Assembly (NCBI GenBank): GCA_036785375.1
Contig: JAWMAR010000531.1
Location: forward strand, 1,054,001 to 1,118,000
Source of the DNA: Leucoraja ocellata
Taxonomy: Eukaryota
Direction of reading: 5' to 3'
DNA length: 64,000 nucleotides
This document shows, in pieces, positions 1 to 64,000 of this stretch. The notes beneath the pieces are model-generated. The model saw only the letters and a program-made list of their open reading frames with translations. It did no database searches and had not been told where the DNA came from. The translations under genes and the position numbers were made by a program. How positions within the stretch are numbered: position 1 is the stretch's first letter; every line of letters starts with the position of its first letter.

Positions 1-508
1 GTACGGTCAAAGTAGACAATGTACATCGTTGCATCCGTGCACCAAAGTCACAGCTCAAAACTATGGTGTAATGTTGAAACTGATGTTTTTGTGAAGTGAG
101 AGTAAAAGCAATGGTCCAAGTGCAGAAAAATAGGATTAATGTAGATGAGTACTTGAGAGTCGGCATGGACTTGATAGCCTCCGCGGGGCCTGTTCGCCTT
201 CGACAAGGACAAAATGACAAAAACCTCAGATCCGCAATCTGCAATGATGTCTCGTCCAATATGCGAATCGTCAGAGTAAGAAAATCTATCTTATGACCGC
301 ACATTTGCTGAATAAACTCGTGTGGACCCTATCTTCCACAACAGCACCATGGGAATAGATGCATATATGAATGGAAAATAAAACAGTAATGCTCTATATT
401 CCTTATTATGTTTTATGTTTTAAAAATGTATCGAAGTAACCAAGAAATAGAGAATTCGAAGCCTATTCCGGTTCCAATAGGTCACAGGGAAAACCATTGA
501 CATTTCTG

Positions 509-575
509 ATTGGTTACAAGCAGCAATATCATTTGCATTAATCAGGTGACACCTCACCGCACTATTCAAAAGCGA
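509..575 (+). promoter_or_regulatory. IgL cluster 1 promoter: reverse CCAAT (ATTGG 509-513), perfect octamer ATTTGCAT (531-538), E-box CAGGTG (543-548), TATA-like TTCAAAA (565-571)
   Basis: Motifs read directly 70-135 nt upstream of the leader ATG; the octamer is the canonical Ig V promoter element. Confidence 0.75.
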
Positions 576-642
576 GACGAAAAATAAGTTAGAAGCCACT
601 GGGAAACTGTTGCCTTGCCTGGACTCCAGTCAGTAAAATACA

Positions 643-691
643 ATGACTTACTGCATCCGACTACTCTGTGCGCTGGCTCTTTGCGCGACTT
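643..691 (+). CDS. IgL cluster 1 exon 1, leader (MTYCIRLLCALALCAT)
   Basis: ATG at 643, hydrophobic 16 codons + 1 nt, donor GTGAGT at 692, phase 1 matches the next exon. Confidence 0.85.
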
Positions 692-807
692 GTGAGTTCC
701 TTTGTTCATCAACATTAGATTTATCCTCGAGTACACTTCTCAGCTGGAGGTTTCTCTCGTGTTTTAATTCCAAATGATTGTTATCACTGTGCTCTTTATT
801 TTCCCAG

Positions 808-1155
808 ATTTACGCGCAGAAATTACAGTAAGCCAGCCGCTTTCGATGTCCATCACTCCGGGGCAGAACTTAGAACTAACCTGCACCATGTCTGGCGCTA
901 CTTTAGGGAACGACAATGTATACTGGTATCAGCAGATTCCTGGACGTACTCCGCGGCTTTTAGTCTATTATTGGTCCAGCAAGAGCACTCCTGGTCGAGG
1001 TCCGGGAGTTTCAGAGAGGTTTTCCGGGTCAGTGTCAGGCAACACGGGGACTTTCACAATATCTAACGTTCAATCAGACGACGCTGCCGATTATTACTGC
1101 GCTATGTGGAAAAACTTTTTAAGATTTGCAAAAGGAACACGAGTGGATGTTGGCA
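808..1155 (+). CDS. IgL cluster 1 exon 2, germline-joined VJ (lambda/type II-like)
   Basis: Acceptor TTTTCCCAG; Ig V hallmarks (Cys, WYQQ, DxADYYC) run in frame into J-like FAKGTRVDV; donor GTAAGT at 1156; no RSS or intervening DNA. Confidence 0.93.
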
Positions 1156-2589
1156 GTAAGTAAAATATTTATTTCTAACGTTCTGTAAGTCCTTATTAAC
1201 AATAATTAATTGCGTTATCTATCAATCAGGTGAGAATATCCATGATTATCCTTCATATGTTTAATCGTGTACTTCTATTGTAAGCTCCCACCCCTCCTTA
1301 CCCCCCCCCCCCCCCCCCCTCCATTCCTCTCGACATCGCCACTGGCCCTCTGCGAGGTTTTGCGACTCTTTTGCACAGACAGTTAGCACCCAGACGATCT
1401 GTGGTTGCGTCTGAATCAACCCTTATTCTGTTCAACTTGTACTGTATTCTGTCCCGATGCAAAACTCACAGTGGTCCTGAGATAGATTGCATTAGCTATT
1501 AGTAGATACCATGCCGTCATGCGTGTCATATGTTGAACCGAGTTTATTTTCAGCATTTGCTCGAACACATTCAATCGAACAAAGCCCAGTTGCACCATTT
1601 ATTATTGGATTGACATTGCCGAACACACATAATTATTTTACCTACTTACGGAGACCATGCGCCCCAGTCTAAATTGATGATTTTACAAGGGCTCCGTGAA
1701 GCCATTCACATTATACGGGTTGTAGTCACCATCACTCCGTCCCACCATTGTCCCAGATTACTAGCTGGTCGTGCATTTCAAAAACCCAATTGGAATGGAA
1801 ACTGACTGCTGTGGACGACCCTGTAACATAGCTATTCACCCACTAGTCAATCTGCACATTGAGAGGAAACATTTGATTGAAGGAAGCGAACTGCTGAAGC
1901 TGACCCGACAATCGAGTGCTCGCTTTCACACAATTAAAATTCATCATTTGTGGAAAGCGGAACAAGGATATTGTTTCAGCCCCACGACACTACATAGCCA
2001 GCCTGTTTTGTTAACTGTTTTCTCTCCCCTGAAGCTGTCTATTTTGTTGGGTAACCCCAGCGTTTTCAGTTTTTATATCTGATTTCTAGTATATACAGGG
2101 GGTTCTTTGTTGATCAGAAAGGATTTTACTCAGCTACGACCGACTATTGAAAGTTTTTTTCTCAAATATCTGAAATTTAAGGTTTAATCTGAACCATCTA
2201 TTCTCTCTGTGAGCTATGAAAAAATCATTGCATCGCGTTAGTCATTTAAAACATCAACTGTTTATTTTAGCTTCAATGTTTTTTCAAATCTTCGGCCAGG
2301 TAAAGGATCTGGTGGTCTTCTAACATGAAAACTTTAAAGAGCAAAAAAACCTTGCAATTGTGATCATGCGCATCTGCAAACGTGAAATATGTTGCGTTGT
2401 TAATAGCAGTCCGGTATTATATCTGGTTGATGGAGTGCAGCCCGAACTGTTTCCATATTCAGACAATGAAAGGAGCAGTTCCCTTTCAAACATGTCAGAT
2501 TGGTTAGGATGGAACAACACGGCGAGAGTTGAATGGGTTTAAATATAACTAAGATTATAGTTTAAACTGTGTACAGCACTGCACAGACC

Positions 2590-2750
2590 ACTGGTATAAC
2601 CCGGTGCAGAAGGCTACCTCACAGCTCCAGCGTTCAATCCCCTCCTAGGGTACTGTCTGTTGGGTTTGCAAGTTATTTCGTCAAAACATCAATGTCCTTG
2701 CACTGCTCCAAGACATGCTGTTGGGCTAATTGACTACTCTATGTAATTTC
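2590..2750 (+). mobile_element. Decayed HE1/V-SINE-like tRNA-derived SINE fragment
   Basis: GCTACCTCACAGCTCCAG...GTTCAATCC...GGGTACTGTCTGT resembles the SINE head and B-box; boundaries approximate. Confidence 0.45.
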
Positions 2751-3092
2751 TTACTGCAGCAAACTGTAGAAAGAAGAGTTGTTCAGATAAGTTGCTAGAC
2801 TGCAGTTAAATAATGGAGAGGAAGAAACTGGTTTATACCGAAGATAGACATGGAATGGAGGGGCAGTATGGAACGGACAGAATTATCTGCTAGGAGTTGG
2901 CACGGAGCTGACCGCCCGTTTTCCTCAAGTGTCCTAATAAATACACAAATCCGCCTTTGCCTAGAGGTCTTTTGCGTGAGAGCTCAAAGGAAATCGAGAT
3001 CAATCCCTTTCTTGTGTCGCGCGATTCAAAAATAATGCAAGACTCTCCTGTTCGGAACTGTGCGAATGAAGCAAAATGAGAATTTATTAGAT

Positions 3093-3166
3093 CGAAGATA
3101 GACACAAGTCACTCCAGCATTTTGTCTATCTTCGGTTTAAACCAGCATCTGCAGTTCCTTCCTACA
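3093..3166 (+). mobile_element. Penelope-associated terminal repeat fragment with a short inverted segment
   Basis: CTCCAGCATTTTGTCTATCTTCGGTTTAAACCAGCATCTGCAGTTCCTTCCTACA is the same repeat seen reversed at ~6123 and ~12861. Confidence 0.6.
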
Positions 3167-3364
3167 TATTACCGAGATTTTATTAAGGTAATGTTTGATT
3201 TATCCAGAAATCCTTATTGTAAATTCTATTTCAGTAGCTAGATACACGATGAGAATTTATTATTTTGAAGCGGTTGGACGTAAAGGCGTTCTGGTTATTA
3301 CATTGACCTTTGATCCAAAAGTAGTGCTTCAATTCTTATTTAACTGCGATCTTTTGTTAATCAG

Positions 3365-3687
3365 ATCCTCGGCCCCCTGCCGCATCCGTTTTACTACCTT
3401 CAGCAGATGAGATGAGAGTAAAGGGCACCGCCACCCTGGTGTGTTTGGTGAGCGGGTTTAATCCTGGTGCTGTGGAAATCCAGTGGACTGTGGACGGCAG
3501 TGCGAGAAGCGACGGCATTGAGACCAGCCGAATCCAGCAGGAGAAGGACAACACGTTCAGTGCGAGCAGTTACCTGACTCTGCCAGCCACAGTCTGGAAC
3601 TCACACGAGTTTTACTCTTGTGTGGTTAAACACGAGACTCAGACAACCCCGCTTCGGGTGGATATCGCGAAATCCAGCTGTATGTGA
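3365..3687 (+). CDS. IgL cluster 1 exon 3, constant region (C1-set)
   Basis: Acceptor TTAATCAG, phase 1; ATLVCLVSGF, W, YSCVVKHE, C-terminal SSCM with interchain Cys; stop TGA. Confidence 0.93.
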
Positions 3688-3962
3688 AATGGAAATGTGT
3701 TAATCGAGAGCGTTTGTTTATCATGATTATTTTCTTTTATTTGATGCAATCTCGAAATGTATTGGTCTCTGGAGTATTACATTTGCTAGATACATTTCTC
3801 AAGTAAAGCTTAATTTCTATGACTTGCTCACTTTAAAACTATTCTGTCGACAAAATACCAGTAGTATTTACAGCCTCCAGTTTAATTAATATGAGTTTAG
3901 TACATCCAAATACTTGGCAAATGCCAATATGTGACCTTAGTGTTGTTTGTAGCCTTTGAGAA

Positions 3963-3968
3963 AATAAA
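3963..3968 (+). terminator. Polyadenylation signal AATAAA, cluster 1
   Basis: AATAAA ~275 nt after the stop, followed by a T-rich tract. Confidence 0.6.
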
Positions 3969-5719
3969 GAAACTAATCTTAAATGCAATGCAATATCCTT
4001 TTTTTCTGATTCAAAATATGTTGACCGGGAATTAGAAAACTTTTGATGTTTCCACCCTTTTATTTTGGAATCGATCTCCTCCCAATGTACAGTGGATGAT
4101 TAATTTGAATCCTGTAATTATATTAAGCCTCGGTTAGTTGGAATGCGATATTGCGTATGACTGTCGGTACCAGGAAATGTGGGAAAGGTAGTTGACGATG
4201 GCAGTCATTAAACACCATCAGTTTGATAGCAGCCCTGCCAACATGTTCTACGTCAACACAGGTGAAGCACTGAATGCACCGAACACTTAGTCTCAGTAGG
4301 AAAAAGAATCACAATCTTATTTTCCCCCCATCGCATTCTCCTATTCGTCCAGAGACTCAAATTCGCACCAAATACCTCCAAAGATGATTTTTGAAATAAG
4401 TATTTCTGCACATTAACGTTTTAACACAATCCATTTATACATTTACAATTAGCCAATGCGACTCAATTCAATTAAAAACACTGGAGATAACTAGTCAATA
4501 AAATTCAATCGATCCAGATAACACTTTTTTTAAATATAGCAGAAGAGATAGAATCCACGGAAGGTACACAGAGTAGGAGCAGTATAATTTGTCAGTGAGT
4601 GGAGGACAGGTCATATAATGGTTGTGCACATCACACTCATTTATTTACAGCGCTGTGGCTATAAGCTCGATTGATCAAAGAAATAGACAACGGCCACCAC
4701 TGTGTCCGGCTAATACGCTATTGTTGCTACACGCACGTTCAAATTAACTTTACATTAATTCGCATGGTGGATAACACCTTTAGGATCGCCTATATTTTCA
4801 TTATGCGGAAGTCCCGTGTTGGGCTTAGGAGGAGGGAAAACAAAAACGATCATCGCCTGTGAGAACCAGGGATATAGTATATTTGTAAAAACAACATTTG
4901 GAAGAATCAAACAGTCATAGAGTTATGCAGCATGAAAACATAGTTCAACCCGTTCATACCATTCAATACACCCATCAAAGCTCCTCCAATTTGCCCGGTT
5001 TCAATCTAGACCTTTTCGGTCTGGATATAATTAATGCAATGAAAGCACTGCCGATGAATCTGTTAGGAGACTATGTACTTGTAATGAAACACGGGATATC
5101 AAAATGACGTCTCCTTTCTCTGAATGGATGTTATAAACGTGGCAGTAACGGAAAGAATTAGCAGAATAGCACGCTGACAGAAAATAATGACTAGAAATTG
5201 GCACAACATATCTTCCACTTAATGTGAAAAGACAATGTTTCAACTAAAATAACGTGTCGTTTAATTTTCAAAATCGTGCGCGTCTTCGGCAAAACTGGGC
5301 GGCAACTTCCCAATAGTCGTCAAGAAAGGAGTCTCATAGAGTCTCTGACCAGGAGGATCCAGTCACATGCCGTAGGGAGGTAGAGAGTGCTTCGCCACAA
5401 CAACACTTATCCCAATACACAGAGCATTCACATGAATTTACGATTCATCTGGACGAATACAACGTACTATTATTTTTATTTAATTTTGCATGTAGGGGGC
5501 AAATTCAGTGGGGGCAAATCTTAAACAAATCTTTCGATTTGCAGGCTGGTTCGCTCTCCACGTGTAGCTGGTTTTAGCTAAAGGCCAAAGGAGCAAACTG
5601 CGTGATTATCGATGGGAGGGGCGAGGTTTCAACGGTGTATTGCGTTCATTGTGTGGCTCACTAGACAACTGGTTGAAATTTGCTAATTCATCGTGTCAGA
5701 TAGCATCATTGAGGCATAT

Positions 5720-6400
5720 GGAGAAACGACGGGTTGGGTCAGGACCTTACTTCGAACTGATTGTCGTGCGGAGGGGGCGGGGGGGTGGTCTGAAAGAAAC
5801 GTGGGGGTGGTGCTGCAAAGCTAGGTAAGTGATAGATGTATGCATATGAAATACTTTGAACGGCAGCTAGTTGGGCACATGTTAGGGACGAATACAGACA
5901 GACGGCTGTGAGATAATAAGGAAATAGGCGTGAAATGTGGAGCCAGAGGAAGGAATAGCGATGGAAGGGGGCAGGGAAAGAGAAAAGGGAGGCGGGATAG
6001 AGGGAGAAATTAGCGAACATTCAGGTGGAACATAGCAAGGGGTGGGTGGTAGAGGGAGGGGGGTTTGGTGACCTGGGCGGGGAGGGGGGGGGGGGGGGGG
6101 GGAGGGGGGGGATGGGGTTATGTGTCAGGAGCAACTGCCGATGCTGGTTTAAACCGAAGACAATCACAAAAACCTGGAGTAACTCAGCGGTCAGGCAGCA
6201 TCTCTGCAGAAAAATAATAGAGGACGCTTGGGCTCGAGACCTTTCTTCAGACTGACATTCAGGGGAAAGGGGAACTTGTATTTGGATAATTCAATGTTCA
6301 TACAGTTGGGTTGGTAAGCTACCAACGAGAAATGTAAGATGTTCTTCCTCTATTATGCGTATGGCCTCACTGTTGCAATGGATGAGTCTCAGGACTGATG
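5720..6400 (-). mobile_element. Decayed Penelope-like 3' fragments with hammerhead-like terminal repeats
   Basis: Reverse strand has the GIY-YIG C-terminal EEHL.F..GSL motif (~6300-6350) and CAGTCTGAAGAAAGGTCTCGAG (~6235-6256). Confidence 0.55.
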
Positions 6401-6539
6401 GGAAGGCATAGGAATGAGAATGTGACCCATCTCGGCGTACACTCATTTCCCCACTATTCCATGTGCCCCGAAGATGCTGCCTCACCAGCTGAGTTACTGC
6501 ATCACTTACTTTTTTATGCAAACCAGCATGTGCGGTTCA

Positions 6540-6857
6540 ATGCCATCCGTTGCCAACGGGAAGAAGGAACAGGAGCTAGAAATCTGGACCATCCAGGTTC
6601 AGGAACATCTTGTTCCCCACAGCCATCAGGCTATTAAACTCGCCATCAAACAAATTCTGAACAATAGCAGCCTATTACACTGTATCTGTTTATTTATTGT
6701 GTGTATATATATATGGTCTATGGTATATAGACACACTGAACAGGAATCTCCTGTTCCGTATTATGTTTACATATTCTGTTGTGCTGCAGCAAGCAAGAAT
6801 TTCATTGTCCTATCTGGGACACATGACAATAAAACTCTCTTGACTCTTGACTCTTGT
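6540..6857 (+). mobile_element. Rex1/Babar-like LINE 3' end
   Basis: Decayed RFRN..FP.AIRLLN-type C-terminus, AATAAA and (CTCTTGA)n tail. Confidence 0.55.
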
Positions 6858-7011
6858 GTATGTAATTAGATAATACCTGTCACAATCGCTTGCTGCCAGC
6901 AAATAGTGAACCAAAACGTTAAGAATGTGAGGACATCAGAACAGACTAGTGACAGGTCAAAGCCGTCTAAATAGCTATGCAGGCTGGTCAGCACAAGTCC
7001 CGGATATAGCA

Positions 7012-7315
7012 TATGATACGATATGATAGAACTTTATTAATTCCACGAGCGAAAATGATCTGCCAACAGTCATAAAAACACAAAATAAAGTGACGAGTGA
7101 AATTAAAGTGACGAGTGGAAAAGATTGGGGGATGTGTAAAGATCGGGGGGGGGGGGGTAGGGAGGAGGGAGGAGGGAGGAGGGAGGAGGGAGGAGGGAGG
7201 AGGGGGGAGAAAGGAGGGCGGGGAGCCAGTCTCCGTCTACCCCACGACAGAAGGGGGAGGAGTTGAACAGTTTGATAGCCACAGGGAAGAAGAATCCCCT
7301 GTGGCGTTCAGTGGC
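7012..7315 (-). mobile_element. Rex1/Babar-like LINE 3' end containing a purine-rich (GGAGGAG)n tract
   Basis: Minus ORF 7103-7435 contains TERHRGFFFPVAIKLFNSSP; minus-strand AATAAA and short tandem tail at 7012-7040. Confidence 0.55.
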
Positions 7316-7504
7316 GGATAAGTTCGGAACTACATCTAGGACAGTCGTTTTCCGTGTATTCACTTTCGCAACCGTTCTATCCTTACCCCTTTTGTAGTTT
7401 CCACACAGGCCTTTATCCAACCATTTGCTAATCAACCCACCTCGCCTTATCTACATCCACCAATCACTTGCCAGATTTTGTCCCGCCAACAGCCCTCTTC
7501 CAAC

Positions 7505-7635
7505 ATAAAGTGGAGATTGACAGGTTCTTGGAGAATGGAGGTGAGAGGTAAAATAGATCAGCCATGATAGAATAGCGAAGCAGGTTCGATTGACCGAATG
7601 GCCTAATGCTGCTCCTACGTCTTATGGATTTATGA
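7505..7635 (+). mobile_element. CR1 LINE 3' tail nested in a decayed Penelope-derived repeat (~7340-7750)
   Basis: GATCAGCCATGATAGAAT...GAATGGCCTAATGCTGCTCCTAC...TTATGG matches the CR1 3' UTR seen elsewhere in the window. Confidence 0.55.
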
Positions 7636-8789
7636 CCCCCATCCCCTCTACAATCAGAAACCAGAGGAAGGGTCCCGACCCAAAACGTCGCATATGTTCT
7701 CTAGATGTGATGGCCCACCCACTGATATACTTCAGCACTTGTATCTTTTTTGTAAGGATGTATGCCGGTCGTAAGGATTTGGGAATAACCGCGATTCTGC
7801 TTTTGTTCGCACCCATGATTCTGATAAAAGCTTATCTCTGACAATAGCACTAATTTTGTACTAAGCAATGGGATGTACTAGATTCTGTATAAATTTAAAA
7901 ATCATAAACATGCATAAACATTGACGTAAAGTCCTCAAGATTAGTTCTGACATCCAATAACCTGCAAACTATCTAAATTTTCGATGTTAATTAGTCAATT
8001 TCCGACGCCCAAATTTGTTTTATATGGTTCTTAAAAACAGTAATAACCTTAAGCAACATTTTGTAACATTCATTTGGTTTGGTTCTACTTTCCCTGGCGT
8101 ATTATGCACCCTCCTGAAACAATCATCCGCCGCAAACAAACCACCTCGCCTTTTGTGGAGTAGCACTCGGATATCAGAGCTGAAATTCTCAATTATCTTG
8201 AGCCGATGCTTCGATCTTTAGAAATCATGTTCCCTGAATTATTTCCCTCGAAGTTCCTTTTTGTGGAGTAACAAAAATACATAGGTGAAGCATAACTTCG
8301 TCATGTTTGTATCCAGTTCCCATATCGATAAAGGGCACCTTTTTGGTATTTTGATGTATACAATCTACTTGCCAGATCTGTGTCGTCTTAATTTACTATT
8401 GGCTGTCACATCTGGTCTCCTTAAGTACCATCAGCACTGATTTCCGGTCAAATTCGAGCCTTCATTAAAGTCATTTTAATGTATGTAAAAGAGTTGTGGG
8501 CCCACACCCTTACCCGCGACACAACAGTTTGCATTACAAACCAGAACCACACCTGATTATGCCTACTCTCGGTTTTCTGGCAGCTGGTTTTCGATTCACC
8601 ATAGATATCACCTCTGCACTGCGCGCTTTGATTTTTGTTAAACACGTTGTTGCTGCGGCACGTTATCCTAGAAAATCCGAGTGCATGCACCATTATCCTT
8701 ATTTGGACAATGCACATCAATTCTTCAAATAATTCTATTGCATTAGTCAAACGTCACCTTACGCCAAAGTAAAGGACAGCTTGAAGGAC

Positions 8790-10094
8790 TGCATCGGTGC
8801 TACCTTCTGCACCCATGCAAAACCCATGGACTTCATCAACTTCACCACTAGTTTTCATCCTGCACTCAAATTTACTTGGACCATCTCCGGCTACCTCCCT
8901 CCCCTTTCTTGATGTCACAATCTCCATCACAGGAAATAGACTATTGACCGACGTCTATTACAAACCCACAGACTCACACAACCATCTCGACTACACTTCT
9001 TCCCAACCTTCTTCCCGCAAATACTCTATCCCCTACTCCCTATTCCCCCATCTACGCCGCATATACGCCCAATATGAAGTGTTCCATACAAGGACACCCG
9101 AGATGTCCTCGTTGTTTAGAGAACGGGGGGTCCCCTCTTCCATCATAGACGAGGCCCTGACTGGAGTCTCCTCGGTACCCCTCCGCTCCGCCATTGCTCC
9201 CCTCCCAACACAACACTGGAGTCTCCTCGGTACCCATCCGCCATGGCTCCCCTCTAGTCACAGCAGAGACAGAATCCCGCTGGCCCTTACCTTCCACCCC
9301 ATCAGCCGTCGCATACAACACATAATGCTCCGAAATTTCCGCCACCACCAACGGGATCCCTCCACTAGCCACATTTTCCCATCTCTCCGCCTTCCACATA
9401 GAGCGTTCCCTCCGCAACTCCCTGGTTAACTTATCCTTTCCCACCCAAACCACCCTCTCCCCAGATACCTTGCCCTGTAATCGCAGAAGATGCAACACCT
9501 GTCCCTATTCCTCCTCCCTCGTGTCTGTCAAGGGACCCCGACAGTCCTTTCAGGTTGGGCAGAGATTCACTTGCACCTCCTCCAACCTCATCTACTGTAC
9601 CCGTTGTTCAAGATGTGGACTCTTATACATCGGTGAGACCAAATGTAGACTGGGCCATCTTTTCGCAGAACACGTTCACTCAGCCCGCCTGAACCCACCC
9701 GATCTCCCGATTACCGGACACTTTTATTCTCTTTCCCATTTCTACACAGACCTTTCTGGCCTAGGTCTCCTCCATTGTCAGAGTGAGGCTAAACGCAAAT
9801 TGGAGGAACAGCATCTCATATTCCGCTTGGGCAGCTTACAGCCCACTGGTATGAATATTAATGTATCTCCCTTCAGGTAGCCCCGGTATTCCCTATCTCG
9901 CTATCCCTCCCCCCACTCAAGTCGCACTAGCTTCGCGTTTTCACCCCACAAACAGCTAACAATGGCCTGTTTCCTTCACCATCTCTACTTTTTGCATATA
10001 TTTTATTCATTGTTCTTCATCTCTCCACATCATCGTCTATATCTCTCGTGTCCCCAATCCCTAACCAGTCTGAAGAAGGTGTCTCGTCCCGAAA
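8790..10094 (+). mobile_element. Penelope-like retroelement, 5'-truncated and frameshifted (RT C-terminus, GIY-YIG endonuclease, 3' UTR, hammerhead-like motif)
   Basis: LPFLDVTI...TDVYYKPTDSHNHLDYTSS (ORF 8797); CNRRRCNTC, SSNLIYC..C..CGLLYIGET (ORF 9470); CTGAAGA...GAAA at 10070-10094. Confidence 0.88.
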
Positions 10095-10259
10095 TTGCAA
10101 GTCAGTTAATCCAACGTCAGAGGTTGGGAATTTAAAAAGGCTTGCGCATTGATGATCAGCATGTCTTGTTGGTGGAAGATTCTGTCTGACGATGTGAATT
10201 TTCAAACTGGTAATTAACATGTTCATGAAGGCAGTGTCCTTAACGCCGCTTGCCTAAGC

Positions 10260-11040
10260 TACAGTAAAATGCATGACAGGATTACATTTGGTAAATTGGT
10301 GCAAAAGATTGGAGCCCATTGTATTCAAGGCACATTACCAAATTGGATTAAATTGATCTAGGTATTACGATGCAGTAGATAATGGTGGACAATTGCTTTT
10401 GCGAATGGAAGCCTGTGACCAGCTTTGTAAGCAACGATCAGTGAGGGCTATTTGTTATATGAAGTCTATAATTCAGCCGGGCATGTAGGAGGTATGATTA
10501 TTAAGGTGGCACGACAAGCGGTGGTTGATACTGAGAGTGTCAGTCTGCAAAATGATATCGATCATCGGGTAAAATGTGAAAGATAATTACATGTGGAATT
10601 TAATCCTGATTATTATGCGGTGTTGCATATTAGGGTTTTACATAATGGTAGGCCATACACCATGAATGGTCGGGCCCTGGGGCGTTGAAGAACATAGGGT
10701 TCGCAGTCTACGGTTGGAAAGTTCCATGGACATAGCAGTGCACGTATGAAGTGATAAATATGGCGTATGAGGTATTGTCTTCAACAGCACGTGCATCAAA
10801 TATAAGAGATCGGACTTACTTCAACTTTATAAAACATTGGGTTCTGATCAGTGCACTATAGAACGGACGTGACTATACGGGAGGGTTTGCACTAAATTAT
10901 TCACTTGGATGTTGCCTGTGATGGAATGTTTCATTTCCAAGGAAAGACTCGATAGGCCAGCTTCGTTTTCTATGAACTAGTTAAGTTTGTGCGTGAACAT
11001 GATGGTGATATACAAAATTACGAGGAACATAAATAGTGTA
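10260..11040 (+). mobile_element. Old, heavily decayed CR1 LINE RT fragment
   Basis: Nucleotide similarity to the CR1 RT at 61800-62650 (e.g. TGGAAGCCTGTGACCAG, TGGAATTTAATCCTGA, CAACTTTATAAAACATTGG); no ORF. Confidence 0.5.
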
Positions 11041-12860
11041 GAAGTAAGCCACTTGTGTACACAGCAGCGGTGTCCAAGCCAGGATCCAAGGGAGTGATTT
11101 CTCATCCAATATGCTTTTGCCATTTGGAATGCTCTGTAGCGTCTGAATGAGCACCGCAGTCATGGTAAGTCAATATCTAATGTTAGTAAGCTTCTCTCTG
11201 TCTCGCAAAGAGAGATACACTATAGCCAGAGCAGACATATTTTCCCCCAAAGCTTTAGCATGACGAGTAGAACAGTTCTACTGTCCTATCCTCTGCCTCT
11301 GTTTCCAAAACCAGGAATCATTTAATCTCTTTCAAAGCCCGTGTGTTCCCGCAACGTCAATAAAACGCGTTGCTCCTGAAAAAGGTTAAAACTGATATTT
11401 ACTCCAATGCCTTCAGGAAATAATTGAACCAAAATTAATCACATTATCCATCAATACGTCAAATTTGAATCACCATTGATAGCAAGGTATTTGTCACACA
11501 TCTCTAATTAACCATAAGATTGCGATTGGATGCTTATTGAATCACTGAAGTCTTCTGGGGACCGGACCCCAATTCTGTTATTGAAAAGGGATTTCCAGGA
11601 CACAGGCCCAGCAATCAAAAAACATTGAACGTGGCCCATGGCTTGATAGCACCAGTGCTGGTCCCATGCACACAATTTGCTCTCAGCCTGAATGGCGTTG
11701 TCCGTTTGTCCTGTGAAAGCAATTGCAATGCATTTAGTATACGCAAACAGTGTCTTCGTAATTCATTGTTACTTGCAGCGAGTGAACATACAGAATGGGG
11801 CAAAGTGTCAAATAAAGTGGATTATTTTGCTGTGAATGAAGTTCAATTACTTGATTGCTGTCGGAGCTGCACACATCCAGGTAAACTGAAAGCATTTCAG
11901 AAATACTAAGCAGTATTTAAAAAAATCGGAAACAACGCTTGAGACATTGAGGCCTCTGCTTGGCTTGTTTACAAGTCACCGATCTGAGGACTTTATATGT
12001 GAGAGTTTTAATTGTACAGGCACATTCGTGGAAAGGACCGCTCTCTTTTGATTAATTGTCAGCCGTATTGTAAGAGTTCAAATAAGAAAATGCTGATATT
12101 TTTCGGTTCTTTAGGCTGTATTTTCGTGTTGATATGCTTTAGCATTGATTCACACGGTGCTGTAGCAATCCTTAATATGAAAAGAGGCTTTCGCTATAAA
12201 TAGAGCGATTGGTTCGCAGTAAGAAATGTGCGCGCGTCATATCAAGCCACGCTGTTCACATCTAAATATAATTCCATATATCGAATGAAGGTTGACAGAA
12301 TCTATACCATGGCAATCCAAACAAGTACAGACTCACTTCACCTTTTTAACGGATAAAGCTACCTTGGCGATGAAATATATTTCTCAATTTCCTTCTCAAT
12401 TTCGCGTGCAGTTTAGTTTCACGAGCAAAGTCAGTGAACCTGAACTAACCTTGGGTGCGACGAGCAAACATGGTTTCCAAAAATAACTCAAAAATCTTTA
12501 CATTGGTTTTGACAGTGACTTGCGTAGTCAGTAAGTTGGCCAGAATTGGCACCGAGATTTAAAAAAAATCATACATAATTTGCAGTCAATTGCAAATTCG
12601 CGTTCAGACATCTCCTAGTCGCTATCTTCATCATAATATTCACCAGTTCATATACAATATGCAATTAAAGGGATGAAGGAACAAGTCCCGCGCAGTAGGA
12701 TGACACAGTGAGATCAGATTAATCAGTACTGGATATGATGAGTTACTTCCATGAATATAATTTATTTTAACACACACTCTCTGCAACCACACAGAAAAGG
12801 ATTCAAACTAAATGCAAAACCAGAATTGAATGTCCCGTTTCAAATAACACAAAATCTCCA

Positions 12861-12996
12861 GTTGTAGGAAGGAACTGCAGATGCTGGTTTACACCGAAGA
12901 TAAGCACACATTGCTGGATTTTAGATGGAATAGGTGACGTTTCGGGTAGCGACCCTTCTTCATACCGAGAGTCACGGGAGAGGGAAATAGAGATAT
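12861..12996 (-). mobile_element. Penelope terminal-repeat fragment with mutated hammerhead core upstream of the promoter (also at ~23390, ~33660, ~44020, ~54590)
   Basis: Minus strand reads GGT-ATGAAGA-A-GGGT-CGCT-ACCC-GAAAC-GTC-ACC at 12966-12933. Confidence 0.7.
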
Positions 12997-13123
12997 CAAA
13001 ACAGAATATCTTACGTGCTTGGAAATATATTAAATTGTACCGAGATACATAATTGGAAACTAAATCCATATCTACCTAACATTTCGGAAATAATTTGACA
13101 CAGGAACAATCTGGCAACATTTG

Positions 13124-13205
13124 ATTGGCGCAGCATCCATTCTGATTTGAGTGTTTTGCATAATTATGGAAGGCAGTGACGCCTCGCAACAGGGTTCATA
13201 AGCGA
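13124..13205 (+). promoter_or_regulatory. IgL cluster 2 promoter: ATTGG, variant octamer TTTTGCAT (13154-13161), GTGACGCCTC, TTCATAAG
   Basis: Same motif order as the cluster 1 promoter; repeated at 23652-23733, 33922-34003, 44283-44364, 54854-54935. Confidence 0.65.
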
Positions 13206-13262
13206 CCTGGAGAGACACCTGATCAACCACTTCATCTGGCGCCCTCCACCAAAATAATTACA

Positions 13263-13311
13263 ATGTCTTGCTGGATGTCACTGGTTTGTGTGTTAGCATT
13301 TTCCGCAGCGT
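13263..13311 (+). CDS. IgL cluster 2 exon 1, leader (MSCWMSLVCVLAFSAA)
   Basis: ATG, hydrophobic 49-nt exon, donor GTGAGT. Confidence 0.85.
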
Positions 13312-13434
13312 GTGAGTATTTTACTTCCAATGTTATTTATTCTGGAGTGCGATTAAACGTTTAGATATCTGACACTTCTGCTGTTTCGCGAATATATTGA
13401 TAAATGTTGTATTTTTTTCTGGTTTGTTTTCCAG

Positions 13435-13779
13435 GCATAAATGCGCAAATTACACTAAATCAGCCGTCTTCAAAATCCACGTCTCCGGGGCAAAACGCGC
13501 TAATTTCCTGTATCTTGACTGGCGGCAGTTTAGGTAGTAATTATGTTTCCTGGCACCAACAGATTCCCGGAGCGGTTCCGCGGTTTCTGTTCTACTATAA
13601 CTCGGGCAACAGCATTGTTAGAGGTTCGGGAGTTTCTGACCGTTTCGCGGGATCAGTGTCAGGCAACACTGCAACATTGACAATAGCGAATGTGCAGTTG
13701 GGGGATGCTGCGGACTACTACTGTGCTGTGTGGATAAATGCTTTAATCTTCGGCAAAGGAACGAGGCTGGGTATTGGCG
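13435..13779 (+). CDS. IgL cluster 2 exon 2, germline-joined VJ
   Basis: TTTTCCAG acceptor; QITLNQP...C...WHQQ...DAADYYCAVWINALIFGKGTRL; donor GTAAGT. Confidence 0.93.
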
Positions 13780-14074
13780 GTAAGTAAACTATCTTCTACC
13801 TATGGGTTATTGATACTGCTGTGAAAAATAATTAGTTTTTTGTCGCTAATTGATGTTTCCAATAAAAGGCTTTTAAAGCTGATTTTTTAAATAATACCCG
13901 ACCTAGATCGAATCTCCTTTGGCAAATTGGTTGACAACAGCAATGAAAGGACGAAATGACTGTCCAGCTGTTTTTTTAATTCTTAATTACTATTCGGACG
14001 ATGAGCTAACATTGTCCAAGCCAGGGTACTAATAAAACCGACCGTATGGAAACGGGAATTAACATTAGAGTGAC

Positions 14075-14248
14075 AAGGAACTGCAGATGCTGATTTACAA
14101 CAAAAACACCCCAAAAAGCACTAGAGTGCCTCAGTGGGTCAGGCAGCATCTCTGGTGAACATAGATTGGCGACGACCCGAAACGCCTCATTCATCTTCTC
14201 CAGAGAAGCTCCCGAACCGCTAAGTTAATCCATCACGTTGTGCATCTT
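14075..14248. mobile_element. Head-to-head (inverted) pair of Penelope terminal-repeat fragments in the J-C intron, present in clusters 2-6
   Basis: GGTCAGGCAGCATCTCTGGTGAA (minus copy) faces TTCTCCAGAGAAGCTCCCGAACC (plus copy); junction at GACG/ACCCGAAACG. Confidence 0.6.
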
Positions 14249-14455
14249 TCGGGAAATTATTTCTTGCCTTTAATGGCGCCTAGAATTCTAATGGAAAACG
14301 CACCTTCAATAATAGCTCATTTTCTCTTGATATTCCATCACGAAATGTAAAATGTGGGGATTCTGCGGATCACTAGACCCTGATAGACTTTTCCCAACAT
14401 CGTGAACATGGAGAAATGTGGATTCTTGAAAATTATTGGTTCTCATCCAAGAATC

Positions 14456-14560
14456 GGCACGGTGGCGCAGCGGTTTAGCGCTGTAACCCAGTCGGTTCCA
14501 TCCCGACTACGGGTGCTGTCTGCACGGAGTTTGTTCGTTCTCCCCGTGACTGCATGTGGT
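14456..14560 (+). mobile_element. HE1-type tRNA-derived SINE 5' fragment in the J-C intron (also 24974, 35241, 45605, 56176)
   Basis: GGCACGGTGGCGCAGCGG (A-box), GGTTCCATCCC (B-box variant), GACTACGGGTGCTGTCTG..GGAGTTTG..CGTTCTCCCCGTGAC. Confidence 0.7.
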
Positions 14561-15716
14561 ACAAATAAATTAAATCCTATTTCGAGAGGACTAACTGCCA
14601 CATTTATCCTTGTCCTCTTTTATACTTTTAAAACTGCTTAAATATTGCTTGTATACTTTTTTTGTAAGTGCTGAAGAATGTCATGGCCAATATTTAGCCG
14701 GGATAAACATCGGACGCAAACAATAACGCGGTGCGAGGTTTAGTGCAGCGACATTGGATTTGAAATCATCCATCGTTATGAATCTATGTTGTTGTTTTTA
14801 ATTTTTTATGCTTTAAAATCTTTGTTTAATTGTATCACCCGGACATATTCAAAGTCAATGTATGCTGCCAATTTACTGCTAATGCGATATTGAATTCATT
14901 TCGTGATTTTGAAATTCCGGTACTTATGAGTTTTGTTGCCAGATCTAATTGTCATTACACTTAGAGCATGCGGATTCTGGAATCAATGGGACAGCGATTA
15001 TTTCAATTTTAGACGAAAAATAACTGAAAATGTGAAAGCAATTTGCGCATTGAATTTCCCAACCACATCAGTAATCAGCAAGTGATTAAAGTCGATTTAC
15101 TCTTTTTGCCATTGAGTGTACGGAGTGATATTCGATGATCAAATTCAGAAATTGAGCTAATTTTTTACTTCAAAAAGAAGACACAACATAAACGTAAACC
15201 ATGTCCAAAATCAATTAAAAAATGCGGGAACTAGTCTATGCATCGATGGGTTAAATGGCAAATTATTCGTGTCTCTTTTATCGAATCCTTCATGACACTT
15301 CGTTCTTTGGCCTTAATAAATGAAAGTATCCAAATAAGACATGTTTTAAGCGAGTTCAGTTGAAATTGGCACAATAGTTCCATAATTTATTAAATCCTGC
15401 AAATGGCTGTCGGGTCCAACACACGATTTTTATTTCAACTGGGGCCAATGGAAATAATACTCTGGAGATCAATTAAAAACACTGACGAAATAATTTATGT
15501 TTAACCACAAAATAGAACGTGTCCCGTTGTCATAAATACCAATTAATCTTCGGCGATCACACATGTAAAATATCTCACGTGCGCAATTGAACAATTTGAA
15601 ACAAGTAGAGGAAAAATGTTTATTCATTAAAATTAATGGATCCATGGTATTTTTAACTATGTTTTAACCGAAGCAGTTCTTCAACCTCCACTAATCTGTG
15701 ATATTATTTTAAACAG

Positions 15717-16039
15717 CACCTCGCGCCCCCGCAATGTCCGTCCTCGGACCTTCAGCGGAAGAAATCAAGGGAAAGGGCACGGCCACCCTGCTGTGTTTGG
15801 TGAGCGGGTTTAATCCGGGTGCAGTGGCCATTGAGTGGACCGTGGAGGGCAGTGCGAGAAGTGACGGCGTTGAGACCAGCCCAATCCAGCAGGAGAAGGA
15901 CAACACGTTCAGTGCGAGCAGTTACCTGACTCTGCCAGTCACAGTCTGGAACTCAAACGATCTTTACTCTTGTGTGGTTAAACACGAAACCCAGGCAATC
16001 CCGCTTAAGGCAGACATCACCAGAACCGGCTGTATCTAA
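15717..16039 (+). CDS. IgL cluster 2 exon 3, constant region
   Basis: TTTTAAACAG acceptor, phase 1; PRAPAMSVLGPS...ATLLCLVSGF...YSCVVKHE...TGCI stop; AATAAA at 16337. Confidence 0.93.
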
Positions 16040-16668
16040 AACTCCTCAATTCCACCTAATGGAGCTGAAGTGATATATTTTGATCCTTCTTTCTTTCTAT
16101 ATTTGTGAGAAATTGGTCTGGGCATATTGTTTGTTTTTCGACCAGTCTTTGCGTTTAAAATCGTCGTTTGTCTTGCCAATTGTGAACGCCATTAAAGCAA
16201 TCAAATTGTTAATTGAACCTCCTATGTTATTCAATCTCAGCTGATGCGTCTTTAAATATTCATTAATATTCAGTGGTCTGAAGGTTGTATTCTGGATGTT
16301 TGCTTACTGCTATCATAAATTCAAACACGACTGTCAAATAAAATCAATAGTCCATTATTAAGAGCAATACATTTCCGTGACTATTATTTATGGTTTTTGA
16401 CCTAATAGACGAAACAGCGATTTAGGTTGTCGAAAGTTATATAAAACCGGTGACTTTGAGTTGGTTCACTTTAACCAGCGCTCGCCCATAGGTAGCAGAA
16501 ACACACACACACACGTTCATATGGAATCTCATTCGAGTGAGGGCGGCTGAACATCATATACCGGCCTACTAATCAATTAGGAATCTATGTCGAACATGAT
16601 GCTAAAACTAAAGAAACATCTCCGACACCTCCCTCCCCTTTCCTGATCTCAATCTCTATCACAGGAGA

Positions 16669-17645
16669 GAGAATTATTTGGATGAGGGAATTGAATGCAA
16701 AATCTCCAAGTTTGCGGATGACACGAAGCTGGGGGGCAGTGTTAGCTGTGAGGAGGATGCTAGGAGGCTGCAAGGTGACTTGGATAGGTTGGGTGAGTGG
16801 GCAAATGCATGGCAGATGCAGTATAATGTGGATAAATGTGAGGTTATCCACTTTGGTGGCAAAACAGGAAAGTAAACTATTATCTGAATGGTGGCCGATT
16901 AGGAAAAGGGGAGATGCAACGAGATCTGGGTGTCATGGTACACCAGTCATTGAAAGTAGGAATACAGGTGCAGCAGGCAGCGAAGAAAGCAAATGGTATG
17001 TTAGCGTTCATAGCAAAAGGATTTGAGTATAAGAGCAGGGAGGTTCTACTGCAGTTGTACAGGGTCTTGGTGAGACCACACCTCGAGTATTGCGTACAGT
17101 CTTGGTCTCCTAATCTGAGGAAAGACATTCTTGCCATAGAGGGAGTACAGAGAAGGCTCACCAGACTAATTCCTGGGATGGCAGGACTTTCACATGAAGA
17201 AAGACTGGATAGACTCGGCTTGTACACGCTAGAATTTAGAAGATTGAGGGGGGATCTTATAGAAACTTACAAAATTCTTAAGGGGTTGGACAAGCATGAT
17301 GCAGGAAGATTATTCCCGATGTTGGAGAAGTCCAGAACTAGGGGTCACAGTTTAAGGATAAGAGGGAAGTATTTTAGGACCGAGATGAGAAAATCATTTT
17401 TTACACTGAGAGTGGTGAATCTGTGGAATTCTCTGCCACAAAAGGTAGTTGAGGCCAGTTCAATGGCTATATTGAGGGAGTTAGATGTGGCTCTTGTGGC
17501 TAAAGAGATCAGGGGGGTATGGAGAGAAGGCAGGGATGGGATACTGAGATGGATTATAAGCCATGATCATAATGAATGGCGGTGCAGGTTCGAAGGGCCG
17601 AATGGCCTACTCCTGCACCTATTTTCTATGCTTCTATGTTTCTAT
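16669..17645 (+). mobile_element. 5'-truncated CR1 LINE (CR1-A) inserted into a Penelope fragment
   Basis: SKFADDTKLGG...VRPHLEYC...RRLRGDLIETYKI; (TTCTATG)n tail; flanked by GAGA; empty site at 58480. Confidence 0.88.
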
Positions 17646-18320
17646 GAGATAGACCACCGACTGACGTGTATTACAAACCCACTGACTCCCATAACTATCT
17701 CGGCTACACTACTTCCCACCCGGCTTCCTGCAAAGACTATCCCTCACTCCCAATTCGTCCGTCTGCACCGCATCTGCGCACAAGGTGAGGTGTTCCATAC
17801 ATGGACATCCGAGATGTCCTCATTCTTTAGTGAACGGGGGTCCCCTTCCCCATCATAGATGATGCCCTCACCCGTGTCTCCTCAGTACCCGCAGCTCCGC
17901 CCTTGTTCCCCTTCCCCCCAGTCGCAACAGAGACAGAGTTCCCCTGGTCCTTAAATTTGACCCCATCAGACGTCGCATACACCACATAATCCTCCAATAT
18001 TTTCGCCACCTCCAATGGGATCCCGACACTAGTCACATCTTTCCATGTCCACCCTTTTCCGCCTTCCACAGAGATCCTCAGCAACTCCCTGGGTAACTCA
18101 TTCCTTCCCATCCAAATCACCGTCTCCTCCATTGGCAGAGTGAGGCGAAATGCAAATTGGAGGAACAGCATCTCATATTCGCTGGGCAGCCTACAGCCAA
18201 GTGGAATGAATGTTGATTTAAGTAACATCAAGTAATCCTGACATTCCCTCTCTCTCTATCCCTCCCCCACCCAAGTCACACCAGCTCCTCGTCTTCACCC
18301 AATGATCAGCTAACAACGGG
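17646..18320 (+). mobile_element. Penelope-like fragment with internal GIY-YIG deletion (its 5' stub is at ~16615-16668); repeated in each internal spacer
   Basis: GACTGACGT.TATTACAAACCCACTGACTCC and GGAGGAACAGCATCTCATATT match the element at 8790-10094. Confidence 0.8.
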
Positions 18321-18427
18321 GTTAAGAAGGAGAGACAAATCAACCATGATTGAATGGTGGGTTGAAGATGGGTCGTGGCGTAATTCTACTATTCCTTACG
18401 ACCTTATGACCTTATCACTGGTCCGCG

Positions 18428-19556
18428 CGGTAGGGATTAACGGGCCCCTTTCAGGCTGGCAGGAAGTGACGAGTGGGGTGCCGCGAGGCTCGGTGCTGGG
18501 ACCGCAGCTATTTACAATATATGTTAATGATTTAGATGGAGGGATTAAAAGTAACATTAGCAAATTGCAGATGATACAAAGCTGGGTGGCGGTGTAAAAT
18601 GTGAAGTGGATGTTCTGAGAATGCATGCGGTTTAATGTGAATAAATGTGAGGTTACCCAATTAGGTAGCAAGAACAGAAAGTAAGATTATTATGTAAATG
18701 GTGTCAATTTGGGAAAAGGGGAAGTACTACGGGATCTGGGGATCTTTGTTCATCAATCAATGAAAGCAAGCAAGTCTGAAGAAGGGGTTCGGCCCGAAAC
18801 GTTGCCTATTTCCTTCGCTCCATAGATGCTGCTGCACCCGCTGAGTTTCTCCAGCTTTTTTGTGTAACCAATGAAAGCAAGCATGCAGGTACAGAAGGCA
18901 GTGAAGGAAGCGAATGGCATGGTGGCCTTCATAACAAGAGGAGTTGAGTAAAAGAGCAAAGATTTCCTTCTGCAGTTGTACAAGGCTGTAGTGAGACCAC
19001 ACCTGGAGGATTGTGTGCAGGTTTGATCTTCAAATTTGAGGAAGCACATTCTTGCTATTGAGGGTGTGCCGCGTAGGTTCACAAGGTTAATTCCAGGGAT
19101 GGCGCGACTGTCATTTGCTGAGAGAATGGAGCGGCTGGGCTTGTCTACTCTGGAATTTAAAGGATGAGAGGGGATCTTATTGAGACATATAGGATTATTA
19201 AGGGTTTGCACACGCTAGAGGCAGGAAATATGTTCCCGATGTTGGGGGAGTCCAGAACCAGGGGCCACAGTTTAAGAATAAGGGGTAAGCAATTTAGAAC
19301 GGAGATGGGGAAACACTTTTTCACACTGAGAGTTGCGAGTCTGTGGAATTCTCTGCCTCAGGTGGAGGCCGCTTCTCTGGAAACTTTCAAGAAATTGCTC
19401 GATAGGGCTTTTGAAGATAGCGGAGTCAGGGGGGATATGGGGAGAAGGCAGAAACAGGGTACTGATTGTGGATGATCATCCATGATCACATTGAATGGCC
19501 GTGCTGGCTTGAAGGGCCGTGTGGCCTACGCCTGCACCTATTGTCTATTGTCTATT
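18428..19556 (+). mobile_element. 5'-truncated CR1 LINE (CR1-B)
   Basis: VTSGVPRGSVLGPQLFTIYVNDLD, MRGDLIETYRII; (CTATTGT)n tail. Confidence 0.85.
18773..18868 (+). mobile_element. 96-bp Penelope-derived insertion with a minimal hammerhead motif and a 15-bp target-site duplication
   Basis: CAATGAAAGCAAGCA at 18758-18772 and 18869-18883; absent from the paralogous sites at ~29341, ~39483, ~49909. Confidence 0.85.
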
Positions 19557-22380
19557 ACACAGCCATGCCTATCGCTAACTAGCTCATTCTCCTTCAAATG
19601 GGAGTAAATCTCAATGAATTATCTCCAATAGTTTCCTACCACTGACGTGCGTCTCTCCGGCCTCTATTTCCCTGGATTCTTTCTACGTCTCAATCAACAA
19701 AGGAACAACTGGTCATTTCCCAGTCCTCTATATGCTCGCCTCTGGCAAGAGAAGAAGCAAATATTCTCAAGACCCCTGGAATCACCTCTCGCCTCCCTCA
19801 ATAAACTGGGATAGATACCAACGGGTGCAGGGGACCTATCCAACTCAATGTTCCTCAAAAGCCTCACTGCCGCTCTTTTCAACCTCAAGCCCCAGCATAT
19901 GTGCCCTAGCATATTAGTTTTCTCCACACTGATCTCACCGTCATCCACGTCTTTCTCCTTGGTGAATACAGATGCAGAACGCACTCGTTTAACAATTCCG
20001 CTACATCCTTTATCCTTGATCAGACCTACCGTATCCTTACACCCTTCTTGTTTTTTAACATATGTATAAAAATCCGCAGTATTTTCCTTAACTCAACAAA
20101 TCAGTTACATTTCGTGACCAGTTTGGCCCGACTAATCACCCAGTTGAGCTCTTTGCTACTCATCATTCCTCATAATCCCCGTATGATGGCACTTTGTTAA
20201 ATCTGACATACGCTTCCGTTTTGTTTCTGAAAAGGTGGATAACCTCCGTGGTCATTCACGGATCCCTTACCATGCCATCGTTATCCATCCTCCTTACTGG
20301 AACGTGCTGATCCTGTACTTGGTTAAATAACTCCCATATATTAGTTGTGGACATACTCAATAACAACTGCAACCAAGCTCCTGCCTAATGACATCTTAAT
20401 CTGTTTTGCTTCTGCCAACATCCACACCAAATCTTTATTCAAACCTTATTCAAAACCTTGTAATGTTGAGGTCACTATCCCCAAGTGCTCTTCCAGCATA
20501 CCACCAGTCACGTAGCCAAGCACATTTCCCAACACAAGCTCCAGTATCGTCCCTCCTGGATTCAGACTATCCATACACCGTTTAAAGCAAATTTATTGGA
20601 TATACTTCATAAATTCTGTCTCATTTAACCCCCTTGCACTGAACAAAATACAGTCAATACTGGGGAAGTTAACGATACCCACTACAGCAACACTGTAGTC
20701 CATGCATCTGTATGCATATCCGATCCATCTATTAGATTCGATTAGATTAGATTAGACCTAATCTAATAGATGGACGGATGGATCTCCCGCTGATTATTGG
20801 GTGTCCCATAATATAATCCCATTAGAGAGACTGGTCCTTTCTTATTTTTAAGCACAACCCACATGTCTCAATAGATGTACCCTCCAGTACGTCCCCTCTG
20901 AGTTCCGCCATCCCAAATATCGAAGCCCTGATACATGTCTCTCCCATAAGAAGGTTTTCATAATGGCCACGACATTATTATTCCAAGCACTGATATCGAC
21001 TATCTACGTTCATTTAACTTCATCCACAATACTCCTTGCATTGAAGTAAACATGTCATCCCTTAATTGCCCCATAATCATGAACCAATCCCTGCCCATCT
21101 TTCCTTTGAGACTTACTTGTTATAACCTCCACTTTCCCATCATCCTTCCCACTTGCAGACTTGCTCCTTTCCTTCCCATTCTTTGTCCATTGTAGCTTAA
21201 ATTCTCCAGGTTAGTACAAGCAACCTTCACTGAAAAGATTTTGGAGCCCCTTCAGTTCAAATGCAACGTGTCCCTCTTGTGCAGGTTGCCTTTGCGATAA
21301 CAGAAATCTCAATGGTCTACAATTCGAATCATTTCCCCTGCACCAACCCCTCAGCCATGCATTCATCTGTCCCATCCTCCTATTGCTACACTCAATAACA
21401 CGTGGCGACTGTAGTAATCTAGAGATGGTAATTTAAACCTTTTAGCTAATTCCCATTAGACACTCCGCAGGACCTCATTGCTCTTCGGTACATTTTGCTG
21501 ATCTACTTATATTCACCCCAGAGGACCCCATCCATTTTCCTAACTCTTTTCCCATCTCTTTATACTGACTCTATAGGACCTCATCCAGTTTCCTACATAT
21601 CATTTGTGCGGACATGCACAACGACTTCTGTCTGTTCACCCACCAGGTCGAAAATGCTCTGCAGTCGTTCCAGGACATTCTAGATCCTTGCACCAGAGAG
21701 GCAACAGTCCGTCCATGAGGCCTACTTGCTCCTGTCTGTCCCCCGCACTAATGTGGTTTATCACAATCACTGCCTGACTTCACACCGCTGCACATCAGAG
21801 ACAGGCCCAGTGCCGCAGACCTGACTACTGCTGCTGTCCCCTGAACGGTTACCCCCTCAACTGAAGCAAACGAACATAGCTGTTTTGCAGGGGGAAGCCT
21901 ACAGGGGACTCCTGGACCCTCTGCCTACTCCCTTTGCTGCTGATCACTCTTCTATTCTTTGTCCGCACCACACGTGTGAGCACCTCACTATGACTTCTAA
22001 CTATGACTTGCTCACTCTCTGGACGAACACGAGGTCATCCAATTGGAACTGCAGATCACTAACAGGGTCTTTCAGGAGCTGCTCCTCGACACACCTCCTG
22101 CAGATGTAATGTTCAGAGACGCTACGTCTTCTTCAGTTCCAACATCCCACAGGCTGAGCACACTAGCCTCCATCTCTATGACACCAAGACCAGGTTGTGT
22201 TGCAAAGCAAACATAAAGTGACAGAACAAACCGTATCCTAAGATAACCCTCACAGGAGCCTCTTGAGCTTAAGCCTCAATAAACCAATCTTACTATATAT
22301 GGCCGCTCCATTAATGTTTACCTTCATTTTATTTGCAATAGTTATTTAGCCAAATAACCAAGTGTGACACTTGCCTGCAA
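19557..22380 (-). mobile_element. Decayed CR1 LINE (CR1-C), 5' part: UTR, ORF1 esterase, APE and start of RT
   Basis: Minus strand has PGN.RP...TSVVG-like (~19635-19680), ASVFTKEKD, VVVHV.TND (~21595-21625); many stops. Confidence 0.75.
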
Positions 22381-23790
22381 ATAACGATAGAGAAGGTGAA
22401 CCAATATTCAAATAAGCATAACTCTGTCCGTTTGTAATGCAATGTAATTGCAATGTATTTAGTATACGCAAACAGTGTCTTCGTAATTCATTGTTACTTG
22501 CAGCGAGTGAACATATAGAATGTGGCAAGTGTCAAATAAAGCGGATTATTTTGCTGTGAATTAAGTTCAATTACTTGATTGCTGTCGGAGCTGCACACAT
22601 CTAGGTAAACTGAAAGCATTTCAGAAATACTAAGCAGTATTAAAAAAAATCGGAAACAAAGCTTGAGACATTGATGCCTCTGCTTGGCTTGTTTACAAGT
22701 CACCGATCTGAGGACTTTATAGTTTTCACTGTACGGGCACATTCGTGGAAAGGACCGCTCTCTTTTGATTGATTGTCAGCCGAATTGTAAGAGTCCAAAT
22801 AAGAAAATGCTGATATTTATCTGTTCTTTAGGCAGTAGTTTCTTGTTGATATGCTTTAGCATTGATTCACACGGTGCTGTAGCAATCCACAATATGAAAA
22901 GAGGCTTTCGCTATAAATAGAGCGATTGGTTCGCAGTAAGAAATGTGCGCGCGTCATATCAAGCAACGCTGTTCACATCTAAATATAATTCCATATATCG
23001 AATGAAGGTTGACAGAATCAATACCATGGCAATCCAAACACCTACAGACTCACTTCACCTTTTTATCGGATAAAGCTACCTTGGCGATGAAATATATTTT
23101 TCAATTCCTTCTCAATTTCACGAGCAATGTCAGTGAACCTGAACTAACCTTGGGTGCTACGAGCAAACATGGTTTCCAAAAATAACTCAAAACTCTTTGC
23201 ATTGGTTTTGACAGTGACTTGCGTAAATGGCACAGTGAGATCAGATTAATCAGCACTGAAAACGATAAATTACCTCCATGAATATTATTTATTGTAACAC
23301 ACACTCTCTGCAACCACACAGAAAATGATTCAAACTAAATGCAAACCCAGAATTGAATGTCCCGTTTCAAATAACACAAAATCTCCAGTTGTAGGAAGGA
23401 ACTGCAGATGCTGGTTTACACCGAAGATAAGCACACATTGCTGGATTTAAGATGGAATAGGTGACGTTTCGGGTAGCGACCCTTCTTCATACTGAGAGTC
23501 ACGGGAGAGGGAAACTAGAGATATCAAAACAGAATATCTAACGTGCATGGAAATATATTAAATTGTACCGAGATACATAATTGGAAACTAAATCCTTATC
23601 TGCCTAACATTTCGGAAATAATTTGACATAGGAACAATCTGGCAACATTTGATTGGCGCAGCGTCCATTCTGATTTGAGTGTTTTGCATAATTATGGAAG
23701 GCAGTGACGCCTCGCAACAGGGTTCATAAGCGACCTGGAGAGACACCTGATCAACCACTTCATCTGGCGCCCTCCACCAAAATAATTACA

Positions 23791-23839
23791 ATGTCTTGCT
23801 GGATGTCACTGGTTTGTGCGTTAGCATTTTCCGCAGCAT
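23791..23839 (+). CDS. IgL cluster 3 exon 1, leader
   Basis: MSCWMSLVCALAFSAA + GTGAGT donor. Confidence 0.85.
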
Positions 23840-23963
23840 GTGAGTATTTTGCTTCCAAAGTTATTTATTCTGGAGTGCGATTAAACGTTTAGATAGCTGA
23901 CACTTCTGCTGTTTCGCTAATATCTTGGTTAATGTTGTACTTTTTTTTTGGTTTGTTTTCCAG

Positions 23964-24308
23964 GCATAAATGCGCAAATTACACTAAATCAGCCGCCTTC
24001 AAAATCCACGTCTCCGGGGCAAAACGCGCTAATTTCCTGTATCTTGACTGGCGGCAGTTTAGGTAGTTATTATGTTTCCTGGTACCAGCAGATTCCCGGA
24101 GCGGTTCCGCGGTTTCTGTTCTACTATAACTCGGGCAACAGCATTGTTAGAGGTTCGGGAGTTTCTGACCGTTTCGCGGGATCAGTGTCAGGCAACACTG
24201 CAACATTGACAATAGCGAATGTGCAGTTGGGGGACGCTGCGGACTACTACTGTGTTGTGTGGATAAATGCTTTCATCTTCGGCAAAGGAACGAGGCTGGG
24301 TATTGGCG
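23964..24308 (+). CDS. IgL cluster 3 exon 2, germline-joined VJ
   Basis: Intact V domain ending YYCVVWINAFIFGKGTRL; canonical splice sites. Confidence 0.93.
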
Positions 24309-26236
24309 GTAAGTAAACTATCTTCTACCTATGGGTTATTGATACTGCTGTGAAAAATAATTAGTTTTTTGTCGCTAATTGATGTTTCCAATTAAAGGCT
24401 TTTAAAGCTGATTTTTTAAATAATACGCGAGCAAGATCGAATCTCCTTTGGCAAATTGGTTGACAACAGCAATGAAAGGACGAAATGACTGTCCAGCTGT
24501 TTTTTTTACTCTTAATTACTTTTCGGACGATGAGCTAATATTGACCAAGCCAGGGTACTAATAAACCGACCGTATGGAAACGGGAATTAACATTAGAGTG
24601 ACAAGGAACTGTAGATGCTGATTTGCAAAATAAAACCCCCCAAAAAAGCAGAGGAGTGCCTCAGTGGGTCAGGCAGCATCTCTGGTGAACATAGATTGGC
24701 GATGACCCGAAACGCCTCATTCATCTTCTCCAGAGAAGCTCCCGAATCCATCACGTTGTGCATCTTTCGGGAAATTATTTCTTGCCTTTAATGGCGCCTA
24801 GAATTCTAATGGAAAACGCACCTTCAATAATAGCTCATTTTCTGTTGATATTCCATCACGAAATGTAAAATGTGGGGATTCTGCGGATCACTAGACCATG
24901 ATAGACTTTTCCCAAAATCGTGAACATGGAGAAATGTGGATTCTTGAAAATTATTGGTTCTCATCCAAAAATCGGCACGGTGGCGCAGCGGTTTAGCGCT
25001 GTAACCCAGTCGGTTCCATCCCGACTACGGGTGCTGTCCGCACGGAGTTTGTTCGTTCTCCCCGTGACTGCATGTGGTACAAATAAATTAAATCCTATTT
25101 CGAGAGGACTAACTGCCACATTTATCCTTGTCCTCTTTTATACTTTTAAAACTGCTTAAATATTGCTAGTATACTTTTTTTGTAAGAGCTGAAGATTGTC
25201 ATGGCCAATATTTAGCCGGGATAAACATCGGACGCAAACAATAACGCGGTGCGAGGTGTAGTGCAGCGACATTGGATTTGAAATCATCCATCGTTATGAA
25301 TCTATGGTGTTGTTTTTAATTTTTATGCTTTAAAATCTTTGCTTAATTGTATCTCCCGGACATATTCAAAGTCAATGTCTGCTGCCAATGATTTACTGCT
25401 AATGCGATATTGAATTCATTTCGTGATTTTGAAATTCCGGTACTTATGAGTTTTGTTGCCAGATGTAATTGTCATTACACTTAGAGCATGCGGATTCTGG
25501 AATCAATGGGACAGCGATTATTTCAATTTTACACGAAAAATAACTGAAAATGTGAAAGCAATTTGCGCATTGAATTTCCCAACCATATCAGTAATCAGCA
25601 AGTGATTACAGTCGATTTACTCTTTTTGCCATTGAGTGTACGGAGTGAGATTCGATGATCAAATTCAGAAATTGAGCTAATTTTTTACTTCAAAAAGAAG
25701 ACACAACATAAACGTAAACCATGTCCAAAATCAATTAAAATATGCGGGAACTAGTCTATGCATCGATGGGTTAAATGGCAAATTATTCGTGTCTCTTTTA
25801 TCGAATCCTTCATGACACTTCGTTCTTTGGCCTTAATAAATGAAAGTATCCAAATAAGACATGTTTTAAGCGAGTTCAGTTGAAATTGGCACAATAGTTC
25901 CATAATTTATTAAATCCTGCAAATGGCTGTCGGGTCCAACACACGATTTTTAGTTCAACTGGGGCCAATGGAAATAATACTCTGGAGATCAATTAAAAAC
26001 ACTGACGAAATCATTTATGTTTAACCACAAAATAGAACGTATCCCATTGTCATAAATACCAATTTATCTTCGGCGATCACACATGTAAAATATCTCACGT
26101 GCGCAATTGAACAATTTGAAACAAGTAGAGGAAAAATGTTTATTCATTAAAATGAATGGATCCATGGTATTTTTAATTATGTTTTAACCAAAGCAGTTCT
26201 TCAACCTCCACTAATCTGTGATATTATTTTAAACAG

Positions 26237-26559
26237 CACCTCGCGCCCCCGCAATGTCCGTCCTCGGACCTTCAGCGGAAGAAATCAAGGGAAAGGGCAC
26301 GGCCACCCTGCTGTGTTTGGTGAGCGGGTTTAATCCGGGTGCAGTGGACATTGAGTGGACCGTGGAAGGCAGTACGAGAAGTGACGGCGTTGAGACCAGC
26401 CCAATCCAGCAGGAGAAGGACAACACGTTCAGTGCGAGCAGTTACCTGACTCTGCCAGTCACAGTCTGGAACTCAAACAATCTTTACTCTTGTGTGGTTA
26501 AACACGAAACCCAGGCAATCCCGTTTGAGGCAGACATCACCAGAACCGGCTGTATCTAA
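26237..26559 (+). CDS. IgL cluster 3 exon 3, constant region
   Basis: Intact C1-set domain, TGCI stop; AATAAA at 26862. Confidence 0.93.
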
Positions 26560-27193
26560 AACTCCTCAATTCCACCTAATGGAGCTGAAGTGATATATTT
26601 TGATCATTCTTTCTTTCTTTATTTGTGAGAAATTGGTCTGGGCATATTGTTTGTTTTTCGACCAGTCTTTGCGTTTAAAGTCGTCGTTTGTCTTGCCAAT
26701 TGTGAACGCCATTCCATTAAAGCAATCAAATAGTTAATTGAACCTCCTGTGTTATTCAATCTCAGCTGATGCATCTTCAAATATACATTAATATTCAGTG
26801 GTCCGAAGTTTGTATTCTGGATGTTTGCTTAATGCTATCATAAATTCAAACACGACTGTCAAATAAAATCAATAGTCCATTATTAAGAGCAATACATTTC
26901 CGTGACTATTATTTATGGTTTTTGACCGAAGAGACGAAACAGCGATTTAGGTTGTCGAAAGTTATATAAAACCGGTGACTTTAAGTTGGTTCACTTTATC
27001 CAGCGCTCGCCCATAGGTAGCAGAAACACACACACACACGTTCATATGGAATCTCATTCGAGTGAGGGCGGCTGAACATCATATACCGGCCTACTAATCA
27101 ATTAGGAATCTATGTCGAACATGATGCTAAAACTAAAGAAACATCTCCGACACCTCCCTCCCGTTTCCTGATCTCAATCTCTATCACAGGAGA

Positions 27194-28171
27194 GAGAATT
27201 ATTTGGATGAGGGAATTGAATGCAAAATCTCCAAGTTTGCGGATGACACGAAGCTGGGGGGCAGTGTTAGCTGTGAGGAGGATGCTAGGAGGCTGTAAGG
27301 TGACTTGGATAGGCTGGGTGAGTGGGCAAATGCATGGCAGATGCAGTATAATGTGGATAAATGTGAGGTTATCCACTTTGGTGGCAAAACAGGAAAGAAA
27401 ACTATTATCTGAATGGTGGCCGATTAGGAAAAGGGGAGATGCAACGAGATCTGGGTGTCATGGTACACCAGTCATTGAAAGTAGGCATGCAGGTGCAGCA
27501 GGCAGCTAAGAAAGCAAATGGTATGTTAGCATTCATAGCAAAAGGATTTGAGTATAAGAGCAGGGAGGTTCTACTGCAGTTGTACAGGGTCTTGGTGAGA
27601 CCACACCTGGAGTATTGCGGACAGTTTTGGTCTCCTAATCTGAGGAAAGACATTCTTGCCATAGAGGGAGTACAGAGAAGGCTCGCCAGACTAATTCCTG
27701 GGATGGCAGGACTTTCATATGAAGAAAGACTGGATAGACTCGGCTTGTACACGCTAGAATTTAGAAGATTGAGGGGGGATCTTATAGAAACTTACAAAAT
27801 TCTTAAGGGGTTGGACAAGCATGATGCAGGAAGATTATTCCCGATGTTGGAGAAGTCCAGAACTAGGGGGTCACAGTTTAAGGATAAGAGGGAAGTATTT
27901 TAGGACCGAGATGAGAAAATCATTTTTTACACTGAGAGTGGTGAATCTGTGGAATTCTCTGACACAAAAGGTAGTTGAGGCCAGTTCAATGGCTATATTG
28001 AGGGAGTTAGATGTGGCTCTTGTGGCTAAAGAGATCAGGGGGGTATGGAGAGACGGCAGGGATGGGATACTGAGATGGATTATAAGCCATGATCATAATG
28101 AATGAGGGTGCAGGTTCGAAGGGACGAATGGCCTACTCCTGCACCTATTTTCTATGTTTCTATGTTTCTAT
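27194..28171 (+). mobile_element. CR1-A copy in Penelope fragment
   Basis: Paralog of 16669-17645. Confidence 0.85.
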
Positions 28172-28963
28172 GAGATAGACCACCGACTGACGTGTATTAC
28201 AAACACACTGACTCCCATAACTATCTCGGATACACTACTTCCCACCCGGCTTCCTGCAAAGACTATCCCTCACTCCCAATTCGTCCGTCTGCACCGCATC
28301 TGCGCACAAGGTGAGGTGTCCCATACATGGACATCCGATATGTCCTCATTCTTTAGTGAACGGGAGTCCCCTTCCCCATCATAGATGATGCCCTCACTCG
28401 TGTCTCCTCAGTACCCGCAGCTCCGCCCTTGTTCCCCCCCCCCCCCCCCCCCCCCCCCAGTCGCAACAGAGACAGAGTTCCCCTGGTCCTTAAATTTAAC
28501 CCCATCAGACGTCGCATACACCACATAATCCTCCAACATTTTCGCCACCTCCAATGGGATCCCGACACTAGTCACATCTTTCCATCTCCACCCTTTTCCG
28601 CCTTCCACAGAGATCCTCAGCAACTCTCTGGGTAACTCATTCCTTCCCATCCAAATCACCGTCTCCTCCATTGGCAGAGTGAGGCGAAATGCAAATTGGA
28701 GGAACAGCATCTCATATTCGCTGGGCAGCCTACAGCCAAGTGGAATGAATGTTGATTTATCCAACAACAAGTGATCCTGACATTCCCTCTCTCTCTATCC
28801 CTCCCCCACCCAAGTCACACCAGTTCCTCGTCTTCACCCAATGATCAGCTAACAACGGGGTTAAGAAGGAGAGACAAATCAACCATGATTGAATGGTGAG
28901 TTGAAGATGGGTCGTGGCGTAATTCTACTATTCCTTACGACCTTATGACCTTATCACTGGTCC

Positions 28964-30028
28964 GCGCGGTAGGGATTAACGGGCCCCTTTCAGGCTGGCA
29001 GGAAGTGACGAGTGGGGTGCCGCGAGGCTCGGTGCTGGGACCGCAGCTATTTACAATATATGTTAATGATTTAGATGGAGGGATTAAAAGTAACATTAGC
29101 AAATTGCAGATGATACAAAGCTGGGTGGCAGTGTGAAATGTGAAGTGGATGTTCTGAGAATGCAGCGTGACGTGGCCAGGTTGGGTGAGTGGGCAGATGC
29201 ATGGCAGATGCGGTTTAATGTGAATAAATGTGAGGTTACCCAATTAGGTAGCAAAAACAGAAAGAAAGATTATTATCTAAATGGTGTCAATTTGGGAAAG
29301 GGGAAGTACTACGGGATCTGGGGGGTCTTTGTTCATCAATCAATGAAAGCAAGCATGCAGGTACAGAAGGCAGTGAAGGAAGCGAATGGCATGGTGGCCT
29401 TCATAACAAGAGGAGTTGAGTAAAGGAGCAAAGATTTCCTTCTGCAGTTGTACAAGGCTGTAGTGAGACCACACCTGGAGGATTGTGTGCAGTTTTGATC
29501 TTCAAATTTGAGGAAGGACATTCTTGTTATTGAGGGAGTGCAGCGTAGGCTCACAAGGTTAATTCCAGGGATGGCGCGACTGTCATCTGCTGAGAGAATG
29601 GAGCGGCTGGGCTTGTCTACTCTGGAATTTAGAAGGATGAGAGGATATCTTATTGAGACATATAGGATTATTAAGGGTTTGCACACGCTAGAGGCAGGAA
29701 ATATGTTCCCGATGTTGGGGAGTCCAGAACCAGGGGCCACAGTTTAAGAATAAGGGGTAAGCAATTTAGAAAGGAGATGGGGAAACACTTTTTCACACTG
29801 AGAGTTGCGAGTCTGTGGAATTCTCTGCCTCAGGTGGAGGCCGCTTCTCTGGAAACTTTCAAGAAATTGCTCGATAGGGCTTTTGAAGATAGCGGAGTCA
29901 GGGGGGATATGGGGAGAAGGCAGAAACAGGGTACTGATTGTGGATGATCATCCATGATCACATTGAATGGCCGTGCTGGCTTGAAGGGCCGTGTGGCCTA
30001 CGCCTGCACCTATTGTCTATTGTCTATT
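28964..30028 (+). mobile_element. CR1-B copy
   Basis: Paralog of 18428-19556, without the 96-bp insertion. Confidence 0.85.
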
Positions 30029-32782
30029 ACACAGCCATGCCTATCGCTAACTAGCTCATTCTCCTTCAAATGGGAGTAAATCTCAATGAATTATCTCCAA
30101 TAGTTTCCTACCACTGACGTGCGTCTCTCCGGCCTCTATTTCCCTGGATTCTTTCTACGTCTCAATCAACAAAGGAACAACTGGTCATTTCCCAGTCCTC
30201 TATATGCTCGCCTCTGGCAAGAGAAGAAGCAAATATTCTCAAGACCCCTGGAATCACCTCTCGCCTCCCTCAATAAACTGGGATAGATACCAACGGGTGC
30301 AGGGGACCTATCCAACTCAATGTTCCTCAAAAGCCTCACTGCCGCTCTTTTCAACCTCAAGCCCCAGCATATGTGCCCTAGCATATTAGTTTTCTCCACA
30401 CTGATCTCACCGTCATCCACGTCTTTCTCCTTGGTGAATACAGATGCAGAACGCACTCGTTTAACAATTCCGCTACATCCTTTATCCTTGATCAGACCTA
30501 CCGTATCCTTACACCCTTCTTGTTTTTTAACATATGTATAAAAATCCGCAGTATTTTCCTTAACTCAACAAATCAGTTACATTTCGTGACCAGTTTGGCC
30601 CGACTAATCACCCAGTTGAGCTCTTTGCTACTCATCATTCCTCATAATCCCCGTATGATGGCACTTTGTTAAATCTGACATACGCTTCAGTTTTGTTTCT
30701 GAAAAGGTGGATAACCTCCGTGGTCATTCACGGATCCCTTACCATGCCATCGTTATCCATCCTCCTTACTGGAACGTGCTGATCCTGTACTTGGTTAAAT
30801 AACTCCCATATATTAGTTGTGGACATACTCAATAACAACTGCAACCAAGCTCCTGCCTAATGACATCTTAATCTGTTTTGCTTCTGCCAACATCCACACC
30901 AAATCTTTATTCAAACCTTATTCAAAACCTTGTAATGTTGAGGTCACTATCCCCAAGTGCTCTTCCAGCATACCACCAGTCACGTGGCCAAGCACATTTC
31001 CCAACACAAGCTCCAGTATCGTCCCTCCTGGATTCAGACTATCCATACACCGTTTAAAGCAAATTTATTGGATATACTTCATAAATTCTGTCTCATTTAA
31101 CCCCCTTGCACTGAACAAAATACAGTCAATACTGGGGAAGTTAACGATACCCACTACAGCAACACTGTAGTCCATGCATCTGTATGCATATCCGATCCAT
31201 CTATTAGATTCGATTAGATTAGATTAGACCTAATCTAATAGATGGACGGATGGATCTCCCGCTGATTATTGGGTGTCCCATAATATAATCCCATTAGAGA
31301 GACTGGTCCTTTCTTATTTTTAAGCACAACCCACATGTCTCAATAGATGTACCCTCCAGTACGTCCCCTCTGAGTTCCGCCATCCCAAATATCGAAGCCC
31401 TGATACATGTCTCTCCCATAAGAAGGTTTTCATAATGGCCACGACATTATTATTCCAAGCACTGATATCGACTATCTACGTTCATTTAACTTCATCCACA
31501 ATACTCCTTGCATTGAAGTAAACATGTCATCCCTTAATTGCCCCATAATCATGAACCAATCCCTGCCCATCTTTCCTTTGAGACTTACTTGTTATAACCT
31601 CCACTTTCCCATCATCCTTCCCACTTGCAGACTTGCTCCTTTCGTTCCCATTCTCTGTCCATTGTAGCTTAAATTCTCCAGATTAGTATGAGCAAACCTC
31701 ACTGAAAGGATTCTGGAGCCCCTTCAGTTCAAATGCAACGTGTCCCTCTTGTGCAGGTTGCCTTTGCGATAACAGAAATCTCAATGGTCTACAATTCTAA
31801 TCATTTCCCCTGCACCAACCCCTCAGCCATGCATTCATGTGCCCCATCCTCCTATTGCTACCCTCAATAACACGTGGCGACTGTAGTAATCTAGAGATTA
31901 CCGCCCTGCGGGTGGTAATTTAAACCTTTTAACTAATTCCCATTAGACACTCCGCAGGACCTCATTGCTCTTCGGTATATTTTGCTGATCTACTTATATT
32001 CACCCCAGAGGACCCCGTCCATTTTCCTAACTCTTTTCCCATCTCTTTATACTGACTTTATAGGACCTCATCCAGTTTCCTACATATCATTTGTGCGGAC
32101 ATGCACAACGACTTCTGTCTGTTCACCCACCAGGTCGAAAATGCTCTGCAGTCGTTCCAGGACATTCTAGATCCTTGCACCAGAGAGGCAACAGTCCGTC
32201 CACGAGGCCTACTTGCTCCTGTCTGTCCCCCGCACTAATATGGTTTATCACAATCACTGCCTGACTTCACACCGCTGCACATCAGAGACAGGCCCAGTGC
32301 CACAGACCTGACTACTGCTGCTGTCCCCTGAACGGTTACCCCCTCAACTGAAACAAACGAACATAGCTGTTTTGCAGGGGGAAGCCTACAGGGGACTCCT
32401 GAACCCTCTGCCTACTCCCTTTGCTGCTGGTCACTCTTCTATTCTTTGTCCGCACTACACGTGTGAGCACCTCACTATGACTTCTAACTATGACTTGCTC
32501 ACTCTCTGGACGAACACGAGGTCATCCAATTGCAACTGCAGATCACTAACAGGGTCTTTCAGGAGCTGCACCTCGACACACCTCCTGCAGATGTAATGTT
32601 CAGAGACGCTACGTCTTCTTCAGTTCCAACACCCCACAGGCTGAGCACACTAGCCTCCGTCTCTATGACACCAAGACCAGGTTGTGCTGCAAAGCAAACA
32701 TAAAGTGACAGATCAAACCGTATCCTAAGGTAACCCTCACAGGAGCCTCTTGAGCTTAAGCCTCAATAAACCAATCTTACTA
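30029..32782 (-). mobile_element. CR1-C copy, 5' end clipped by a ~375-bp deletion
   Basis: Paralog of 19557-22380. Confidence 0.75.
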
Positions 32783-34060
32783 TTGATGCCTCTGCTTGGC
32801 TTGTTTACAAGTCACCGATCTGAGGACTTTATAGGTGAGAGTTTTCACTGTACGGGCACATTCGTGGAAAGGACCGCTCTCTTTTGATTAATTGTCAGCC
32901 GAATTGTAAGAGTCCAAATAAGAAAATGCTGATATTTTTCGGTTCTTTAGGCTGTATTTTCTTGTTGATATGCTTTAGCATTGATTCACACGGTGCTGTA
33001 GCAATCCACAATATGAAAAGAGGCTTTCGCTATAAATAGAGCGTTTGGTTCGCAGTAAGAAATGTGCGCACGTCATATCAAGCAACGCTGTTGACATCTA
33101 AATATAATTCCATATATCGAATGAAGGTTGACAGAATTCATACCATGACAATCCAAACACCTACAGACTCACTTCACCTTTTTAACGGATAAAGCTACCT
33201 TGGCGATGAAATATATTTTTCAATTTCCTTCTCAATTTCACGTGCAATGTCAGTGAACCTGAACTAACCTTGGGTGCTACGAGCAAACATGGTTTCCAAA
33301 AATAACTCAAAAATCTTTGCATTGGTTTTGACAGTGACTTGCGTAGACAGTAAGTTGGCCAGAATTGGCACCGAGATTTAAACAATCATAAATAATTTGC
33401 AGTCAATTGCAAATTCGCTTTCAAACATCTCGTAGTCGCTATCTTCATCATAATATTCGCCAGTATCAAATACAATGTGCAATCCCGTGCAGTAGGATGG
33501 CACAGTGAGATCAGATTAATCAGCACTGAAAATAATAAGTTACCTCCATGAATATAATTTATTTTAACACACACTCTCTGCAACAACACAGAAAATGATT
33601 CAAACTAAATGCAAAACCAGAATTGAATGTCCCGTTTCAAATAACAAAAAATCTCTAGTTGTAGGAAGGAACTGCAGGTGCTGGTCTACACCGAAGATAA
33701 GCACACATTGCTGGATTTTAGATGGAATAGGTAACGTTTCGGGTAGCGACCCTTCTTCATACTGAGAGTCACGGGAGAGGAAAACTAGAGATATTAAAAC
33801 AGAATATCTTACGTGCTTGGAAATATATAAAATTGTACCGAGATACATAATTGGAAACTAAATCCATATCTACCTAACATTTCGGAAATAATTTGACACA
33901 GGAACAATCTGGCAGCATTTGATTGGCGCAGCATCCATTCTGATTTGAGCGTTTTGCATAATTAATGAAGGCAGTGACGCCTCGCAACAGGGTTCATAAG
34001 CGACCTGGAGAGACACCTGATCAACCACTTCATCTGGCGCCCTCCACCAAAATAATTACA

Positions 34061-34109
34061 ATGTCTTGCTGGATGTCACTGGTTTGTGTGTTAGCATTGT
34101 CCGCAGCGT
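34061..34109 (+). CDS. IgL cluster 4 exon 1, leader
   Basis: MSCWMSLVCVLALSAA + GTGAGT donor. Confidence 0.85.
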
Positions 34110-34232
34110 GTGAGTATTTTACTTCCAATGTTATTTATTCTGGAGTGCGATTAAACGTTTAGATATCTGACACTTCTGCTGTTTCGCTAATATATTGGTA
34201 AATGTTGTATTTTTTTCTGGTTTGTTTTCCAG

Positions 34233-34577
34233 GCATAAATGCGCAAATTACACTAAATCAGCCATCTTCAAAATCCACGTCTCCGGGGCAAAACGCGCTA
34301 ATTTCCTGTATCTTGACTGGCGGCAGTTTAGGTAATAGTTATGTTTCCTGGTACCAGCAGATTCCCGGAGCGGTTCCGCGGTTTCTGTTCTACTATGACT
34401 CGGACAACAGCATTACTAGAGGTTCGGGAGTTTCTGACCGTTTCGCGGGATCAGTGTCAGGCAACACTGCAACATTGACAATAGCGAATGTGCAGTTGGG
34501 GGACGCTGCGGACTACTACTGTGCTGTGTGGAAAAATGCTTTAATCTTCGGCAAAGGAACGAGGCTGGGTATTGGCA
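34233..34577 (+). CDS. IgL cluster 4 exon 2, germline-joined VJ
   Basis: Intact V domain ending YYCAVWKNALIFGKGTRL; canonical splice sites. Confidence 0.93.
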
Positions 34578-36502
34578 GTAAGTAAACTATTTTCTACCTA
34601 TGGTTTATTGATACTGCTGTGAAAAATAATTAGTGTCGCTGATTGATGTTTCCAATAAAAAGCTTTTAAAGCCGATGTTTTTAACAATACCCGACCAAGA
34701 TCGAATATCCTTCGGCAAATTGGTTGACAACAGCAATGAATGGACGAAATGAATGTCCAGCTGTTTTTTTAATTCTTAATTACTATTCGGACGATGAGCT
34801 AACATTGACCAAGCCAGGGTACTAATAAAACCGACCGTATGGAAACGGGAATTAACGTTAGAGTGACAAGGAACTGCAGATGCTGATTTACAACAACAAA
34901 AAACACCCTAAAAAGCACTAGAGTGCCTCAGTGGTTCAGGCAGCATCTCTGGTGAACATAGATTGGTGACGACCCGAAACGCCTCATCCGTCTTCTCCAG
35001 AGAAGCTCCCGAATCCATCACGTTGTGCATCTTTCGGGAAATTATTTCTTGCCTTTAATGGCGCCTAGAATTCTAAAGGAAAACGCACCTTCAATAATAG
35101 CTCATTTTCTGTTGATATTCCATCACGAAATGTAAAATGTGGGGAATCTGCGGATCACTAGACCATGATAGACTTTTCCCAACATCGTGAACATGGAGAA
35201 ATGTGGATTCTTGAAAATTATTGGTTCTCATCCAAAAATCGGCACGGTGGCGCAGCGGTTTAGCGCTGTAACCCAGTCGGTTCCATCCCGACTACGGGTG
35301 CTGTCTGCACGGAGTTTGTTCGTTTTCCCCGTGACTGCATGTGGTACAAATAAATTAAATCCTATTTCGAGAGGACTAACTGCCACATTTATCCTTGTCC
35401 TCTTTTATACCTGTAAAACTGTTTGAATATTGCTAGTATACATTTTTTGTAAGTGCTGAAGATTGTCATGGTCAATATTTAGCCGGGATAAACATCGGAC
35501 GCAAACAATAACGCGGTGCGAGGTTTAGTGCAGCGACATTGGATTTGAAATCATCCATCGTTATGAATCTATGTTTTTGTTTTTAATTTTTATGCTTTAA
35601 AATCTTTGCTTAATTGTGTCACCCGGACATATTCAAAGTCAATGTCTGCTGCCTATGATTTACTGCTAATGCGATATTGAATTCATTTCGTGATTTTGAA
35701 ATTCCGGTACTTATGGGTTTTGTTGCCAGATGCAATTGTCATTACACTTAGAGCATGCGGATTCTGGAATCAATGGGACAGCGTTTATTACAATTTTACA
35801 CGAAAAATAACTGAAAATGTGAAAGCAATTTGCGCATTGAATTTCCCAACCATATCAGTAATCAGCAAGTGATTATAGTCGATTTACTCTTTTTGCCATT
35901 GAATGTACGGAGTGAGATTCGATGATCAAATTCAGAAATTGAGCTAATTTTTTACTTCAAAAAGAAATCACAACATAAACGTAAACCATGTCCAAAATCA
36001 ATTAAAAAATGCGGGAACTAGTCTATGCATCGATGGGTTAAATGCAAATTATTCGTGTCTCTTTTATCGAATCCTTCATGACACTTCGTTCTTTGGCCTT
36101 AATAAATGAAAGTATCCAAATAAGACATGTTTTAAGCGAGTTCAGTTGAAATTGGCACAATAGTTCCATAATTTATTAAATCCTGCAAATGGCTGTCAGG
36201 TCCAACACACGATTTTTATTTCAACTGGGGCCAATGGAAATAATACTCTGGAGATCAATTAAAAACACTGACGAAATAATTTATGTTTAACCACAAAATA
36301 GAACGTGTCCCATTGTCATAAATACCAATTAATCTTCGGCGATCACACATGAAAAATATCTCACGTGCGCAATTGAACAATTTGAAACAAGTAGAGGAAA
36401 AATGTTTATTCATTAAAATGAATGGATCCATGGTATTTTTAACTATGTTTTAACCGAAGCAGTTCTTCAACATCCACTAATCTGTGATATTATTTTAAAC
36501 AG

Positions 36503-36825
36503 CACCTCGCGCCCCCGCAATGTCCGTCCTCGGACCTTCAGCGGAAGAAATCAAGGGAAAGGGCACGGCCACCCTGGTGTGTTTGGTGAGCGGGTTTAAT
36601 CCGGGTGCAGTGGACATTGAGTGGACCGTGGAGGGCAGTGCGAGAAGTGACGGCGTTGAGACCAGCCCAATCCAGCAGGAGAAGGACAACACGTTCAGTG
36701 CGAGCAGTTACCTGACTCTGCCAGTCACTGTCTGGAACTCAAACAATCTTTACTCTTGTGTGGTTAAACATGAAACCCAGGCAATCCCGTTTGAGGCAGA
36801 CATCACCAGAACCGGCTGTATCTAA
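36503..36825 (+). CDS. IgL cluster 4 exon 3, constant region
   Basis: Intact C1-set domain; AATAAA at 37128. Confidence 0.93.
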
Positions 36826-37458
36826 AACTCCTCAATTCCACCTAATGGAGCTGAAGTGATATATTTTGATCATTCTTTCTTTCTTTATTTGTGACAAATT
36901 GGTCTGGGCATATTGTTTGTTTTTCGACCAGTCTTTGCGTTTAAAATCGTCGTTTGTCTTGCCGATTGTGAACGCCATTCCATTAAAGCAATCAAATTGT
37001 TAATTGAACCTCCTATGTTATTCAATCTCAGCTGATGCATCTTCAAATATACATTAATATTCAGTCGTCCGAAGTTTGTATTCTGGATGTTTGCTTACTG
37101 CTATCATAAATTCAAACACGACTGTCAAATAAAATCAATAGTCCATTATTAAGAGCAATACATTTCCGTGACTATTATTTATGGTTTTTGACCTAATAGA
37201 CGAAACAGCGATTTAGGTTGTCGAAAGTTATATAAAACCGGTGACTTTAAGTTGGTTCACTTTATCCAGCGCTCGCCCATAGGTAGCAGAAACACACACA
37301 CACACGTTCATATGGAATCTCATTCGAGTGAGGGCGGCTGAACATCATATACCGGCCTACTAATCAATTACGAATCTATGTCGAACATGATGCTAAAACA
37401 AAAGAAACATCTCCGACACCTCCCTCCCTTTCCTGATCTCAATCTTTATCACAGGAGA

Positions 37459-38434
37459 GAGAATTATTTGGATGAGGGAATTGAATGCAAAATCTCCAAG
37501 TTTGCGGATGACACGAAGCTGGGGGGCAGTGTTAGCTGTGAGGAGGATGCTAGGAGGCTGCAAGGTGACTTGGATAGGTTGGGTGAGTGGGCAAATGCAT
37601 GGCAGATGCAGTATAATGTGGATAAATGTGAGGTTATCCACTTTGGTGGCAAAACAGGAAAGTAAACTATTATCTGAATGGTGGCCGATTAGGAAAAGGG
37701 GAGATGCAACGAGATCTGGGTGTCATGGTACACCGTCATTGCAAGTAGGAATACAGGTGCAGCAGGCAGCGAAGAAAGCAAATGGTATGTTAGCATTCAT
37801 AGCAAAAGGATTTGAGTATAAGAGCAGGGAGGTTCTACTGCAGTTGTACAGGGTCTTGGTCAGACCACACCTGGAGTATTGCGTACAGTATTGGTCTCCT
37901 AATCTGAGGAAAGACATTCTTGCCATAGAGGGAGTACAGAGAAGGCTCACCAGACTAATTCCTGGGATGGCAGGACTTTCACATGAAGAAAGACTGGATA
38001 GACTCGGCTTGTACACGCTAGAATTTAGAAGATTGAGGGGGGATCTTATAGAAACTTACAAAATTCTTAAGGGGTTGGACAAGCATGATGCAGGAAGATT
38101 ATTCCCGATGTTGGAGAAGTCCAGAACTAGGGGTCACAGTTTAAGGATAAGAGGGAAGTATTTTAGGACCGAGATGAGAAAATCATTTTTTACACTGAGA
38201 GTGGTGAATCTGTGGAATTCTCTGCCACAAAAGGTAGTTGAGGCCAGTTCAATGGCTATATTGAGGGAGTTAGATGTGGCTCTTGTGGCTAAATAGATCA
38301 GGGGGGTATGGAGAGAAGGCAGGGATAGGATACTGAGATGGATTATAAGCCATGATCATAATGAATGGCGGTGCAGGTTCGAAGGGCCGAATGGCCTACT
38401 CCTGCACCTATTTTCTATGTTTCTATGTTTCTAT
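37459..38434 (+). mobile_element. CR1-A copy in Penelope fragment
   Basis: Paralog of 16669-17645. Confidence 0.85.
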
Positions 38435-39104
38435 GAGATAGACCACCGACTGACGTGTATTACAAACCCACTGACTCCCACAACTATCTCGGCTACACTA
38501 CTTCCCACCCGGCTTCCTGCAAAGACTATCCCTCACTCCCAATTCGTCCGTCTGCACCGCATCTGCGCACAAGGTGAGGTGTTCCATACATGGACATCCG
38601 AGATGTCCTCATTCTTTAGTGAAATGGAGTCCCCTTCCCCCATCATAGATGATGCCCTCACTCGTGTCTCCTCAGTACCGGTAGCTCCGCCCTTGTTCCC
38701 CTTCCCCCCAGTCGCAACAGAGACAGAGTTCCCCTGGTCCTTAAATTTGACCCCATCACACGTCGCATACACCACATAATCCTCCAACATTTTCGCCACC
38801 TCCAATGGGATCCCGACACTAGTCACATCTTTCCATCTCCACCCTTTTCCGCCTTCCGCAGAGATCCTCAGCAACTCCCTGGGTAACTCATTCCTTCCCA
38901 TCCAAATCACCGTCTCCTCCATTGGCAGAGTGAGGCGAAATGCAAATTGGAGGAACAGCATCTCATATTCGCTGGGCACCCAATGATCAGCTAACAACGG
39001 GGTTAAGAAGGAGAGACAAATCAACCATGATTGAATGGTGAGTTGAAGATGGGTCGTGGCGTAATTCTACTATTCCTTACGACCTTATGACCTTATCACT
39101 GGTC

Positions 39105-40174
39105 CGCGCGGTAGGGATTAACGGGCCCCTTTCAGGCTGGCAGGAAGTGACGATTGGGGTGCCGCGAGGCTCGGTGCTGGGACCGCAGCTATTTACAATA
39201 TATGTTAACGATTTAGATGGAGGGATTAAAAGTAACATTAGCAAATTGCAGATGATACAAAGCCCGGTGGCAGTGTGAAATGTGAAGTGGATGTTCTGAG
39301 AATGCAGCGTGACGTGGCCAGGTTGGGTGAGTGGGCAGTTGCATGGCAGATGCGGTTTAATGTGAATAAATGTGAGGTTACCCAATTAGGTAGCAAAAAC
39401 AGAAAGAAAGATTATTATCTAAATGGTGTCAATTTGGGAAAAGGGGAAGTGCTACGGGATCTGGGGGTCTTTGTTCATCAATCAATGAAAGCAAGCATGC
39501 AGGTACAGAAGGCAGTGAAGGAAGCGAATGGCATGGTGGCCTTCATAACAAGAGGAGTTGAGTAAAGGAGGAAAGATTTCCTTCTGCAGTTGTAGAAGGC
39601 TGTAGTGAGACCACACCTGGAGGATTGTGTGCAGTTTTGATCTTCAAATTTGAGGAAGGACATTCTTGTTATTGAGGGAGTGCAGCGTAGGCTCACAAGG
39701 TTATTCCAGGATGGCGCGACTGTCATCTGCTGAGAGAATGGAGCGGCTGGGCTTGTCTACTCTGGAATTTAGAAGGATGAGAGGGAATCATATTGACACA
39801 TATAGGATTATTAAGGGTTTGCACACGCTAGAGGCAGGAAATATGTTCCCGAAGTTGGGGGAGTCCAGAACCAGGGGCCACAGTTTAAGAATAAGGGGTA
39901 AGCAATTTAGAACGGAGATGGGGAAACACTTTTTCACACTGAGAGTTGCGAGTCTGTGGAATTCTCTGCCTCAGCGGGCGGTGGAGGCCAGTTCTCTGGA
40001 AACTTTCAAGAAATTGCTCGATAGGGCTCTTGAAAATAGCGGAGTCAGGGGGATATGGGGAGAAGGCAGGAACAGGGTACTGATTGTGGATGATCATCCA
40101 TAATTACATTGAATGGCCGTGCTGGCTTGAAGGGCCGTGTGGTCTACTCCTGCACCTATTGTCTATTGTCTATT
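39105..40174 (+). mobile_element. CR1-B copy
   Basis: Paralog of 18428-19556. Confidence 0.85.
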
Positions 40175-43010
40175 ACGTAGCCATGCCTGTCGCTAACTAG
40201 CTCATTCTCCTTCAAATGGGAGTAAATCTCAATGAATTATCTCCAATAGTTTCCTACCACTGACGTGCGTCTCACCGGCCTCTATTTCCCTGGATTCCTT
40301 CTACGTCTCAATCAACAAAAGAACAATTGGTCATTTTCCAGTCCTCTATATGCTCGCCTCTGGCAAGAGAAGAAGCAAATATTCTCAAGACCCCATGGAA
40401 TCACCTCTCGCCTCCCTCAATAAACTGGGATAGATACCAACGGGTGCAGGGGACCTATCCAACTCAATGTTCCTCAAAAGCCTCACTGCCGCTCTTTTCA
40501 ACCTCAAGCCCCAGCATATGTGCCCTAGCATATTAGTTTTCTCCACACTGATCTCACCGTCATCCACGTCTTTCTCCTTGGTGAATACAGATGCAGAACG
40601 CACTCGTTTAACAATTCCGCTACATCCTTTATCCTTGATCAGACCTACCGTATCCTTACACCCTTCTTGTTTTTTTAACATATGTATAAAAATCCGCAGT
40701 ATTTTCCTTAACTCAACAAATCAGTTACATTTCGTGACCAGTTTGGCCCGACTAATCACCCAGTTGAGCTCTTTGCTACTCATCATTCCTCATAATCCCC
40801 GTATGATGGCACTTTGTTAAATCTGACATACGCTTCCGTTTTGTTTCTGAAAAGGTGTATAACCTCCGTGGTCATTCACGGATCCCTTACCATGCCATCG
40901 TTATCCATCCTCCTTACTGGAACGTGCTGATCCTGTACTTGGTTAAATAACTCCCATATATTAGTTGTGGACATACTCAATAACAACTGCAACCAAGCTC
41001 CTGCCTAATGACATCTTAATCTGTTTTGCTTCTGCCAACATCCACACCAAATCTTTATTCAAACCATATTCAAAACCTTGTAATGTTGAGGTCACTATCG
41101 CCAAGTGCTCATCCAGCATACCACCAGTCACGTGGCCAAGCACATTTCCCAACACAAGCTCCAGTATCGTCCCTCCTGGATTCAGACTATCCATACACCG
41201 TTTAAGGCAAATTTCTTGGATATACTTCATAAATTCTCATTTAACCCCCTTGCACTGAACAAAATACAGTCAATACTGGGGAAGTTAACGATACCCACTA
41301 CAGCAACACTGTAGTTCATGCATCTGTGTGCATATCCGATCCATCTATTAGATTCGATGAGATTAGATTAGATCTAATCTAATAGATGGACGGATGGATC
41401 TCCCGCTGATTATTGGGTGTCCCATAATATAATCCCATTAGAGAGACTGGTCCTTTCTTATTTTTAAGCACAACCCACATGTCTCAATAGATGTACCCTC
41501 CACTACGTCCCCTCTGAGTTCCGCCATCCCAAATATCGAAGCCCTGATACATGTCTCTCCCACAAGCAGGTTTTCATAATGGCCACGACATTATTATTCC
41601 AAGCACTGAAATCGACTATCTACGTTCATTTAACGTCATCCACAATACTCATTGCATTGAAGTAAACGTGTCATCCCGTAATTGCCCCATAATCATGAAC
41701 CAATCCCTGCCCATCTTTCCTTTGAGACTTACTTGTTATAACCTCCACTTTCCCATAATCCTTCCCACTTGCAGACTTGCTCCTTTCGTTCCCATTCTCT
41801 GTCCATTGTTGCTTAAATTCTCCAGATTAGTATGAGCAAACTTCACTGAAAGGATTCTGGAGCCCCTTCAGTTCAAATGCAACGTGTCCCTCTTGTGCAG
41901 GTTGCCTTTGCGATAACAGAAATCTCAATGGTCTACAATTCGAATCATTTCCCCTGCACCAACCCCTCAGCCATGCATTCATCTGTCCCATCCTCCTATT
42001 GCTACCCTCAATAACACGTGGCGACTGTAGTAATCTAGAGATTACCGCCCTGCAGGTGGTAATTTAAACCTTTTAACTAATTCCAATTAGACACTCCACA
42101 GTACCTCATTGCTCTTCGGTACATTTTGCTGATCTACATATATTCACCCCAGAGGACCCCATCCATTTTCCTAACTCTTTCCCCATCTCTTTATACTGAC
42201 TCTATAGGACCTCATCCAGTTTCCTACATATCATTTGTGCGGACATGCACAACGACTTCTGTCTGTTCACCCACCAGGTCGAAAATGCTCTGCAGTCGTT
42301 CCAGGACATCCTAGATCCTTGCACCAGAGAGGCAACAGTCCGTCCATGAGGCCTACTTGCTCCTGTCTGTCCCCCGCACTAATGTGGTTTATCACAATCA
42401 CTGCCTGACTTCACACCGCTGCACATCAGAGACAGGCCCAGTGCCACAGACCTGACTACTGCTGCTGTCCCCTGAACGGTTACCCCCTCAACTGAAGCAA
42501 ACGAACATAGCTGTTTTGCAGGGGGAAGCCTACAGGGGACTCCTGGACCCTCTGCCTATTCCCTTTGCTGCTGGTCACTCTTCTATTCTTTGTCCGCACC
42601 ACACGTGTGAGCACCTCACTATGACTTCTAACTATGACTTGCTCACTCTCTGGACGAACACGAGGTCATCCAATTGGAACTGCAGATCACTAACAGGGTC
42701 TTTCAGGAGCTGCACCTCGACACACCTCCTGCAGATGTAATGTTCAGAGACGCTACGTCTTCTTCAGTTCCAACATCCCACAGGCTGAGCACACTAGCCT
42801 CCATCTCTATGAGACCAAGACCAGGTTGTGTTGCAAAGCAAACATAAAGTGATAGAACAAACCGTATCCTAAGGTAACCCTCACAGGAGCCTCTTGAGCT
42901 TAAGCCTCAATAAACCAATCTTACTATATATGGCCGCTCCATTTGTGTTTACCTTCATTTTATTTGCAATAGTTATTTAGCCAAATAACCAAGTGTGACA
43001 CTTGCCTGCA
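40175..43010 (-). mobile_element. CR1-C copy
   Basis: Paralog of 19557-22380. Confidence 0.75.
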
Positions 43011-44421
43011 AATAACGATAGAGAAGGTGAACCAATATTCAAATAAGCATAACTCTGTCCGTTTGTAATGCAATGTAATTGCAATGTATTTAGTATACGC
43101 AAACAGTGTCTTCGTAATTCATTGTTACTTGCAGCGAGTGAACATATAGAATGTGGCAAGTGTCAAATAAAGCGGATTATTTTGCTGTGAATTAAGTTCA
43201 ATTACTTGATTGCTGTCAGAGCTGCACACATCTAGGTAAACTGAAAGCATTTCAGAAATACTAAGCAGTATTTAAAAAAATCGGAAACAAAGCTTGAGAC
43301 ATTGATGCCTCTGTTTGGCTTGTTTACAAGTCACCGATCTGAGGACTTCATAGTTTTCACTGTACGGGCACATTCGTGGAAAGGACCGCTCTCTTTTGAT
43401 TGATTGTCAGCCGAATTGTAAGAGTCCAAATAAGAAAATGCTGATATTTATCTGTTCTTTGGGCAGTATTTTCTTGTTGATATGCTTTAGCATTGATTCA
43501 CACGGTGCTGTAGCAATCCACAATATGAAAAGAGGCTTTCGCTATAAATAGAGCGATTGGTTCGCAGTAAGAAATGTGCGCACGTCATATCAAGCAACGC
43601 TGTTCACATCTAAATATAATTCCATATATCGAATGAAGGTTGACAGAATCAATACCATGGCAATCCAAACACCTACAGACTCACTTCACCGTTTTAACGG
43701 ATAAAGCTACCTTGGCGATGAAATATATTTTTCAATTCCTTCTCAATTTCACGAGCAATGTCAGTGAACCTGAACTAACCTTGGGTGCTACGAGCAAACA
43801 TGGTTTCCAAAAATAACTCAAAAATCTTTGCATTGGTTTTGACAGTGACTTGCGTAGATGGCACAGTGAGATCAGATTAATCAGCACTGAAAACGATAAA
43901 TTACCTCCATGCATATTATTTATTTTAACACACACTCTCGGCAACCACACAGAAAATGATTCAAACTAAATGCAAAACCAGAATTGAATGTCCCGTTTCA
44001 AATAACACAAAATCTCCAGTTGTAGGAAGGAACTGCAGATGCTGGTTTACACCGAAGATAAGCACACATTGCTGGATTTAAGATGGAATAGGTGACGTTT
44101 CGGGTAGCGACCCTTCTTCATACTGAGAGTCACGGGAGAGGGAAACTAGAGAAATTAAAACAGAATATCGTACGTGCTTGGAAATATATTAAATTGTACC
44201 GAGCTACATAATTGGAAACTAAATCCTTATCTAATTAACATTTCGGAAATAATTTGACATAGGAACAATCTGGCAACATTTGATTGGCGCAGCGTCCATT
44301 CTGATTTGAGTGGTTTGCATAATTATGGAAGGCAGTGACGCCTCGCAACAGGGTTCATAAGCGACCTGGAGAGACACCTGATCAACCACTTCATCTGGCG
44401 CCCTCCACCAAAATAATTACA

Positions 44422-44470
44422 ATGTCTTGCTGGATGTCACTGGTTTGTGCGTTAGCATTTTCCGCAGCAT
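44422..44470 (+). CDS. IgL cluster 5 exon 1, leader
   Basis: MSCWMSLVCALAFSAA + GTGAGT donor. Confidence 0.85.
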
Positions 44471-44594
44471 GTGAGTATTTTGCTTCCAACGTTATTTATT
44501 CTGGAGTGCGATTAAACGTTTAGATAGCTGACACTTCTGCTGTTTCGCTAATATCTTGGTTAATGTTGTACTTTTTTTCTGGTTTGTTTTCCAG

Positions 44595-44939
44595 GCATAA
44601 ATGCGCAAATTACACTAAATCAGCCGCCTTCAAAATCCACGTCTCCGGGGCAAAACGCGCTAATTTCCTGTATCTTGACTGGCGGCAGTTTAAGTACCAA
44701 CACTGTTTCCTGGTACCAGCAGATTCCCGGAGCGGTACCGCGGTTTCTGTTCTACTATTACTCGGGCGGCAGCATTGTTAGAGGTTCGGGAGTTTCTGAC
44801 CGTTTCGCGGGATCAGTGTCAGGCAACACTGCAACATTGACAATAGCGAATGTGCAGTTGGGGGACGCAGCGGACTACTACTGTGCTGTGTGGATAAATG
44901 CTTTCATCTTCGGCAAAGGAACGAGGCTGGGTATTGGCG
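44595..44939 (+). CDS. IgL cluster 5 exon 2, germline-joined VJ
   Basis: Frame is open from the acceptor at 44594 through YYCAVWINAFIFGKGTRL to the GTAAGT donor. Confidence 0.93.
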
Positions 44940-46867
44940 GTAAGTAAACTATCTTCTACCTATGGGTTATTGATACTGCTGTGAGAAATAATTAGTTTTT
45001 TTTTTGCTAATTGATGTTTCCAATAAAAGGCTTTTAAAGCTGATTTTTTAAATAATACCCGACCAAGATCGAATCTCCTTTGGCAAATTGGTTGACAACA
45101 GCAATGAATGGACGAAATGACTGTCCAGCTTTTTTTTTAATTCTTAATTACTATTCGGACGATGAGCTAACATTGTCCAAGCCAGGGTACTAATAAAACC
45201 GACCGTATGGAAACGGGAATTAACATTAGAGTGACAAGGAACTGCAGATGCTGATTTACAACAAAAACACCCCAAAAAGCACTAGAGTGCCTCAGTGGGT
45301 CAGGCAGCATCTCTGGTGAACATAGATTGGCGATGACCCGAAACGCCTCATTCATCTTCTCCAGAGAAGCTCCCGAATCCATCACGTTGTGCATCTTTCG
45401 GGAAATTATTTCTTGCCTTTAATGGCGCCTAGAATTCTAATGGAAAACGCACCTTCAATAATAGCTAATTTTCTGTTGATATTCCATCACGAAATGTGAA
45501 ATGTTGGGATTCTGCGGATCACTAGACCATGATAGACTTTTCCCAACATCGTGAACATGGAGAAATGTGGATTCTTGAAAATTATTGGTTCTCATCCAAA
45601 AATCGGCACGGTGGCGCAGCGGTTTAGCGCTGTAACCCAGTCGGTTCCATCCCGACTACGGGTGCTGTCTGCACGGAGTTTGTTCGTTCTCCCCGTGACT
45701 GCATGCGGTACAAATAAATTAAATCCTATTTCGAGAGGACTAACTGCCACGTTTATCCTTGTCCTCTTTTTTTACTTTTAAAACTTGTTAAATATTGCTA
45801 GTATACTTTTTTTGTAAGAGCTGAAGATTGTCATGGTCAATATTTAGCCGGGATAAACATCGGACGCAAACAATAACGCGGTGCGAGGTTTAGTGCAGCG
45901 ACATTGGATTTGAAATCGTCCATCGTTATGAATCTATGTTTTTGTTTTTAATTTTTATGCTTTAAAATATTTGCTTAATTGTATCTCCCGGACATATTCA
46001 AAGTCAATGTCTGCTGCCAATGATTTACTGCTAATGCGATATTGAATTCATTTCGTGATTTTGAAATTCCGGTACTTATGAGTTTTGTTGCCAGATGTAA
46101 TTGTCATTACACTTAGAGCATGCGGATTCTGGAATCAATGGGACAGCGTTTATTTCAATTTTAGACGAAAAATAACTGAAAATGTGAAAGCAATTTGCGC
46201 ATTGAATTTCCCAACCATATCAGTAATCAGCAATTGATTACAGTCGATTTACTCTTTTTGCCATTGAGTGTACGGAGTGAGATTCGATGATCAAATTCAG
46301 AAATTGAGCTAATTTTTTACTTCAAAAAGAAGACACAACATAAACGTAAACCATGTCCAAAATCAATTAAAAAAATGCGGGAACTAGTCTATGCATCGAT
46401 GGGTTAAATGGCAAATTATTCGTGTCTCTTTTATCGAATCCTTCATGACACTTCGTTCTTTGGCCTTAATAAATGAAAGTATCCAAATAAGACATGTTTT
46501 AAGCGAGTTCAGTTGAAATTGGCACAATAGTTCCATAATTTATTAAATCCTGCAAATAGCTGTCGGGTCCAACACACGATTTTTATTTTAACTGGGCCAA
46601 TGGAAATAATACTCTGGAGATCAATTAAAAACACTGACGAAATAATTTATGTTTAACCACAAAATAGAACGTGTCCCATTGTCATAAATACCAATTAATC
46701 TTCGGAGATCACACCTGGAAATGATCTCACGTGCGCATTTGAACAATTTGAAACAATAGAGGAAAAATGTTTATTCATTAAAATGAATGGATCCATGGTA
46801 TTTTTAATTATGTTTTAACCGAAGCAGTTCTTCAACCTCCACTAATCTGTGATATTATTTTAAACAG

Positions 46868-47190
46868 CACCTCGCGCCCCCGCAATGTCCGTCCTCGGAC
46901 CTTCAGCGGAAGAAATCAAGGGAAAGGGCACGGCCACCCTGGTGTGTTTGGTGAGCGGGTTTAATCCGGGTGCAGTGGACATTGAGTGGACCGTGGAGGG
47001 CAGTGCGAGAAGTGACGGCGTTGAGACCAGCCCAATCCAGCAGGAGAAGGACAACACGTTCAGTGCGAGCAGTTACCTGACTCTGCCAGTCACAGTCTGG
47101 AACTCAAACAATCTTTACTCTTGTGTGGTTAAACACGAAACCCAGGCAATCCCGTTTGAGGCAGACATCACCAGAACCGGCTGTATCTAA
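46868..47190 (+). CDS. IgL cluster 5 exon 3, constant region
   Basis: Intact C1-set domain; AATAAA at 47492. Confidence 0.93.
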
Positions 47191-47829
47191 AACTCCTCAA
47201 TTCCACCTAATGGAGCTGAAGTGATATATTTTGATCATTCTTTCTTTCTTTATTTGTGAGAAATTGGTCTGGGCATATTGTTTGTTTTTCGACCAGTCTT
47301 TGCGTTTAAAGTCGTCGTTTGTCTGCCAATTGTGAACGCCATTCCATTAAAGCAATCAAATTGTTAATTGAACCTCCTATGTTATTCAATCTCAGCTGAT
47401 GCATCTTCAAATATACATTAATATTCAGTGGTCCGAAGTTTGTATTCTGGATGTTTGCTTACTGCTATCATAAATTCAAACACGACTGTCAAATAAAATC
47501 AATAGTCCATTATTAAGAGCAATACATTTCCGTGACTATTATTTATGGTTTTTCACCTAATAGACGAAACAGCGATTTAGGTCGTCGAAAGTTATATAAA
47601 ACCGGTGACTTTAAGTTGGTTCACTTTATCCAGCGCTCGCCCATAGGTAGCAGAAACACACACACACACACACACGTTCATATGGGATCTCATTCGAGTG
47701 AGGGCGGCTGAACATCATATACCGGCCTACTAATCAATTAGGAATCTATGTCGAACATGATGCTAAAACTAAAGAAACATCTCCGATACCTCCCTCCCCT
47801 TTCCTGATCTCAATCTCTATCACAGGAGA

Positions 47830-48806
47830 GAGAATGATTTGGATGAGGGAATTGAATGCAAAATCTCCAAGTTTGCGGATGACACGAAGCTGGGGGGCAG
47901 TGTTAGCTGTGAGGAGGATGCTAGGAGGCTGCAAGGTGACTTGGATAGGTTGGGTGAGTGGGCAAATGCATGGCAGATGCAGTATAATGTGGATAAATGT
48001 GAGGTTATCCACTTTGGTGGCAAAACAGGAAAGTAAACTATTATCTGAATGGTGGCCGATTAGGAAAAGGGGAGATGCAACGAGATCTAGGTGTCATGGT
48101 ACACCAGTCATTGAAAGTAGGAATACAGGTGCAGCAGGTAGCGAAGAAAGCAAATGGTATGTTAGCATTCATAGCAAAATGATTTGAGTATAAGAGCATG
48201 GAGGTTCTACTGCAGTTGTACAGGGTCTTGGTGAGACCACACCTGGAGTATTGCGTACAGTCTTGGTCTCCTAATCTGAGGAAAGACATTCTTGCCATAG
48301 AGGGAGTACAGAGGAGGCTCACCAGACTAATTCCTGGGATGGCAGGACTTTCACATGAAGAAAGACTGGATAGACTCGGCTTGTACACGCTAGAATTTAG
48401 AAGATTGAGGGGGGATCTTATAGAAACTTACAAAATTCTTAACGGGTTAGACAAGCATGATACAGAAAGATTATTCCCGATGTTGGAGAAGTCCAGAACT
48501 AGGGGTCACAGTTTAAGGATAAGAGGGAAGTATTTTAGGACCGAGATGAGAAAATCATTTTTTACACTGAGAGTGGTGAATCTGTGGAATTCTCTGACAC
48601 AAAAGGTAGTTGAGGCCAGTTCAATGGCTATATTGAGGGAGTTAGATGTGGTTCTTGTGGCTAAAGAGATCAGGGGGGTATGGAGAGAAGGCAGGGATGG
48701 GATACTGAGATGGATTATAAGCCATGATCATAATGAATGGCGGTGCAGGTTCGAAGGGCCGAATGGCCTATTCCTGCACCTATTTTCTATGCTTCTATGT
48801 TTCTAT
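47830..48806 (+). mobile_element. CR1-A copy in Penelope fragment
   Basis: Paralog of 16669-17645. Confidence 0.85.
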
Positions 48807-49529
48807 GAGATAGACCACCGACTGACGTCTATTACAAACCCACTGACTCCCATAACTATCTCGGCTACACTACTTCCCACCCTGCTTCCTGCGAAGACTA
48901 TCCCTCACTCCCAATTCACCCGCATCTGCGCACAAGGTGAGGTGTTCCATACATGGACATCCGAGATGTCCTCATTCTTTAGTGAACGGGAGTCCCCTTC
49001 CCGCATCATAGATGATGCCCTCACTCGTGTCTCCTCAGTACCCGCAGCTCCGCCCTTGTTCCCCCTCCCCCCAGTCGCAACAGAGACAGAGTTCCCCTGG
49101 TCCTTAAATTTGACCCCATCAGACGTCGCATACACCACATAATCCTCCAACATTTTCGCCACCTCCAATGGGATCCCGACACTAGTCACATCTTTCCATC
49201 TCCACCCTTTTCCGCCTTCCGCAGAGATCCTCAGCATTGGCAGAGTGAGGCGAAATGCAAATTGGAGGAACAGCATCTCATATTTCGCTTGGGCAGCCTA
49301 CAGCCAAGTGGAATGAATGTTGATTTATCCAACATCAAGTAATCCTGACATTCCCTCTCTCTCTATCCCTCCCCCACCCAAGTCACACCAGCTCCTCGTC
49401 TTCGCCCAATGATCAGCCAACAACGGGGTTTAGAAGGAGAGACAAATCAACCATGATTGAATGGTGGGTTGAAGATGGGCCGTGGCGTAATTCTACTATT
49501 CCTTACGACCTTATGACCTTATCACTGGT

Positions 49530-50600
49530 CCGCGCGGTAGGGATTAACGGGCCCCTTTCAGGCTGGCAGGAAGTGACGAGTGGGGTGCCGCGAGGCTCGG
49601 TGCTGGGACCGCAGCTATTTACAACATATGGTAATGATTTAGATGGAGGGATTAAAAGTAACATTAGCAAATTGCAGATGATACAAAGCTGGGTGGCAGT
49701 GTGAAATGTGAAGTGGATGTTCTGAGAATGCAGCGTGACGTGGCCAGGTTGGGTGAGTGGGCAGATGCATGGCAGATGCGGTTTAATGTGAATAAATGTG
49801 AGGTTACCCAATTAGGTAGCAAAAACAGAAAGAAAGATTATTATCTAAATGGTGTCAATTTGGGAAAAGGGGAAGTACTACGGGATCTGGGGGTCTTTGT
49901 TCATCAATCAATGAAAGCAAGCATGCAGGTACAGAAGGCAGTGAAGGAAGCGAATGGCATGGTGGCCTTCATAATAAGAGGAGTTGAGTGAAGGAGCAAA
50001 GATTTCCTTCTGCAGTTGTAGAAGGCTGTAGTGAGACCACACCTGGAGGATTGTGTGCAGTTTTGATCTTCAAATTTGAGGAAGGACATTCTTGTTATTG
50101 AGGGAGTGCAGCGTAGGCTCACAAGGTTATTCCAGGATGGCGCGACTGTCATCTGCTGAGAGAATGGAGCGGCTGGGCTTGTCTACTCTGGAATTTAGAA
50201 GGATGAGAGGGGATCTTATTGACACATATAGGATTATTAAGGGTTTGCACACGCTAGAGGTAGGAAATATGTTCCCGAAGTTGGGGGAGTCCAGAATCAG
50301 GGGCCACAGTTTAAGAATAAGGGGTAAGCAATTTAGAACGGAGATGGGGAAACACTTTTTCACACTGAGAGTTGCGAGTCTGTGGAATTCTCTGCCTCAG
50401 AGGGCGGTGGAGGCCGGTTCTCTGGAAACTTTCAAGAAATTGCTCGATAGGGCTCTTGAAAATAGCGGAGTCAGGGGGATATGGGGAGAAGGCAGGAACA
50501 GGGTACTGATTGTGGATGATCATCCATAATTACATTGAATGGCCGTGCTGGCTTGAAGGGCCGTGTGGCCTACTCCTGCACCTATTGTCTATTGTCTATT
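49530..50600 (+). mobile_element. CR1-B copy
   Basis: Paralog of 18428-19556. Confidence 0.85.
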
Positions 50601-53434
50601 ACACAGCCATGCCTGTCGCTAACTAGCTCATTCTCCTTCCAATGGGAGTAAATCTCAATGAATTATCTCCAATAGTTTCCTACCACTGACGTGCGTCTCA
50701 CCGGCCTCTATTTCCCTGGATTCCTTCTACGTCTCAATCAACAAAGGAACAACTGGTCATTTTCCAGTCCTCTATATGCTCGCCTCTGGCAAGAGAAGAA
50801 GCAAATATTCTCAAGACCCCTGGAATCACCTCTCGCCTCCCTCAATAAACTGGGATAGATACCAACGGGTGCAGGGGACCTATCAAACTCAATGTTCCTC
50901 AAAAGCCTCACTGCGGCTCTTTTCAACCTCAAGCCCCAGCATATGTGCCCTAGCATATTAGTTTTCTCCACACTGATCTCACCGTCATCCACGTCTTTCT
51001 CCTTGGTGAATACAGATGCAGAACGCACTCGTTTAACAATTCCGCTACATCCTTTATCCTTGATCAGACCTACCGTATCCTTACACCCTTCTTGTTTTTT
51101 AACATATGTATAAAAATCCGCAGTATTTTCCTTAACTCAACAAATCAGTTACATTTCGTGACCAGTTTGGCCCGACTAATCACCCAGTTGAGCTCTTTGC
51201 TACTCATCATTCCTCATAATCCCCGTATGATGGCACTTTGTTAAATCTGACATACGCTTCCGTTTTGTTTCTGAAAAGGTGTATAACCTCCGTGGTCATT
51301 CACGGATCCCTTACCATGCCATCGTTATTCACCCTCCTTACTGGAACGTGCTGATCCTGTACTTGGTTAAATAACTCCCATATATTAGTTGTGGACATAC
51401 TCAATAACAACTGCAACCAAGCTCCTGCCTAATGACATCTTAATCTGTTTTGCTTCTGCCAACATCCACACCAAATCTTTATTCAAACCTTATTCAAAAC
51501 CTTGTAATGTTGAGGTCACTATCCCCAAGTGCTCTTCCAGCATACCACCAGTCACGTGGCCAAGCACATTTCCCAACACAAGCTCCAGTATCGTCCCTCC
51601 TGGATTCAGACTATCCATACACCGTTTAAGGCAAATTTCTTGGATATACTTCATAAATTCTCATTTAACCCCCTTGCACTGAACAAAATACAGTCAATAT
51701 TGGGGAAGTTAACGATACCCACTACAGCAACACTGTAGTTCATGCATCTGTGTGCATATCCGATCCATCTATTAGATTCGATGAGATTAGATTAGATCTA
51801 ATCTAATAAATGGACGGATGGATCTCCCGCTGATTATTGGGTGTCCCATAATATAATCACATTAGAGAGACTGGTCCTTTCTTATTTTTAAGCACAACCC
51901 ACATGTCTCAATAGATGTACCCTCCACTACGTCCCCTCCGAGTTCCGCCATCCCAAATATCGAAGCCCTGATACATGTCTCTCCCACAAGCAGGTTTTCA
52001 TAATGGCCACGACATTATTATTCCAACCACTGATATCGACTATCTACGTTCATTTAACGTCATCCACAATACTAATTGCATTGAAGTAAACGTGTCATCC
52101 CTTAATTGCCCCATAATCATGAACCAATCCCTGCCCATCTTTCCTTTGAGACTTACTTGTTATAACCTCCACTTTCCCATAATCCTTCCCACTTGCAGAC
52201 TTGCTCCTTTCGTTCCCATTCTCTGTCCATTGTAGCTTAAATTCTCCAGATTAGTATGAGCAAACTTCACTGAAATGATTCTGGAGCCCCTTCAGTTCAA
52301 ATGCAACGTGTCCCTCTTGTGCAGGTTGCCTTTGCGATAACAGAAATCTCAATAGTCTACAATTCGAATCATTTCCCCTGCACCAACCCCTCAGCCATGC
52401 ATTCATCTGTCCCATCCTCCTATTGCTACCCTCAATAACACGTGGCGACTGAAGTAATCGAGAGATTACCGCCCTGCAGGTGGTAATTTAAACCTTTTAA
52501 CTAATTCCCATTAGACACTCCACAGGACCTCATTGCTCTTCGGTACATTTTGCTGATCTACTTATATTCACCCCAGAGGACCCCATCCATTTTCCTAACT
52601 CTTTTCCCATCTCTTTATACTGACTCTATAGGACCTCATCCAGTTTCCTACATATCATTTGTGCGGACATGCACAACGACTTCTGTCTGTTCACCCACCA
52701 GGTCGAAAATGCTCTGCAGTCGTTCCAGGATATCCTAGATCCTTGCACCAGAGAGGCAACAGTCCGTCCATGAGGCCTACTTGCTCCTGTCTGTCCCCCG
52801 CACTAATGTGGTTTATCACAATCACTGCCTGACTTCACACCGCTGCACATCAGAGACAGGCCCAGTGCCACAGACCTGACTACTGCTGCTGTCCCCTGAA
52901 CGGTTACCCCCTCAACTGTTGCAAACGAACATAGCTGTTTTGCAGGGGGAAGCCTACAGGGGACTCCTGAACCCTCTGCCTACTCCCTTTGCTGCTGGTC
53001 ACTCTTCTATTCTTTGTCCGCACCACACGTGTGAGCACCTCACTATGACTTCTAACTATGACTTGCTCACTCTCTGGACGAACACGAGGTCATCCAATTG
53101 GAACTGCAGATCACTAACAGGGTCTTTCAGGAGCTGCACCTCGACACACCTCCTGCAGATGTAATGTTCAGAGACGCTACGTCTTCTTCAGTTCCAACAT
53201 CCCACAGGCTGAACACACTAGCCTCCATCTCTATGACACCAAGACCAGGTTGTGCTGCAAAGCAAACATAAAGTGACAGAACAAACCGTAACCTAAGGTA
53301 ACCCTCACAGGAGCCTCTTGAGCTTAAGCCTCAATAAACCAATCTTACTATATATGGCCACTCCACTTATGTTTACCTTCATTTTATTGGCAATAGTTAT
53401 TTAGCCAAATAACCAAGTGTGACACTTGCCCGCA
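50601..53434 (-). mobile_element. CR1-C copy
   Basis: Paralog of 19557-22380. Confidence 0.75.
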
Positions 53435-54992
53435 AATAACGATATAGAAGGTGAACCAATATTCAAATAAGCATAACTCTGTCCGTTTGTAATGCAATGT
53501 AATTGCAATGTATTTAGTATACGCAAACAGTGTCTTCGTAATTCATTGTTACTTGCAGCGAGTGAACATATAGAATGTGGCAAGTGTCAAATAAAGCGGA
53601 TTATTTTGCTGTAAATTAAGTTCAATTACTTGATTGCTGTCGGAGCTGCACACATCTAGGTAAGCTGAAAGCATTTCAGAAATACTAAGCAGTATTAAAA
53701 AAAAATCGGAAACAAAGCTTGAGACATTGATGCCTCTGCTTGGCTTGTTTACAAGTCACCGATCTGAGGACTTTATAGGGCACTGTACGGGCACATTCGT
53801 GGAAAGGACCGCTCTCTTTTGATTAATTGTCAAATAAGTCCAGAGTCCAAATAAGAAAATGCTGATATTTTTCTGTTTAGGCTGTATTTTCTTGTTGATA
53901 TGCTTTAGCATTGATTCACACGGTGCTGTAGCAATCCACAATATGAAAAGAGGCTTTCGCTATAAATAGAGCGATTGGTTCGCAGTAAGAAATGTGCGCG
54001 CGTCATATCAAGCAACGCTGTTCACATCTAAATATGATTCCATATATCGAATGAAGGTTGACAGAATTCATACCATGGCAATCCAAACACCTACAGACTC
54101 ACTTCACCTTTTTAACGGATAAAGCTACCTTGGCGATGAAATATATTTCTCAATTTCCTTCTCAATTTCACGAGCAATGTCAATTGAACCTGAACTAACC
54201 TTGGGTGCTACGAGCAAACATGGTTTCCAAAAATAACTCAAAAATCTTTGCATTGGTTTTGACAGTGACTTGCATAGACAGTAAGTTGGCCAGAATTGGC
54301 ACCGAGATTTAAAAAATCATAAATAATTTGCAGTCAATTGTAAATTCGCTTTCAAACATCTCTTAGTCGCTATCTTCATCATAATATTCGCCAGTATCAA
54401 ATACAATGTGCAATCCCGCGCAGTAGGATGGCACAGTGAGATCAGATTAATCAGTACTGGATATGATGAGTTACCTCCATGAATATAATTTATTTTAACA
54501 CACACTCTCTGCAACCACACAGAAAATGATTCAAACTAAATGCAAAACCAGAATTGAATGTACCGTTTCAAATAACAAAAATTCTCCAGTTGTAGGAAGG
54601 AACTGCAGATGCTGGTCTACACCGAAGATAACCACACCTTTGCTGGATTTAAGATGGAATAGGTGACGTTTCGGGTAGCGACCCTTCTCCATACTGAGAG
54701 TCACGGGAGAGGGAAACTAGAGATATCAAAACAGAATATCTTACGTGCTTGGAAATATATTAAATTGTACCGAGATACATAATTGGAAACTAAATCCTTA
54801 TCTACCTGACATTTTGGAAATAATTTGACACAGGAACAATCTGGCAACATTTGATTGGCGCAGCGTCCATTCTGATTAGAGTGTTTTGCATAATTAATGA
54901 AGGCAGTGACGCCTCGCAACAGGGTTCATAAGCGACCTGGAGAGACGCCTGATCAACCACTTCATCTGGCGCCCTCCACCAAAATAATTACA

Positions 54993-55041
54993 ATGTCTTG
55001 CTGGATGTCACTGGTTTGTGTGTTAGCATGTTCCGCAGCGT
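54993..55041 (+). CDS. IgL cluster 6 exon 1, leader
   Basis: MSCWMSLVCVLACSAA + GTGAGT donor. Confidence 0.85.
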
Positions 55042-55164
55042 GTGAGTATTTTACTTCCAAAGTTATTTAATCTGGAGTGCGATTAAAAGTTTAGATATCT
55101 GACACTTCTACTGTTTCGCTAATATCTTGGTTAATGTTGTACTTTTTTCTGGTTTGTTTTCCAG

Positions 55165-55509
55165 GCATAAATGCGCAAGTTGCACTAAATCAGCCGTCTT
55201 CAAAATCCACGTCTCTGGGGCAAAACGTGCAAATATCCTGTATCATGACTGGTGGCAGTTTAAGTACCTACACTGTTTCCTGGTACCAGCAGATTCCCGG
55301 AGCGGTTCCGCGGTTTCTGTTCTACTATTCCGCGGGCAGCAGCATTACTAGAGGTTCGGGAGTTTCTGACCGTTTCGCAGGATCAGTGTCAGGCAACACC
55401 ATAACATTGACAATAGCGAATGTGCAGTCTGGGGACGCTGCGGACTATTACTGTGGTGTGTGGCTAAATCCTTTCATCTTCGGCAAAGGAACGAGGCTGG
55501 GTATTGGCG
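55165..55509 (+). CDS. IgL cluster 6 exon 2, germline-joined VJ (most divergent of copies 2-6)
   Basis: QVALNQP...YYCGVWLNPFIFGKGTRL; canonical splice sites. Confidence 0.93.
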
Positions 55510-57438
55510 GTAAGTAAACTATCTTCTACCTATGGGTCATTGATACTGCTGTGAAAAATAATTAGTTTTGTGTCGCTGATTGATGTTTCCAATAAAAGGC
55601 TTTTAAAGCTGATTTTTTTAACAATACCCGACCAAGATCGAATCTCCTTTGGCGAATTGGTTGACAACAGCATGAAAGGACAAAATGACTGTCCATCTGT
55701 TTTTTTTTATTCTTAATTACTATTCGGACGATGAGCTAACATTGACCAAGCCAGGGTACTAATAAAACCGACCGTATGGAAACGGGAATTAACATTAGAG
55801 TGACAAGGAACTGCAGATGCTGATTTGCAAAATAAAAACACCCAAAACAGCAGAGGAGTGCCTCAGTGGGTCAGGCAGCATCTCTGGTGAACATAGATTG
55901 GCGACGACCCGAAACGCCTCATTCATCTTCTCCAGAGAAGCTCCCGAATCCATCACGTTGTGCATCTTTCGGGAAATTATTTCTTGCCTTTAATGGCGCC
56001 TAGAATTCTAATGGAAAACGCACCTTCAATAATAGCTCATTTTCTGTTGATATTCCATCACGAAATGTAAAATGTGGGGATTCTGCGGATCACTAGACCA
56101 TGATAGACTTTTCCCAACATCGTGAACATGGAGAAATGTGGATTCTTGAAAATTATTGGTTCTCATCCAAAAATCGGCACGGTGGCGCAGCGGTTTAGCG
56201 CTGTAACCCAGTCGGTTCCATCCCAACTACGGGTGCTGTCTGCACGGAGTTTGTTCGTTCTCCCCGTGACTGCATGTGGTACAAATAAATTAAATCCTAT
56301 TTCGAGAGGACTAACTGCCACATTTATCCTTGTCCTCTTTTATACTTTTAAAACTGCTTAAATATTGCTAGTATACTTTTTTTGTAAGTGCTGAAGATTG
56401 TCATGGTCAATATTTAGCCGGGATAAACATCGGACGCAAACAATAACGCGGTGCGAGGTTTAGTGCAGCGACATTGGGTTTGAAATCATCCATCGTTATG
56501 AATCTATGTTGTTGTTTTTAATTTTTATGCTTTAAAATCTTTGCTTAATTGTATCTCCCGGACATATTCAAAGTCAATGTATGCTGCCAATGATTTTCTG
56601 CTAATGCGATATTTAATTCATTTCGTGATTTTGAAATTCCGGTACTTATGAGTTTTGTTGCCAGATGGAATTGTCATTACACTTAGAGCATGCGGATCGT
56701 GGAATCAATGGGACAGCGATTATTTCAATTTTAGACGAAAAATAACTGAAAATGTGAAAGCAATTTGCGCATTGAATTTCCCAACCATATCAGTAATCAG
56801 CAAGTCATTGCAGTCGATTTACTCTTTTTGCCATTGAGTGTACGGAATGAGATTCGATGATCAAATTCAGAAATTGAGCTAATTTTTTACTTCAAAAAGA
56901 AATCACAACATAAACGTAAACCATGTCCAAAATCAATTAACAAATGCGGGAACTAGTCTATGCATCGATGGGTTAAATGGCAAATTATTCGTGTCTCTTT
57001 TATCGAATCCTTCATGACACTTCGTTCTTTGGCCTTAATAAATGAAAGTATCCAAATAAGACATGTTTTAAGCGAGTTCAGTTGAAATTGGCACAATAGT
57101 TCCATAATTTATTAAATCCTGCAAATGGCTGTCGGGTCCAACACACGATTTTTATTTCAACTGGGGCCAATGGAAATAATACTCTGGAGATCAATTAAAA
57201 ACACTGACGAAATAATTTATGTTTAACCACAAAATAGAACGTGTCCCATTGTCATAAATACCAATTAATCTTCGACGATCACACCTGGAAAATATCTCAC
57301 GTGCGCAATTGAACAATTTGAAACAAGTAGAGGAAAAATGTTTATTCATTAAAATGAATGGATCCATGGTATTTTTAACTATGTTTTAACCGAAGCAGTT
57401 CTTCAACCTCCACTAATCTGTCATATTATTTTAAACAG

Positions 57439-57761
57439 CACCTCGCGCCCCCGCAATGTCCGTCCTCGGACCTTCAGCGGAAGAAATCAAGGGAAAGGGC
57501 ACGGCCACCCTGCTGTGTTTGGTGAGCGGGTTTAATCCGGGTGCAGTGGACATTGAGTGGACCGTGGAGGGCAGTGCGAGAAGCGACGGCGTTGAGACCA
57601 GCCCAATCCAGCAGGAGAAGGACAACACGTTCAGTGCGAGCAGTTACCTGACTCTGCCAGTCACAGTCTGGAACTCAAACAATCTTTACTCTTGTGTGGT
57701 TAAACACGAAACCCAGGCAATCCCGTTTAAGGCAGACATCACCAGAACCGGCTGTATCTAA
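57439..57761 (+). CDS. IgL cluster 6 exon 3, constant region
   Basis: Intact C1-set domain; AATAAA at 58064. Confidence 0.93.
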
Positions 57762-58252
57762 AACTCCTCAATTCCACCTAATGGAGCTGAAGTGATATAT
57801 TTTGATCCTTCTTTCTTTCTATATTTGTGAGAAATTGGCCTGGGCATATTGTTTGTTTTTCGACCAGTCTTTGCGTTTAAAATCGTCGTTTGTCTTGCCA
57901 ATTGTGAACGCCATTCCATTAAAGCAATCAAATTGTTAATTGAACCTCCTATGTTATTCAATCTCAGCTGATGCATCTTCAAATATTCATTAATATTCAG
58001 TGGTCTGAAGGTTGTATTCTGGATGTTTGCTTACTGCTATCATAAATTCAAACACGACTGTCAAATAAAATCAATAGTCCATTATTAAGAGCAATACATT
58101 TTCGTGACTATAATTTCTGATTCGGAAGCATCAAATGTATGAAATCAAGATTTATGGGTTTTGACCTGATAGACGAAACAGCGATTTAGGTTATCGAACG
58201 TTATATAAAACCGGTGACTTTAAGTTGGTTCACTTTACCCAGCGCTCGCCCA

Positions 58253-58312
58253 ACACACACACACGCACACACACACACTCTCTCTCTCTCTCTCTCTCTC
58301 CCTCACATACAC
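58253..58312. repeat. Compound (CA)n/(CT)n microsatellite; shorter (CA)n at the paralogous sites ~16500, ~27027, ~37292, ~47656
   Basis: Read directly. Confidence 0.85.
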
Positions 58313-58426
58313 GCACGCTCGATGGAGCGTTCATACGGAATCTCATTCGAGTGAGGGCGGCTGAACAACAAATACGGGCCTACTAATCAATTAGGAATCT
58401 ATGTCGAACATGATGCTAAAACTAAA

Positions 58427-59420
58427 GGACCATCTCCGACACCTCCATCCCCTTTCTTGATCTCAATCTCTATCACAGGAGATAGACCACCGACTGACGT
58501 CTATTACAAACCCACTGACTCCCACAACTATCACGGCTACACTACTTCCCACCCGGCTTCCTGCAAAGACTATCCCCCACTCCCAATTCGTCCGTCTGCA
58601 CCGCGTCTGCGCACAAGATGAGGCGTTCCATACCCAGACATACGAGATGTCCTCATTATTTAGTGAACGGGGTTCCCCTCTCCCACCATAGATGATGCCC
58701 TCACTCGTGTCTCCTCAGTACCCATATTCCGCCCTTGCTCCCCTTCCCCCTAATCGCAACAGAGACAGAGTTCTCCTTGTCCTTACCTTTTACCCCATCA
58801 GCCATAATCCTCCAACATTTTCGCCACCTCCAATGGGATCCCAACAATAGTCGCATCTTCCCATCTCCACCCCTTTCCGCCTTCCACAGAGACCCTCTGC
58901 AACTCCCTGGGTAACTCATCCCTTCCCATCCAAATCACCCCCTCCCCAGCTACCTTCACCTGCAACCGCAGGAGATACAACACCCGTCCGTATATCTCCT
59001 CCCTCGTCTCCGTCCAGGGACCACGATAGTCGTTTCAGGTTCGGCAAAGTTTCTCTTACACTTCCAACCTCATCTACTGTATCCTTGTTCAAGATGCGGA
59101 CACTTATACATCGGCGACACCAAACGTAGACTGGCTATCATTTCGCTAAACACCTTCACTCAATCTGCCTGAACATACCTGATCTTTAATTTTCCTCCCC
59201 ATTCCCACACTGATCTTTTTTACCTCGGTCTCCTCCATTGCCAGAGTGAGGCTAAATGCAAATTGGAGGAACAGCACCTCATACTTCGCTTAGGCAGCCT
59301 ACAGCCCAGTGGAATGACTGTTGATGTATCTAACATCAAGTAATCCTGGCATTCCCTCTCTCTCTATCCCTCCCCCACCCAAGTCGCACCAGCTTCTCGT
59401 CTTCACCCAATGATCAGCTA
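58427..59420 (+). mobile_element. Penelope-like fragment, uninterrupted form (no CR1-A; decayed GIY-YIG region retained)
   Basis: Colinear with 8880-9960, including TCCAACCTCATCTACTGTA and TTATACATCGG. Confidence 0.82.
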
Positions 59421-59445
59421 ACAACGGGGTTAAGAGGGAGAGACA

Positions 59446-62400
59446 ATTGTAAGGGGAATAGATAGGCGTTTCTGCGGCCGCAAACGAGACTCCAGGATGG
59501 TATGTTGTCTCCCTGGTGCAAGGGTCAGGGATGTCACTGAACGGCTGCAGAACATTCTGGAGGGGGAGGGTGAACAGCCAGTTGTCGTGTTGCACATTGG
59601 CACCAACGATATAGGTAAAAAAAAGGTATGAGGTACAAGGTGAATTTAGGGAGCTATGAGATAAACTTAAAAGTAGGACCTCAAAGGTAATAATCTCTGG
59701 ATTACTACCAGTGCCACGGGCTAGTCAGAGTAGAAATAAAGGATATTGCAGATGAATACGTGGCTTCAAAAATGGTGCAAGAGGGAGGGATTCAAATTTC
59801 TAGGGCATTGGAACCAGTTCTGGGGGAGGTGGGACCAGTACAAACAGGACGGTCTGCACCTGGGCTGGAATGGAACCAATGTCCTAATGGGAGTGTTTGC
59901 TAGTGCTGTCGGGGAGGATATAAACTAATGCGACGGGGGGGGGGGGGGGGTGGGTGCAAGAGCAGATAGACAGAGGGGTGTAAAATGAGGGTAGAAGCAA
60001 TAGGTAGCAAGGTGAAAAGTAAAAGTGGCAGGCAGACAAATCCAGGGCAAAAATCAAAAAGGGCTACATTTCAACATAATTGTATAAGGGCTAAGAGTTT
60101 TGTAAAAATAAGCGTGAAGGCTTTGTATCTTAATGCAAGGAGCATTCGTAATAAGGTGGATGAGTTGAATGTGCAGATAATTAATAATTAATATGATATA
60201 GTTGGGATCACGGAGACATGGCTCCAGGTTCACCAAGGCGGGGAGTTGAACATCCAGGGATATTCAATATTCAGTAGGGATAGACAGAAAGGAAAAGGAG
60301 GCGGGGTAGCGTTGCTGGTTAGAGAGGAGATTAACGCAATAGAAAGGAAGGACATTATCTTGGAGGATGTGGAATCGATATGGGTAGAGCTGCGAAACAC
60401 TAAGGGGCAGAAAACGCTAGTGGGAGTTGTGTACAGGCCATCTAACAGTAGTAGTGGAGTTGGAGATGGTATCAAACAGTAAATTAGAAATGCGTGCAAC
60501 AAAGGTAAAACAGTTATAATGGGTGACTTCAAATTGGGTGAATCAAATTGGCAGAGGTGCTGAGGAAGAGGATTTATTGGAATTTATGCGGGATAGTTTT
60601 CTGAACCAACGAGAGAGCAGGCTATTCTAAACTGGGTATTGAGTAATGAGGAAGGGTTAGTTAACAGTCTTGTTGTGCCTGGCCCCTTGGGCAAGAGTGA
60701 CCATAATATGGTTGAGTTCTTCATTAGGATGGAGAGTGACATTGTTAATTCAGAAACAAGGGTCCTGAACTTAAAGAAAGGTGACTTTGAGGGTATGAGA
60801 CGTGAATTGGCCAAGATAGACGGGAAATTGATTTTTAAAAGGTTGACGGTGGATATGCAATGGAAGGCATTTAAAAACTGCATTGATGAACTACAACAAT
60901 TGTTCATCCCAGTTTGGCAAAATAATAAATCAGGGAAGGTAGTGTATCCGTGGATAACAAGGGAAATCAGGGATAGTATCAAAACAAAAGATGAAGCGCA
61001 CAAATTAGCCAGAATAAACAGCCTACCAGAGGACTGGGAGAAATTCAGAGTCCAGCAGAGGAGGACAAAAGGCTTAATTAGGAAAGGGAAAATAGATTAT
61101 AAAAGAAAACTGGCAGGAAACATAAAAATTGACTGCAAAAGGTTTTATAGATATGTGAAGAGGAAAATATTAGTTAAAACAAATGCAGGTCCCTTGCAGT
61201 CAGAAACAGGCGAATTGATCATGGGGAACAAGGACATGGCAGACCAATTGAATAACTATTTGGTTCTGTCTTCAATAAGGAATACATAAATAATCTGCCG
61301 GAAATAGCAAGGGACCGTGGGTTAAATGAGATGGAGGACCTGAGTGAAATCCAGATTAGCCGGGAAGTAGTGTTGAATGGATTAAAGGCTGATAAATCCC
61401 CAAGGCCAGATAAATTGCATCCCAGAGTACATAAGGAAGTAGCGGCAGAAATAGTGGATGCATTAGTGATAATTTTTCAAAACTCTTTAGATTCTGGGGT
61501 AGTTCCTGAGGACTGGAGGGTAGCTAATGAAACCCCACTTTTTTTAAAAGGGAGCGAGAAAACAGGAAATTGCAGACCAGTTAGTCTATTATCGGTGGTG
61601 GGGGAAATTCTGGAGTCAGTTATTAAAGATGGGATAGCAGCACATTTGGAAAGTGGTGAATTCATTGGACAAAGTCAGCATGGATTTATGAAAGGTAAAT
61701 CATGTCTGACGAATCTTATAGAATTTTTCGAGGATGTAACTAGTAGAGTGGATAAGGGAGAACCGGTGGATGTGTTATATCTGGACTTTCAGAAGGCTTT
61801 CGACAAGGTCCCAATAAGAGATTAGTATACAAACTTAAAGCACACGGTTTTGGGGGTTCAGTATTGATGTGGTTAGAGAACTGGCTGACAGACAGGAACC
61901 AAAGAGTAGGAGTAAACGGGTCATTTTCAGAATGGCTGACAGTGACCAGTGGGGTACCGCAAGGCTCAGTGCTGGGACCCCAGCTATTTACAATATATAT
62001 TAATGATCTGGATGAGGGAATTGAATGCAACATCTCCAAGTTTGCAGATGACACAAAGCTGGGGGGGGGGGGCAGTGTTAGCTGTGAGGAGGATACTAGG
62101 AGGCTGCAAGGTGACTTGGGTAGGTTGGGTGAGTGCGCAAATGCATGGCAGATGCAGTATAATGTGGATAAATGTGAGGTTATCCACTTTGGTGGCAAAA
62201 CCAGGAAAGTAGACTATTAACTGAATGGTGGCCGATTAGGAAAAGAGGAGATGCAACGAGACCTGGGTGTCATGGTACACCAGTCATTGAAAGTAGGCAT
62301 GCAGGTGCAGCAGGCAGTGAAGAAAACAAATGGTATGTTAGCATTCATAGCAAAATAATTTGAGTATAACAGCAGGGAGATTCTATTGCAGTTGTACAGA

Positions 62401-62982
62401 GTCTTGGTGAGACAACGCCTGGAGTATTGCGTACAGTTTTGGTCTCCTAATCTCAGCAAATACATTATTGCCATAGAGGGAGTACAGAGAAGGTTCACCA
62501 GACTGATTCCTGTGATGGCAGGACTTTCAAATGAAGAAAGACTGGATAGACTCGGCTTGTACACGCTAGAATTTAGAAGATTGAGGGGGGATCTTATAGA
62601 AACTTACAAAATTCTTAAGGGGTTGGACAGGCTAGATGCAGGAAGATTGTTCACGATGTTGGGGAAGTCCAGAACAAGGGGTCACAGTTTAAGGATAAGG
62701 GGAAAATCTTTTAGGACCGAGATGAGAAATAAAATTCACACAGAGAGTGGTGAATCTGTGGAATTCTCTGCCACAGAAGGTAGTTGTGGCCAGTTCATTG
62801 GGCATATGTAAGAGGGAGTTGGATGTGGCCCTTGTGGCTAAAGGTATCAGGGGGTATGGAGACAAGGCAGGTACAGGATATTGAGTTGGATGATCCGCCA
62901 TGATCATATTGAATGGTGATGCAGGCTCGAAGGGCCGAATGGCCTACTCCTGCACCTATTTTCTATGTTTCTATGTTTCTAT
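59446..62982 (+). mobile_element. Long CR1 LINE: ORF1 SGNH-esterase remnant plus ORF2 APE and RT, disrupted by stops and frameshifts
   Basis: VVVLHIGTNDIG, QDGLHL; LYLNARSIRNKVDEL, GGGVALLV, VGVVYRP, SDHN; YLDFQKAFDKVP, GVPQGSVLGP, KFADDTKL; (TTTCTATG)n tail. Confidence 0.92.
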
Positions 62983-64000
62983 CCTAAGAAATCATATGTA
63001 TAAATTCATTTGCCGGATAAACGACTCTAAAAATGTATTTAACGATGCCTTGTCAAATATAAGGTTTAGCACTACACGCTACGGAGACACTGGTATCGCT
63101 GGCTCGTTGTGGGACATTGATCTTTTCTATTCTGGATGTTAAATCATGTATTGTGTTTTTTTATATATAATTTATGATGTGTTTATGTGATATACTCAGA
63201 TTTTATATGTATTTTATGGTGCAATGTATTTTTATATAATGTTGTCGTTTGTCTGGACCTTGAGTCCGAAATAATGTGTATTAACGATAGAGAAGATTAA
63301 CCAATATTCAGATAAGCAGAACTCTGTAAAGAACTATATTCTGGACTATAGTGACTTAATGTGGAACACAACTAAAGGGATGGTCGAATTCTTTGTGGCA
63401 TTAAAAAAAAACAATCAACAGAACAATGAATTGTATTAATAAAGGAATATGACTGTGTTGCTACATCAGAGATCAGATATGAATTTTTTTTTTAATATTG
63501 TAAGGAAACCGAAGCTGAGGTTGAGGGTATAAAACCTTACTTGCAACACGACAGTGGTAGTCCTTACAAATCAGAACCAGGCCCAATTCTGCCTACTCTC
63601 TGTTTCATGAAGCCAGCCTTCGCTTCACGATAGCATGTGACCTCTAGTACATGTATAATTTTCCTTCTTTGGAAATTGCACGTTAATCTTCAAAGTATTC
63701 CAATACATTAGACAAACGTTGCCTGCCAAGTTGCTTGAGCACTTCGGCACAAACGCATGTGATAGTTTTAATATTCAATAATATTCACGTTTCCAAATAT
63801 CCTACTATGACGCTTATTCTCGTCAAATTTGATCTAAAGCAGCCAAAGAAATACTACGTCGGCAAAATACCTCTAATATCATTTGTGATCACATGCCTGT
63901 GAAAGGAATGGACGTTGTGGATAAAAGAATATCTAGGAGTGCTTTCTGTGCCAGTGCCAGACCCACTGAGAATAAATGGCCAGGTAAGAGGATGAAGCAT

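What the first reader, a model, noticed from the sequence alone, without database searches (positions are those of the whole stretch)
13435..55509. Germline V copies differ by CDR-focused, contiguous 2-3 nt substitutions resembling shark somatic hypermutation
Seen, relative to copy 2: GT>CC (44697-98), TTA>CAC (44701-03), AA>GG (44768-69), GT>AC (34415-16), TGC>CAT (55400-02), TG>CT (55429-30). Most differences are nonsynonymous and lie in CDR1 (GSNY/GSYY/GNSY/STNT/STYT), CDR2 (NSGN/DSDN/YSGG/SAGS) and CDR3, while frameworks and C exons barely change. Established: contiguous substitutions are a hallmark of somatic hypermutation in shark Ig light chains. Inference: pre-joined genes may be diversified heritably by an AID-like process in the germline, or by micro-conversion from other clusters plus positive selection. 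Caveat: a few tandem changes also occur in the spacers (e.g. ~18220).
Basis: partly seen in the sequence, partly recalled or inferred. Interest (0 to 1): 0.72.

Follow-up and report, generated by a model that had tools for sequence, protein, structure and literature searches.

The report
Skate antibody genes swap binding loops
Five neighbouring, ready-joined antibody light-chain genes of a skate differ mostly in their antigen-binding loops, most likely because selection favours new loops and the copies trade short stretches of DNA, not because the shark antibody mutator acts in eggs or sperm, so this is likely an ordinary case of a known process.

Summary
The window holds five ~10.4-kb tandem units of a skate (Rajidae) lambda-type light-chain gene with V and J fused in the germline, part of a larger array seen on two haplotype-like contigs. 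All six listed tracts are real. Against copy 2, 21 of 41 CDR differences lie in runs, against 60 of 598 in spacers. The hypermutation reading fails its own tests. Every tract recurs in another copy, three of six break fully into single changes, and two lie in framework 3. Among changes private to one copy, 8 of 109 in V are tandem against 109 of 1752 in spacers (p=0.68), far below the 38-51% of shark hypermutation. Simulations fit about 1-4% tandem events and reject 10% or more. AID hotspot bias in neutral sites is 1.4 (0.98-1.99), not 4.3. CDR dN/dS is about 2, and copy 4 carries a copy-5-type CDR1 patch. A small leftover excess of double changes leaves room for a minor mutator share. The scan noted selection or conversion in other skate Ig-fold families (unchecked).

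The parts
643..3687 (+). Diverged lambda-type VJ-C gene (copy A0): leader 643-691, joined VJ about 820-1155, C 3365-3687; about 70% DNA identity in V to copies 1-5; not used in the statistics
13263..16039 (+). Copy 1 (A1): leader 13263-13311, germline-joined VJ exon 13435-13779, C exon 15717-16039
23791..26559 (+).
   Evidence: both splice joints seen in contigs of one run that is RNA by guess
34061..36825 (+). Copy 3 (A3): leader 34061-34109, VJ 34233-34577, C 36503-36825
44422..47190 (+). Copy 4 (A4): leader 44422-44470, VJ 44595-44939, C 46868-47190
54993..57761 (+). Copy 5 (A5): leader 54993-55041, VJ 55165-55509, C 57439-57761; most diverged V of the five, near-identical to B3 on the other contig (4 single-base differences)
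44693..44703 (+).
44768..44769 (+). AA>GG in CDR2 of copy 4: two single changes from the common AGC codon (AGC>AAC, AGC>GGC); GGC also in A6, A7
34415..34416 (+). GT/AC (Val/Thr) in CDR2: no intermediate among 16 copies; ACT in 5, GTT in 4 copies; Val at this site also in Amblyraja proteins, so likely one old event
55400..55402 (+). TGC>CAT in framework 3 of copy 5: a silent T>C plus a GC>AT core (Ala/Ile) shared by A5, B3, A6, A7 with no intermediate seen
55429..55430 (+). TG>CT in framework 3 of copy 5: two single steps via TCG (present in 6 copies); TCT also in B3, A8, B5
16500..22500 (.). Spacer of one unit, rich in broken reverse-transcriptase-type (LINE-like; label from recall) fragments; spacers served as the neutral control

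Best explanation
These are tandem, germline-joined lambda-type light-chain genes of a skate whose binding loops likely diverge by ordinary point mutation under positive selection and are likely shuffled between copies by short gene conversion and unequal crossing-over. Shown: the VJ exons are fused without recombination signals, the differences concentrate at about a dozen CDR codons with dN/dS above 1, the same multi-base tracts recur in several copies and in related genera, and neighbouring sites are inherited in patches. Inferred: repeated single changes pile up in the same selected codons, so a pairwise comparison with one reference copy shows them as 2-3-base runs; conversion then moves such a run in one step (copy 4 CDR1). 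A few true two-base mutations (about 1-4% of events, near the spacer background) are included and were likely kept because they change a loop residue. Because these genes cannot make junctional diversity, germline loop diversity plus somatic mutation in B cells would supply the light-chain repertoire.
For: Tracts shared and decomposable; among 16 copies only 3 adjacent pairs in CDRs lack an intermediate, for 56 changes. Private changes: V 8 of 109 tandem, the eight closest copies 0 of 22, spacers 109 of 1752, p=0.68; against shark hypermutation 73 of 192 (FR) and 41 of 81 (CDR), p<1e-6 each (benchmark from PMC5931798 passages). Four closest gene pairs: 2 of 16 V differences adjacent. Pooled simulations: 15 irreducible pairs observed; 11 expected at 1% tandem events, 16 at 3%, 33 at 10%, 54 at the shark level. 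dN/dS of the five window copies: CDR 2.04, FR 0.40, C 0.54; 10 of 12 codons with P(omega>1)>0.9 lie in the 32 CDR codons of 112, p=5e-5. Patchy inheritance: neighbour incompatibility 0.205 against 0.398, 0 of 5000 permutations; copy 4 switches from 17 copy-2-type sites to 7 copy-5-type sites and back. Mosaic CDR/framework combinations in Leucoraja proteins and in a DNA contig of another run. Silent private changes in V 9.3 per 1000 against 7.5 in spacers, p=0.21.
Against: Without any tandem mutation, simulations reach the pooled 15 pairs in only 2-3% of runs, so some true double changes are needed. A codon model gives 6.3% within-codon doubles in the window's families (LRT 7.0, p=0.004), 3.2% and 2.1% in two other families, against 0-0.8% in distal spacers and 1.2-4.2% near V; only 1 of 13 simulations with 1.5% background plus conversion reached 6.3%. 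Irreducible-pair excess per change: CDR 5.2%, FR 3.9%, near flanks 3.1%, far spacers 1.3%. Pairwise silent divergence in V (0.06-0.07) is about twice spacer divergence (0.026) in the window copies. Irreducible pairs are not confined to codon positions 1-2 (9, 7, 3 by phase). Donors of conversion are inferred, not observed.
Confidence: 0.82

Rival explanations
1. Selection and conversion dominate, but a small share (roughly a tenth or less) of V changes comes from a leaky AID-like or error-prone-polymerase process acting on these ready-joined, promoter-bearing genes in germ cells or early embryos.
For: Gradient of double changes V > near flanks > far spacers; G:C hotspot ratio 2.5 in CDR private changes, p=0.04 uncorrected; neutral transcribed window odds ratio 1.39 (0.98-1.99); raised pairwise silent divergence in V. 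A 2026 preprint argues for AID/APOBEC germline mutagenesis of histone genes (10.64898/2026.06.11.731563, abstract only).
Against: With CpG sites removed no hotspot ratio differs from spacers (p 0.14-0.61), and the promoter (1.46) and C exon (2.0) score as high. The near-V excess of private tandem changes comes from one family (14 of 21) whose intron holds a high-copy repeat insertion. Non-adjacent doubles (codon positions 1+3, 6.1%) are as frequent as adjacent ones in the window's families, whereas tandem-mutation simulations give at most 0.5% (3 of 3). The fourth family shows no excess.
Confidence: 0.1
2. The V genes are diversified mainly by shark-type somatic hypermutation acting heritably in the germline.
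For: Pairwise run fractions against copy 2 (CDR 51%, FR 32%) happen to match the shark somatic values of 50.6% and 38% (PMC5931798 passages); RAG acts in shark germ cells (PMC2193156 passages).
Against: Private tandem share 7%; 0 of 60 simulations at 10% or 20.5% tandem events as low as observed; codon-model fraction 2-6% against 11-22% in 9 of 9 shark-level simulations; hotspot ratio upper bound 2.0 against 4.3; tracts shared across copies and genera.
Confidence: 0.02
3. The differences are somatic mutations or assembly errors of the sequenced animal, not inherited variation.
For: Three related genes elsewhere in the array carry 1-bp frameshifts and two have identical V exons, which may be assembly faults.
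Against: The tracts recur on a second haplotype-like contig (A5/B3), as variant bases in DNA contigs of other runs and as the same residues in Leucoraja and Amblyraja reference proteins.
Confidence: 0.01
4. Conversion alone, without positive selection, produces the CDR focus (loops merely tolerate imported patches).
For: Strong patchiness; recombination can inflate dN/dS site tests (established knowledge).
Against: Private CDR changes are 47 replacement to 10 silent and nearly twice as dense as in spacers (13.8 against 7.5 per 1000), while silent rates are not raised; pairwise CDR dN/dS is about 2 in three of four families (1.03 in the fourth).
Confidence: 0.05

Closest known systems
Germline-joined lambda (type II / NS3) light-chain clusters of cartilaginous fishes
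   Same: One fused VJ exon plus one C exon per cluster, no recombination signals; C domain 65-66% identical to sandbar shark lambda chains; a review states all lambda genes studied are germline-joined (PMC4279169 passages).
   Different: The window's V family is only 46-53% identical to the sandbar shark lambda V and has a longer CDR2; a second family on the same contigs is 61-71% identical. Here the clusters stand in a tight 10-15 kb tandem array.
Skate type I (sigma-2) germline-joined light chains, Anderson et al. 1995 (PMC2192082, abstract only)
   Same: Germline-joined genes whose differences fall preferentially in CDRs with replacement over silent changes: the same pattern, already in print for the little skate.
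   Different: Other isotype; the abstract does not address tandem changes or conversion (the body is not held, so it may).
Shark somatic hypermutation with tandem substitutions (nurse shark Ig and TCR-alpha; PMC5931798 passages)
   Same: CDR focus and a superficially equal share of adjacent differences in pairwise comparison.
   Different: Somatic; 38-51% of mutated bases tandem and 4.3-fold G:C hotspot bias, against 7% and about 1.4-fold here.
Multigene-family evolution by interlocus gene conversion plus diversifying selection (MHC, germline Ig V; recalled)
   Same: Patchwork alleles, shared motifs among paralogs, divergence peak at the selected exon, copy-number difference between haplotypes.
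   Different: Nothing essential; here it acts on whole pre-joined VJ exons including CDR3.

Membership tests
Germline-joined lambda (type II) light chain of cartilaginous fishes | Leader, V-J and C exons in one cluster, V and J fused in frame with no recombination signal | tested here: met
   Open VJ frames with FGKG motif and splice donor; no signal near any V or J at up to 3 mismatches (consensus recalled)
Germline-joined lambda (type II) light chain of cartilaginous fishes | C domain groups with lambda rather than kappa, sigma or sigma-2 | tested here: inconclusive
   65-66% identity to sandbar shark lambda C and nearly all named hits are lambda, but most names are automatic and no tree with kappa/sigma references was built
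Germline-joined lambda (type II) light chain of cartilaginous fishes | Transcribed and spliced leader-VJ-C | tested here: inconclusive
   Both joints in contigs of 1 of 4 runs laid, that run being RNA by guess
Shark-type AID hypermutation | About 40-50% of new substitutions in runs of 2-4 bases, in frameworks as well as CDRs | tested here: not met
   8 of 109 private V changes; FR 2 of 52; simulations
Shark-type AID hypermutation | G:C changes about 4-fold enriched at DGYW/WRCH | tested here: not met
   Neutral sites of the transcribed V window: odds ratio 1.19 (0.87-1.64) for variable columns, 1.39 (0.98-1.99) for private changes
Shark-type AID hypermutation | Raised silent and intronic mutation load from the leader intron into the J-C intron, not in promoter or C | tested here: inconclusive
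   Private silent rate not raised; private intronic rate 8.5 against 7.5 per 1000; pairwise silent divergence in V is about 2-fold raised, which older coalescence also explains
Shark-type AID hypermutation | AID expressed in the cells that mutate (here germ cells) | not testable with these tools
   No purified germ-cell data examined
Interlocus gene conversion | Runs of sites shared with a paralog inside a background of another ancestry | tested here: met
   Copy 4 patch; neighbour-incompatibility test 0 of 5000
Diversifying selection on antigen-binding loops | dN/dS above 1 in CDRs and below 1 in frameworks | tested here: met
   CDR 1.9-2.2 in three families, 1.03 in one; FR 0.41-0.60; site classes

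The most novel reading that the evidence does not exclude
Ready-joined skate light-chain genes are open to a weak AID-like or error-prone-polymerase mutator in the germline, which supplies a few percent of their heritable changes as two-base substitutions that selection then keeps in the loops: a leak of the antibody mutator into inheritance, parallel to the known leak of RAG.
Probability: 0.08. Interest if true: 0.75.

Novelty: new member of a known kind. Interest (0 to 1): 0.2.

Why it matters
As it stands it is a clear, quantified example of how a fish that cannot rearrange these light chains keeps their loops diverse in the germline (selection plus conversion, with copy-number variation between haplotypes), and a warning that pairwise comparison with one reference copy can mimic the shark hypermutation signature almost exactly (51% and 32% against 51% and 38%). 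If a germline mutator share were real, it would show the antibody mutator changing inherited DNA in a targeted way, a long-debated idea; these arrays make that testable by pedigree or sperm sequencing.

Tried and rejected
Recombination signal scan: one chance-level hit, none beside V or J. Within-family same-pattern pair counts looked strongly in favour of tandem mutation (CDR 4 against 1.0 and 7 against 0.9) but shrank to 3 pairs once all 16 related copies were compared. RNA reads for a somatic spectrum: no RNA holder listed; three raw RNA runs gave almost no exon coverage and mostly repeat-derived reads, so nothing on somatic mutation. Raised diversity in the first 500 bp of the J-C intron of the second family (0.079) was considered as an AID window and set aside: it coincides with a repeat insertion and block-like sharing, and the other three families show 0.032-0.043. 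Hotspot signal in CDRs (p=0.04) vanished against spacers after CpG removal. Solved-structure search gave only mammalian or engineered antibodies among the 60 shown of 978. The protein tree of V domains misplaced two distant genes and was used only to define families. Look-alike earlier findings in other genomes: none. No structure or complex prediction was run, as none bears on the question.

Full report
Anatomy. Self-comparison shows five units of about 10.4 kb, 93-98% identical, plus one diverged gene at 643-3687. Each unit holds a leader exon, one open V-J exon ending in a splice donor, and a C exon; no recombination signal lies near V or J. Nearest named proteins are lambda-like light chains of the skates Amblyraja, Leucoraja and Rhinoraja; the C domain is 65-66% identical to sandbar shark lambda. 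The own genome holds four more close copies downstream (A6-A9) and seven on contig C384 (B1-B7), which is collinear at 96-98% and likely the other haplotype. Further joined families lie on these and two small contigs.

Observation. These figures are close to nurse shark TCR-alpha somatic mutation, 41 of 81 in CDRs and 73 of 192 in frameworks (PMC5931798, passages). Two of the six tracts are in framework 3 and none is in CDR3.

Are the runs single events? With 16 copies aligned, GT>CC passes through ACT (A6, A7), AA>GG splits into two changes from AGC, and TG>CT passes through TCG. TTA>CAC and TGC>CAT keep a two-base core without an intermediate, and GT/AC has none. Each tract recurs in other copies (3 to 6 carriers; the full TGC>CAT only in A5 and its likely allele B3). 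Matching loop motifs (STYT, NSD, Val or Thr in CDR2) stand in Amblyraja and Leucoraja proteins, so many are old. In copy 4, sites that separate copy 2 from copy 5 read copy-2-type 17 times, then copy-5-type 7 times from 44693, then copy-2-type again; over 127 informative sites neighbouring sites are far more compatible than shuffled ones (0.205 against 0.398, 0 of 5000). A contig of another DNA run joins a copy-5-type framework 1 to the copy-4-type CDR1. This is the signature of conversion or unequal exchange; direction and donor are inferred.

Youngest changes. I used 45 of the 60 V loci fetched, in four families (8, 7, 18, 12 genes); left out were B7, A0, two diverged members, two frameshifted genes and one duplicate of the third family, a five-gene family and three distant genes. 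Changes private to one copy: V 8 of 109 tandem (CDR 6 of 57, FR 2 of 52; the window's family 0 of 22), distal spacers 109 of 1752 (p=0.68), promoter 6 of 138, C 0 of 50; each V class differs from the shark values at p<1e-6. Leader intron plus proximal J-C intron gave 21 of 198 (p=0.024 against spacers), 14 of them in one family whose intron holds a repeat insertion. About 2% of human de novo changes are clustered (PMC6633265, abstract start in listing), the order seen in the spacers.

Calibration. Sequences were simulated on each family tree with fitted selection, with or without conversion, at set tandem rates, 60 runs each. Pooled irreducible adjacent pairs: observed 15; expected 8-9 at 0%, 11 at 1%, 16 at 3%, 21-23 at 5%, 32-34 at 10%, 54-55 at the shark level of 20.5% of events (derived). 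No run at 10% or more was as low as observed; zero tandem mutation is also unlikely (2-3%). The simulations give too many private changes (about 155 against 99), so the bounds are approximate.

Evidence against my reading. A codon model with a double-change rate gave 6.3% in the window's two families (p=0.004; 6.9% with B7), 3.2% (p=0.053) and 2.1% (p=0.19) in the others, against 0-0.8% in far spacers and 1.2-4.2% near V. Shark-level simulations gave 11-22% (9 of 9); no tandem and no conversion gave about 0 (8 of 8); heavy conversion alone gave about 5% in 2 of 8; 1.5% background with 20 short conversions gave 0-6.6%, 1 of 13 reaching the observed value (that conversion load was not calibrated). 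The signal rests on five or six codons, and non-adjacent doubles are as common as adjacent ones, which tandem mutation did not produce. Multi-hit support is common in codon data in general (61% of alignments; PMC7954308, passages). Pairwise silent divergence in V is about twice that of spacers, though private silent changes are not raised (33 in 3566 sites, 9.3 against 7.5 per 1000, p=0.21), which fits older ancestry kept by selection.

Hotspots. Private G:C changes in CDRs favour DGYW/WRCH 2.5-fold (12 of 684 against 9 of 1284, p=0.04), but selected codons there are themselves hotspot-rich. With CpG removed, neutral sites of the transcribed V window give 1.39 (0.98-1.99) against 1.11 in spacers (p=0.26), with promoter 1.46 and C 2.0; the shark value is 4.3.

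Selection. Five window copies: dN/dS 2.04 in CDRs, 0.40 in frameworks, 0.54 in C. Ten of 12 codons with omega above 1 lie in CDRs. Private CDR changes are 47 replacement to 10 silent. Recombination can inflate such tests, but the private counts do not depend on a tree.

Known context. All lambda genes studied in cartilaginous fishes are germline-joined (PMC4279169, passages). CDR-focused, replacement-biased differences among skate germline-joined genes were reported in 1995 (PMC2192082, abstract only). RAG joining in shark germ cells is documented (PMC2193156, passages). Isotype names follow PMC5985310 (passages). Searches listed no paper on tandem changes among germline skate lambda genes or on germline AID at shark Ig loci; the library lacks most subscription journals, including the original shark light-chain hypermutation paper, which I know only through PMC5931798. 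A preprint on AID/APOBEC germline mutation of histone genes (abstract only) keeps the minor-share idea open. No supplements were read.

Verdict. Real pattern, ordinary cause: selection plus conversion (0.82); minor mutator share 0.08-0.10; shark-type germline hypermutation as the main source about 0.02. Interest 0.2.

Noticed in passing
G000 C531 (window and L031-L036) against C384 (L037-L047): The two haplotype-like contigs differ in copy number: 5 + 4 copies on C531, 3 + 3 + 1 on C384, consistent with unequal crossing-over.
   Followed up: partly
window 13435-55509 and L061-L078: At least two deep lambda-type V lineages lie on the same contigs: a long-CDR2 family (window type; relatives in horn shark, catshark and ratfish proteins) and a short-CDR2 family 61-71% identical to sandbar shark lambda. 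I did not check whether the long-CDR2 family has been described.
   Followed up: partly
window 24135 and protein P0028: A 6-nt in-frame deletion in CDR2 appears in a DNA contig of another run and a Leucoraja protein seems two residues shorter there; CDR2 length also varies by one codon in two other families.
   Followed up: no
L010 (B5), L058, L059, L077, L007 (B3): B5 has an in-frame stop in framework 1; three other genes have 1-bp frameshifts; B3 reads VGKG instead of FGKG: likely pseudogenes or assembly errors.
   Followed up: no
window 531, 13154, 23682, 33952, 54884 and upstream of 44422: Octamer-like promoter motif (consensus recalled): perfect before the diverged gene, one mismatch before copies 1, 2, 3, 5, and a different variant before copy 4.
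   Followed up: no
window 24620-24710 and 25010-25070: High-copy short repeat fragments in the J-C intron attract thousands of RNA reads; the second family has a further insertion just after J.
   Followed up: partly
L053 and L055 (C384): Two genes 62 kb apart have identical V exons: very recent duplication, conversion or assembly duplication.
   Followed up: no
C384 about 804146-804345: A 200-N gap sits where the partner of the window's diverged V exon (820-1155) would lie, so its absence on C384 is not informative.
   Followed up: yes
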